Assembly: GCA_002104945.1 (NCBI GenBank)
Contig: MCFH01000056.1
Coordinates: 248,001-312,000 of the forward strand
Origin: Piromyces finnis finn
Taxonomy: Eukaryota > Fungi > Neocallimastigomycota
Length of the DNA: 64,000 nt
Direction of reading: 5' to 3'
Shown: positions 1 through 64,000 of the stretch, piece by piece
Position numbering within the stretch: position 1 is the stretch's first letter
Layout of the letters: every line of letters starts with the position of its first letter
The notes under the pieces: generated by a model
What the model saw: the letters and a program-made list of their open reading frames with translations, nothing else
Database searches by the model: none
What the model was told of the DNA's origin: nothing
Translations under genes and position numbers: made by a program

Positions 1-1412
1 ATTATTGTCTTTTAGAAAAAAAAACTTTTTATTTATAAATTAAGTTTTATATAGTTTATATAATAATTCCAATAATTTTATTTTATTGAAAATGCTTCCA
101 GTTACAAAAATACATAAATATAAGCTTATTAATGTAAAAAGTAGTTTAGCTCAAAATAATTGAAAGATATTAAAATTAATTACTTTATACATGCCAACTA
201 CACTTTTACTATATTGAATTTCAATTAAATAATAAAAAAAAAATTAGGAAAAGTGTTTTATTTAAATAATGATAAAAAGAAAAGAAAAAAAATTAAATAA
301 TGAAATGTTAAAAAAAATATAAAAATATTTATTATTATTTATTATTCATAGACACATAAATAAACCTAGAAATGGTTAAAATTTTTAAATAAAAATAAAG
401 TTTCAAGATTAAAGTAAACAAAGCAGGGTTAGATGTTGTTCATGTCAACATATATAATTTATGATATAGAGAACTATTATTATTTACATGATTTTATACT
501 AATGTAATTGTAATTAACATTTAATACATATTCATATAGTCTTGACATTTTGAATCCTTATTATTATTATATTTAATAAAGTTATTTTATATATATTGTA
601 TTATGTTCATATTTAAAAAAAAAGGTGCAATATTCAATATATTGTTTAAACAATAAATTAAAATATTAATAAAAAATATATATATGGATATTTTATTTTA
701 TTTTATAATTATAAATGTTTATAAGGTTAAAAAGCAATTAAAGAAAATTTTTTTATTCATAAATTAATTTTTTAAATAAAAATAAAATTAAAAAAAAATT
801 TTTTTAAAAAAATTTTATAAATAAGAAAATAAGACTTTTCAGGAAAATTAAAATTTGAAATGAATAAAGAATTAATTAAACTTTAATAACCAAAATTTAA
901 CTATAATTTAAAGAAAATAAAAAAATAAAAAAAAACAGTATTTATTTATTATTTTCATTTTTAATATTGATATTTAGAAATGAAATAAAATTATGAAATT
1001 TAAAAACAATATTTTATTTACACTATTATTACTACTTATTTTTAAATTAAAATGGGTTGTTAGTTCCTCTGAAATTAACAAAAATAATGCTGCAAAAGAG
1101 GTAATTATTATTATTATTTGTTTGAAATTATAAAATATATATATTGTAGTTATTAAAATAAATAATTGTATTAATTAAATATTTATATAGGAGGATAAAT
1201 ATAAAGATATTAATTAAAAAATAACCATATTTGAAGAAGGACAGAACAAATGGAATTCAGACTGGCTTGAATATTCATGTTCAGTAGGAGAATATGATAA
1301 AATTGATAATGGAATAATTATAGTTACACTACTTTATATGGCTGAATTTTCATTGCAAAGTAAAACTTTAAATTCACAGTATGGTTATCTTACTTTTGAC
1401 TTTAAACTTGAA

Positions 1413-1514
1413 CCTGCTGATAATAAAACTATAGATTTATTGGCATTTGATTATGATGGAAACCCTGCTGATAATAAAACTATAGATTTATTGGCATTTG
1501 ATTATGATGGAAAC
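1413..1514 (+). repeat. Exact 51-bp in-frame tandem duplication (PADNKTIDLLAFDYDGN x2)
   Basis: 1413-1463 is identical to 1464-1514. Confidence 0.95.
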
Positions 1515-1829
1515 AACGGTTATGATTACGTTAACCAAGGAAGATATAATTATAACGTATGTATATATACTATTTTTTCATTTAATAATAAATTAAAAAC
1601 ATTAATTGAAATATAAAATGTTTTCTTGTACTTATTATGTTTATTGTATAAAAACAAGGGTTCTGATTGGATTAACATCAATCAAGAAATTAAAAATCAC
1701 AGTAAAAATGCTTACATTAAATTAATAAATAGATTTGCTTGGCATAATGGTAATGAGGGAAATGAAATTACATTATATCTTAAAAATATTTATTATTATG
1801 ATATAAATGTTGATATGAATGATGATAAT

Positions 1830-2240
<411 letters not shown>

Positions 2241-2809
2241 ATGACGAAAATGATTATGATTATGATTTTAATAATTTTTATCAAAATTGTAAAAATTCTA
2301 TTTTAATTGACAGAAAAAATATCAAGTGGTTTAGTATTGATAAATATAAAAAATAATGCAACAAGCTATAATAATTTGTACAATAACTTTTATTATTTAA
2401 TAGTTTTATATTCTTTAAAAAAAAAAAAAAGAAAAAAAAATAAAAATTTTTATTATTATTTATTTTGAAACCTTTATGTATTATAATAAATAAATAAATA
2501 GTATAAAAAATTATTATTTATTTTGATGATATTGTAATTATTGTCAAAGATAAAATGCCTTTTTTTTTAAAGTATGTATAAATTCACACATATTATATTT
2601 TTTGAAAAAAAATAAAAAATTTAAAAGTTTTTAAATTATAAAGATCAAAATAAAACAAAAGAAATTAATATTTCAATAAAGTTAGTTATAAAAATAATAA
2701 ATTATTTACATTATTATATTTAAAAGAAAAAATAAATAATTATAAATATCTTTCTTTATTAGGGTTGACTTTGAAAACTAAAAAAAAAGAAAATTTGTTC
2801 TATTTATAT

Positions 2810-4400
2810 TTGAAGTTTTATCAATGATATTTTAAATAAATGTGAAAGGCTTGTTGTTAGTTTAAAAAATAAACGTTGCTGTGGTGGCCTTTTTATTGAT
2901 GACATTGTTCTGATTGCTCTTAACAAGAAGAACCTTCAAAAGATGTTTAATCTAGTACTCGATTGGGCTAAATTAAATGAAATGTCTTTTTTTGGAATAA
3001 ATAAGTATGTATGCAACTATATGCAACTACTGTTGTTAAACCTATTAACTTTAATAGATCCCCTAGTTATGTAGACCCAACATTTTACATCAGTATGTAC
3101 TATATTCCAAAGGCTTCTTGCTATACTTATCTTGGAATCCCTTTCGATGAAGATCTTTCTCTGACTCCTCTTCTATCTAATATGTACAAAAAAGTTCAGA
3201 AATCTTTATTCTCTTTCAAGAGCTTTCTTACCAACAATTATATTCCTACTGGTTTAAAAAATATAGTTATTCATTCCTATATTTTAAGTAAAGTTTCTTA
3301 TTATTTCTCCATTATTTGGTTCCAACAAAAATAGAACTCGCAGTGTCCAATCTCTTATCAATACTGCTGTTCTTTGGAGTGTCAATAGCTTTCACAATAA
3401 AAGTTTTAATAACAAAGATTTTGTTTTTGAACAAAATTCATTTATTGGCCTGTATGCTCTTACAAGAGATATGAAGATTCCTACCCTTTCAGGTATTTGT
3501 GCTGTGCAATAAGTGAAATGCTTTGTTAAATGGAGAAAATCAAACTGTATTATTAAAGATCTCGTCAGATCTATTCCTCCTATGTCTCATTACTCTTGGG
3601 CCAAAGAATCTTGTTCACTACATAAGAAACTTATGAAAATAAATATTAAAAGTACTAAAGATATTAGAGAAAATTATTGGAAAAATAGTAGCCTAAATAA
3701 TGGAAGTAAAGCCATCAGATATACTAACAGCAAATTCCTTAATTCAAATCGCCTAATGTATATCGGTCTCAACAAACCTCACTTAAATTTAGGAATTACC
3801 TGGATTATTCGTATTCGATGCGGTTATGAAAACACTATCAGAATTGCTAATACCAGTAATAGAGTTACACCTGACTATCCTTGTGTCTGTCCATGTTGTA
3901 GATAGGATGAACAATCTTTTTATCATTGAACTTTAGAATGTCCTGCAATTCTCTGAATACAAAACTTTTTCACTTAGCTTTCTTGACGATCTTTTTACCC
4001 TTTTTTACAATAAATATAAGAACCAATTCATCCATACTTACTCCCTGAAATGGAAGTAAGAAAACAATTTATAACTATATCTTTATGTTCCTTCTTGGTG
4101 GAACTTTAGCTTATGATGAGTTACAAATCGATAAGGCGAAAGAAAGACATTTAAATGAACAGCTTTACAGTTCATCGGGGTCTCATGTTCCATATGCAGA
4201 GGGTCTTGCGGCTTTTCTTACTAAAACAATCCTTATCATTAGTAGCTAAATGAAGCTATTTTTTAATAGGTTTAGTAAGACCCTAACGTAATCAAGAGCG
4301 CCGACGTCGTACCGATATGGCAAAGGAACATTCCTAATGTTCCGTACACAAGGTTCAATGTTAATATTTCTTCGAATGAAAACATTATAAGCTCATGGGA
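2810..4400 (+). mobile_element. 5'-truncated degenerate LINE (RT C-terminal half, Cys/His knuckle, 3' end)
   Basis: CCGGLFIDDIVL RT motif near 2875, YTYLGIP, IRIRCGY...CPCCR..H...C; many stops and frameshifts; same family as 31860-32470. Confidence 0.85.
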
Positions 4401-4859
4401 GTTTAGTGGACACCACACTATCATATCTAATGTTACTTCTTTTTTTTTTTATTTCATTTAATTTATTAGGTAGAGACCAATCCTACACAGTACGAATTAC
4501 AGAGTTCATTGAACTTTTATGCAACTTTAATAATCATTTTATTTTATTTTATATTTATATTTATATATATATATATTTTATTATTTTTATTTATTATTTA
4601 TTATATCAATATCAATATGTATTATCACCTAATATTATGTAATATCACTAATTAAATAAGTAAATAAATAAAAGATGTGTATTCTCTTCCTAGTCTAAAA
4701 AAAAATTTAAAGTTTTAAGTGTTTTTTATAATTAAATTTAATTACTTAAAAATCAATTTTACTATATAATTAATAACATTTTGACCTGGCTGTATTACTA
4801 AACCCTAAAACTTTACAAAAATACATTTTTTTGTATTATGTATAGATGTATAGGTTTAA

Positions 4860-5400
4860 AAAATATAATATATATTCAATTATATTTTCGTTTACTACTA
4901 TTGAGGCGTAGTATAAAGATGTTTTATTATTATTATCTTTTATTTTAACATCCAACACTCTATCTTCAACAAGATATTTAACAAGATTAACATTTTCATT
5001 TTGTGCTTGAAATGCAAAAGATAATGGTGTTTTCTAGTAATTTTTAACATTTATTTGTGCTTTTTTTTTTCTTATTGAATATTTAACTATTTCCTCTTTT
5101 CCTTTTTTTTTAAATGCATAATGTAATGGTGTTTTTCCATTTTTATTTTGAGTATTTACTTTTGCTCCTCTTTAATTAAATACTTAATTATACCTTTATT
5201 TTCTTGTGTGCATTCATAATGTAATAGTGTCCATATGCTTTCATTTTAAATATTTGTGTCTGATCTTTTTTAAATTGAATATTTAACAATATTAATATTA
5301 TTTTTTTTTCTTGGTATGTAAATTTTAATGGAGTATCTCTCTTTTTTTTATTATTAAATTTTATATTAACATTTGATTTTTGTTCCATTAAATATTCTAA
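4860..5400 (-). pseudogene. Degenerate ankyrin-repeat sequence
   Basis: Minus strand reads GAKVNTQNKNGKTPLHYA, VKYLVEDRVLDVKIKDNNNKTSLYYA; frameshifted. Confidence 0.7.
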
Positions 5401-5759
5401 ATTATTATTTTCTTAGTTAAATGAACAATATAATAAATCTTGTCTATCATTATTATGAATATTAAATTTTTTTTTCAATCAAATATTTAATATTACTAGC
5501 ATTTTCTTTTTGTGTTTGACTCATTTTTCAGAGTATCATCCGAAAGTCAATGAGAGTCATTGAGACTCTTAATTAGTAGAAGTTATTAGTTTAGATTTTA
5601 TAATTATTTCAACTTTATTAATATGATTTATGATAAAGAGCTACTATAATGTATACACATCTAATATCTAATTTATATACTTTGATATATTATCACAAAG
5701 TAATATAATACAAATTAGCATTACAATAAAATATAACAAATCTACATTTAATAATTCAT

Positions 5760-6100
5760 GAATGAATACATTACGCTTATAAAAATATAAGTGGAAATAT
5801 GTGAAATATTTAATTGATAAAGATGCAGTTGTAAATACTAAAAATATAGATGGATTTACTCCTTTACATTTTGTGTGACGGGCAGTAAAAGAAAATGACA
5901 ATAGAGTTAAATGTTTAATTGATAATGGAAAAAAGAAACGGATATTAATAACTAAGATGATAATAATTGGACTCCATTACATTATACTTGTAAAAAAGGA
6001 TGTGAAAATTTTGAAAAAGAATTTGATAATAGTTAATATAGGTATAAACAATGATCGTGAAATACCAACACATATTTCATTTCAAAAAAAAGCAATGAAA
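5760..6100 (+). pseudogene. Degenerate ankyrin-repeat sequence
   Basis: VKYLIDKDAVVNTKNIDGFTPLHF*, DDNNWTPLHYTCKKG; stops and frameshifts. Confidence 0.75.
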
Positions 6101-6482
6101 ATATGAAAACTAGTTTAACTATAATACATTGTTATAATTACTTTAATATATATTTATGAAAATACGTGCCTATCCGATTGATATATTTTTTATGTTATGA
6201 TATAAAATATAAATTATAAACCTTAATTATTATAAATTGGTAAATTTATAATATAAATCTTGAGTTTATATTTGTGGCGTATATTTAAATGATGATTATC
6301 ACGATAAATTCTTGTACATAAATAAATGTTATTCCTTATTTTATTAAATAACAAAATGTTATGTTAATAAAATGACTTGATAAAAAAAATAATTATATGA
6401 CACAAATAAAAATTTAATTATTAATTTACAACTTTTATTGTTATTTTTTGTTATATTATAAAATATTATAATATAATCTACT

Positions 6483-7641
6483 TTACAATAAATTTAACAA
6501 ATCATTAATATTTTGTGCCATTAATTTATTTCCTAGGGATGTTATATGAGTATCTCTCCAAAAGTAATTATTCATATATTTCTTTTTATTCCAATTCCAA
6601 CGTGTTTTACAATTCTTAAATCCATAATTTCTGCAATTTTTATATACATCGTCACAAAATTCTTCCGTATTATAAATAAAAATGTTTGTATCTGGATGAT
6701 TTTCAAAAAACTCTATTCCTTTTATTTCTAATAAATTATTAAAATATTCCATTAAGTATTTATTATCAAATCTACATGCTTTACAATAAGGATAAATTTT
6801 AAAAATTAAAAAATTTCTTGCACCAGCATTATATAGATCTTCAATAACTTTAAAATAACTTTCGGAAAATGATTCTATATCCAATGTTTTATTGTGATTT
6901 TCAAAAAGAAATTCTGGTTTTACATCATTAAAACCTAAATTTGTTGCAAACAGTGAATCTTGATAATTCCATCTATTAGAAAATGGTCCTCCTTGACACA
7001 TATTATTAAAGAAAAGATTATATTGTTTTTTAAAATCCAATTTTTCATAATATGAGACATTAGAACTTCTTACACTATTTTATTACATTAATTAAAATTA
7101 TTAAAATATATATTTTAATAATTTTACGAAAAATTTGTAAAACATATATTTAATATAATAATTCCTATTACAGATTTTCATTAATAACTGAACCTCCTTT
7201 TCCATAATTCCATAATGTCATATTATGAATATCAATAAAATGTAAAGGCCAATTTTTACCACCTGAACAATTCTAATTAAATATTTTTTATTTTTTGTTA
7301 AATAAATAAATTTCATAATAATACAATAATTAATATTTAATATAATATTACTTTTCCTGTATAAGTCATATCTGTATAATTTGTAGTTACTTGTGAATGT
7401 GAATCACTATTTTTTTTATGAGATAAATATAAAAAAAAAAAGATAAATAAATGAATAAATATATATAAATAAATATTAAAATTCTATTACCCAAATACAA
7501 TTAAATTAGATATTTTGGAATAATCAAAAATTGTTGTATTCGATAATAATACATATAACTCCCCCCCGAATTCATTTTTATCTTTTTAGCAAAAGATGAT
7601 ATTACTAATACAAAATCGAGTAAAAAATATTTAATTCTCAT
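6483..7641 (-). CDS. Secreted SGNH/GDSL hydrolase (CE16-like acetylesterase or lipase), multi-exon, one apparent frameshift in a G-run
   Basis: Signal-like MRIKYFLLDFVLVISSFA. Block I NLIVFG|DSHS is split by an intron; block II WNYGKGGSV; block III LGFNDV; LYNAGARNFLI; block V WRDTH. Exon 1 needs one more G at the G7 run (7561-7567). Confidence 0.8.
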
Positions 7642-9310
7642 TTTCAAAATTTATATAAAATTTTAAAATAAATATATATATATAGAATATTGTTTTTATT
7701 ATAAAATTCAAAAAGTACTTATTTTTTAAAAAAAAAAAGATATATGTTATTATATATATTTATTCCAAAATATATCAGAATATATATATATATATTAAAA
7801 TTAAATACTTCAATTTCATTGAATTTAATGTATTTATACTAATTACTTTTAATCATATTAATGAATATAATTATATTGTTATATAAAAAGTAAACGTAAC
7901 TAATTTTAAATATTTAATAAAATTAAAATAATACTAACTCATTAATTTTTTTTATTATATTTATAATATTAATGATAATATTAAATACAGAAAACTTTTT
8001 TAAATTTTAATTTTAAAATATAAAGTTTTTATAATTTTGTTAATTTTATTATTATATTAAAGAATATAAATATTAAAGTATAATAAACTTACATATGTTC
8101 TTTTATAAAAATACTTACCTTTAATAAACTTTATTATCTTATAAATAAAGGATATAAAATCTAGTAATTTATAATAATTATATTTATTAATATAAAAGTT
8201 TTATTATTTTTTAAGAACTAATTAAATTATTTTTGTTGAATGTTTAATAATCATTAGTAAAAGCTAATTATAATAAAATATTTTCACCAAATAAATTATA
8301 AATAAAGTTACTATAATATAAAAGAAACATATTCAACAAGTATATCACATGTATTAATAAATATATGATATATATAAATAAAAGAATGTTTATAATTTTT
8401 CACAAATAAATATTGAAAATAATATGTAGTGTAGGAGATTTTTTATAATGTATAATGTATTGAAAATGTAATAAAAATTATAAATTGGTAAATATAGAAT
8501 TTAGTATCTTTTAAGCATATATTAGAAATAGGAAATCATTAACTTTTATTAATCTCATATTATATATTTCTATTATTATATGTGAAAAGTTATATAAATT
8601 TTAATATTATAATAGTAGAAATAGGAGCCGAATAATTCATAAAATGACAAATAATTAAAATAATAAAATTTATTAAAAGTAAATTTAAAACTCTCCTATA
8701 AAACATTTGCAAATATAATTTTATAACTGAGCCTAGAGGAAGATAATTGAAATTAGGATATATTAATTATATAATAATTAGTGTTTTAAAGAAAAATTTT
8801 AAAAATAAAAGTTGATAAGAATTTCTAATTAAAGTTTAAAATTTTTATTTTTTATTAATGTTATAAATTTACCCTTTATAAAGTTTATTTATTATGTTTA
8901 TAAAAATTAATAAAGGTAATTACAAAGATTTTAATACATTTACAATTTCTTTTTATACCTAAAATATCTAAAATATGTGGTTAATGTTAATTAGAAATCC
9001 TTTACATTACAATTATTCTACGAAACATTACATTAGTAGTTTACATTATAATTTTATTATTAATTAAAGTTTAATATTAGTAATAACTATATTCTTTCAA
9101 TATTATTCGCTAATTAATTTAAAAAATTTATATAACTTCGTTTTTAAGGATAAACCCTTTGTATAATTGGGTAATTTTAAAGTTTAAAATTTTTGGATTG
9201 GATATTCATAAATTATTATACCATCCATTAAGGATTGAAAAGCCTTCTGATTTTACTTACCCTATATTATTATATTTTGATAATCCCTCTGAAATTTACA
9301 AATAATTATA

Positions 9311-9465
9311 GACAACACATGGTTTATCTCTTTGATTTTACGTCCTTATGACAACTCATGGTTTTCCTCTTTGGTTTTACGTTCTCTTAACAACTCATGG
9401 TTAATCTTCTTAGTTTTACGTTCTTCGGACAACCCATGGATAACTCTCTGGTTTTATGTCCTTAT
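9311..9465 (-). repeat. Four degenerate 39-bp tandem units (13-codon repeat, ERKTKEINHELS-like)
   Basis: Units start at 9311, 9350, 9389 and 9428. Confidence 0.8.
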
Positions 9466-10222
9466 AATTACAATTTCCTTTAGAATATTAGCTTAATTGT
9501 ATTTCAATATATTTTGTAAAATACCAATTAATAATGATAAAATTTTAATTAAATTCTTAATAGTTAATTAATTTATGTATATTGAATTTTTACATTTTCT
9601 TTTAGGTGTTTTTCCTTCCTTTTATGACTTTGTATTGATTAATTATTTTTATATTATTTAAGAATATTTTAATTTTCCTTTTAGATTTAGTTCTATTTAC
9701 GCATTAAATCTTTCATATGTATTCTAATTTTAGTTTTAAAATCGTTCTTTCATACATTAAGCTTTAGTTTCTATATAATATTTTAATTTCTTCCAATGTT
9801 TAACTAGAAACAAATATTGTTTTCTTGAATTTTAAATTTTTGTTTACTACTTCCCCCTCAAATTTAGATGTTTAGTAATAAATATTTAGATTTGAAAATG
9901 AGAAATTTAAATTTCATAAAATTTCATTGAATAAATTTTCATAACATATACGATAAGTATTAATTCCTAAACTATTATTAATAATTATCTATGAATATAA
10001 CTTATTTCACGCTAAGTTAAATCATGATAAGTTGTTAAAATATTATTGAGTACACCTATTTCAGGCTAGGTTATTCAAAATATATATATGTAGAATATGC
10101 TTATTTCACGCTAAGCATTTCTAACTTTAATAAATTACCTCATTTGAAATATTTGCTATGTATATTAGCAATAACAGCCTAAGGGATGAGCATTTGACCA
10201 GTAATATATTTGCTTTATAGGT

Positions 10223-10519
10223 AGCAATAACTTTAATAATGCTTTTGAGGCTAAATATTATCTTAAAGTATTGTTATAATGATTTAATTCAAAGAGTAAT
10301 ATACTGGATAATAATCTGAAAGATATTATCATAAAGAAGTAGTTTGTTATTTTCACAAGGATAATTTCAATTCTTATTGTATAATTTAATTGCAATAGGA
10401 TATTTTATATATACTTATCAAATAATAGTTAATTATTCTAGTTCTTGTTTCTAATTGTAAAATAAAGTATTTTCTTTCTATTCTATCTTTTCGCCATAGG
10501 GGAAAGATAGAATAGAAAG
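10223..10519 (+). repeat. Dispersed repeat ending in a 17-bp-stem hairpin (second copy 47996-48275)
   Basis: Starts agcaataactttaataatgcttttgaggc in both copies; arms 10474-10490 and 10503-10519 are perfect reverse complements. Confidence 0.85.
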
Positions 10520-12244
10520 AAAATTAAAATTACGGTGATTTTAGAAACCTCATATATAAATCGCCACTTTCAACGTAGTGAGTGATCGCCGACTAATTAG
10601 CTGACATTCTAATTAACCGAGCCGACTTCGATATAGTTTAGAAGGATTTTATTCTCTTCAACTATTGATACTGTAAATGTCGTTATCTTACCATATTAAC
10701 TTGTTATAATTTTACTGGTATATCTACTTATTTTAATTTGAAGTAAAGAAATAAATATTTGAGGAATATTTTATTCATTTGTTTGATTTTTTAATGATCA
10801 TTACATCATTAAAATTTATTATCATGAAAATATTATTTTACAATATTTTAAAGGATAGACAATTGAGAAAAATGAATGAATGAAAACATTAGAATGTGCA
10901 AGAAGCATTTTAATAATAATTATTCTCCAGTCTATTCATACAAATGAGACTTATTTAATCATTAGTTATTCAATGATATGGCTGAAACTCTATGGATTAT
11001 ACATCTACATTATTATTTTACATTACATATTGTTATATTTGTCAAATATTTACATTACATTATTTTACATTGTAGAATTAATTAATATTAAAATTCAAAT
11101 TATATACATATTATTTTTATATCATATCTTATTATGTAACTGTAATATTTACATTGAAACCTTTTCTCTTTGTTAACTTATTAATAAAATTAACTTTATT
11201 TCACATTGATAATGTTTATTTAATTGAAATAATATAAATGTATAAATGTTTATTTTATTTATTTATCTATTTCATAAGTGTATGGCTTATTAATGGACTG
11301 TGAATATTAAACTATTGTTAATGCTTATAGTTTTTAATTATAATAATATAATAATGGTATAATATATTGGAAATAAATAAAAAGTAATAATAATGAAATA
11401 GAAGTATTTTTTTTTGAAATAATTTATAATAAATTTAAAAAATGTAATAAAAGATATATAACCAATTTACACATTTTAGGTATAAATGTATATTATATTT
11501 CATTTAGAGATAAATTAATTGTAATTGTAGAATATTATTAAGTTTTAGAAAGGCAAAACAACACCTATTGTTTAATAATAATAAAAGAAAGAGTTTATTA
11601 TATTTGTTTTTTATGCTTTAAGTAAAAAAGTACATTTATAAATATTTTAATCAAAAAAAGTAAAAAGAAAAACTTTAAAAAATCATAAAATTACAATTAT
11701 GAATTAAAAAACATTTTTTGAATAAATTGTTTTTAATATATATTTATTATTTTTTATTTTATTTTATATATCATTACTATTTATTATAGTTTCTTATTGA
11801 TTATTATTTTAAAAATATATTTTAAAATTCCCATATAAATAAATGAATATTATATAAATAATAAATAAATACAATGGAATATAAAAATTTTACAATAAGT
11901 TTGAATTTAACTTTATCCCAAAAATAATATAGCACAAATTCTTTATTTAATAATGAATATTAATATAATTATTAAAGGTTACACAAAATAATGAAAATAA
12001 CGAAAATAACACAATTAAGATTTATTTTTTTATTTAAAAACTTTACTAATAAAATCAATTTATGTAATGAATTATTTACATCAATGATAAAAAATGTTTC
12101 GTTCTATAACAATTTACAATTTTTGCTTTTTAGTTTGTGGACTAAAGTTTTTTTATCTTTTTTCAAATATATTTGAAATAAAATTAAAAAAAAATTAATA
12201 TTTGTCATTATATAATGATTTTATAAAATGATATTTTTAATTAC

Positions 12245-12872
12245 CTGGATCTGTAAATAATAATTCGATAATGATTTAAAAATAATAAATATTATACATA
12301 TATAAATGTTAATAAAAGGATTTAAGCAACAGCAACAACAACAATAATATATATGCAAACCTGAAAAGATTTTTTTTTATTTTCCTGACGTTCATCTGGA
12401 TGTCTTCTTTTATTTTTCTTGCCAGGAGATGACTTGAAATCAATTGTGATTGTACCAGACATATATGAAATATTAATTGAAGTCATGTCTAATACATCTA
12501 TATCTACATCTTTATTCTCATTTTCATTAATTTGTTTTCCTTTATTTCTTTCTTTTTCTTTTTCTTCTTCGTAGACGTCTAAATCAATAATATTATTATT
12601 AATATTGGTAGTGGTAGGAGAAGAGGCAACTACAGTAGAAAAGGGAGTACTATCAGTAGTTGAATCTGTAGCAGGAGTAGTTGTAGTAGTATTGAAACTA
12701 TTGTAAATGTCATTCTATAAAAATAAAATAAAAAAAAAATTAATATATAATAAATAAATAATTTGAATAATTTTGAATCATATTAAAAATTATTAATTAC
12801 TTTCAATAAGTTAGGAACCTCAGGCATTAAGAATTTACTAAGTGAACTATCACGTGAAGAGTCTTTCCACAT
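12245..12872 (-). CDS. Uncharacterised spliced gene (Ser/Thr-rich, acidic and basic tracts) with a 6-nt micro-exon; last exon unresolved
   Basis: Exon 12872-12801 (MWKDSSRDSSLSKFLMPEVPNLLK), exon 12714-12361 (118 open codons ending KKNKRRHPDERQENKKKSFQ), micro-exon 12250-12245 ATCCAG flanked by AG and GT. Confidence 0.6.
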
Positions 12873-13588
12873 TTCTTATTTACACTTTACTATGATATTC
12901 ATATAAATTTTTATTATATTAAAAAAATTAATTGCAAAAATATATTTTTATTATTATTATTCTTTTACTTACAGTCAATACTTCTTAAAAAAACTGTTTA
13001 ATAAAATTTATTTATTATTTTTAAATTTAACAAATAATGGAAAAAAAAAGTTATATTTCTCTCTATATATATATTTTGTATTTTGTTTTCTTATTTTCAT
13101 AAAAAAAAAATAAAATTATTAAAAATAAATTGATTCCTATTTTTAGTTATATGAATATAATTTTATTTAATATAACTTCATTTTAAAATTATTAAATACA
13201 TAATATATATATAATATAATATATACTATATTTGAGATTTTATTTGAATATTCTTAATATTAATTATTTAGTTTTTAAATAAATTCATATGACAATAATA
13301 ATGTTTAAAAATATAAACAAAAAAATAATTAAAATTTATATTTTATTTATGTTATTGTGCTTGATTATTATTATTAATATTATTATTATTATTATATTTT
13401 GTCTTTTATATGATAAATTATTTATTTCTAATATTAAAATTATTATTTTTTATTGATAATATATAATGTATATAAATATTCCTTTTTACTTTTTATTTTA
13501 TACTGTATATCACTTATATTACCTACCAATCCCTCTTGGTAAATAGGTAAATGCTTTAAATATTGTCATTTTCATTTTTGTTACATAG

Positions 13589-13981
13589 TCAATATTTCAA
13601 GCATTGTCTTTTTTTATTTTGCCATAAAATAAATAGCTAAAAAGGAAATATTTATGTTTAATATAGAATATCACTTGATGTCGTTTGATTTACTATAGAG
13701 TAATTATATAAAAATAAAAAGCAATATTATATTATAGACATACTCTAATATATTTATATTTATGATTTATTAGGCTTCTGACTTTTGACTTGTTATTTGT
13801 GAACTAATTTCATGCAGTGTGTTTTAGAGTAATAAATTAATATGAAACCAATCATTTAAAATAATAATATGAATCGAATAAAACTTTAAAGCAAATATTT
13901 CTTATTTAAATTTAGTTGGACTATATTTCATTAGTATATTAAAATACTCAATTTTATTCATTTTTATGTATCTTTTACCAT
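13589..13981 (-). pseudogene. Possible degenerate paralogue of HD-A
   Basis: ATG|GTAAAAG start-only exon; intron GTATGTCTATAA...CTCTATAG resembling HD-A intron 2; YS..KL..SQKPNK in register with HD-A YS..EL..NQRPSR; last exon LFILWQNKKR; several stops. Confidence 0.35.
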
Positions 13982-15199
13982 CAGTGCATGATCTATAATA
14001 TAAAAAGATTAATCTGAATGAAAAAAAGAAACAGATAAAATTGTGTAAAATCTTTAATTTAAATAAATTAATTTTAATTAAGTTAACAAATTAAAAAAAA
14101 AAGTTTAATAATTAAATATTCAATTTCTATTAAAAAAAATAAATATTATTAGGGAAATTAATTAAAAAAATAAAGGATTTATTTATTAAAAAAAATGGCT
14201 TTAATTTTTAATGCTTTACCAACATTTAACATTTGGATATCCTTTTTATATTATAGTATAAACAGAATAAAAAAAAATCAAATAAACTATTAAATAAACA
14301 TATTTGAATTTTTATTTATTTTTTTGGTTTTTTAATTTTCTTTTATTTATTTTACGTATTTTAAATACAATTTTTTTTAAGTATTTCATTATAGTTAAAT
14401 AGAATATAATAGAATAATTCTAAATTGCTATCTTTAGTTTTTGTTTTTAGATTATTTTTTTTTTCAAAAAAGTATAAAATAATTTGTCCATATTTGGAAA
14501 ATTAAGTTATTTAAAATAAATGAGTAAAACGCTATTAACAATATGATTGGTATAAAATAATTAATAACTTTATTTATAATAAAATTTTATTATTTTATAT
14601 ATTAAATTAATATTATTTTTTTATTTGTAAAACTTTAAATATTATAAATAAATTAATCCAATTTTATTTTAATATTTGAGCCACCTTAAAAAAAAGGTTT
14701 TCTTTTGGTATAATCTATTACCACCAAATAAAAATTAAAAAAAGGTTTGAATATTTATTAATAAATAGATTTTTATAAAATAACAATATAAACCAGTTTT
14801 TGTCATTTAAATAAATAAAAAAATAAGTATATAAAAGAATTATGATAAATAGTATTTAAAATATTTTTAAAGCCATTTCATTATTTCAAGAAATAAACAA
14901 AAAACATTTAAATAAAACTATTTTGTTATTAATGATTATAATAAATATTTATAAAAATATTATTTTAAATTGATTTTAAATAGAATAATTTATCAATAAA
15001 TATATTATGATTAAACATATACTTAATAATGTATACATTGGTGTTAATGTATTAACAAATCTAATATATTTAATTTAAATATATTTAGAATATATATTGG
15101 AATGTAATTTTATAATATATTTTAATATTAATATTATTTATTATATTTGTAGTATAATAATAATATATATTATAATATTAATTAATATGAAATTTAATA

Positions 15200-16400
15200 T
15201 ATTTTGAAATGTATGTATAAATGGATCATTTAACTATAACTTTTTACATTTTATATAATTAAACTAAAATTTAAGAATATAAGTTTTAAAAACATTTTAA
15301 TAATCAAATAAATAAATAAAATAAACAAATAAAACTTGTTTACTTTTAAAGCTCTCTTTCTAAATATTAAACAAATAATAATTATTATTTGAAATATTTT
15401 ATAGGAATGCTTATGTTAATGTGTTGTTGAATTTTATATTAAAGAAGTTATTAATTTATTTATTTTTATAGTTAACAAAAAATATAAAATATTTTGAAAT
15501 TTGTACTATTATTTTCCATAATGAAAATAATATTATAAATATTTGATATTTAATTATATAGTCTTATTGATTATAATATTATTATTCAAATATTAACTCT
15601 ATATTAATTAAATTCATAATAAGCCATAGTCCATACTATATAAGACCATTTTAAATATTTTCTATTATATTAGATAATATAAATTAATATATTAACACAT
15701 ATATTATTTTATTTATTTAATTAATTATATTTATTTTTATTATTGGAAGATATTTTTGACCTATTTAATATAGTTAAAGAAAAAAGACAATTATAGAGAA
15801 TAGATTTTATATATTTTTATTAAGTATTTTAGGAAAAAAAGTAAAAAGTAATATTGTCTTTTTTTGTATTTCAAAATAAATATTAAATAAATATTTTTTT
15901 TTTTAAAAATAATAAATATATATACTAATTTTATTTATTTTAAATAATAGAAATTATATAATATAACCAAAATATATATAAGTTGAATAATAAATATAAA
16001 TAAACTAATTAACATACCGAGGTAATAAAAAATAAAATAAAAAACAATATTATAAATACCAGAGATTTTAATATTTGTTAATTGTATTACAAGATAATTC
16101 TGTATAAATTTTCAATAAATTTAGTGGCATAATAGTTGTACAATTGCATTATTTCATTGTATTATATTTATAATTTCTGTATACATAGTATACATAGTTA
16201 TTAATGTAATAATGGGATCAAGATACATTTAAATAATATTAATTGGCTAATGCTTCATATGCTTAGATTTATTTTTTATTATTGGTTTAATTTTAATTTA
16301 TGCAAAATATTGAATTCTTCTTGGCTATTTTGTATTATTTTAAATAATGTATTGTAAATAATTTAATTTATTATTAAATAAAATAGAAAAGAATAAAGAG
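15200..16400 (+). repeat. AT-rich dispersed repeat, also at about 24690-25770 (+), 33650-34840 (-) and partly 44140-44350 (-)
   Basis: Long near-identical tracts, e.g. taagccatagtccatactatataagaccatt and ggaagatatttttgacc. Confidence 0.85.
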
Positions 16401-16947
16401 AATAGACATTTTAAATAATGTATTTAAATAATATATAAATATATAATCAATTAATAGTATTATTTGAAATAATATAATAATAATAATAAATTATTTTATT
16501 AATTATATTATATTATTTATTTTATTATATAAAAATTTTTTTAATTATTTTCATTACTATAAATTATATTTTTCTTTGTTTATTTTCAATAATATATGTC
16601 TTTTTGTTTTATTTACTTTATATTAAGTTCAATTTCTTTTTTATTTCATTTATAAAAAAAATAAATATTTTTAAGAAAAAAGAAATTGATTATAAAAAAT
16701 TAACAAGCAAAGAAGTTTTAATTATATTATATATAAATAAAAAGAAAAGATTGTCAATGTTTAACTAGTGTTTAACAATTAGTAAAATAAATTAACATTA
16801 TTTTTATATAATTCTTATTTAATACATTTTCATTATTTTTTTTATCTTTCCTTGAATTCTAATTTTATTTCTTTGTGTCTATTTTAAATATTTTAAATAC
16901 GTTTTTTAAGTATTTAGTTGGATGGCATTACTACAATATATATTGTA

Positions 16948-17378
16948 TTAGAAGTTGTTAATTTAGCTTTTATAATTATAATTATATCAACTTTATTAAT
17001 ATAATTTATGATAAATAGTTATTGTTTTATTCAATTCAAACTACATATGTTTTATTGTGGCTTGAATATATAATCTAATACATTTCATGTATATCCTAAC
17101 AATTTTTAAGAATAAGAATATATTCAAAATTTATTATTGTTGTTAGAATATGTGTAACGTGATAAGTTTATAATATACTATGTAATATGTTTCAAACACA
17201 TTGAAATATATTTGTACTACATTAAATATATAAGCCACAATTGTAAATCATATAAATACATGTAATTTCACATAATGTAAACATTAGAGTCTTTAGAATA
17301 AATATCCTCATGTAATTCTTAATAATAAAATACATTAATAAAGTTGACATATTCATAAAACCCAATTAACCAAATATT
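16948..17378. mobile_element. Foldback/MITE-like element
   Basis: Long imperfect inverted arms (ttagaagttgttaattt...tcaactttatt and aataaagttgac...); same family as 49956-50328. Confidence 0.6.
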
Positions 17379-17756
17379 AATAATTATTTTGAATTACTTT
17401 TTTTTTTTTGGAAAAAAAAGTTGGTAAATTAAGTGATTTAAAAAATTTTAACAAAATTAAAGTTTTATTTATAATTAAAATTCTATTATTTATATTCTTG
17501 TTTAATAATATTTTTTTTATTATTAATAAAGCTATAAATATTTTAAATACAATATTTTTATAATATTTGAACCTTAAAAAAAGTTTTTCTTTTGTGATAT
17601 ACATCTTTAGCATTAAATATTATATAATTTATAATTTATATAATTAATCAAATTAATTATTGAGTTTTAGTAAAAAAAAAAAATATTATGAACAAAATTT
17701 AATAAAGAGTCGATTTTTTTTAGCAATTATTTTTTTTTTATTATATTAGTTGTTTT

Positions 17757-18389
17757 TTATATAATATAATTTATTTTTGATGATCCTATAACACCAAAAA
17801 ATCTGGAGTATTTATAAAATTTGTTTTTTATTGTTCTTCTTCTTGCATTAATAAACCATTGGGTAACCTAAAATGAAAATAATAAAAAACAAAATTAAAA
17901 TTAATAAATAATAATATATAAATATATAAATTATAAAGTAATTATTATTAATTATATTGTCAATTTACTTGTTTCTATAGAGTTAATTTATTGTAAATAC
18001 AATTATTAAATTTATGTTATATAAAAATATAAATTATATTAGTCAAAAATATATATGATAAAAATATAATATATATGTTATTATAGACATACAAATGTTA
18101 AAGAAAGTCTTTTAGCAAGAAGCTCCTTTTCCCACCTTGACGGCCTTTGATTTATGTATACATAATATTCAAAAAGCTCATATTGTACATTTAAACTGTA
18201 ATTTTTGCGTTTTTTTTTATTAGTACCTTCTCCTCTTGTTTTGGATTCTATTTTAAAATAGTTATAATAATAATTATTATTATCCTATTATTTATATTAT
18301 AAAATATAATTTTAATCTTTTGAATTAAATATTTATTTTATATTTTTTTGAAAATAATAATTATTTTAAATGAAAAAATATCTTACCAT
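17757..18389 (-). CDS. Homeodomain protein HD-A, 103 aa, four exons
   Basis: Exons 18389-18387 (ATG only), 18284-18093, 17974-17969 (AAACAA = KQ), 17867-17757; all GT-AG and phase 0. Spliced frame is open: KRKNYSLNVQYELFEYYVYINQRPSRWEKELLAKRLSLTF-KQ-VTQWFINARRR. Confidence 0.85.
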
Positions 18390-20229
18390 TTTAATATATT
18401 TAAATGATTGAGTTATTGAGTTATTATAAAGATAAATAGGATTATGAAATTATAAATATTGATAATTAATGAATAAATAAAAATAGACTAAATGCTTCCT
18501 TTATATATATTTTTTTAAAAAAAATAAAAATTAGAATTTTAAATCATTATTAATTATTATATGAAAAATATTTCTTTTTTTTTTTTTTTATAATTATTAT
18601 AAATATTATAAATGAATATTAATTATTACTTTAAAATTAATAACTTTGGAAATACTTTATATGGATGATACATATAATATACTTTTTAAATTATAAATGT
18701 AATATACAAAATAAATTACATTAAATTATTTCAATTTAATTTATATATTAATAAATAATTTTTAATATATGAATATTATAAATGTTATTTAAATATTCGA
18801 TTTATTTAATATAGAATTTTGACATATTACAATATTTATTATTTTTGTTTTCCTTTTATTTTTTCAATAGATTGAACTAATAAAAATAAGCTATTTTTAT
18901 ATAATATTTTATTATGTTAAGAAGTTAAATAACTTTAACGCTTTTTTTGAAACATTAACATTATAATAATAGTAATTTAATAATTATTTAATAATTATTT
19001 AATATATTTTTTTTTAAAAAAGGTTGCATTTTCTATAAAGTAATATTTAAAAGACCTTTTTTTAATTTTTAAAAAAAATATAATAAAAAATTTAACTTTT
19101 ATTTTTTTATTTTTATATAATTAAATAAATAAAATAAAATTTGGAAACCAGACGAATATTCTAATGATTTTTTATAAGAGAATAAAAAGGTATTTAATAA
19201 TAGCATTTAATATAAATATAAAAATATTTTATACATATATGATAACTAAAAGTATTTTTAATTATATTTTAATATTTTAATAGGTGTGAATTGTATTACA
19301 AACGTTTATTTTTATGAACTTGCGGATAGTCAATTTTATTACATTGAAATTTTATTTTCTTTTTATTTTTGTATACATTATTAATAATGTATCAGATATA
19401 TAAAATTAAAATGATATATTATAATATGATCTGATTCATCTTTCATTGGTTCATTTTTAATTAATGCACCGAATATAAAATTTTTATTTAAAATAAATTT
19501 TTATTATAAATAAAATAGAATAGTTATTTTATATTGTATAGTATAAAAATAATTAAAAATAATTAGTGTTATAATATATTAATATTCTATTATATCATAT
19601 AATAAAAAAATGAAAATAAAAATTAATATTTTATTATTTATTATTAAATAGAACCTTTTTCTTTTGTTTACTTCTAAGCGGAATTTGCCTTTTTTTTTTT
19701 TTTTTTTTTTTTTAAAGGACTTATTATCTTTGTCATTAATATTTTAAAAAAATGTGAAAAGTTTAGTGTTAGTATAGGTAAAAAAGTGATATTTTTATAA
19801 TTAATTTATAGACGCTGTTGTTCTGATTGTACGTACTAATAGTAACTTTAAAAAATACACGGTATAGTTAAATATCTACTTTCTACTTTACAAATTAAAT
19901 TTGTTACTTATTCTCTTTGTTCTTTTATTCCTTTCTACTTTTTATATTTTGGTTAGTTAGATAGATTTGTTTTTTATTTACTTTGTTATTCTTTTAATTT
20001 ATTTTTGAGTTTTGTTGTGAGGTGCGGCTATCATTAATTTTAATCATATTTTTAATATTTTTTCTATTTTTATTTTTTATTTTATTTTCAAGGGGCGGAT
20101 TTTTTTAGGATTTTATATGATTTTAGTAACTTTATTTTTTATTTTTTGAAACTTTAATTAACATTCTTTTGTATACTTTTCTATTTCTTTTTTATATATA
20201 TATTTTATACTTTATATTATAAATATATA

Positions 20230-20830
20230 TTTGTATATTAGGTATTATGAACTCTTATGGTAAGTATTAACATTGTGTCAATAAAGCTTAAATCCTGGAA
20301 AATCAAATATTCTATTTTTTTATTATAAATACTAATCCGGCTATTCTTGTAGGAGATTTTAATATGTCAGCTATTAAGATTTACCAAAATTTATGTAATA
20401 TTTTCAAAAAGATTAATAGTAAATTCAGATCCAATTTTTATAAAGCAAATTTTATCTCAATTGGTAAACACTTTATTGACAAAAATTTTAGATAAGGTTG
20501 GAAAGGCCTTAAAAAACATGTCAAACCAAATTATTCCCAATCTTTATAAAAGTGATATTGATTAAATTAGTAAAACATTTTATCAATAAAAAGTTTTAGA
20601 CAAGGTTGGAAAGATCTTCAAAAAAATTTTGCTAAATCAAGTTATTCGTTCTCCCCTGTTTCTTATCTTTAAGGACAAGAATAATGAAGATTTATTTTTT
20701 CCTCAAGAACAACTAAATCGTTTGACTGAATGCTATGAAAATTTTAAGAATATCATGTAATAAATAAATCGTGGTCATTGGGAAAGAGTCTTCCGTTTTA
20801 ATTCTATCAATCAAATAACGTAGAATATCA
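20230..20830 (+). mobile_element. Degenerate LINE endonuclease-region remnant
   Basis: ILVGDFNMS (APE GDFN motif) near 20345; the rest is heavily decayed. Confidence 0.5.
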
Positions 20831-20919
20831 ATTATCTCATTTCTATTGAAGAAAATAAACTCATATATTAATAGTCAAGATAATAATTAAAAAAATGACA
20901 TTACATTAAGCATATAATT

Positions 20920-21180
20920 ATGAAAATGAAAAATACTGTTAAAATATTTGATTAAAAAGAGGAATCAATACAAGTATTAAAGATTATGATAGAAGAATAC
21001 CATTACAATTTGCCTTTTAACCTCAAATTAAAAATTATTCTTATTAAATATTTAATTGAAGCTAAAAATATAGATGTTAATCTACAAGATAATTATGAAG
21101 GGATACTATTATGTTATGTTTGTAGAAAAGAAAGTAAAGAAATGGATAAATATTTAATTGAAAAAGAAAACATATTTTTC
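20920..21180 (+). pseudogene. Degenerate ankyrin-repeat sequence
   Basis: KYLIEAKNIDVNLQDNYEGILLCYVC..KYLIEK. Confidence 0.65.
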
Positions 21181-21704
21181 TATTTATTTTCAATACACAA
21201 ATCTTTAATAATTGATGTAGATTCTGTTTTAATTATTTTTTTTTATTTCTTAAAATTTATTTTTATTGTTATTTAAATTTAATTTTTTAAAAAATGCTTA
21301 TTGTTAATTTTTTAAAATATATAAATTAAAATTATTTTTTTGTATGTTTTTATTATCCTATATATATAAAATATAAAAAAATATGTATATATATATATAT
21401 TCTTAGAGAAATACAATTCACCAATATTACAATATTATAAAGTTTAATCATATAATTAAAAGATAACAATTCTTTTTAAAAGTATTTTAGTAAAAAGGGA
21501 ACTTTTCTATATTAAAGAACTATATATTATATAATTTAATAATTATAATATTATATTTTATTTTTTTAATTAGAAGTAATTTTTAAAATTAATAGTTTAA
21601 TGTCGTGGTAAATTGAAAGAAAAAATAAATGAATAAATAAATGAATGAATGAATGAATGAATAAATAAATAAATAAATAAATTATAAATGAATTATTAAA
21701 TATA

Positions 21705-24700
21705 TTTTAGAATCAATAACGACACACAAATATGAATAACAAAAGTATTTATAATTATTTTGTAAACTATAATAATTTTTTTATTAATATTTATTTTTGA
21801 TTGAAAATTACATTGCAAAGAATATATATATATAAATATTTACTATTTTCATTATTTTATTGTTATTATTTAATTTTTTAAGGATATGATATTAACATTC
21901 TAATATATATAAATAAGTAATTGAAAAATTTAATATTAATATAATAATGTATAATAATAATAATATTTTAATTTTCTATTTCTATATTTAAATAAAAGTA
22001 TATTAAATTATGAATAATTGCGTCTGGCATTTATGAACCAGTTATTAATCTATAATATTAAAATAAAATTTATAATTAGAAGTGTAATAAATATCATTAT
22101 AATAATATATAATAATTTATAATTTAAAATCATTTAAAATATATACCTGATTCTGGCGATAAAAAGGATTTTCAATATTTAATTATATAAATATACATTC
22201 ATTTATAGGTTGTATTATGTAGTATGAATAAAAAGAAAAAAAGAAAATATTGTTAATATATATATAATAATTTTATAAAATAATTATAATATTAATAATA
22301 ATTAATAACCTACCATTGTTAGACCAGTAGCCTCACAAAGACGACACTTCTCATTAATGGTAGGATAAGGGAAAGAATGGTTTGAAAGCCATTCTTTCAA
22401 TATATTAGTCACTTTATGGGGAAAATTAGGGCGCTTATGACCCTTTGAGTTCCCACGTCTTTTTATTTGTTTATTTTCTTTTGAAATTATATTTGAATAA
22501 AATTTTTTAACTGATCTGTTGTAATTATATATATTTGGATTTATATTTGGATTTATATTTGGATTTATATTTGAATTTATATTTGAATTTATATTTGGAT
22601 TTGGATTTGGATTTGGATTTTTGAAAAAATTGTAATAAGACCCGTTGATAAATGAGTTGTGATTACTAGAAGTGGCATTGTTATTAAATGATAACAATTT
22701 AAATGATGAACATGGTAAATTAAGAAAAGAAGCGTTAAATGGCATCAATGGTGGAGATATATTATTTAATATTGGACTTGTATTTTCAATTGTAAGAGAG
22801 TCTTGCTGTGATAAAACAGAAAATACCTATAATAGCATATATATAAATATAATTATTGAATTTAAAATAAAAAATAATATTTTTATATTTTTTTAATTAA
22901 TTATAATATAAAATATGTTATATAATAAATAAAATAATAAATAATATATATATTTATATTTTTTTTTTACAAATTTATTAATATTTACTGAATTATTACT
23001 CTGCTTTGAATTTTGACTTATATTTTGAATTAAGTCATTTTTACTCTCTCTGGTTTCCGGAAGCCTTAAAGGAACACTTGATACCTCGGTATAATTATTT
23101 GTTATAATATCACTAAGAAGTTCATTTGATAATGTAGAATTTCTTTTAAAAATCGGAGTGCCATTAGGTGATTCTAAAAAATTATTCGAGGGATTGAAAA
23201 GACTTTCTTTTGAATTCATTGTTTCTTTCTTTTATATTGAATATAAGTATAATGAGAAACTTTTTAAAGTGTTTTGATATATTTAATATATTTTAATATA
23301 ATGAGTGTTTTTAATTATATAAATAATACAAATTAAGAATAAATGTTTTAAAAACAGTCAAAATCCAATTCTTTTATATTCTTTTTTCAAATTTGACTTT
23401 TTTTTTAATTAATATATTTATTACTTACTTTTTATTATACTTTTAATCATTTTATTATACTGTTATATATAATTATACATATATGTATTTTATTACTTTA
23501 TATTATAATTTTTAATTGTTTTTGTAACATAAAGTGTAATATTATATTTTTCATTAATATTATACTATATTAGATAAGTTATTATTATTATTATTATATA
23601 TATATATTATTAATTAATATTTTGCAATTAGAAAAAATGTCAAAAAAAATTTTTTAAACCATACCCAGAATACATATACATATGATAAATTTTCCTTTTT
23701 TGTACTTATTTCTTAATAGAAAAATAGTAAGAACCTGAGACGTTCCATACATTATCATATTATATTTCGAAGAGAAAAGAAATATAATTCAATCTATATA
23801 ATATATACTTTAAAATAAAAAAATAACATATTTTTAATTGTAATATTTTATTGTTTTTATTATTATTTAAAAATATTATTAATAATGAAAATAGAAAATA
23901 TTTTAATAATATTTATAAATAATATGGTCATTTAACTTATGATGAACTAAAAGATTAACTGTTATAATATGAATGAATTTTAATATATTTCTCTTATAAT
24001 TTTATAAATAGTTCGAGTATAGTAAATAAATTACTAAATAAATAATTATATTATTATGTATCCTTTATTATTAAAAATTATATATTAAAATCATATATTA
24101 AAAGGATTAATTATAATATATTCTATGCCAGTACGCTTTATTGTACACATTATAAATTATAAAAATAATAAAAATAAATAGAATTAAAATTTTTAAACTT
24201 AATAAAACAACTTCAAAAATATATATATTAATATATTAAAATATAGTTTTACTCTTTACCAAAAATTTTGTTTTTTAAAAAGTATTGGTTATAATAAAGT
24301 TAAGATTATGTAGAAATTCAACTTCCATGTCAAAATTAAAATAATAACAATAATAATATTTTTATAATTAATTAAGATTTAATCTTTTAATACTGGCGGT
24401 CTAGTTCTCGAATTAATTAATGTGATATAATAAAAGATCAAAAAAGCTAATTATTTATTAATATTTTTTATTATTTAATATATTTCAAGTAATAATTATT
24501 ATAATTATAATGAATCTTTTTAATATTTAATTTATGAAAAGTAATCATAATAAATTGTAAAGGTAACTGTATAAAAACATTCCTGTAAAATTCATAATTA
24601 TAAATGCTTTTCATAACTAATAAATTAATGGCTTTTCAAACTTTAAACAAAAAGAAAAGAAAAAAAATTTAATATAAAATTTAATATATTATGAAATGTA

Positions 24701-25875
24701 TGTATAAATGAATAAATGGATCATTTAACTATAATTACTTTACATTATATATAATATATATAATTGAACTAGTTTTAAAAATTAAAAAGAAAGTAATTTT
24801 AAAAATATTTTAATAATCAAATAAATAACCAAAATAAACATAGAAACTTTAATTCTTTTAAAATTCTATTTCTCTTTACTAAATAAAATAATAATGGATT
24901 AAAATTTTATATATCTTATATATTTTATAGGAATGCTTATGTTAGTTTATGTTAGTGTGTAGTTAAAATTTATATTAAAGAAATTATTTATTTATTTATT
25001 TATTTTTATAGTTAACAAAAAATATAAAATATTTTGAAATTTGTACTATTATTTTCCATAATGAAACTATTATTATAAATATTTGATATTTAATTATATA
25101 GTCATATTGGTTATAATATTATTATTCAAATATTAACTCTATATTAATTAAATTCATAATAAGCCATAGTCCATACTATATAAGACCATTTTAAATATTT
25201 TCTATTATATTAGATAATATAAATTAATATATACATACACATATATTATTTTATTTATTTAATTAATTATATTTATATTTATTATTGGAAGATATTTTTG
25301 ACCTATTTAATATAGTTAAAGAAAAAAGACAATTATAGAGAATTGGTTTTATATATATTTTTATTAAGTATTTTAGGAAAAAAAATAAAAACTAATATTG
25401 TCTTTTTTTTTATATAATAAAATAAATGCTCTTTTTAAAAGCAATATGCATTTAATAATAATTTTATTTATTTTAAATAATAGAAATTATATAATATAAC
25501 AAAATATATATAAATTGAATAATAAATATAAATAAACGTTAGTTCATAACACCGGGGTAAAAATACAAAAAAAACAATAATTTTTAATACCAGATTTTAA
25601 TATATTTAAATTATATTAAAGAAGAATTCTCTATGAATTTTCAATAAATAAATTTAGTGGCAAAATGTAGAATAATAGTTTTACAATTGTACAATTATTT
25701 TTAAAATTTCTGTATACATAATTAATAATGTAATAATGTATCAGATAAATTTAAATGATTCTATTTGATAAATGCTAACAACAAGAATAAATACAATATT
25801 AAGAACTTACTAACCTTAAATCAAGCAAACCACTAATAATTCTTAAAATTTTATTGACGATAATAATAATTAATT
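21705..25875 (-). repeat. Left arm of a large inverted repeat (partner 32900-37825)
   Basis: Coordinates of the HD gene mirror exactly (sum 59529 across 22008-23219 and 36310-37521). Flanks match with scattered SNPs and indels; about 730 bp (33010-33740) is present only in the right arm. Confidence 0.95.
22008..23219 (-). CDS. TALE-like homeodomain protein HD-B, 263 aa, four exons
   Basis: Mirror of 36310-37521; micro-exon 22152-22147 AATCAG; last exon INNWFINARRNYS*. Confidence 0.9.
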
Positions 25876-26334
25876 TTTTTATTTATTATTTTATTCAATT
25901 GTAATGAAAACATTTTTACTATCAAAAATTATACACTTATAGTTTATAATAATAATATAAACAATATTACATAGAAAACATAAATAAGCAACAATAATTA
26001 TTGAACAATGAATAGAAATGAAAATTTATAAAGAAATATAATAAAATACATTTCAAAAATGAAGAATATAGATTTTACAAAATCATTTAAGATTCAATAT
26101 ATTTTACAACAAAAACAGTAACAATAATAATACTACAAAAAAATCCATCAACTATAATAAACAATATTGTATTAATGTATTTTTCACCAGATTAAAATAT
26201 CTCGCTTAATATTAAATATATATCTGATACATTTAAAAATATTAAAAATAGAAACAGTTTGATAAATTATAAAAATGTAAGATATTATTTTACTTCTCAA
26301 AAAGTTTTCTACTTTTAAATGTATTTCCATTAAT

Positions 26335-29300
26335 TTGGTACGGGCTTTTGTGGTATCCCCATATATAATATTAGCTTCTTCTTTATCCGTGTTATTCGAT
26401 CATGATCAGTTAGTATGCTATGGAAAAAACTTGAGGTTATTCTGAAGGATAAATTTAATTCAGTTATTAGTGTTAAATATTTTAAAAATTTTAATGATCA
26501 CTTTTTATTAATTAAGATTCATGGTTCAATGAAAACCTGTAATAAAATCTTACACATCTTAAGAAAGAAACTTTCAATTACTTCAATTTCCTTTTCAGCT
26601 CGTTTTTGAATGAATCACAAATACACTTTTTCCTCACTCAAAAGTAAATTTTTAGTTTATAATAAACATCAACAATCAATTCAACAGTCAATTCAACAAT
26701 CTCATTAACAATCAGTTCAATAATTTCATTAATATTCATATCATTAATCTAATCAAATTCAACTTCAAAAATATTTTAAACAAGATTTTCAACATGAAAA
26801 TATTCCAGATCTACAAAAAACACAATATCAATCTCAACATTCAACAATTATTTCTGATAGTTTTATCAACTCCGATAACATTTTAATAGTTGATAGTTCT
26901 TCAGATACACAGCCATCTAATAATAATTCATCTCATTCCTCTGACGCATCATACATTAATAATGATGACTTTAATAATAATAGCAATGATTCTTCCTCAT
27001 CCAACAAGCCTGATAACTTTTCTTTTTGTCTTAATAGGAATATCAATGGATGGAATCACGAGAAAAGAAATAGTATTAGTTATTTCATAGCTATTTTCAA
27101 ACCATTATTTTTATGTTTTCAAGAAAATAGTAATGGTTATAGTTCAAATACTGAATATCCTTGTCACGTTACTTTACGAAATTATAGACTTTTTTTTCAA
27201 GAAAGCTGATGAATCAGTCCCTGGAATGAGAGGTTTATATTTAGGTATTCAAAATTCGTGTAAAGCCTCACTTGAAAACTTCTGGAAAGTATAATATTTA
27301 TATTTATACTTTTAGTCTTTGGAATTGATTCAAATGTTCGATTGAAAATGTTTATATGCCTCATAGTAGTCATCACAACATCTATGTTCTATGTTGATCA
27401 TGCTAAGTTAGAAGTTCACTTGTGGTTACAAACTCATCCCATCTATCGATTATTGTTGGTAATTTAATATGTCTAAAGTAAAATTATCTAACTGGTTATC
27501 ATCTAATGGGTTAGGAGATTGGGAAGTTCTTCCACTTAAAGGTTCTTCTATCTCTTGGACTCGAACTGATCAATCTTCCAACATTGACCATGCTCTTGTC
27601 AATTCGAAAATGAAAGATTTTATTCACTCAGGATCATTTATAAACAATTTTTATACTGTATCAAACCATAAATCACTACTTATTAATGGTAAAATTATTC
27701 CTATGGATGATTTTTCTAATGACTTTAATGTTCCTAAGAAAATTCTGAAATGGAATAGATAAAAATGTATTGAGGAAAAGGAATCTATTCTCAGTCATAA
27801 TAAATTCCAAATACTTTCAGCAAAATTCAACGATCCTAATGTTTCTACAAACGAACTTTCCAAAGAGTTTACTTTAACTGCTTTTTCAATTGTAGAGGAG
27901 CTCAGTATTACTTCAATAAATAATGTTATAAAATCTTCTTTTTATATTTCACAATAGATTTTTAATCTCCAAAAAATCAAAATAATGCTGTAAATGAGAT
28001 TTTAAAAAAGAAAGAGTTTATGATATAGATGAATTTATTAATAGGATTAAAATCTATCGTAAGCTTATCAATTATATCTACAAGAGATGTAATGAATATA
28101 GGAAATAAGAATCATTGGATTAAAACAGGATGTGAGTATATGAAGAGTCATAATTCTAAGAAGGCCTGGAAATGGATCAAGAAAACTGCAAAAATTGGAA
28201 AAGATTCTTTCTTTATTGCTCAACCAATTAAAAATAAGAATGGAAAATTAGTTGTTGCTACGGAAGAACAACTAGATGTGTGGCATGATCATTTCGAAAA
28301 TCTTGCATCAGATCCAAGTGGTGTAAGTCTTGATTTGGAGCATTAGTATGAAGAACCAACAAATAAATGTATTTCACTCTCTATGCTTGATGAATGAGAT
28401 ATCAACTAAGATATTAGTATTGATGAAATCGAATCAGCCATCCTCTCTACTCCAAATTATAAAGCATCAGGTCCGGATGGTATTCCATTTGAATTTTACA
28501 AAGATTTAATTCCATCAAGTAATGATTCTAATAATGCTACAGACAATAATTCTTCTGGTAATACCACTTCAGGTAATGATGTTCATGGTTTAAATTTTAT
28601 TCTTAAATTATTCAACCGTATTTGGGATGGAGACTTCCCCAGCTCATGGAATGAATCCAGTATTGCTTCTATTCCTAAGAAGGGAGATTTGACAGATTGT
28701 GATAACTATCGAGGTATAACACTTATCAATAATGGTATTAAGTTGATTTCCAAAATTGTCACCACTAGAATCTCAGAATATGGTCTTAAGAATAATTTCA
28801 TTAGACCTGAACAATTTGGTTTTCGAAAAAAGGAAGAAAGTATTAGTCTTTTCATTTCAATCCAAGAAATATGTTGTAGACGTCAATTAGATAATAAAGA
28901 GACATATTTAGCCTTTTTAGATCTTAGGAAAGCATACGATTCAGTCCCAATTGGTAATATTCTCCATAAATTAGATTGTTTAGGAATCCGAGGTAAGAGT
29001 TTACAATTTATCAAAAATTTATATTTAACATCTAAGGCTAATGCAAAATTAGATGGAAAATTCTCGAAATCTTTTGATGTGAAGAAAGGAGTCCGTCAAG
29101 GTTGCCCACTTTCTCCTATTCTCTTTAATCTCTTTATTAATGATATATTTAAAGAGTGCGAAGATCTAGGAGTCAGTTTAGGTGACACTCAATGCTGTGG
29201 TGGACTTTTTGCAGATGATATAGTTATTTGTGCTCCATCAAGAGGATGCTTAAAAAAAATGCATAGAAGAGTTAATGAATGGGCTATGTATAATGAAATG

Positions 29301-30024
29301 GAATTTAGTATCCAGAAATGTTCAATGATGATAATTCGTCTTGAATCAATAGGAAATCAGAACAAGAGAGATCCAACATTTTACTTAGCAAGAAAACCCA
29401 TTCCAACTACTTATTGCTACACTTATCTTGGTGTTCCAATTGATAAGAATCTCTCCCTTAAACCAGTTATTAAAACTCTTAATAACAAGGTTTTGAAAGA
29501 ACTTTTTTCAGTCAGTAAATTCTTGAGAAGGGTTAACCCCTAATATTCCTATTCCTTTCAAAAAGCTAGTACTTAACTCCCAAGTAATTAGTAGAGTTTC
29601 ATACTTTACATCATTACTTGGATCCAACAAACCTAGGTCTAGGAATGCTCAGAAGCATGTTAACAAAGGAATATGATGGGTTGCCGGAGTTCATAAAGCT
29701 GTATCGTTTATATCTTAATATTCTATCTCAAAAGATTTGAATATTCCTCCATTGTCAGCCAAATGCGCATTAGCTCAGATTAGATGTTTTAACAAGTGGA
29801 AAAACTCGAATTGTATTATCTCACACCTTGTCAATTACATTCTTAAATTTAGAAAATATACAAATCAAGTAGGACACTTGATAAAAAATTAAAGAAGCAT
29901 GGAGATGTTAAAGCAGTTAAAAATTTTATTGGAAAGATCTCAAAAGTAATTCCAACAGTCCTATCAGTAATTATAAAAATGTTAATAAGAGTAGATATAG
30001 TAACAATAATAATAATAATAATAA

Positions 30025-30076
<52 letters not shown>

Positions 30077-30560
30077 GTAGTAGTAGTAGTAGTAGTAGAA
30101 GTAATAATAGTAGTAATAGCAAAAGTGAAGATAATAATTCTAATTTAGATAGCAATTTAGTTAATAATAGTAATAGTTCTAATAATCGGGTGAATAATAA
30201 TGTGTATGATTATTCTAGTGTGTGCAGTAAAATATTTAAATTCCTTATTGGAGGAAGAAGTTTTAACAACATTAATTGCAATTCAAGGAATGGAAAGAAC
30301 TTTACAAGTGCCAGCTTCAATCGAGCACTTAAAAAGGAATATCATTATTGACGGTAACAGCGGAACTTCTAACCAAGATCATGCCTTTTGTTATTGATCA
30401 GTAATGGTCAATGTTCAAAAGGTTTGAAGCAACATCCAAGAGCGTCAATGCTGAAGAAACAGTAAGACAGGCCAGGAGGGCCAACGCAACCAATGGAGAT
30501 CATAATTTTGATCCATGATAAAATTTTGATCATTGACTCGGTGTCCCATTGAAAATCAAA
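26335..30560 (+). mobile_element. Near full-length degenerate LINE (APE endonuclease + RT)
   Basis: RNINGW..CFQE, IIVGNFNM, NIDHALV, SNH endonuclease motifs; RT with YRGITL, QFGFR, FLDLRKAYD, GVRQGCPLSP, LFADD, YLGV; many stops; AAT/AGT expansion at 29990-30200. Confidence 0.92.
28689..29543 (+). pseudogene. LINE reverse transcriptase core (longest surviving ORF)
   Basis: Non-LTR RT motifs as listed for the element; flanked by in-frame stops. Confidence 0.9.
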
Positions 30561-30766
30561 TACAATTATTGTACTTTAGTATAACAGTGACTTTCTTACT
30601 TTAATTAAAATTACTAGAATACATTATACCAAATTTTTATTCATTTGTGTTTATTTAAACATTTTTTTTTTTTTAATTTTTTTAAATAATATGTATTATA
30701 ATTTTAATTATATTAATAAAGTTTATAATTATTTGATAATTTATAAAAAAAAATAAAATAAAATAA

Positions 30767-30769
<3 letters not shown>

Positions 30770-30843
<74 letters not shown>

Positions 30844-30860
30844 TAATAATAATAATTTAT
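30770..30860. repeat. (AAT)n microsatellite
   Basis: Direct reading of the sequence. Confidence 0.95.
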
Positions 30861-31859
30861 TTATAATTTTTAAATATATATTTAAACTTTTTGAAAATTA
30901 AAACGAAAATAAATAAATAGTTTTTTTTTTTTTTTTTTTTTTTCGAATGCTTTTGTTATATTTTATTTATTAATTTCATGTCTTTATATTGACAAAATTT
31001 TTTATTTAATTATTTTTTTATACTATTTATCATTAAAATTGATGAAACTAAATCTATTATTTTTGTTGCAGTCTAAATTATAAAACTTCAGATACGAGTA
31101 ACATTACTCTTCACAAGTGCTTATTATATAAATCATTTAATTGTATTTGAAATAATTGTATCTCCATTGCTTATGAATTTAATTTTATTTCTATTTTTTA
31201 TATTATATTATTTTCATCAATAGTATAAATAAATTTATTGAATCTGAGAATATGAAAAATAGTTTTATAATAGAATATTTTAGTTTTTATATTTAAAAGC
31301 CACTACTTTTATTATTATTATTATTATTATCATTAATATAAACAAATAAATGAATAAATAAAAAGAAACATGTTGAGAGTTTCATATAGATATCTAATAA
31401 TTAATCTTTTCCCTTTCAATATTTTTAAAAAAGCTTATTTTATATTCAATGTTATATTTTCTGTAAATTGGAATATTTAAAATTAATATAATTTATTGAA
31501 AACATATAATCCAATATCCAAGCCCAATAGAAAAAATAAATACCAAAAATTAATTTATTTTTTTTTAAACTAGGAAGATAATACACTACTTGTATTTATT
31601 TATTTATTTATTTATTTATTTGTAACATTTCATTATATTAGGTGATAATACATATTTATATAATAATAAATAAAAATAATAAAATATATATATATATAAA
31701 TATAAATATAAAATAAAATAAAATGATTATTAAAGTTGCATAAAAGTTCAATGAATTCTACAATTTGTACTTTGGGAGATTGGTCACTGACTAATATATT
31801 AAATGAAATAAAAAAAAAAAAAGAAGTAACATCAGGTTTGATAGTGTGGTGTCCATTAA

Positions 31860-32470
31860 ACTCTTCAATGAGTTCATATGTTCTTATTCAAAGAAATACT
31901 AACGTTAAACCTTGCATATATAACATTAAAAATGCACCTTTGCCATATCGGTATGACGTCAACTCTCTTGATTACATTAGATTCCTTACTAAATCTTTTA
32001 ATAAGTAACTTCATTGAGCTACTAATGAAAAGGATTGTTTTAGTAAGAAAAGCCTCAAGACCCTCTACATATTGAACATGAGACCTCAATGAACTGTAAA
32101 GCTGTCCATTCAAATGTATTTGTTCCGTCTTATCGATTTGTAGCTCATCATAAGTTAAAGTTCCACCAAAAAGAAACGTAAAAATATAGTTATAAATTGT
32201 TTTTCTTACTTCAATTTCAGGGAGTAAGTAAGTGATGAGTTGATTATTGTATTTATTAAAAAAAAAAGGGTAAAAATATCATCAATAAAGTTAAATGAAG
32301 AAATTCAGCATTCAGAGAATGCAGAACATTCCAAAATCCAATGGTAAAAAGGTTTTTCATTATATCCGCAACACGAGAAACTTTATTGCTGGTATTAGCA
32401 ATTCTGATAGTGTTTTCATAACAGCATCGAATACGAATAATCAAAGTAATTCCTAAATTTAAATGAGTTT
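31860..32470 (-). mobile_element. 3' fragment of the same LINE family as 2810-4400
   Basis: IIRIRCCYENTIRIANTSN and GLEAFLTKTI match 3800-4390. Confidence 0.85.
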
Positions 32471-32899
32471 TGTTTAGATTAAAAGCATAAATAAAAATTA
32501 TATCTATACTTACATGAATAGTTTTTCTAATGAAGCTTGAAATATTGTAAATAATTTAATATAAACTTCTCATTATTAGGAATAGAATTATCATGTTTTG
32601 GTAAATAATATCTATAATTTATAAGAGTTATACAAGAATATTCTGTATTTTAACTAGAGCATTAGGTAGTTTTAATTTTTCGAAAACGTAAAAATAACAG
32701 TATGAATACAGTAGAGATATGTCCAACACAGTAATCTTTTTTAGTAATCCCATCAATTAATAACCATCAATGTTCCAACTTAGATAAAAAGAAAAATTAT
32801 TTTTTTTTTCGAAGATTAAAAATTGTTATTATTTCTAATACTATTAATAGAGTATGAAACATTTAATTAAACAAGAATATTATTTGTATGTAAAAGCAT

Positions 32900-35800
32900 T
32901 ATCAATTATTGAATTATTATTATCTTCAATAAAATTTTAAGAATTATTAGTGGTTTGCTTAATTTAAGGTTAGTAAGTTCTTAATATTGTATTTATTCTT
33001 GTTATTTAATAATAATTATTTCAGTTTAAGATCTTATTTATCTTGTTGTTAACTTTGATTTGTTAAAATAAATTAATATTGACTTATTGAACAAAGGAAG
33101 GATAAAAAAAAAAGGTACAATTTATTTTTAAATTCATAACTAATATATAACTAAGTCATTTTTAATTCACTTTAAAGAAAATAACACGGATATATAACAT
33201 TTTCCTTTTGATAGTTTTATGTACTGTTTAAGTCTTTTTTTTTTTTTTTTTCCTTTAGAGCACGCGTTCGCCATTAATCTCTCGACAACATTTACTTTTA
33301 ATGAAATTTGAATTTACACCTTTTTTTTTAAACTTTACTAGCAAATAGTCAACTTCTTTGAGAGAATAATATAAAGTCGAATATGAATTTAGAAAAAATA
33401 AAATAGAAATTGAACTCAAACTAGAGTAAATTAAAAAAAAAAAAAAGACTTATATTTACTATTGAGAATATACAAAGAAAAATTACTATTTTAATAATGT
33501 AAATAAACAAATATGAAAATTTCTTTTAAATAAAATAATTGATGAATTGAATAATTGATGAATTGAATAATAATTGATGAATTATTATATTACATAGATT
33601 TATTAATATATTAATACATTAATACATTACATAAATTATAATACAGAATAAATAATATAGCCAAGAAAAAATTTAATACTTGATGTAAATTAAAATTAAA
33701 CCAATAATAGAAGATACGTAAGATACATCTAAGCATTTTAAGTATTGATCAAATAGTATCATTTAAATTTATCTGATACATTATTACATTATTAATTAAT
33801 TATTAATTATGTATACAGAAATTTTAAAAATAATTGTACAATTGTAAAACTATTATTCCACATTTTGCCACTAAATTTATTTATTGAAAATTCATAGAGA
33901 ATTCTTCTTTAATATAATTTAAATATATTAAAATCTCTGGTATTACAAATTATTGTTTTTTTTGTATTTTTACCTCGGTGTTATGAACTAACATTTATTT
34001 ATATTTATTATTCAACTTATATATATTTTGGTTATATTATATAATTTCTATTATTTAAAATAAATAAAATTAGTATATATTTATTATTTTAAAAAAAAAA
34101 ATATTTATTTAATATTTATTTTGAAATACAAAAAAAGACAATATTACTTTTTACTTTTTTTCCTAAAATACTTAATAAAAATATATAAAACCAATTCTCT
34201 ATAATTGTCTTTTTTCTTTAACTATATTAAATAGGTCAAAAATATCTTCCAATAATAATAATAAATATAATTAAATAAATAAATAAAATAATATATGTGT
34301 GTATATATTAATTTATATTATCTAATATAATAGAAAATATTTAAAATGATCTTTTATAGTATGGCCTATGGCTTATTATGAATTTAATTAATATAGAGTT
34401 AATATTTGAATAATAATATTATAACCAATATGACTATATAATTAAATATCAAATATTTATAATAATAGTTTCATTATGGAAAATAACAGTACAAATTTCA
34501 AAATATTATATATTTTTTGTTAATTATAAAAATAAATAAATTAATAACTTCTTTAAAATAAAAATCAACAACACATTAACATAAACTAACATAAGCATTC
34601 CTATAAAATATATAAGATATATAAAATTTTAATCCATTATTATTTTATTTAGTAAAGAGAAATAGAATTTTAAAAGAATAAAAGTTTCTATGTTTATTTT
34701 GGTTATTTATTTGATTATTAAAATATTTTTAAAATTACTTTCTTTTTAATTTTTAAAATTAGTTCAATTATATATATTATATATAATGTAAAGTAATTAT
34801 AGTTAAATGATCCATTTATTCATTTATACATACATTTCATAATATATTAAATTTTATATTAAATTTTTTTTCTTTTCTTTTTGTTTAAAATTTGAAAAGC
34901 CATTAATTTATTAATTATGAAAAACATTTATAATTATGAATTTTACAGGAATGTTTTTATACAGTTACCTTTACAATTTATTATGATTACTTTTCATAAA
35001 TTAAATATTAAAAAGATTCATTATAATTATAATAATTATTACTTGAAATATATTAAATAATAAAAATAAAATTTATATATAATTAACTTTTTTGACATTT
35101 TATTATATCACATTAATTAATTCGAGAACTAGACCGCCAGTATTAAAAGATTAAATCTTAATTAATTATAAAAATATTATTATTGTTATTATTTTAATTT
35201 TAACATGGAAGTTGAATTTCTACATAATCTTAACTTTATTATAACCAATACTTTTTAAAAAACAAAATTTTTGGTAAAGAGTAAAACTATATTTTAATAT
35301 ATTAATATATATATTTTTGAAGTTGTTTTATTAAGTTTAAAAATTTTAATTCTATTTATTTTTATTATTTTTATAATTTATAATGTATACAATAAAGCGT
35401 ACTGGCATAGAATATATTATAATTAATCCTTTTAATATATGATTTTAATATATAATTTTTAATAATAAAGGATACATAATAATATAATTATTTATTTAGT
35501 AATTTATTTACTATACTCGAACTATTTATAAAATTATAAGAGAAATATACTAAAATTCATTCATATTATAACAGTTAATCTTTTAGTTCATCATAAGTTA
35601 AATGACCATATTATTTATAAATATTATTAAAATATTTTCTATTTTCATTATTAATAATATTTTTAAATAATAATAAAAACAATAAAATATTACAATTAAA
35701 AATATGTTATTTTTTTATTTTAAAGTATATATTATATAGATTGAATTATATTTCTTTTCTCTTCGAAATATGATATGATAATGTATGGAATGTCTCAGGT

Positions 35801-37825
35801 TCTTACTATTTTTCTATTAAGAAATAAATACAAAAAAGGAAAATTTATCATATGTATATGTATTCTGGGTATGGTTTAAAAAATTTTTTTTGACATTTTT
35901 TCTAATTGCAAAATATTAATTAATAATATATATATATAATAATAATAATAATAACTTATCTAATATAGTATAATATTAATGAAAAATATAATATTACACT
36001 TTATGTTACAAAAACAATTAAAAATTATAATATAAAGTAATAAAATACATATATGTATAATTATATATAACAGTATAATAAAATGATTAAAAGTATAATA
36101 AAAAGTAATAAATATATTAATTAAAAAAAAAGTCAAATTTGAAAAAAGAATATAAAAGAATTGGATTTTGACTGTTTTTAAAACATTTATTCTTAATTTG
36201 TATTATTTATATAATTAAAAACACTCTTTATATTAAAATATATTAAATATATCAAAACACTTTAAAAAGTTTCTCATTATACTTATATTCAATATAAAAG
36301 AAAGAAACAATGAATTCAAAAGAAAGTCTTTTCAATCCCTCGAATAATTTTTTAGAATCACCTAATGGCACTCCGATTTTTAAAAGAAATTCTACATTAT
36401 CAAATGAACTTCTTAGTGATATTATAACAAATAATTATACTGAGGTATCAAGTGTTCCTTTAAGGCTTCCGGAAACCAGAGAGAGTAAAAATGACTTAAT
36501 TCAAAATATAAGTCAAAATTCAAAGCAGAGTAATAATTCAGTAAATATTAATAAATTTGTAAAAAAAAAATATAAATATATATATTATTTATTATTTTAT
36601 TTATTATATAACATATTTTATATTATAATTAATTAAAAAAATATAAAAATATTATTTTTTATTTTAAATTCAATAATTATATTTATATATATGCTATTAT
36701 AGGTATTTTCTGTTTTATCACAGCAAGACTCTCTTACAATTGAAAATACAAGTCCAATATTAAATAATATATCTCCACCATTGATGCCATTTAACGCTTC
36801 TTTTCTTAATTTACCATGTTCATCATTTAAATTGTTATCATTTAATAACAATGCCACTTCTAGTAATCACAACTCATTTATCAACGGGTCTTATTACAAT
36901 TTTTTCAAAAATCCAAATCCAAATCCAAATCCAAATATAAATTCAAATATAAATTCAAATATAAATCCAAATATAAATCCAAATATAAATCCAAATATAT
37001 ATAATTACAACAGATCAGTTAAAAAATTTTATTCAAATATAATTTCAAAAGAAAATAAACAAATAAAAAGACGTGGGAACTCAAAGGGTCATAAGCGCCC
37101 TAATTTTCCCCATAAAGTGACTAATATATTGAAAGAATGGCTTTCAAACCATTCTTTCCCTTATCCTACCATTAATGAGAAGTGTCGTCTTTGTGAGGCT
37201 ACTGGTCTAACAATGGTAGGTTATTAATTATTATTAATATTATAATTATTTTATAAAATTATTATATATATATTAACAATATTTTCTTTTTTCCTTTTTA
37301 TTCATACTACATAATACAACCTATAAATGAATGTATATTTATATAATTAAATATTGAAAATCCTTTTTATCGCCAGAATCAGGTATATATTTAAAATGAT
37401 TTTAAATTATAAATTATTATAAATTATTATAATGATATTTATTACACTTCTAATTATAAATTTTATTTTAATATTATAGATTAATAACTGGTTCATAAAT
37501 GCCAGACGCAATTATTCATAATTTAATATACTTTTATTTAAATATAGAAATAGAAAATTAAAATATTATTATTATTATACATTATTATATTAATATTAAA
37601 TTTTTCAATTACTTATTTATATATATATTAGAATGTTAATATCATATCCTTAAAAAATTAAATAATAACAATAAAATAGTGAAAATAGTAAATATTTATA
37701 TATATATATTCTTTGCAATGTAATTTTCAATCAAAAATAAATATTAATAATAAAATTATTATAGTTTACAAAATAATTATAAATACTTTTGTTATTCATA
37801 TTTGTGTGTCGTTATTGTTTCTAAA
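32900..37825 (+). repeat. Right arm of the large inverted repeat
   Basis: Reverse complement of 21705-25875 plus an extra segment. Confidence 0.95.
36310..37521 (+). CDS. TALE-like homeodomain protein HD-B', 263 aa, four exons
   Basis: Exons 36310-36540, 36703-37215, 37377-37382 (AATCAG = NQ), 37480-37521. HD reads HKRPNFPHKVTNILKEWLSNHSFPYPTINEKCRLCEATGLTM-NQ-INNWFINARRNYS. Confidence 0.9.
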
Positions 37826-37869
37826 AATATTATTGATTTTATTTTATTAATATGAAAAATTATAAAAAC

Positions 37870-37900
<31 letters not shown>

Positions 37901-37999
37901 TATAAATATTACAAAATTAACTAGTTATAAATTCATAAAGTACATTTAAAAATAAATAAAATAGGTTTTTATATTCTCAAAGTACAAAATATAAATATA

Positions 38000-38191
38000 T
38001 TTTTTTTTTAACTTCCGAGTGCATTTCTCCCATCAATCGCATCAATCAAGAGTTAGCACCAATGGTGGTTCTTAGAGAAACGTCGGCTCATTCCTATTGC
38101 TAGGTGGTTGTGACCCTCCTGGTCTGTCATACTGTTTCTTCAGCTTCGACGCTCACTTAATCCATATACATTAGATGCATGTCGTTGTACG
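38000..38191 (-). mobile_element. 5'-truncated copy of the tRNA-derived SINE
   Basis: Matches the 3' 190 bp of 43181-43723 including the poly(A) tail. Confidence 0.85.
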
Positions 38192-39744
38192 ACTCTTCTT
38201 TTTAGCAACTTTTTTCTTTTTCGTATCTTTTACCACTAATTAATTTTAAAATATAATATAAAATGTGGATTATTTTTATTTTATATTATTAAACTTTTTA
38301 AAAAATAACAAAGAAAACTTTTTAATTAAAAAATTGACCAATAAACATTCAAAATCAATAATTAAAAGATCTTTAAAAAAAGTTTACCTTTTACTAAAAC
38401 ACTACTAAATAAATTGATGAATTGTTATCTTTTAATTATATAATGTTATTATTATTAAAGCTTTATAATATTTTAATATTGGTAAATTGTATTTTAATAA
38501 GAATATTTAATATATTTTATTAACTAATTAATTAAATTAACTAATACTTAAAGTATTAGTATTAATATATTATATTGCTATTAAAAGTTTACTTTAAACT
38601 TATGTTGAGTATTTTTAATATGCCATATTATGCCATATAAATAAAAATAATATACGATTATTAAATATTTTATAGGATATACCACCAATACTTTTTAAAT
38701 TATAATATCTTAACTATATTAAATATTAATATCAAAGTATATTAAAATAATTTATAAATACTAATGGAATTTTAAAGTAAAATATAATATATGAAATCTG
38801 GTTTAACTGTAATAATACATTGTTTCAATTATTAAGTCATGTTATTCATAGTTTAAATACTAATATATGATTTGAAATATATCATTTTCCTTTATTTAAT
38901 TATAATAATAATTAATAACTTTAATAAATAATTTAATTTTTAAAAGATACATTATTTTATGGTTTTCTAATAAATAAAACATAAACAATATTTATTCAGC
39001 ATTACAATAATAATAAAATATATTAATAATAACTATTATTTTTGTAATAAGAATATAGAATAGTCACATTTATATTTTTAATATTGATAAAAAGTTTAAT
39101 ACTACTATTAAATAATCTATAAGAATTACAAAATTATTTCGTTTTTTAATTCTAATACCTTATAACTTTATTCCCATATAATATTTATCTTTTCCTTCTC
39201 TAATTCATTTTTAATACACGCTTTTAAAAAGATTTAATTTAATTAATTATTAAATTTAAAAAAAAGGAAAAAATAAATTAATTATTAATTTTTTTTTAAT
39301 AATAATAAAATATTAATAAAAAAATAAATAAATAATAAAACAAATTAAATTTATATTATTAGCTCTATTATATATATTCTTTTTAGATTAAATAGGAACT
39401 TTTAATAATATGTTTTAACTCCTTTCTTTTAAAATTTAATAACAATTATTGTAGTTAATAATTAAGAATAATAACTTTAATAAAATGTAATTTTATAAAA
39501 GATAGCAATTATAATAATGGTTTATAAAGGTATATATAAGAAGCATTTGTTTTCTTGATTATTTATTATTTTAAAATTGAATTTCATTATTCAATCCTTA
39601 TTTCAATATAGCAATCAAGAATTCAAAAAGTAGAGTTTAATAACATTTATTAAAATATTAATAAAAATATTTCTATAATATATTTAAAATTAAATTATTT
39701 TAAAAAAAGAAATATAATTTTCTATCTACATTTTACGAATCAAA

Positions 39745-39897
39745 ATGCCAAGCTCAATGTTAAATTTAGCTTTATTAAAATCTACTAGAACTGGTTCTGG
39801 AGCTATTACATATTCAAAACCAAGAAATAATATAACTAAAAATAAAGTTAAAAGTAACATTAATCCATATGTTACTTGTAGCTGTGTTGTTCAATAA
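39745..39897 (+). CDS. 50-aa CaaX peptide, candidate lipopeptide pheromone precursor
   Basis: caaaATG...TGT GTT GTT CAA TAA TGA; MPSSMLNLALLKSTRTGSGAITYSKPRNNITKNKVKSNINPYVTCSCVVQ*; visibly more GC-rich than its flanks. Confidence 0.6.
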   Translation: MPSSMLNLALLKSTRTGSGAITYSKPRNNITKNKVKSNINPYVTCSCVVQ

Positions 39898-40623
39898 TGA
39901 ACAAAAAATCAAACTAAAAAAAAAATAGTACTATCATTTATTCATAATTTTAATTTTACAAATATATAAATAAAAAAATAAAATATTTTTTCACTTTTTG
40001 TTAATTACTATAATTTCATAATTTTAAATATATTTTAAAATATTCACATGTATTCATATGTATACATGTATGTAAATTCTTTTATAATAAATTTAAATAG
40101 TAATAAAGAATTACATTTTAATTATAAAAAAAAAATAAAAAATAAAAAAATAAAATAAAATAAAAAAGAAAAGATTTATTTAATAATTAAAATAAATTTT
40201 GTGTTTTTTTATAATAAACATATAAATATTTCAATTTTACTTATTAAAAGTTATTTATTAGACAAACAAGCAAAATATTTAAAATTATTACTATTTCTTT
40301 TAATGTGTAAAGTTTAATAAAGTTATTAAATTATTAATTTGATAAAAAGTTAGACTTAAAAAATTATTAGTTAAACTAAGAAATTTAAAGTAATCATTAA
40401 AATTACTTTCAAGGTTGTTTTTTAATTTATATTTATATTTATTTTAATTATATTTTATTGCAAAAATAATATTTATTTATGAATAAGTATTACAAACTAT
40501 AATACAAACACAAAATAAATATTCAATTTTTAACTTTTTTTATAATCTTAAATTCAATGTTTTATAATTTTAAATTTAATTATATTTTAAATTTTTTATT
40601 ATAAATTTGATAATATTGAATAA

Positions 40624-41781
40624 TTAGTTTTTTTTCTTTAAAATATTAAGAACTTCGATAATTTCATGTCTATGTTTTATTTTATCTTCAGGTCTTATCA
40701 TTTCTAAATATTTAGAACATTTATTCATTTTATTTTCTTTTATCATCTTTTTCACCTTATTTATGATGAATTTATAATCATGTTTATTTTTGCCTTTGGT
40801 TTGAATAAACTTGTAACCCTCATATCTGTTGATACCATTAAAAATATTAAAATATGTTAGAATAAATATTATAAATATAATAATTTTAATTTCATTAATA
40901 ATCATATTTAATTAATTATATTATTATAATTAAATATTAAAATATTAAAATACATAAATACATAATTGTATAAATATATACATACACATATTGATGAATT
41001 ATTTTATGAATTTTTTGGCGGTGAATAAAAGCTTTCTTTACCTCATCATTTTGGCATTTCCATAATTCTCCAAAATATCTATTTAAAATTTTATAATTAT
41101 ATGGAATTGCATTATTTTGTTTAAAATAGTAGGTCAAGTATTTTTTAAAAATCATAAAACAATTTAATGGACGAGGTATTTTATTACCGTATTTTCTTTT
41201 TCCATTGAAAATAAATGATGTGTAAACAGTTGATATTTTTTGTAAAATATCTTTATCTTTCATTAAAAATTCAACATCACAATCGTTCAATTCTTCCATA
41301 AAATACAAAAGATATTCTTTATTCATTACTTTTGCTAATTTTAATATTTCAATTCTATTTGAAGCTTGTTGAATTAATTTTCTTACTTCATTTGAAAAAT
41401 CATCATTGACATTAGATGGGATATAATAATAATTATAATAATCAATTTTATTAAAAGCGTTTTTATAAACATCAATATTGATATTATTATTGCTATTACT
41501 ATTGATATTTTCATTAATATTAATAATATTATTAATATTTTGATCATAATTTGTAAAATTATTATTGATTACTTGATAATTAATATTTTGATTATAATTC
41601 AATTGATTGCAATTGACTATATTGATGATTTGGCCATTATTAATTTGATTAATATAGATTTGATTGTTATTAATATTATTATTATAATTAACAATAGTTA
41701 AATAGGAATTGCAATCATCATAATTATAATTATTGCTATTTTTTAATGTAAATTCATTCTTGAATAAATTTTCATAATCGA

Positions 41782-41826
<45 letters not shown>

Positions 41827-42157
41827 GATTGATATTATTAATATCAATAACTGGAATGTAATTCACTTGATTATTATTATTATTTTGATAATTATTATGA
41901 ACATTGATTGTTTTCATGTTATTACCAAAATTATCAAAGATGTAGTTAGTATTAAAAGGAGGAGAGACGATATTTGGTTGGGAAGTAACCTGAATATTCT
42001 GAATATTGGTTTTAGTAAAGTTCGTCAAGGTAGGATCTAACACATCAGAGAAATTACCACTTTGAAGATTTAAAATGGAATTATTAGAATTCTTTGTACT
42101 TAACATATCAAATTGTTGATAATTAATATTATTAATGTTATTAATATCATAAAACAT
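40624..42157 (-). CDS. MATA/Sox-type HMG-box transcription factor, about 457 aa, two exons
   Basis: Exon 42157-40986 and exon 40825-40624 (phase 2, GTATGT..ACAG). HMG box KIPRPLNCFMIFKK...LNRYFGELWKCQNDEVKKAF...HKIIHQYVYEGYKF; Asn-rich N-terminus. Confidence 0.9.
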
Positions 42158-43036
42158 TTTTAATAATTTAAAAAAAAAAGGGAAAAAATAATTATTTAAT
42201 TATTAATTTATTTTCTTTTTTATTTTAAAAAAAAAGTAAAGATAAAACAGAAAAAAAATTAAAAAAAAAAAAAAAAACGAATTTATATACTTGAATTTTT
42301 AACTTTTTTTTGTGTCATCTATTTCTTTCAGAATAGTCCAATAATTCAAAAATAAAGGTATACAAATTTCGAAATAAATAAGATTTTAAACTAGTATTAA
42401 CCTTTTTAAACTTTTATTAATCAATTGTAGTTTATTTTGAAAATTGATTAATAGAAAGTTTTCTAGCAATAAACTTTATTTCTGTTTAACTATATTACAC
42501 AGTCGATTTTAACATTTTTAAAGCATTAGAGTTTAAATTTTAAAAACCTTTCTATTTTCAATTTTATAATATTTAATTATAGTTTTAAAGTAAAAAATCA
42601 ATCAAATAATTAAAGTCATTATTATGAGACATAGTACTTAAAATATAAAAAATAAAATTTAATAAGCTATTTTTATTTTTTTTTATCAGTGGGATACCTA
42701 ATTCTCACATAAAAATATTAAAGCATTAATTTAAATATTGAATTAATAAAAAAATTTATATAGATTTATAAACCTTTTTAAATGGATGTTGATTTTATTC
42801 ATTATCATTATATTTATACATAATACCTTTTCTATATATACATTTCATTAATAAATTAATAAATATTGTAAAATAAAATTTAAATAAATGCTTTTCGTTA
42901 TTAGCATGAAAAAAAATTTAACAAATTACTTTTTCATTATTTTCTTTTTTCTTTTATAATTATTATAATTATCAAAGTTTTTTTTGATCAGTAACTATAA
43001 TTAAATAAAATTTATAAAAATTTGTTGGATGACGAA

Positions 43037-43077
<41 letters not shown>

Positions 43078-43180
43078 AAAGTCTGGATAATAGTAAAAAA
43101 AAAAAAAAAAAAAGCGCTTTTAATAATTTAGATTTATAATAATAATGTAATATTCTTGGATACTTATATTTTTTTATTAT

Positions 43181-43723
43181 TTTTTTTTAACTTCCGAGTG
43201 CATTTTTCCCATCGATCAGAGTTAGCTCCAATGGTGGTTCTTAGAGAAACGTTGGCTCATTCCTATTGCTAGGTGGTTGTGACCCTCCTGGTCTGTCATA
43301 CTGTTTCTTCAGCTTCGACGCTCACTTAATCCATGTACATTAGATGCATGTCGTTGTACGATATTTCACAACTACAATGCTAAGCCTCTTATAGTCAAAT
43401 TGATCACGTGTCAACCGCCCCCTAATGTTTACACTTAAATTGATTAAGGAATATTATGTGTTTTTGGCATAGCCTAAGTCACCACTTATTAAGTTCTAAT
43501 TTGGAATGTACCATGTACACTAGACCCTCTCAGGCCGGCTAGACGAGTGTTATTATCATAGTAGTAAATTAGAAAGTTCATTTATACTTACCTGAATATC
43601 ATAACCCAACCCATGGCAAACCCAGTGGGAAAATCCACAGGCACTGACATCTGCGGGGTCGAACCAGAAGCCTTATGTATGCTAAGGAAACGCCTTAACA
43701 ACAGGATAAAAACTGGAACGACT
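43181..43723 (-). mobile_element. tRNA-derived SINE, about 540 bp, full length
   Basis: Minus-strand 5' end GTCGTTCC...GTTAAGGCG...GGTTCGACCCC (A-box-like and B-box), poly(A) tail, 14-bp TSD tatttttttattat (43167-43180 and 43724-43737). Confidence 0.8.
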
Positions 43724-44139
43724 TATTTTTTTATTATGGTAATTTATTAATATTTCATTTCGAAAACTTTATTAATAATTAAAAATTTGTATTTATACAA
43801 AAATTTTTGGCTTATGCTAAATTACATACATTATCAATACATTATTAATACATTATATTAAGTACATTTTACCATATAACATTAATAGGCAAAAAATATT
43901 TTATAAATTTTTTAAAATAAGTTAAATGTATTATCCTTTAGAATTATGTAAAGTAATAATGTAACATTATATATAAAGATAAACTTTTAACTATTTTTAT
44001 TGTACAATATATAATACATTTATTGTATTTAATGTATATTATTAGAAGTTGTTAATTTAGGATTTATAATTATTTCAACCTTTATTAGAGTAATGTATGA
44101 TAAATAAATACATTACTCTAATGTATTTATTAATAAAGA

Positions 44140-45437
44140 ATAAATAAATTTATAAAATTCCACAACACACTAACATAAACATGCTTATAAAATATAAGAG
44201 AAATAGAATTTTAAAAGAATAAAAGTTTCTTTAATTACTTTGTTTATTTAATAGATTATTAAAATATTTTTAAAATTACTTTCTTTTTAATTTTTAAAAT
44301 TAGTTCAATTATATATATTATATATAATGTAAAGTAATTATAGTTAAATGATCCATTTATTCATTTATACATACATTTCATAATATATTAAATTTTATAT
44401 TAAATTTTTTTCTTTTCTTTTTGTTTAAAGTTTGAAAAGCCATTAATTTATTAGTTATGAAAAGCATTTATAATTATGAATTTTACAAGAATGTTTTTAT
44501 ACAGTTACCTTTACAATTTATTATGTTTACTTTTCATAAATTAAATATTAAAAGGTTTATCATAGGTATAATAATTACTACTTGAAATATATTAAATAAT
44601 AAAAATAAAATTTATATATAATTAACTTTTTTGACATTTTATTATATCACATTAATTAATTCGAGAACTAGACCGCCAGTATTAAAAGATTAAATCTTAA
44701 TTAATTATAAAAATATTATTATTGTTATTATTTTAATTTTGACATGGAATTTGAATTTCTACATAATCTTAACTTTATTATAACCAATACTTTTTTAAAA
44801 AACAAAATTTTTGGTAAAGAGTAAAACTATATTTTAATAAATTAAAATATATATGTTATTTAATTTACTTTAAAAACTTCAATTTTATTTATTTTTTATC
44901 ATTTTTACAGTATATAGTGTATACTATACAGTGTAGGTATAGGATATATTATAATTACACCTTTAAATATATGGTTTTAATACATGGTTTTTTATAAAGG
45001 TAATATAATAATATAATAATCTATTTAGTAATTTATTTACTATACTTGAGCTATTATAAGATTATAAGAGAAATATATTAAAATTCATTTATATTATAAC
45101 TGTTAATCCTTTAATTCATAGAAGTTAAATGATCGTATTGCATATGAATAATATTTAAAAAAATTTTATTATAATTTCTATTTCCATTATTAATAATACT
45201 TATAAAAATTATAAAATATTACAATTAAAAATGCTATTTTTTTTTATTTCAATATATATATTATATGGATTTAATTATATTTCTTTTCTCTTCGAAATAT
45301 GATATGATATTGTATGGAATGTCTTAGGTTCTTACTATTTTTCTATTAAGAAATAAAAACAAAAAAGGAAATTTCATCATGTGTATTTTATGTATATGGT
45401 TTAAAAAATTTTTTGACATTTTTTCTAATTGCAAAAT

Positions 45438-45473
<36 letters not shown>

Positions 45474-46777
45474 TTATCTAATATAGTATAATATTAATGA
45501 AAAATATAACATTACACTTTATGTTATAAAAAACAATTAAAAAGTATAATATAAAGTAATAAAATACATATATGTATAATTATATATAACAGTATAATAT
45601 AATGATTAAAAGTATAATAAAAAGTAAGTAATAAATATATTAATTAAAAAAAAAGTCAAATTTGAAAAAAGAATATAAAAGAATTGGATTTTGACTGTTT
45701 TTAAAACATTTATTCTTAATTTGTATTATATATAAAAATTTTTTTTATATAAAAATATATTAAATACATCAAAACACTCTAAAAAGTTTCTCATTATATT
45801 TATATTCAACATAAAAGAAAGTAACAATGAATTCAAAAAAAAGTCTTTTCAATCCCTCGAATAATTTTTTAGAATCACCTAATGGCACTACGATTTTTAA
45901 AAGAAATTCTACATTATCAAATGAACTTCTTAATGATATTATAACAAATAATTATACCGGGGTATCAAGTAGTCCTTTAATGCATCTGATAACCAGAAAG
46001 AGGAAAAATGAATCAATTCAAAATATAAATCAAAAATCAAAGCAGAGTAATAATTCAGTAAATATTATACATTTTATTTATTACTTTATTTATTTATTTA
46101 TTATTTATAAAACATATTTTTACATTATACTTATTTAAAAAATATTAACATTCTTTAAATTTAATAATTATATATATATATATATATATATATTATTATA
46201 GGTATTTTCAATTTTATCGTCACAAAACTCTTTTACAATTGAAAATAAAAGTCCAATATTAAACAATACATCTTCATCACCAGTACCAATAATTGACCCC
46301 TCTTTTATTAGCTCATCATGTTTATCATTTGAATTATTTTCATTTAATGATATTTTCACTTCTTTCTATTATTCCAACTCAATTATCACCGAGTCTTGTT
46401 CTAATTTACTTACAAATCAAAATAAAAATAAAAAACAAATTTTGAATCAAAATATAAACCCAAATCCAAATCCAAATATAAATAAAAATCTATGTAATTA
46501 CAAAAAATCAATTAAAAATGCATATTCAAATACAATTTTAAAAGAAAATAAACAAAAAAAGAAATATATGAACTCAAAGGGTCATAAGCAACATATTTTT
46601 TTCCATAGAATGAACAATATATTGAAAGAATGGCTCTCGAACCATTCTTTCTATTATCCTACCATTAATGAGAAGTGTCGTCTTTGTGAGGCTACTGGTC
46701 TAACAATGGTAGGTTATTAATTATTATTAATATTATAATTATTTTGTAAAATTATTATATGTATATTAACAATATTT

Positions 46778-46815
<38 letters not shown>

Positions 46816-47280
46816 CTAAATAATACATCGTATAAATGAATATATATTTATATAATTAAATATTGAAAATCCCTTTTATCTTCAGGATCATGTATAAATT
46901 TTAAATGATTTAAATTATAAATTATTACATTTCTAATTTCTAATTATAAATTTTATTTTAATACTATAGCTTGATATCTGGTTCATAAATGCTAGACGCC
47001 GTTATGCATAATTTAAATATAGAAATAGAATATTATACATTATTATATTATTATTAAAATTTTCAATTACTTATTTATATAATTTATATATATGTTAGAA
47101 CTAATATATCCTCAAAAAATTAAATAATAAACAATAAAATAATAGAAATTGTAAATATATATATTATTTTCAGTGTAATATTTAATCAAAAATAAATAAA
47201 ATAATCTCAGTTTATAAAATAATTATAAATACTTTTGTTATTCACATTTATATGTCTTAACTGTATCTAAAATATATTAA
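44140..47280 (+). repeat. Third, more diverged copy of the upstream-region + HD cassette
   Basis: Collinear with about 34560-37825 and ends at about the same point downstream of the gene. Confidence 0.9.
45827..47011 (+). CDS. TALE-like homeodomain protein HD-C, 261 aa, four exons
   Basis: Exons 45827-46057, 46202-46708, 46886-46891 (GATCAT = DH), 46970-47011; open spliced frame ending GLTM-DH-LDIWFINARRRYA*. Confidence 0.88.
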
Positions 47281-47659
47281 TTTTAAAATTATTTCTAATT
47301 AAATATTATATAATATGTGGTTTTTTTAATATAGAAAAAGATATTAATATATATTTTTTAGTGTGTTAACTATTTTATACTATATTATATATTGTATATT
47401 ACAATGATCCATTTAATATTAAAACATTTACATTATTAGTATTTATAATGCATTATGTAAATATACCAATCATGCATATATAATTATAATTATATATAGT
47501 GTACTTTGCTAATCATATTAGTTTTGAATTGAAAAGACTACTTTTTCAAAAAATAATATTAATAAATGGATGTTCTAGGCAAGGAAAAGGTTTTAATATT
47601 GGATTATAATCAATTATTATAATTCAATATTTAATTATTAATAATAATATAAAGATTTT

Positions 47660-47997
47660 ATGGTAGTAAAAGAAAAGAATTTATTTTCAAATAAATAAAT
47701 AAAATTAAATATATATAAAAAATAAAATTATACAGAGACATATTGTAAATACTATCGATCTTGATTTATATTTTCTAAAATAAATAAATAAATAATAATA
47801 ATAATAATATATATATATATATATTGTACTTATTTTAGCTAATTAACTTTTATACAACATAAATTTGATAATTATATTTTCAATAAATTAACTTTATAGA
47901 AACAAGTAAATTTACAATATAGTTATTAATAATTACTGTATAATTTATTTATATATATTACTGTATTAATTCTTATTTTTTATTATTTTCATTTTAG
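47660..47997 (+). pseudogene. Relic of an HD-A-type gene (introns and micro-exon only)
   Basis: ATG|GT at 47660; ttatag AAACAA gtaaattt at 47900-47905 with flanking introns homologous to HD-A; last exon replaced by the dispersed repeat at the acceptor AG. Confidence 0.7.
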
Positions 47998-49955
47998 CAA
48001 TAACTTTAATAATGCTTTTGAGGCTAAATATTATCTTAAAGTGTTGTTATAGTGATTTAATTCATAATGTTGTATACATATACTAATTTAAATGATATTA
48101 TCATAAAGAGGTTGTTTGACATTTTCCATTTTCACAAGGATAGTTTCAATTCTTATTGTATAATTTCATTGCAATAGGATATTTATCAAATAATGGCTAA
48201 TTATTCTATTTAGTATTTCTAATTGTAAAAATTAAGTATTTTCTGCTATTCTTTCCCCTATGACGGAAAGGAAATTTTATCATTAAAATGGTAGTAATTA
48301 AAATATTTGTTCATTACCCAAATAATTTATTTACTTGAAATAAATATGTATGTTTTCATGTTTTCTTTAATAATAATTCTTCTTCAACAATGCTAATAAT
48401 AATTGGTTATTTTGAAAAAAATAAAATATTTGAAAAAATGGTAATTATGTGTTAATGAATATTTATGATTAAATATTTACATAGTTGAATATGGATTTTA
48501 ATGGTATTGTATGTCATACTGAGTAGATCAAATAAAGTTGAATAATTTTCATGAGATATAATAAACTTTATATTTTCCTAATTTATATTTTAATTTTAAT
48601 AATGAATTAAATAGTTTATATGCAAAGTATATTAATAATTAATATTTCTCTTTAATACAGTAAATTTTCTATAAGAAAAGAAAGTATATTTTCAATAATT
48701 AGATTAATTGAAATAAATATTTAAATATCTTGATTCTTTATTCAAATATAGACAATGGAATTAACAAATGTTTTCTTTGCTTATTTTGTTCTATAATTCA
48801 TTAAATTCATTTATTTTGAGTGATAAATAATATTAAGTATATTATTTGTCATTAATTTGTTATTCAAATTAAAATCTTGTAAATATTTAGAATTTTATAA
48901 AATCTTTATAAAATAATCCAATGATATCATGTTATTTTGTCGTAATATCCACCTAACAAAGTATAGTATATTAACTTAGTTTTTATGGAAAGCTTAATAT
49001 TTTACAATGTTTTACAATAATACTGACGAATTTATATTTAAAATAAATTTCCTTTTATTTAAATGTTTTTACTATCAATTTATAATTAGGACCTTTTGAA
49101 ATTCAACTTATCCATTCAAAATAGATTTTCCTCTCCTCTCTACTTTTATTAAAGTTTCATGTTAATATGTTGGATAACTCTTTATATCATACTTGATAGA
49201 TATTAGCTTTCATAATTGTGTTCTCATATCCTTTCTTCAGATAATGGATGTAAATATTATTTTTGTTACATAAATTTTAAGGATTATCTTGATAAATAAT
49301 CTTAGATTAAATAATTAATTTAATCAAATTTCACGTATTATATTCTTAAAGTGAATATTACTGTATCACATCTTAAGAATAGAAGTTTTGTTATTATTGA
49401 TATTATGTCTGTCTATATTCAAGTAATATTAAATTTGATGACAATTTTTGTAGTTTACTATTGATGATTTATTTTGCTGCAAAGTTATCAAATTAATATG
49501 GTGATATAGGTATTGTTTCTCGGTGATGTAAGCTACTTATTTATATTTAAGTTGATTTGTATATTTTCTGAATTTATTGAATTCAAAATAATTTAAATTT
49601 TAGTAATTTATTGATTTTCGGAAACTTAATTTTTGAATTCTATCATTGTAGATTAACTTACATAATATTAAAAAATATACTACTTTCTATGTTTTATTTA
49701 TCAGGTTGATTATTTATTTATTTTTTATAGTTACTTTGATTCTTTATTTATGAAAAAGTTAATATTTCAATCTTAAAATTTTGGAATCTCAAATTCTAGA
49801 TCTCAAAAAATAATCTTACATAGATAATTTCAGACTAAATAATTTAATTGTAATGGTTAGAATTTCCTACTGTTTTCTCCTTTGGCATAATAGTGTCCTG
49901 CACTTTGATTCCACTTCTAATATTCTCTTTAAGAGACTATGAAACTCTTATTCTT

Positions 49956-50328
49956 TTAGGAGTTGTTAATTTAGGTTTTATAATTATGTCAACTTTATTT
50001 AATATAATTATTAAATTGTTACATTCAAACTAAATGTTTTTAATATAATTACATTATGGCTTAATATATAACACAATATATACAAATACATTTCAATACA
50101 TTTATCATACTTTCACATTTGTTAGAATATATAAAATATGTGATATATGTATTAAAATATATTGAAATGTATTTAAACGTATTTGTATGTATTGTATTAA
50201 ATTATATATTAAGTCATAATGTAATTATATTAAAAATATGTAGTTTGAATGTAATAATAGTAGTTCTTTGTAATAATTATATTAAATAAAGTTGACAAAA
50301 TTATAAAACCTAGATTAACAACTTCTAA
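49956..50328. mobile_element. Foldback/MITE-like element with long imperfect inverted arms
   Basis: ttaggagttgttaatttaggttttataattatgtcaactttatt pairs with aataaagttgacaaaattataaaacctagattaacaacttctaa. Confidence 0.75.
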
Positions 50329-51419
50329 TAATTACATTTTCTTATTTAAATATTATTATTTAATTTATTATTGTTATACTATCATGACTTTATAAACTTT
50401 AATTATTAATGATTAATAATACATTAGTAATAATTAGTAATTCACATGTTCTAAGAATATTTATGTACATGATTTATTAGTAATAGATTATGCCACATAT
50501 CTTAGAATGAATTTATTAAATCTTGTATTAATTAATTCTTTGTAATTAATACAAATTTAATATTTATATTTATTATAAATAAACTTTATTAATAAAATCA
50601 ACATAAAAATAACAATTATTATTCCATATCACAAATAATATGTGACTTGAATGTATATTTATATTAATAATTTATATGTTTTTATTATATTATATTACAA
50701 TTTCTAAAATTTGAAATAATAATATGTAAATGACTAATGTAAAAACTTGTAATGTAAATAAATAATATAAATGTATAATTCATATATTAAAATAGTTCCA
50801 GCCTTAGAGTTGGAAAACTAATTATCTAAATAATAATTAAATAATAATTAATAAAAAAGCAATATTAGAGTAAAATGTATTGAAGAGTACTTGCATGTAT
50901 TGTATTGTATTATATGTTAAAGTCACATTAAAAATATATAAATACATGTAGTTTTAATGCAACAATAGTAGTTTATTATCATTAACTATATTAAATAAAG
51001 TTGACTTTTATTAAAATCTGAATTAACAGAATCTAATATTTATAATAATAATGTAATGATAATAAAAATATTAGCAATAATATTAATAATACAATTATTA
51101 ATTATAAATTATATTTGAGGTAATATGTTATTATAGGTAACTTGTAACATGATTTAAATAAAATATTTAACTAGTACTTAATAAATTTTATATTATAATT
51201 TTAATTATTATTATTGTTAGAATTTTAAGTTTTTAATATTTACTTTATTATGGCAATTTATTAATATTTCATTACAAAGATTCAATTAACAATTACTAGT
51301 ATGTATTTATACTAAAATTTATGGCTTATGCTAGAAAATATAAGCCATAAATTTTATTATTATTTTTTATTATTATTTGTATCAATTAATAATAAAAAAT
51401 GAAATTAAATGAGATTATC

Positions 51420-53818
51420 TTAACATCTCATGGAGTGCTCCAAATCTAACAAGAAAAGAAATTCACATTTCCACAACCACAAACAATTTAACAACAACAT
51501 TAATAACTTCCAAAAACATAATAATAATTATAACAACAACAATTATAAAACCCAAAAAATTAGTTCAAAAAACTAAATAAAGGACTTCCATTGAAGTCCC
51601 ATCATTCTAACACAAAAATATTAAACTACACTTTTCCCACTATCAATAAAGATAATACATTACCTTCAACATTTTTTACTTTTAATACATACGTATTATC
51701 CAATAATAGAGGTACAAATAATTTATATAATAAAATTATATGTACATCACTATTAGATAGTGGATCATATTGTAATTTTATATCGTACAAACTATTACGT
51801 ACATTACAATTACATCCTCAAAAAATTAATAATGTAATCATTTTACAAGTTCAATTGAATGTAACTTAGCATTCAATTGAGCTTGATGAATATATCAACC
51901 AAACTATTCATCAACAATAAATTCTATTTCATTAATTTTTAAAGAAAATTTTTTACTAGCGGATTATATTCCGACAGATTTATTATAATTATGATTAAAA
52001 TTTATATTCAAATTTAAGATATGTTTTTAACAAAAAGAAATTTGGCATGAAGCATGCTACTAAATTTTTAAATTTAGAAAAATTCATTTCTCATAATAAA
52101 AATGATATGAATTGTACACCTATCACTTCTATAGGTGTAAAAAACCCAAAAAATAAAAACAAAAATTATTCCACCACTCTTTATTTTTTAAAAAATAAAA
52201 TTCATAATTTTTATTTCAAATCATAAATCCTTAGTAAGAAGAAAAATGATCGATTCGTAAATTTAAGATTAAACGCTCCAAAATTTCGAAGAAAGTTATA
52301 TTAAATAATTATGATACATATAATTATAATTATTTAATTTATTCCTTCTTATCAGAAAAATCAGAAGAAGTAAACAATTTAGAAGAACATATTATGGAGG
52401 ATATTCCAGAACCTATCTTGATTTGGCAAAAGTTTTCAGCAAACAAGAAGATGATAAACAACCACCACATAGGGTTACAGATTGCAAAATAGTGCTAGAG
52501 AAAGATGCTACTCTTCATTATGGTCCCATCTATCCATTATCGGAAGAAGAATCAAAAGTTCTAGAAGAGTATTGTAAAGATATAATATATATCTTTTGAT
52601 TATTTAATAATTAATTATTAATTATTAAATAATAAATTAATATTTAGTAAAGTTAATTATAAAATTTTTGAATAAACTTCATGGAATAATTTAATAATAA
52701 ATTATTTTATAATAATTCCGTTAAAATTAAATTAAGATAAATATTTAAATTTAAGGAATAAATGAATTTTAATTAAATTTAAATATTTCAAATACTTTTA
52801 TAATAGATTATACTTTTTTATTTAAATTTAGAATAGTTTAATAATTTTAACTTAGTTTTAAAAATAGATTTGTTTATAGTTCAATAGGAAATATATTAAG
52901 AATAGTATTGATAATATTAAATTAATTTATAGATAATAATACATGGGCTTTATTCAATTTTGAGTTTACTCAAATTGAATTAAAAGTGTAATGAATTAGT
53001 TTTAGTTTAGTTCTGTTATTTTATTATTTAATTAGATTAGTTTTGTTTATTTTATATTGAATATATATTTATTTAAATAGAATAATATATTAGAATATAA
53101 TTATAAAAAAATATAAATACATGTAATTTTTGTTTATTAAATCGATGTTATTTCAATTTTTTATTTATTAACTATTATATAGTTAATAATATTTCTAAGA
53201 GTTTTAAATAAAATGATTTTTAAAATAAAAATTTAATGTTTTATTTTTTAATTTTGTGTTAATAAAAATTGTTTTGTTTTAAGTATAAAATCTGTTATAA
53301 ATTTTATACTTTTGCAATATCTTTACATAGAAAATAATTTATATGCTAAGCTTCCTAAATGCAAATTTTACAAACCACAAGTTGAATTCTTAGGATACGT
53401 TATTTCAAGCTCAGGGATTGCTACTGACCCAAAGAAGATAGAGTCAATTAAAAATTGGCCTACTCCTACTGCAGCACCCATTTTATCCTATCTTGATCCT
53501 CAAAAGCAATATATTTTGGAATGTGATGTAAGTAATGTTGCTATCGGTTCTATACTTTCTCAGTATGATTCAGAAAATCGTCTACATCCTGTCGCTTACT
53601 ACTTCAGAAGTCAGAGTAGTTCTGAAGTTAATTATTCTATAACAGATAAAGAACCATTAGCTATTAAAGATTCTTTCTCTACTTAGAGGCACCTTCTTCT
53701 TGATACTAAGTATAAAATAAAAGTGTACACTGATCATAGAAACTTACTTTATACTCTTGGAGGAAAGATGGATAATCAAAGACAACATCGTTGGCACCTT
53801 TTCTTTCAAGAATATGAC
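51420..53818 (+). mobile_element. Degenerate Ty3/Gypsy internal region (protease, RT ends, RNase H)
   Basis: LLDSGSYCNFIS; PPHRVTDCKI..YGPIYPLS; LYAKLPKCKF..VEFLGY; LECDVSNVAIG; VYTDHRNL. Confidence 0.85.
52573..53327 (+). mobile_element. Solo LTR (755 bp)
   Basis: TGTAAAGATAT...ATATCTTTACA; homologous to the LTR at 55317-56033. Confidence 0.85.
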
Positions 53819-54342
53819 TGTAAAAATTATTAAATAATTAATATTTGAATGATTTATTTAATAATCTTCAAGAGAAAAACTAATCTCTCAATCACAAAAA
53901 CTTTTATTGTGTTGCGTGAACCAAAATTATTCATCACTTAGTGTAACACATGAAATTCATAATAAATAAAGTTCAAAAAATTAATGAAAATTTTTTAGAG
54001 GATTTTCATAAAGATTTACATTAAAATCTTCTTCATTTAATATTGTGAAATTAAATTATTATATTTTAAGATTCTTAAGGATAGTTTTATATTGAATAGC
54101 AATATAAATAAATTAGTTAGATATATTATAATGTATTCGCAAAAAATATAAATAGTTCGAAATTTCATGTAAATTTAGATAATTGTAATTGTTATAGCCT
54201 ATTAAGTAGTTAATAACTAAATAAAAGTTAATAAAAGAGAATTTTAAATAAATTTTGTTTTTGTTTTTATTTTTTATTTTATTTTGTGTTTTTGGTAGTA
54301 AAAATTTTATAATCTGTTTTAATTTTTTATAAAACATTTACA
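53819..54342 (+). mobile_element. Probable solo LTR of a related family
   Basis: TGTAAA...TTTACA; interrupts RNase H after FQEYD; 3' end resembles the other LTRs. Confidence 0.55.
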
Positions 54343-54668
54343 TTTTATTTTATTTTATTTTATTTTATTTTATTTTATTTTATTTTATTTTATTTTATTT
54401 TATTTTATTTTATTTTATTTTATTTTATTTTATTTTATTTTATTTTATTTTATTTTATTTTATTTTATTTTTATTTTATTTTATTTTATTTTATTTTATT
54501 TTATTTTATTTTATTTTATTTTATTTTATTTTATTTTATTTTATTTTATTTTATTTTATTTTATTTTATTTTATTTTATTTTATTTTATTTTATTTTATT
54601 TTATTTTATTTTTATTTTATTTTATTTTATTTTATTTTATTTTATTTTATTTTATTTTATTTTATTTT
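54343..54668. repeat. (ATTTT)n / (ATTTTT)n microsatellite
   Basis: Direct reading of the sequence. Confidence 0.97.
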
Positions 54669-55316
54669 AAAACAAAGCTTTCAAACATTGAATTCCAAAT
54701 GAAATCAAGTTTGAGGGGAATGCTAGAAATTATCAAATTTTATTATAAACTTTATTCATTAGTAAAATGTAGTTAACCTAATGTAATGTATTGATAATGT
54801 ATGTTGTAACAACGCGAAAGACTCAGGTTAACACAATACTAATTAACTATTTTTTGTATTAATATAATATTTTATTAATAATTTTATTATTTAATATTAT
54901 TAATACAAATTAACCTTAATACTAATTCTAAAGACTAAATTTACATGAATTTTATAAATTATTTATATAATATTTCTTTATTAATAATAATAATAATAAT
55001 GATTAAAATAAGAATATTAACATGTATTTATATTTTCTTTTAAATTTAAACTATTTACATTAAAATAATAAAATTAATAACTATTTACAATAAAAGTAAT
55101 AAGAGTAATTAAAAATAACAATAAAAGAAATAATTAAAAGTTAAAGAATATAAAAAGTTGTTTATTTTACAATTAATTAAAGTAATAATTATTTTTAATA
55201 TTTTAATAAAAGTGTTTAATTATATTATTTTATAACATGAATTATTATATTTGTTTACTTTTAAAGTGTAATTTACTAACGAAGTTATTAAATATTTAAT
55301 TTAACAAAAGTTATAT

Positions 55317-58276
55317 TGTAAAATAATAATTATAAAACAGATTATTATTTTTACAATAAAACACAAAAAAAATAAAAAAAATTTAAACACTAAAATTTAA
55401 ATAAAAAATTTTCAACTAATATTTCTTTTTTAAAAGTTATTAACTATATAATAGTCAATAACAACTACATTTATTTAAAATTTGGAAAAAGTACATGTAT
55501 TTATATTTTTTCTTATTTACATTCATTATATATACTTTTTATTCAATTATACATATATTTAATATAAAATAAACAAAACTAATTTAATACAAATTTAAAT
55601 CAATAATAAAATAACAAAGCTATTCTAAAACTAATTAAATACACTTTTGATTCAATTTAAGTAAACTACAAATTGAATACAATCCATGTATTACCTATAT
55701 ATTAATTAAATATTAATAATACTATTTATTTTATATTTATTATTAAAAATGCTAATTTAAAACTACGCTAAAGTTAATAAACTAATTTTAATTAAATAAA
55801 AACTTTTTTAAGATTTAATTTGAATATTTAAAATATTTAAATTTAATTATCCATTAATTTAAATATTTATCCAAATTTTATTTTTTAACTTTGATATTTT
55901 AAAATTAATTATTATTTAATTATTCCATGAATTTTATATAATAAATTTTATAAATAATTTTTTCATTAAAATATCAAAATTATTGTTTAATAATTATTAA
56001 TTAATTATTAAATAATTTAAAGATATCTTTACAATCTCGCCCTTTAAATCGAGCTCCTGCGAGATTATTTTCTCGAAGGTATTTCAATAACAAATGGTCT
56101 ATACTTTGATCTGATCATACCTTCGCCATTTAGTTCACCAATGTATTCATTGTTCTTATTCTTTATAATCCGTTTGTTTCTTCTATAGAATTCTTGAATC
56201 AATTTCTTGTCAAGAATTTGATTCTCGGGAACCCATCTATTTTCATTTGAATCTAAATTTTTATAAGTCAAAAGAAAGGATTTCTTTTTGTTATATGTTC
56301 TTTCTTTGATAATCTTATCGGGAATCTTATCAATAGTATCAGTAGTCAAGTTAATGTTTTTTCTTTTCCCATTATCCGTTCTATCTTTAAATTTGTTGTT
56401 AATGTAAGGCTCTAATAATGATACATGAAAGACTGGATGTCAACGTAAATTGTTTGGTAATTTTAATTCAAATGCTAAAGGACTTACTCTTTTAATTATC
56501 TTAAATGGTCCTAACATTTGATCGGATAGCTTTCTTTTTACATTTTTATTCGAAGGATTGATTCCTTTTAATAACCAAACTTTCATTCCAATTTCAAATT
56601 TTGGTGATTCCATCCTGTTTTGATCTGCATACTTTTTATAAGTTTCTTTAGCATGATCAAGATTTTCTTTTAAGAGTTTAATATTTTTATTAATATCTAG
56701 AATTCTTTGTTCAGCCCTATTTGGTTTATCAGCTGAGGGGATTTCAATATTAAACTTAGGGTTGAATCCATAGTTTGCATAAAAAGGGGATTGATTAATT
56801 GATTGCTGTAATGTATTGTTATAGGCAAATTCAGCAAAAGGTAATAAATCAACCCAATTATTTTGTTTCTCATTTATGAAACAACGGAGATATTGTTCTA
56901 ATATCCCGTTTACCCTCTCCGTTTGACCATCAGTCTGTGGATGGTTAGCAGTAGAAAACTTTAGATCTATATTAAGTAAATCACACAGACGATTCCAAAA
57001 CTCGGAAGTAAATCGAGTCCCTCTGTCAGAAACAATAGAATCAGGAAAACCATGTAATTTGAAGATATTATTAATAAAAATGTCAGCTGCGATAGATGCG
57101 GTAGGCAAACATCTTAAAGGGATAAAATGCGCCATTTTAGTTAATCTATCAACAACAACCATAATGGTGGTCATGTCTTTGGATTTTGGCAATTCAACAA
57201 TAAAATCCATAGACAATTCGGACCAGGCTCTTTCAGGAGTAGATAGAGGAGACAATAACCCTATGGTTTATGTCTTGGAACTTTAGCCCTACAGCAAGTT
57301 TCACAAGATTTGACAAATTTTTTAACATCAACATAATATTTAGGCCACCAGAAATTTCGGCTAATTAATTCAATAGTCTTATTAATACCAAAGTGACCAG
57401 CCGAAATAGAATTATGATAGATTTCAAGAACTCTTGTTCTTAACTCAACTGGAACATAAATAAGATCGTTATAAAGTAAATACCCATCCTTATCGATTTT
57501 ATATTTATTTATATTTTTACATGGAGGGGATGTTATACATTTATTGTTAAAATAAGAAAAAATTTTATCATAAAACACATCATTCCTTAAAGAATTTAGG
57601 ATAGAAATTATTAAAGAATTATCATTTTTATTATTTTTATAAATTACATTACAAGAAATATTGTTACATGGATCATTAATGCAAATGTGATCACTTCTTC
57701 TGGATAATAAGTCAGGTTTTCCAGACTTTTTGCCAGCTCTATAAATTAACTTGAAATTGAAGCGAGACAGAAATTCGTACCATCTAATCTGCCGTTGAGA
57801 AAGCATTTCTGGTTTTCTAGGAAAAGTCAAGTTCTTATGGTCAGTATAAATGATAAATTGATGTCTAGCGCCTTCCAAATAGTGTCTCCATTCTTCAAGA
57901 GCAACTTTGATAGCAAGGAGTTCTTTATCATAGATTTAGTAATTTCTTTGAGATTTTGTTAGACTTGAAGAAATGAAAGCAACAGGATGCAATTGTCCAT
58001 CAAATTCTTGTGATAGAATTGCACCAACAGCAAAGTTACTTGCATCAGTCTCAACGATAAAGGGTTTATTTCTATCTGGATGTTTAAGTATGGGTGCGGA
58101 AGTGAACAACTTTTTAAGATTATCAAATGCATTCTGTTGTTCTAAATCCCAAACAAATGGGATAACTTTCCTAGTAAGTTTATGCAAAGGACCAGTAATT
58201 TTTGCAAAATCTTTAATAAATTTTCTATAATAATTACATAAGCCAATGAATGATTGGACTTCTTTAACAGTAGTGG
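55317..58276 (-). mobile_element. Ty3/Gypsy chromovirus X: RT end, RNase H, integrase, chromodomain, PPT, 3' LTR (55317-56033)
   Basis: ETDASNFAVG, YTDHKNL, HHCC zinc finger, SMDFIVELP, SDRG, QTERVN, chromodomain-like tail; PPT aaagggcgagat before TGTAAAG; frameshifted. Confidence 0.92.
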
Positions 58277-60648
58277 TGTAATGGCGACACAGAAAGAATA
58301 GATTAGGATATCTATTCTATTACAATAACACTAAATTTAAAATAAAAATAAAAATTGTTTTATTAAAAATATCTTTTATTATAATAGAATTTTAATAATA
58401 ACAATTACATCGATAAAATGATGAAAAATATCTTCTATTTATATTTTTCCTAAATACATTTATATTATATTATAACTATTTATTTCTTATATATTATTAT
58501 TTAAAATCTACACTAAAATCTTAATTATTAATAAATATTTAAACTATAACTATTTTTAGTAAAATACAATTGGCAATTCAAATTAAGTACTATTTAATTT
58601 GAATATGTGCCCATGTATTATTGATATATTAATCATTTATTATTTATCTATTTCTATAAAAAAACAATACTAAAACTAGGGATTTAAATTGAGAATATTA
58701 ATTTACTTGTTAAACATTAAAAATAAATTAATAATTTATTTTGTTTTAAACTTTAATTATTAATAAATAAATTATGTCTCATTTTCTTTTTCTGAATATA
58801 ATTTGTGTAACTTAAACAATAATACTTGTGGCTTAAGTTACATTAAAGATATCAAACAGAGGCGTTTGATATCTTTACAATCTCTCTCTCTAAGTCGAGC
58901 TCCTGCGAGATTAATTTATAAGGAATCTTTTCTCGAAGGAATTTCAATTACAAATGGTTGGTATCTGTGCTTGATTAGATTACCAACTTTATTCTTTCTA
59001 ATTTTCATGGAGGAGTCGTTCGACTTATATTTTGACTTTTTAGAGTTTCTTTCAAACTCTTGTATTAATTGTTTATCTGGAATCTGATCTTCAGAAATCC
59101 AAGTGGATTTGTCAAATCCTTTCCATGATAACTTATAAAATGTTTCACCATTAACAGATTTCATCTTTTCAATTTTCTCTGGAATTTTTTCAATTAAATC
59201 TGTGTTAAGGTGAATGTTCCTCTTCCTACGATTAGACCTGTCGTTAAACTTGTTTTCAAAGTATGGTTCTAACAATGAAACATGAAAGACTGGATGACAT
59301 CTCATTGTCTTTGGAAGTTTCAATTTGAAAGCGAGAGAACTAACTTTTCCAATTATCTCAAATGGGCCAAGCATTTGAGGTGCTAATTTTCTCTTTAGGT
59401 TAGTTCCAGGAGAATCTTTCAATAACCATACCTTCTTTCCCACTTCGAACTCCGGGGGAATCATTCTCTTCATATCGGCATATTTCTTATATGTTTCTTT
59501 TGCTTTTTCTAAGTTTTCTTTTAATAATTTAAAGTTTTCATTCATATCAATTACTCTTTGTTCAGCTCTACTAGGTCTATCATTAGCTGGAATTTCTAAG
59601 CTGAACTTTGGATGAAAACCATAATTAGCAAAGAATGGGGATTGATTTATAGATTGTTGTAAAGTATTATTATATGCAAATTCAGCAAATGGGATAAGAT
59701 CAACCCAGTTATTCTGCTTTTTATTTATAAAACAACGGAAATATTGTTCTAATATGCCGTTCACCCTCTCCGTTTGACCATCTGTCTGCGGATGGTTGGC
59801 AGTTGATAATGAATGATTGATATTAAGAAGGTCACAAAGTCTTGACCAAAAGTCAGAAGTAAATTGCGAGCCTCTATCAGAAATGATGGAATCAGGAAGA
59901 CCATGCAAACGGAAGACATTAGCAATAAAAGCATCAGCAGCAATCGAAGCAGTAGGAAGACAACGTAAAGGAATGGCGTGAGCAAATTTAGTAAATCTAT
60001 CGACAACAACCATGAGAGTTGTCATATCTCTGGACTTAGGAAGATCAACAATAAAATCAATAGAAATATCAGACCAGGGCCTACTGGGAGTGTCCAAAGG
60101 GGATAACAATCCATAAGGCTTATGTCTGGGGACTTTGGATTTGCAACAAGTCACGCAAGATTTGATAAAAGATTTAACGTCTGAATGAAACCTTGGCCAC
60201 CAAAAGTTTCTGGAAATCAGTTCAGTGGTTTTCTTAATACCGAAATGACCAGCAGCAACAGAATCATGATGAAGTTCCAAAACTCTTGTCCTAAGAGATT
60301 TAGGAACATAAATAAGATTATTATATAACAAAAATCCTTCGTTATCAATAATAACTTTATCAATATTTTTAATAGGTGCATTACATGCAGAACCATTCAT
60401 TTTAAATTGGACAATAGAATTATACAAATCGTCATTTTTAAGTTCTAATAAAATAGAATCGATTAACGGTTTGTTATCGCTATGATGAAACGAAATAGTA
60501 AGACAAGAAACATCAGAATTAATATTATTCTCTACATGGTCACTTCTACGAGACAGGATATCAGGCTTACCGGATTTCTTTCCAGCTCTATAAATGAGTT
60601 TAAAATCAAATCTGGATAAGAACAAATTCCATCTAATTTGTCTCTGAG
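58277..60648 (-). mobile_element. Ty3/Gypsy chromovirus Y nested in X: integrase ORF 58916-60625, PPT, 3' LTR (58277-58879)
   Basis: Open 569-aa integrase/chromodomain ORF; PPT agagagagagat; LTR TG...CA closely related to 60649-61254. Confidence 0.93.
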
Positions 60649-61254
60649 TGTAAAGACATCAAACGCCTCTGTTTGATATCTTTAATGTAACTTAAGCCAC
60701 AAGTATTATTGTTTAAGTTACACAAATTATATTCAGAAAAAGAAAATGAGACATAATTTATTTATTAATAATTAAAGTTTAAAACAAAATAAATTATTAA
60801 TTTATTTTTAATGTTTAACAAGTAAATTAATATTCTCAATTTAAATCCCTAGTTTTAGTATTGTTTTTTTATAGAAATAGATAAATAATAAATGATTAAT
60901 ATATCAATAATACATGGGCACATATTCAAATTAAATGGTACTTAATTTGAATTGCCAATTGTATTTTACTAAAAATAGTTATAGTTTAAATATTTATTAA
61001 TAATTAAGATTTTAGTGTAGATTTTAAATAATAATATATAAGAAATAAATAGCTATAATATAATATAAATGTATTTAGGAAAAATATAAATAGAAGATAT
61101 TTTTCATCATTTTATCGATGTAATTGTTATTATTAAAATTCTATTATAATAAAAGATATTTTATAAAACAATTTTTTATTCTATTTTTCAAATTTTTGTG
61201 TTATTGTAATAGGTTAGATATCCTAATCTATTCGGTTTAGTGTCTGACTTTACA

Positions 61255-61265
61255 ATAACAATTAC
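61255..61265 (+). promoter_or_regulatory. Self-priming primer-binding site
   Basis: ATAACAATTAC is the exact reverse complement of GTAATTGTTAT at 61120-61130 in the LTR, about 30 nt downstream of TATAAA (61085). Confidence 0.8.
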
Positions 61266-61788
61266 CTAAACAGATAGTTACGAATACGTTAGGGTATCAA
61301 GAAGAAATAGAAGAACTTTTGGGAAGATTCTACTAGGACAAATAGAAGAATTCTACTAGAAGAAATATAAGAACTTTTTGGAAAACTCTACTTGAAGAAA
61401 TAGAAGAAATTTTTGAATATTTTGCTAAGGCTACCTAAGGAAGATTATCAAGAACTTTGGGATATTCTACCGGACTACAAGAATACTTTAATCAATCGGA
61501 ACGCTTCACCGAATAATTCGTATTTGAAAAGGACTATTACTACGGCTGAAGTTTGGAATTAACATTAGTTAATAACTTGTTCGACACTGTAATTATACAG
61601 AGAGAGTCTGTAATAACTTATTAACTTATTGTTAGAAGACGAAAAAAAAAAAAAAAAAAAAAAAAAATTTACTTACTTGAAATAATAGTAAGAAACCCTC
61701 GTTATTTTACTTAATTTTAATTTTATGTGTTTTTGTATTAGAGTTGGAGGAATTAATTAATACTTTTGATAATTTAAATTTAGAAGAA

Positions 61789-64000
61789 ATGGAAGAAAGA
61801 GGTGGTGGTTCTACAGTAAATCCAGGGAACATTATCAATGCTCCTCCGTTGTTTACTGGTAGACATAGAGATTTAGATGGGTTTTTAACTAGAGTAGAAT
61901 TGGTATTTCGAACTCGACCGGCACTGTATAATACAGATCGCGTCCGGGTTGATTTCGTTATTTCCTACTTCTCTGGTAGACCCCTGGAATGGGCATCATC
62001 GCTTATGAGGAATAATAGTAATGTATTGAACCATTATGATGAATTTATAGATCGCCTCAGAGCTAATTTCGGTAGTGATCGATATGACACTGTTGTTGCA
62101 AACGGTAAACTCGATAACATTAGACAAAGAAAACTTGGTCAAGTAGTTGATTATATCACCGAGTTTCAACGAGTTAGCCAAAATTCCAACTTTAACGAAA
62201 GTGCTAAGATCTATATGTTTCTGAAAGGTTTAAATCCATTACTTAGAGAGAAATTGGCGTTTGTCGAAACAAACCCGTCATCTATGGAACATTTAATATC
62301 CTCAACAATATTAGTTGAAGATATGATGAAAAGGAATTCTTTGAGTGAGTTTTATTTTAATAATAGAAGGGCTAATGATCCTATGGATGTTGACGTTTTT
62401 AGAATTAGTGCTGATAAGAAGCGTAAACGTTATGTAAATATTCAAGGAACTAGTAATAATTATGATGAGAGCCCAAGAACGTTTGAAGAAGAAAGGAGAA
62501 AGGGGGTTTGTTTTTTGTGTAAAAAACCTGGACATTTTAAATTTAATTGTCCAAATAGAGTAAAACCCAAGAAGGTTTTTAGAATAATTAAAGAAAAAAC
62601 TCCTAAGATTGTTGAACCGAAAATTTATAAAGTAGGAGTAATGGACAAAAAAGATGATTTGAATTTTATTGACTTTTATTTAAGTACTAACGAGGTCCCC
62701 GAAGCAAAAATCAAGGTGTTGATTGATTCTGGTTCCGAGTTAAATTTTATTAACCCGGATATTGCTGAGGATCTTGGCATTAAATTTGAGAATATTGACC
62801 CATTCCGTGTTTCCGGAGTCAATGATGGAATTTCCAGAGTCTGGGAAAAGTCGGAGAAATGTATGCTAAGATATAGGAACCATTATGAAGTTATTCAGCT
62901 GTATAGCTTAAAGGTTCCTGGAGTTGATGTTATTCTTGGGTTACCTTGGATCAAAAAGCATAATCCTGAAGCTTTTTATGATCCTAAGAAAATTGCTTTT
63001 AGTTCCGGTTATTGTGCTAGACACTGTAACCAAGGTAAAAGAAGAAGGAAGCAAAGAAAGAAGTCTCAAAAAAGCCAGCTAGATCATGATGTTCTTGACC
63101 GAAGTTTAACTAAAACAGTAAAATCTGTCTCTACAGCCCCTTTAAAAAACCCTGAAGAAAAGGAGTATATTAAAGGCCGCCTTGTTAGAACCATTAATGA
63201 TGAAGATGATAGCGATGAGGAATATATTAGTTTTAATAAAAAAGTTAAATGTATTGTAACGAAAATTAATGAAACATGTAATAATAATAATGAATCATGT
63301 AGTAATAATAATAATAATAATGAAAAGGATATTAATAAAGATAAATTGGTCTCCGTACCAACCCAATATTTAGAATTTAGTGAAGTGTTTAATGAAAAAA
63401 ATTGTGAAGTGTTACCTCCTCATAGACCTTATGATTGTGAAATCAAACTTAAAGATGATTCGACTTTATTTTATGGACCTTTGTATCCATTAACTGAAGT
63501 TGAAAGAGAGGAACTTAAAAAATATATTGATGATAATTTAAATAAAGGTTTTATTAGGAAATCATCGTCTCCTGCTGGTGCCCCAATTTTGTTTGTTAAA
63601 AAGAAGGACGGTTCCTTAAGACTTTGTATTGATTATAGAAGGTTGAATGATATTACAATTCGTAATTCATATCCTTTACCTTTAATAAGTGACCTTTTGG
63701 ATAGGGTGAAAAATGCTAAGATTTTTACCAAACTAGACCTTAAATCCGCTTATAATCTTGTTCGTATTAAAGAAGGTGATGAATACAAAACGGCTTTTCG
63801 TACTAGGTATGGTCATTTTGAATATCTGGTTATGCCTTTTGGATTAAAGAATGCACCTGCAACCTTTCAACACTTTATTAACGATGTTCTTAGTGATTAT
63901 TTAGATGATTTTGTTATCTCATATATTGATGATATCCTTATTTATTCTAATAATATCGAAGAGCATCACGAGCATGTTAAAAAGGTACTTAAGAAACTAC
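61789..64000 (+). CDS. Single-frame Gag-Pol polyprotein (partial, runs off window)
   Basis: Gag with [14 protein letters not shown] knuckle, protease [37 protein letters not shown], all in one frame; missing from the ORF track because there is no stop codon in the window. Confidence 0.93.

Follow-up and report, generated by a model that had tools for sequence, protein, structure and literature searches.

Linked homeodomain, HMG-box and CaaX-peptide genes in a repeated cassette of the anaerobic gut fungus Piromyces finnis

Does the anaerobic gut fungus Piromyces finnis carry a mating-type locus? Sex in anaerobic gut fungi is an open question that bears on breeding for biomass conversion, and we know of no sexual cycle in any member of the group. 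The window analysed here is the whole 64,000-nucleotide stretch C185:248001-312000 of P. finnis, contig C185 being 359 kb in length, and all coordinates below without a contig name are window positions. All three kinds of gene that govern mating in other fungi, namely homeodomain (HD), HMG and CaaX-peptide genes, are real genes in P. finnis. The parts list resembles that of a fungal mating-type (MAT) region; allelic mating-type status is a candidate interpretation only. Copy counts refer to a single assembly (56.46 Mb, 232 contigs), and the DNA runs found were those of the source strain only, so that comparisons of copies span one strain. RNA contigs were placed on HD-B, the CaaX-peptide gene and the HMG gene, those that show HD-B spliced coming from three studies. 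Protein matches bear P. finnis BCR36DRAFT tags, which confirms the taxon, and GC content is 11-31%.

Homeodomain genes and the palindrome

The sequence-only reading of this DNA had listed four homeodomain genes of two types, and these were recovered as HD-A, two identical copies of HD-B, and HD-C. HD-B encodes a TALE-class protein of 263 aa. Copy 2 (36310-37521, plus strand), which gives a Homeobox_KN match, has exons at 36310-36540, 36703-37215 and 37480-37521, a micro-exon at 37377-37382 (AATCAG, encoding NQ) and a 3' UTR to about 37731. Copy 1 (22008-23219, minus strand) is its mirror image on a 100% identical inverted arm, mapped by tblastn, with exons at 22989-23219, 22314-22826 and 22008-22049 and the micro-exon at 22147-22152. 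RNA contigs were found to contain the intron joint 36540>36703 (GT..AG; runs X4 and X5) and the joint 37215>37478 with AATC inserted (runs X2, X3 and X4). This insert, together with the AG that follows it, indicates a 6-nt micro-exon, which restores the register of helix 3. HD-B is thus transcribed and spliced with the micro-exon included; none of the annotated proteins retrieved was identical to the transcribed HD-B genes. Aligned with PKNOX1/MEIS, the HD-B loop lacks one residue (WLSNH-SFPYP); its extension between helices 1 and 2 is thus two residues instead of the three of TALE proteins, whereas HD-B is otherwise TALE-class by sequence (PF05920, PYP motif, WFINARR). The protein stops directly after helix 3 and therefore carries no alpha2-like tail.

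The two HD-B copies lie in the arms (21705-25244 and 34291-37826) of a 16-kb palindrome (21705-37826), whose spacer of about 9 kb contains LINE-type retrotransposon ORFs (27469-29543, plus strand) with a reverse transcriptase at 28689-29543 (RVT_1, E 7.1e-35). The arms are 96-100% identical along their length, with 1524 nt at 100%, and the HD-B gene part is identical between them. An assembly artefact was considered and is unlikely, since the palindrome lies in the interior of a 359-kb contig, its 9-kb spacer is unique and its arms differ by 0-4%. The palindrome would have arisen when the first HD gene of the cassette described below was copied in inverted orientation about an inserted LINE.

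HD-A (17757-18389, minus strand), as read from the sequence, encodes 103 aa with a canonical, unextended homeodomain loop. Its exons are 18387-18389 (the ATG only), 18093-18284, a micro-exon at 17969-17974 (AAACAA, encoding KQ) and 17757-17867; the partial NCBI model P0121 reads ...LTFKQVTQWF..., and so includes the micro-exon residues KQ. The gene was found in single copy in the genome search. PDB matches of HD-A are to TGIF, MEIS, PBX and, weakly, MATa1 (E 0.008), and helix 3 carries an a1-like WFIN.R. An HD1/HD2 pair is defined by adjacent, divergently transcribed genes whose products form a heterodimer; both loop-length classes occur in P. finnis 3.6 kb apart, but on one strand, HD-A and HD-B being in tandem and not divergent. 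Micro-exon positions are common to HD-A and the TALE-class genes, and this gene structure is rare, which suggests that they are paralogues; HD-A may thus be a derived paralogue of the TALE-class genes rather than an ancient HD2-class partner.

HD-C (45827-47011, plus strand; NCBI model P0001) is a diverged HD-B paralogue with 58-81% amino-acid identity to HD-B. It has exons at 45827-46057, 46202-46708 and 46970-47011 and a candidate micro-exon at 46886-46891 (GATCAT, encoding DH). Its homeodomain is under relaxed selection (dN/dS 0.4-0.83). Among the paralogues, dN/dS is 0.14-0.42 in the HD part versus about 1 in the N-terminal parts, and it is 0.05-0.37 over the pre-HMG and HMG part of six intact HMG paralogues; these estimates indicate that the DNA-binding domains are under purifying selection, whereas the rate in the N-terminal regions is close to neutral.

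HMG-box and CaaX-peptide genes

The HMG-box gene (40624-42157, minus strand; exon 1 40986-42157, exon 2 40624-40825) corresponds to NCBI model P0003 of 421 aa, and in its product a single SOX/MATA-like HMG box follows a pre-HMG region that is conserved and helical. The window protein scored 20.5 bits with Pfam HMG_box, under the cut-off of 25.4, which its relatives P0006, P0007 and P0013 pass. A profile of the HMG family matched SOX9, SOX2, LEF1 and SRY, with SOX9 best (E 6e-8) and ahead of HMGB/NHP6. The AlphaFold model, a predicted structure, superposes on the HMG boxes of SOX11/17/18 with TM 0.73-0.80. By family profile and modelled structure, the gene is assigned to the sequence-specific SOX/TCF/MATA class with an L-shaped three-helix fold, the MATA type proposed earlier being a candidate placement within that class. 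The copy in the window has no clean RNA contig or intron joint, and only short or paralogue-like pieces were placed on it; a metatranscriptome-like contig contains a polyadenylated mRNA of an HMG homologue. The alignment of the HMG family against metagenome contigs yielded only one relevant locus. Within the short flanks available on metagenome contigs, neither an HD nor a CaaX motif was found beside homologues P0005, P0010, P0007, P0107 and P0017. For the closest homologue, all contigs stop about 1 kb downstream, just short of the expected CaaX position, and its neighbourhood thus does not decide the question of HD/CaaX linkage.

The CaaX-peptide gene (39399-39990, plus strand) has a promoter block that is conserved and includes a TATA box near 39531, and its transcript runs to about 39990. 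Its ORF (39745-39897, plus strand) encodes 50 aa ending in CVVQ, in the manner of a short a-factor-like precursor with a Cys-aliphatic-aliphatic-X terminus. It is the sole ORF of 30-80 aa with a CaaX end in the window, against none in 100 Markov shuffles. The ORF is open in six distinct paralogues, all three indels are in frame, and CVVQ is retained across the copies despite a different stop codon. The last 20 residues are common to all copies except for one V/I change, and the upstream block is 87-97% invariant. Conservation of the TATA promoter favours a functional gene, and positions 39628-39895 are matched by an RNA contig with a single mismatch. Together, the reading frames, promoter and shuffles bear out the CaaX peptide ORF of the sequence-only reading. 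A search for the peptide in JGI metagenome contigs gave 598 pattern matches, none of them a relative; ESM Atlas returned nothing above noise and NCBIfam nothing. With Q in the X position, farnesylation of the peptide is predicted, and it would also be trimmed, methylated and either exported or anchored in the membrane. A mildly basic stretch ahead of the CaaX end is like that of membrane-targeting tails, and the product could be a membrane-anchored small protein instead of a signal.

A cassette repeated at two places

The block 33603-47293 (plus strand) is a copy of a cassette with the order HD >, CaaX >, < HMG, HD >, that is, a TALE-class HD gene, the small CaaX-peptide gene, the convergent SOX/MATA-like HMG gene and a second TALE-class HD gene. 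This 13.7-kb block was found by blastn to be collinear with C3:22092-35167 at 80-92% identity. On C3 and C11, the own-genome search brought up an HD exon along with matches to the HMG ORF at 86-89% identity and to the CaaX ORF at 69-94%. The genome contains at least six copies at two places, one on C185 and the rest in the array C143-C11-C3-C197, in which C3, C11, C143 and the end of C197 overlap to form one second array. C3 and C11 were considered as alternative haplotypes of the C185 locus and rejected: their ends join C197 and C143, and no flanks are shared. Because the flanks differ, the second place is not a haplotig of the C185 locus. Gene order and orientation are the same in the other copies as in the window, and the ORFs are intact in every copy, so that the linkage of the three genes is not due to chance. 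The association represents one evolutionary event that was later copied, and its recurrence is therefore not independent evidence of joint function. The family is confined to the two loci and a lone HD copy on C165, whereas HD and HMG genes of the ordinary kind are scattered through the rest of the genome. What sets the C185 stretch apart from the other copies is its anchored chromosomal position, the palindrome and the presence of HD-A, a single-copy gene.

The surrounding repeats differ in part from what had been read from the sequence. The LINE and a SINE-like element are present, whereas LTR elements were verified only at 53-62 kb, outside the range first given for them. The SINE-like retroposon (38000-38195, minus strand; read from the sequence), with a poly(A) tail, lies between HD-B copy 2 and the CaaX gene; RNA word depth reaches about 1e5 at 38049-38192, and Rfam and tRNA scans of the region, this element included, gave no match. 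Homeodomain relics had also been proposed, but tblastn and six-frame reading, including near 12.2-14 kb, revealed no HD-coding relic. The relic at 15182-16379 (minus strand) is one of the cassette's HD-upstream segment, 83.5% identical to 33598-34862 and without an HD ORF.

Possible mating-type region or cell-identity module

In basidiomycete MAT regions (HD1/HD2, pheromone genes and the Cryptococcus-type fused MAT), as in P. finnis, TALE-class and canonical-length HD genes lie close together, short CaaX-peptide genes occur in several paralogous copies in a repeat-rich setting, and conserved homeodomains are joined to variable N-terminal regions. Unlike in those regions, no Ste3 receptor gene was found in the P. 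finnis locus or genome, the HD genes are in tandem and not divergent, each unit contains an HMG gene, the units occupy two genomic places, and the HD loop extension is two residues instead of three. The MAT locus of Candida albicans and other Saccharomycotina (a1 HD, alpha2 TALE HD, a2 HMG) likewise combines HD and HMG regulators, and HD-A resembles a1 in its small size and WFIN.R helix 3. However, the yeast genes are split over two idiomorphs and include no pheromone genes, whereas those of P. finnis are multi-copy on one haplotype and HD-B has no C-terminal tail after helix 3. The putative MAT locus of Rhizophagus irregularis (HD2 and HD1-like) is comparable in being proposed from gene content alone, as adjacent HD genes in an early-diverging, presumed asexual fungus, but it is single copy with many strain alleles (PMC11414155), whereas P. 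finnis, sampled from one strain, adds HMG and CaaX genes and an amplified cassette. As in the Mucorales and microsporidian sex locus (TPT, HMG sexP/sexM, RNA helicase), a sequence-specific HMG gene is a candidate sex regulator in an early-diverging fungus; unlike there, the HMG gene occurs in several copies, it has no observed helicase neighbour, and the only TPT matches are on contigs C167 and C113.

With modest confidence, the C185 stretch is regarded as the chromosomally anchored copy of a much-duplicated cassette of the Piromyces lineage, in which the peptide and two classes of transcription factor would act together as a module for cell identity or for signalling between cells, with the HD and HMG proteins setting a developmental or cryptic sexual programme. 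The earlier MAT-like interpretation stands as to the three gene kinds, which are real and linked, and falters on a cassette repeated at two places and on the receptor. The Ste3-like receptors suggested as a check were sought genome-wide with STE3 and STE2 profiles (PF02076, PF02116), with no match at E <= 1; this was an exon-by-exon search with no fungal positive control, and absence is thus not proven. Pheromone receptors are not among the classes listed in a published survey of GPCRs in the P. finnis transcriptome (PMC5168858). Published surveys reported genes of meiosis and of signalling, but neither mating-type genes nor mating peptides were among their findings (PMC6883316).

A true mating-type locus, in which C185 idiomorphs or alleles among strains would set compatibility, the peptide would be a farnesylated pheromone and the second array would hold extra specificities or silent copies, is unlikely. 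MAT loci encode HD, HMG or alpha-box regulators, as HD-A, HD-B, HD-C and the HMG gene do, and the gene kinds match MAT determinants (TALE-class HD, canonical-length HD with WFIN.R, sequence-specific HMG, CaaX precursor). C185 is the sole place with both HD classes, HMG gene and peptide, single-copy HD-A adjoins HD-B, the region is palindromic and rich in repeats, and the N-terminal HD rate of about 1 beside conserved homeodomains is as in basidiomycete HD alleles. Known basidiomycete MAT regions also contain multi-copy identical pheromone genes and paralogous HD sub-loci. Homologues of STE6, STE20, GPA1 and DMC1 reported in anaerobic fungi (PMC6883316) fit this reading as well. Yet a mating-type region is a defined locus, one or two unlinked, and not a dispersed repeat, whereas at least six cassettes occupy two loci of one assembly; the predicted mature peptide is the same in all copies; the micro-exon structure common to the tandem HD-A and HD-B is rare and points to a recent common ancestor; and the missing STE3/STE2 matches, the tailless HD-B and the want of any sexual cycle known to us weigh in the same direction. 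Similarly doubtful is C185 as the core of a cryptic sexual-identity system, with the HD-B/HD-A pair and HMG protein running a mating programme triggered by the farnesylated peptide through a non-Ste3 receptor, and the second array providing further specificities or silent copies. Such a peptide would, to our knowledge, be the first lipopeptide pheromone outside Dikarya.

Somewhat more plausible, but still tentative, is an ordinary lineage-specific expansion of transcription factor paralogues by segmental duplication, with no role in sex and with the CaaX product a small prenylated membrane protein or hitch-hiking ORF. The family derives from a TALE-class gene also present as the lone dispersed copy on C165, the cassettes lie amid duplicated ion-channel gene fragments and retroelements, HD-B expression is seen in ordinary culture RNA-seq, constraint on HD-C is relaxed, and the basic stretch of the peptide suits membrane targeting. 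However, all three gene kinds are intact and constrained in every cassette copy, chance clustering of HD, HMG and the genome's only CaaX mini-ORF family is very unlikely, and the peptide gene keeps its TATA promoter. A further reading, that the cassette travels as cargo within a large mobile element and owes its spread to transposition and not to a host function, is highly improbable. The 12-14 kb units are indeed multi-copy, in both orientations and in transposon-rich DNA, but a non-systematic look at their borders revealed no transposase, recombinase or terminal repeats, the ORFs separating the cassettes encode ion-channel fragments and proteins of unknown kind, and copies differ by 10-25% with unequal synonymous divergence between genes of one unit.

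The locus offers named candidates in the form of a synthesisable peptide, two HD classes and an HMG factor, and a defined place for the comparison of isolates. In addition, current NCBI gene models P0001 (HD-C) and P0002 were shown to miss the 6-nt micro-exon.

Gene content and setting of the window

The window (C185:248001-312000 in an assembly of 232 contigs and 56.46 Mb) is extremely AT-rich, with a GC content of 11-31%, and its attribution to an anaerobic gut fungus, originally a guess, was borne out by Piromyces finnis locus tags on the matching proteins. Sequence reading and exon mapping placed in it a small homeodomain gene, HD-A, at 17757-18389 (-), two copies of a second homeodomain gene, HD-B, at 22008-23219 (-) and 36310-37521 (+), a diverged HD-B paralogue, HD-C, at 45827-47011 (+), an HMG-box gene at 40624-42157 (-), and, at 39745-39897 (+), an ORF for a 50-residue peptide ending in the CaaX sequence CVVQ. 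The HD-B copies lie one in each of two inverted arms (21705-25244 and 34291-37826), which are 100% identical over 1524 nt and 96-98% identical over the remainder, and the spacer of this palindrome contains a LINE reverse transcriptase. The sequence-only reading was correct in observing homeodomain, HMG and CaaX genes together, and these genes are real, as indicated by their ORFs, their constraint, and RNA contigs for HD-B and the CaaX ORF.

The CaaX ORF is the only one of 30-80 aa in the window to end in CaaX, and none was found in 100 Markov shuffles. It is open in all six distinct paralogues, which fall into two subtypes; all three indels among them are in frame, CVVQ is retained even with a changed stop codon, and the last 20 residues are constant apart from one V/I change. 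A TATA-containing block 170-350 nt upstream is 87-97% invariant among the paralogues. When RNA-derived contigs of the same organism (four runs, three studies) were aligned to 36250-42200, one was found to span 39628-39895 of the CaaX ORF region with one mismatch, and no clean transcript of the HMG copy was seen there in the four runs. A polyadenylated mRNA contig from another gut fungus encodes an HMG homologue.

The HMG protein (NCBI model P0003) scores under the Pfam cut-off, and the HMG family profile ranks SOX9, SOX2, LEF1 and SRY above HMGB-type boxes. Its AlphaFold model (mean pLDDT 82.5) superimposes on SOX boxes with TM scores of 0.73-0.80. A five-helix region preceding the box is also predicted with confidence (pLDDT 84-95; residues 3-67 of model m27991d923212, about 217-281 of P0003). 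A Foldseek search returned no PDB match for this region, which is conserved in gut-fungal homologues with the motif LL.FME..S..DVE.LL.

Several other elements were recorded in the window. At 38000-38195, on the minus strand, lies a SINE-like, poly(A)-tailed element that gave no match in Rfam or tRNA scans; RNA contigs of each of the four runs stack up on 38049-38192, where word depth is about 1e5. Ty3-type LTR retrotransposon pieces in two copies (RNase H; integrase with chromodomain) occupy 53312-53686 and 56440-61195, an inverted repeat lies at 58333-58882 and 60646-61195, and a tandem array of about 50 copies with a period of 10 nt lies at 54206-54718. An ORF at 6483-7040 (-) gives a weak GDSL-lipase match (20.6 bits, under cut-off).

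A cassette repeated at a second locus

On the best-supported description, the locus is a regulatory cassette, specific to its lineage and amplified, that includes a prenylatable peptide; the window holds its anchored copy, along with the HD-B palindrome and the only HD-A gene of the genome. A search of the fungus's own genome found the homeodomain exon, HMG ORF and CaaX ORF together again on two further contigs, C3 (73 kb) and C11 (50 kb), in the same order and orientation as in the window (HD > CaaX > < HMG > HD), and window 33603-47293 and C3:22092-35167 align collinearly with an identity of 80-92%. The heads of C3 and C11 are 99.8% identical, the C3 tail is identical (100%) to the end of C197, and the C11 tail matches C143 at 99%. 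From these overlaps, C3, C11, C143 and C197, all small, seem to be parts of a single second array, which the assembly has probably split into redundant pieces. This second array as a haplotig of the window locus was ruled out, because its flanks are unrelated to the window. Ion_trans cation-channel gene fragments (E 4e-41) are repeatedly duplicated between its cassettes, at C3:65590-66618, C3:40807-41331, C11:9079-10986 and the end of C197.

Genome-wide counts are six for intact HMG paralogues, to which C143 and C197 add decayed copies, six for CaaX paralogues and about nine for intact HD-B-type genes. The last figure includes an isolated copy at C165:144100-145600, more diverged and without a CaaX or HMG neighbour, which may be the ancestral, dispersed copy. 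Ordinary homeodomain and HMG genes are scattered elsewhere in the genome.

Selection was found to differ along these proteins. For HMG, dN/dS is 0.05-0.37 in the pre-HMG and HMG part and 0.3-0.6 in the Asn-rich N-terminal part, reaching about 1.0 there in one near-identical pair. For the HD-B family, it is 0.14-0.42 in the homeodomain and 0.7-1.4 between array copies in the preceding region. Constraint on HD-C looks relaxed, given a homeodomain dN/dS of 0.4-0.83 against array copies and alterations at conserved homeodomain positions. Synonymous divergence is unequal within the cassette unit (CaaX about 0.02-0.18, HMG 0.05-0.19, HD 0.3-0.9; all from small counts), a pattern that points to older homeodomain diversification, concerted evolution of CaaX and HMG, or both.

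Weighing a mating role

The earlier reading of the region as a mating-type locus stands as to the kinds of genes and their maintained linkage, but is weakened by the presence of multiple copies at two loci and by a predicted mature peptide, expected to end in ...NPYVTCSC with farnesylation and carboxymethylation, that is the same in all of them. A mating role is a reasonable hypothesis rather than a finding. The cassette is put together like the parts list of a fungal MAT region, its gene kinds agree with fungal mating-type regulators, and retention of the HD-HMG-CaaX linkage by chance is very unlikely. HD-A adjoins HD-B in a repeat-rich, palindromic setting, and the HD-B family combines a variable N-terminus with a conserved homeodomain, as do basidiomycete HD alleles. 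Against this, the Ste3-like receptor for which the sequence-only reading proposed a search did not appear: a genome search run without a fungal positive control gave no STE3 or STE2 match, and published P. finnis GPCR transcripts, likewise without such a control, include no pheromone-receptor class (PMC5168858). TPT genes are unlinked to the locus. The DNA data cover a single strain. No relatives of the CaaX peptide were found in the metagenomes searched, and no homeodomain or CaaX gene lies near the HMG homologues on metagenome contigs, although the contigs of the closest homologue end just before the expected position. STE6, STE20, GPA1 and DMC1 homologues have been reported in anaerobic fungi, but no mating peptides (PMC6883316), and the searched literature describes no MAT locus in Neocallimastigomycota.

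Homeodomain classes and a shared micro-exon

HD-B is TALE-class by sequence (PF05920, a WL..H..PYP motif and WFINARR). Relative to PKNOX1 and MEIS, its loop lacks one residue, and the extension thus comprises two residues, not three. RNA contigs contain the HD-B joint 36540>36703 (GT..AG) and, in three runs, the joint 37215>37478 with four additional letters, AATC, which with the following AG define a 6-nt micro-exon, AATCAG (37377-37382). This micro-exon encodes homeodomain residues 43-44 (NQ) and brings helix 3 into register. An AG-6nt-GT element encoding DQ is kept in four paralogues, those in which the pattern search located it; HD-C has DH in place of DQ. The micro-exon is left out of the NCBI models of HD-C (P0001) and of the C3 paralogue (P0002), which consequently lack two residues before helix 3. 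For the transcribed HD-B genes (both copies), a protein search returned no identical annotated protein.

HD-A, present once in the genome, has canonical spacing; its helices 2-3 match TALE proteins, and its match to yeast a1 is weak. Its micro-exon encodes KQ, in the same position and phase as in HD-B, and is included in the NCBI partial model. Because so unusual a micro-exon occupies identical positions in both genes, HD-A is more likely to be a derived relative of the HD-B family than an ancient HD2-class gene. At window position 36441, RNA contigs from two runs of one study have C where both assembled HD-B copies have T. Possible sources of this synonymous difference (ACT>ACC) are a strain SNP, editing, or palindrome arms that differ in a way left unresolved.

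Follow-up and report, generated by a model that had tools for sequence, protein, structure and literature searches.

Whether gut fungi might use lipid-modified peptides as mating signals is a question raised by a short reading frame in the genome of Piromyces finnis (Neocallimastigomycota; contig MCFH01000056.1, assembly GCA_002104945.1). To our knowledge, Ascomycota and Basidiomycota are the only groups with known lipid-modified peptide pheromones. Neocallimastigomycota have no known sexual cycle; homologues of STE6, STE20, GPA1 and DMC1 exist in this lineage, and no homologues of peptide mating factors have been found (PMC6883316); a peptide mating factor was also not found in arbuscular mycorrhizal fungi (PMC3834313). 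In the window, that is, the whole stretch of 64,000 nucleotides that was analysed, a first-pass annotation had described a 50-codon ORF with a caaaATG start, a double stop, a Ser/Thr/Lys/Asn-rich pro-region and a CaaX end, lying between a homeodomain gene and the 3' end of an HMG-box gene. It had likened the product to the precursors of a-factor and M-factor. The sequence bears out both the ORF and its position, as defined by the following features.

39745-39897, + strand: candidate CaaX peptide precursor ORF, 50 codons plus TAA, with no gene call or other annotation in the GenBank record of GCA_002104945.1
39883-39894, + strand: CaaX box, C47-V-V-Q50
39895-39900, + strand: tandem stops TAA TGA (TAA at 39895-39897), read directly from the sequence
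36310 to about 37521, + strand: TALE homeodomain gene HD-B', with a Homeobox_KN match (gene called at L002:14637-15374)
40624-42157, - strand: HMG-box gene ORX43065.1, convergent with the peptide gene, with an intron at 40826-40985 (100% match to P0001)

The product of the ORF, MPSSMLNLALLKSTRTGSGAITYSKPRNNITKNKVKSNINPYVTCSCVVQ, starts at an ATG at 39745 in the context atcaaaATGcc. It contains seven Lys and Arg residues and no Asp or Glu (net charge +7, pI 10.2), and its pro-region is rich in Ser, Thr, Lys and Asn. The N-terminus is rich in Ser, Thr, Gly and Pro, and a classical signal peptide, judged by eye, is absent. This N-terminus (MPSSMLNLALLKSTRTG...) resembles an organellar (hydrogenosomal) presequence, a likeness that is hard to square with the CaaX end. 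The C-terminal nonamer is hydrophobic compared with residues 1-38 (GRAVY of +0.64 and -0.61, respectively), and the peptide ends in CSCVVQ, with a second cysteine (C45, 39877-39879) at position -2 from the CaaX Cys47. The Asn residues upstream of the C-terminal end, N28, N29, N33, N38 and N40, are all candidate cut sites. The first-pass annotation had taken a CaaX box with X=Q as a signal for farnesylation, which holds at the level of the motif: CVVQ belongs to the prenylation-positive training set of a yeast reporter screen (PMC9231725, supplementary file 7), a result that concerns the motif and not the P. finnis protein. It had also proposed a mature product.

39859-39885, + strand: proposed mature 9-mer INPYVTCSC (I39-C47), its boundary drawn from the sequence only

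The 9-mer INPYVTCSC-farnesyl is a guess, one among several possible N-termini.

By itself the ORF proves little, because comparable reading frames arise readily by chance. In a control of 300 composition-matched shuffles of the whole window, canonical CaaX ORFs of 30-80 aa occurred 0.25 times per window, and at least one was present in 22% of the shuffles. No second copy of the CaaX ORF exists elsewhere in the 64-kb window. What raises the ORF above chance is the agreement of four independent kinds of evidence, namely composition and codon usage, transcription, self-containment and paralogues. As for composition, the GC content of the ORF is 0.26, compared with 0.11-0.12 in the 500 nt on either side, and its GC3 is 0.10. 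We scored codon usage as log-odds under a model trained on 41 long ORFs of the P. finnis genome. The ORF's own frame obtained 17.7 bits, the top score among the six frames, whereas the other two + frames were negative and the antisense frames reached at most 11.8 bits. Per codon, the ORF scored 0.35 against a median of 0.31 for the long ORFs.

Transcript support, which the first-pass annotation had suggested looking for, was found in two RNA runs, X1 and X3, whose contigs are unstranded. A 315-nt contig of X1 covers 39628-39895 with one mismatch and is colinear with the genome; its final 47 nt do not match the window past 39895, and no splice signal accounts for this mismatch. A 235-nt contig of X3 covers 39706-39933 and bears the variants of one of the paralogous copies (copy B, see below). 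The X1 contig of the HMG gene joins 40825 to 40986 and so drops exactly the GT..AG intron at 40826-40985. Since this intron is precisely removed, X1 represents genuine RNA. The long X1 pieces listed map without exception to genic parts or to one high-copy repeat. These contigs and the comparison between copies delimit the features around the ORF.

39394-39627, + strand: conserved upstream block and putative peptide-gene promoter; identity to paralogue B is 92-98% per 60-nt bin
39628-39744, + strand: 5' UTR of at least 117 nt, colinear in the X1 contig, with an in-frame stop inside and no ATG
39969-39982, + strand: two AATAAA hexamers resembling poly(A) signals (39969 and 39977), 72-80 nt past the stop, kept in all three copies

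The in-frame stop is a TAA at 39715, 30 nt upstream of the ATG. Given this stop, the lack of any ATG between 39628 and 39744 and the colinear X1 contig, no ATG precedes that at 39745 in the known transcript, which excludes a terminal exon. Farther upstream than 39394, identity to paralogue B is only 75-85%. The conserved island thus extends over about 39394-39993. It closes with the AATAAA pair, and right after it the identity between copies drops. Its extent and the poly(A) signals at its end are what a small + strand gene with promoter and 3' end would show. The promoters of the three copies contain no HMG core, Sox motif, Ste12 PRE, S. pombe TR box or TALE site.

We reached the paralogous loci through the paralogues of the neighbouring HMG and HD proteins, which led to contig MCFH01000100.1. 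Two further intact copies of the ORF lie on this contig, both likewise unannotated: copy A at L005:4343-4495 and, 15,797 nt away, copy B at L005:20140-20292 (the same as L001:3001-3153). The window from 35443 to 44122 is colinear with L005:1-7777 and both contain, in the same arrangement, a homeodomain gene (+), the peptide gene (+) and the HMG gene (-). Duplication therefore took in the three genes together, and copy A sits inside this duplicated homeodomain-peptide-HMG cassette. At the locus of copy B only a shorter module is present, with the HMG segment in inverted orientation 7 kb off, behind an inserted gene of 851 aa.

38194-40473, no strand assigned: 2.3-kb duplicated module with the peptide gene, 87% identical to L001:1424-3701 (the same as L005:18563-20840)

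Within this one genome the cassette therefore occurs at least twice and the peptide module three times. The search with the HD protein returned just two P. finnis paralogues. As for the HMG protein, its HMG_box match covers the full profile with a score of 20.5 bits, under the Pfam cut-off of 25.4. Of four other loci of HMG paralogues that were retrieved, two have no peptide module, namely L003 and L004 (the P0003 and P0004 loci). L004 has, in the corresponding position, a 53-aa ORF ending in CFCK (11324-11485, - strand), which we judged to be a chance occurrence, as X=K is disfavoured and the sequence shows no similarity to the peptide; a called gene of 67 aa at the same locus is an ankyrin fragment.

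The comparison of the three copies, feature by feature, divides the ORF into two parts.

39745-39801, + strand: variable N-terminal part, codons 1-19, which holds all 4-5 differences among the three copies
39802-39894, + strand: invariant C-terminal 31 codons (AITYSKPRNNITKNKVKSNINPYVTCSCVVQ), identical in all three copies

The substitutions among the copies are L8S, R15G, T16A and G19R, every one of them non-synonymous. Between the window and copy A, identity is 97.4% over the whole ORF and 100% over codons 20-50 (0 of 96 nt differ), 93% in the 5' UTR of the peptide gene and 87% in the first 100 nt 3' of its stop. The corresponding figures are 88-91% for the HMG exons, 84% for the HMG intron and 73-88% for the intergenic sequence of the cassette. 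The interval between the peptide gene and the HMG stop (73%, with many gaps) is the least conserved part. In the 3.7-kb alignment with copy A, the longest run free of differences spans 39791-39910 (120 nt; the runner-up measures 83 nt) and exceeds any run in the HMG exons. Against copy B, the longest run spans 39800-39910 (111 nt; runner-up, 66 nt). The two runs take in codons 16-50 and 19-50, respectively, and both extend 13 nt beyond the stop of the peptide ORF.

In multi-copy pheromone genes, such as MFA1/2, mfm1-3 and Cryptococcus MF, the mature part stays constant and the pro-regions drift. The P. finnis paralogues likewise keep the C-terminal part while the N-terminal part diverges, as in lipopeptide pheromone families, in a set of three young copies. 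The power of this comparison is limited because the copies are young, the identity of the cassette being about 87%. Moreover, the lack of synonymous changes in the invariant block points to constraint or gene conversion acting on the block rather than to a clean dN/dS signal at the protein level. Recent gene conversion or constraint on the nucleotide sequence could explain the identity of the block equally well as selection on the protein.

Searches in sequence collections added no relatives. A word-indexed search of 5.8 billion clusters returned no candidate for the peptide, not even the peptide itself, and an exhaustive phmmer search against 1.84 billion representative proteins gave no match at E<=0.001. 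The best score in the ESM Atlas was 0.78, with no family assigned, and Pfam had no match at E<=10, G-gamma included. Metagenome scans, with the peptide and with the HMG alignment, and a scan of prokaryotic genomes returned pattern matches only, none of which was confirmed. Rfam found nothing in 37000-41000, and no tRNAs are present. Our literature search found no published HD/HMG/peptide locus in anaerobic gut fungi.

These data bear on several explanations in which the ORF is not an independent peptide gene. The conserved island may be a non-coding RNA or a regulatory element, or the 3' UTR or read-through of the HMG gene, with the CaaX frame open by chance. The frequency of such ORFs in shuffled windows, the unstranded RNA, the failure to find homologues and the continuation of the identical run past the stop all agree with this explanation; so does the pattern of changes, none of them synonymous in the block and all of them non-synonymous elsewhere, which yields no dN/dS signal. 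We nevertheless consider it unlikely. The codon score is clearly best in the + frame, at the median of long ORFs, with the other + frames negative; GC3 is 0.10 inside a GC island; the ATG stands in a good context and is the first of the transcript; none of the three copies has a disrupted ORF; and the poly(A) signals are placed as a + strand gene requires. The island is not simply the HMG 3' UTR either, because nothing in the cassette is less conserved than the interval that separates it from the HMG stop. A different possibility is that the real gene lies on the opposite strand and encodes a small membrane or secreted peptide of 44 aa with a hydrophobic N-terminus (MLLLTLFLVILFLGFEYVIA...).

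39726-39860, - strand: overlapping antisense ORF of 44 aa, open in all three copies, scoring 11.8 bits, with T at -3 of its ATG

This frame also has a low-GC third codon position and a positive codon score, and the unstranded RNA would suit it as well as the + ORF. It is, however, highly improbable as the gene: its score lies about 6 bits below that of the + frame and the T at -3 makes for a poor ATG context, and antisense frames rich in Phe, Ile and Leu are expected opposite Lys/Asn-rich genes in very AT-rich DNA. Furthermore, 50 nt of the identical run lie ahead of its ATG, and its C-terminal half holds all the substitutions.

The first-pass annotation had itself named an outcome that would overturn its proposal, in which the ORF forms the final exon of a longer protein, for instance a G-protein gamma subunit; we considered other prenylated proteins of this kind, such as small GTPases, along with it. 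The NPY..C.CaaX ending does loosely recall the tails of G-gamma proteins. With the in-frame TAA 30 nt ahead of the ATG, an RNA contig that runs unspliced and colinear across 117 nt upstream, no canonical joint to the ORF among the joints listed and no protein sharing the tail in the Pfam and phmmer searches, this outcome can be set aside with near certainty. We rejected a G-gamma subunit (PF00631) also because the GGL coiled-coil domain of about 60-70 residues is absent from a protein of 50 aa in all. The last exon of a member of the Ras superfamily was rejected because no upstream G domain is spliced on, as the stop and the contig indicate. We conclude that 39745-39897 is probably a real, translated CaaX micro-gene, whatever its function.

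What such a gene might do can be approached by comparison with known systems. We know of no well-known fungal proteins of this size and with this CaaX ending other than lipopeptide pheromone precursors. Precursors of the a-factor type measure about 20-100 aa, and loss of their N-terminal extension leaves a lipopeptide of about 9-15 residues. The maturation of a-factor requires Ram1/2, Ste24/Rce1, Ste14 and Axl1, followed by export through Ste6 and recognition by the receptor Ste3. Its precursors in S. cerevisiae, MFA1 and MFA2 (36 and 38 aa), are, like the P. finnis peptide, short and without signal peptide. The a-factor precursor has a three-part layout, is cut between N21 and Y22, and its product is exported by Ste6 (PMC2134810). 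The P. finnis peptide shares this layout of extension, short hydrophobic segment and canonical CaaX box (PMC2134810), and Asn residues stand just ahead of its hydrophobic C-terminal segment, which recalls the N21/Y22 cut. In each case there are several gene copies with a common C-terminal part. However, there is no sequence homology between them, and the P. finnis peptide is longer (50 aa), strongly basic, free of acidic residues and endowed with an extra Cys at -2. In addition, MFA1 and MFA2 are unlinked to MAT whereas the P. finnis peptide gene is linked to HD and HMG genes, and a-factor is sensed by Ste3, a receptor that has not been reported in the P. finnis lineage.

M-factor of S. pombe, the product of mfm1-3, matures to YTPKVPYMC-farnesyl-OMe and is recognised by Map3, a receptor of the Ste3 class. 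The mfm genes are also multi-copy, with differing pro-regions, a constant mature part and a CaaX box in which a1 and a2 are aliphatic, and the predicted P. finnis peptide would equally have nine residues, with Pro, Tyr, Val and Thr among them, and be cut after Asn. The similarity is one of type and not of alignment; the TR-box sites for an HMG protein (Ste11) that precede the mfm genes were not found upstream of the P. finnis copies, and the receptor class of Map3 is unreported in P. finnis. Lipopeptide pheromone genes of basidiomycetes are linked to MAT, as with Ustilago mfa and with Cryptococcus MF, which lies within a MAT locus that also holds the SXI homeodomain genes. Here, too, small CaaX genes are linked to homeodomain regulators and several identical or nearly identical copies are scattered in a repeat-rich region. 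In contrast to the P. finnis window, which holds no receptor gene, basidiomycete pheromone genes adjoin genes for Ste3-type receptors, and their locus is idiomorphic between mating types, whereas the P. finnis cassette is repeated in one genome of a fungus with no known mating types. This multiplicity in a single genome is not that of a classic single idiomorphic MAT locus. A CaaX box closely preceded by another Cys, along with a polybasic stretch, also occurs in the hypervariable tails of Ras/Rap2-type GTPases and of G-gamma proteins, but the P. finnis peptide has neither a G domain nor a G-gamma-like domain and is a self-contained protein of 50 aa.

It is possible, and we propose it tentatively, that the gene encodes a processed and exported lipopeptide signal of the a-factor/M-factor type. 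The locus would then be an independent micro-gene of P. finnis, carried within the homeodomain-peptide-HMG cassette that is duplicated in the genome, with a putative promoter at about 39400-39620, at least 117 nt of 5' UTR, a CDS for a 50-residue precursor of the lipopeptide type (39745-39897), candidate poly(A) signals at 39969-39982 and an mRNA of about 0.4 kb. Farnesylation of Cys47 in CVVQ would be followed by removal of -VVQ by a CaaX protease and by methyl-esterification of the new C-terminus. The basic N-terminal extension would be trimmed away, and a Ste6-like pump of the ABC-B type would export a short hydrophobic lipopeptide, ...NPYVTCSC(farnesyl)-OMe, which may act as a signal from cell to cell. 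All these biochemical steps, as well as the mature end, the secretion and the role in mating, are what we infer for the peptide. No gene for a Ste6-type transporter lies within the 64-kb window. The features that appear to fit the pheromone class are the layout, the hydrophobic nonamer with its preceding Asn, the variable N-terminal and invariant C-terminal parts of the copies and the linkage to HD and HMG genes. Others speak otherwise: the charge of +7 without acidic residues and the Cys at -2 suggest intracellular tails such as those of Ras and Rap, the invariant block of 31 residues is much longer than a mature pheromone (9-13 residues), the pheromone-response-type motifs that we searched for are absent from the promoter, the cassette is multi-copy and no Ste3 receptor is reported.

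The same gene-level evidence would also support an intracellular prenylated micropeptide, carrying farnesyl on C47 and perhaps palmitate on C45, and anchored to the cytoplasmic face of a membrane as a regulator or adaptor that is not secreted. In tails of the Ras family, the usual position for palmitoylation is the Cys two residues before the CaaX Cys, and CSC-VVQ puts the second Cys at exactly this place. The excess of basic residues gives a polybasic stretch like a free-standing hypervariable tail of Ras or Rap2, and both the length of the invariant block, well beyond that of a 9-13-residue pheromone, and the unreported receptor suit such an anchor. On the other hand, an anchor would leave unexplained why the gene is repeatedly linked to HD and HMG regulators, and the peptide has no recognisable functional domain. 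We know of no free-standing family of prenylated anchors of 50 aa in fungi, and regard this function as somewhat unlikely.

The likeness to a-factor and M-factor precursors asserted in the first-pass annotation has thus stood in part. The three-part layout, the CaaX box, the HD and HMG neighbours and the variable-N/invariant-C copies agree with it, while a basic precursor with a second Cys fits a Ras-tail-like anchor equally well. In a survey of P. finnis GPCRs, only class C and rhodopsin/Dicty-CAR receptors were found, and none of the Ste3 class (PMC5168858). No Ste3 turned up in Chytridiomycota (PMC3251606), and the receptor is said to occur mainly in Dikarya (PMC12842992). These published surveys speak against a cognate Ste3-class GPCR in P. 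finnis. For gut fungi in general, it is doubtful that they make farnesylated lipopeptide pheromones encoded in repeated homeodomain-peptide-HMG cassettes resembling mating-type loci.

New at this locus are the RNA support for two members of the peptide family, the self-contained ORF and the feature-by-feature comparison of conservation. Genes of 50 codons escape annotation in the P. finnis genome, and the one described here is an unannotated, transcribed candidate, conserved among paralogues and physically coupled to HD and HMG regulators. If it encodes an intracellular anchor, it would represent an undescribed class of fungal prenylated micropeptides. If it encodes a lipopeptide pheromone, a-factor-type signalling would predate Dikarya or lie outside them, its receptor would be other than Ste3, and a cryptic sexual or parasexual cycle would exist in a lineage regarded as asexual. 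Breeding would be valuable for the engineering of biomass-degrading gut fungi, and with this candidate sex and signalling in these organisms become testable.

The left boundary of the duplicated peptide module, at window position 38194, coincides exactly with a short segment of distinct composition:

Window 38010-38195: GC-richer segment of about 180 nt with high word depth in the reads.

Word depth of this segment is very high in all four runs, reaching thousands in RNA and more than 300,000 in DNA. Immediately before the segment, at about 38003-38012, lies a run of T that on the minus strand would correspond to a poly(A) tail. The segment has no match in Rfam and no tRNA match, and it is probably a fragment of a high-copy SINE-like retroposon. 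Within the module itself, the paralogues are 95-98% identical over the non-coding stretch 38286-38553, which includes a 102-nt run identical between them and contains no evident ORF.

The transcription evidence for the peptide gene includes a contig from RNA run X1 that fits the window perfectly through the first base of the stop codon (T at 39895) and whose following 47 nt do not fit. No splice signal is found at the break (39895/39896). The 47 nt could come from another paralogue with a different 3' end, or the contig could be chimeric.

The convergent HMG gene and two features of loci carrying HMG paralogues are located as follows:

Window 42157-40986 (exon), 40826-40985 (intron) and 40825-40624 (exon), minus strand: spliced model of the HMG gene.
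L001 (MCFH01000100.1) 4815-7370, minus strand: called gene of 851 aa.
L004 11324-11485, minus strand: 53-aa ORF ending SCFCK.

Our spliced model of the HMG gene returns a product of 457 aa, compared to 421 aa in GenBank (ORX43065.1), and the annotated model therefore takes out another piece. The HMG_box profile is matched over its full length at 20.5 bits, under the Pfam gathering cut-off of 25.4 bits.

In L003 (MCFH01000227.1), which is devoid of the peptide module, the HMG unit corresponding to window 40427-42742 forms a perfect head-to-head palindrome (360-5086), with arms joining at approximately 2712-2719. In L001, which hosts copy B of the peptide gene, the 851-aa gene separates this copy from an inverted HMG segment; its product has no Pfam family, and the gene could be the agent or the cargo of the rearrangement. 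At L004, the position and orientation of the 53-aa ORF relative to the HMG 3' end match those of the peptide gene in the window; this locus is without the peptide module, and the ORF is probably due to chance.

In DNA run X4, a contig with copy-B-type variants (window 39725-39877) has a word depth of 819 and contigs with HMG variants reach 1130-1250, compared to about 240-280 for single-copy pieces nearby. Although word depth in reads is not to be equated with copy number, these values hint that the peptide and HMG genes are more numerous in the genome than in the assembly.
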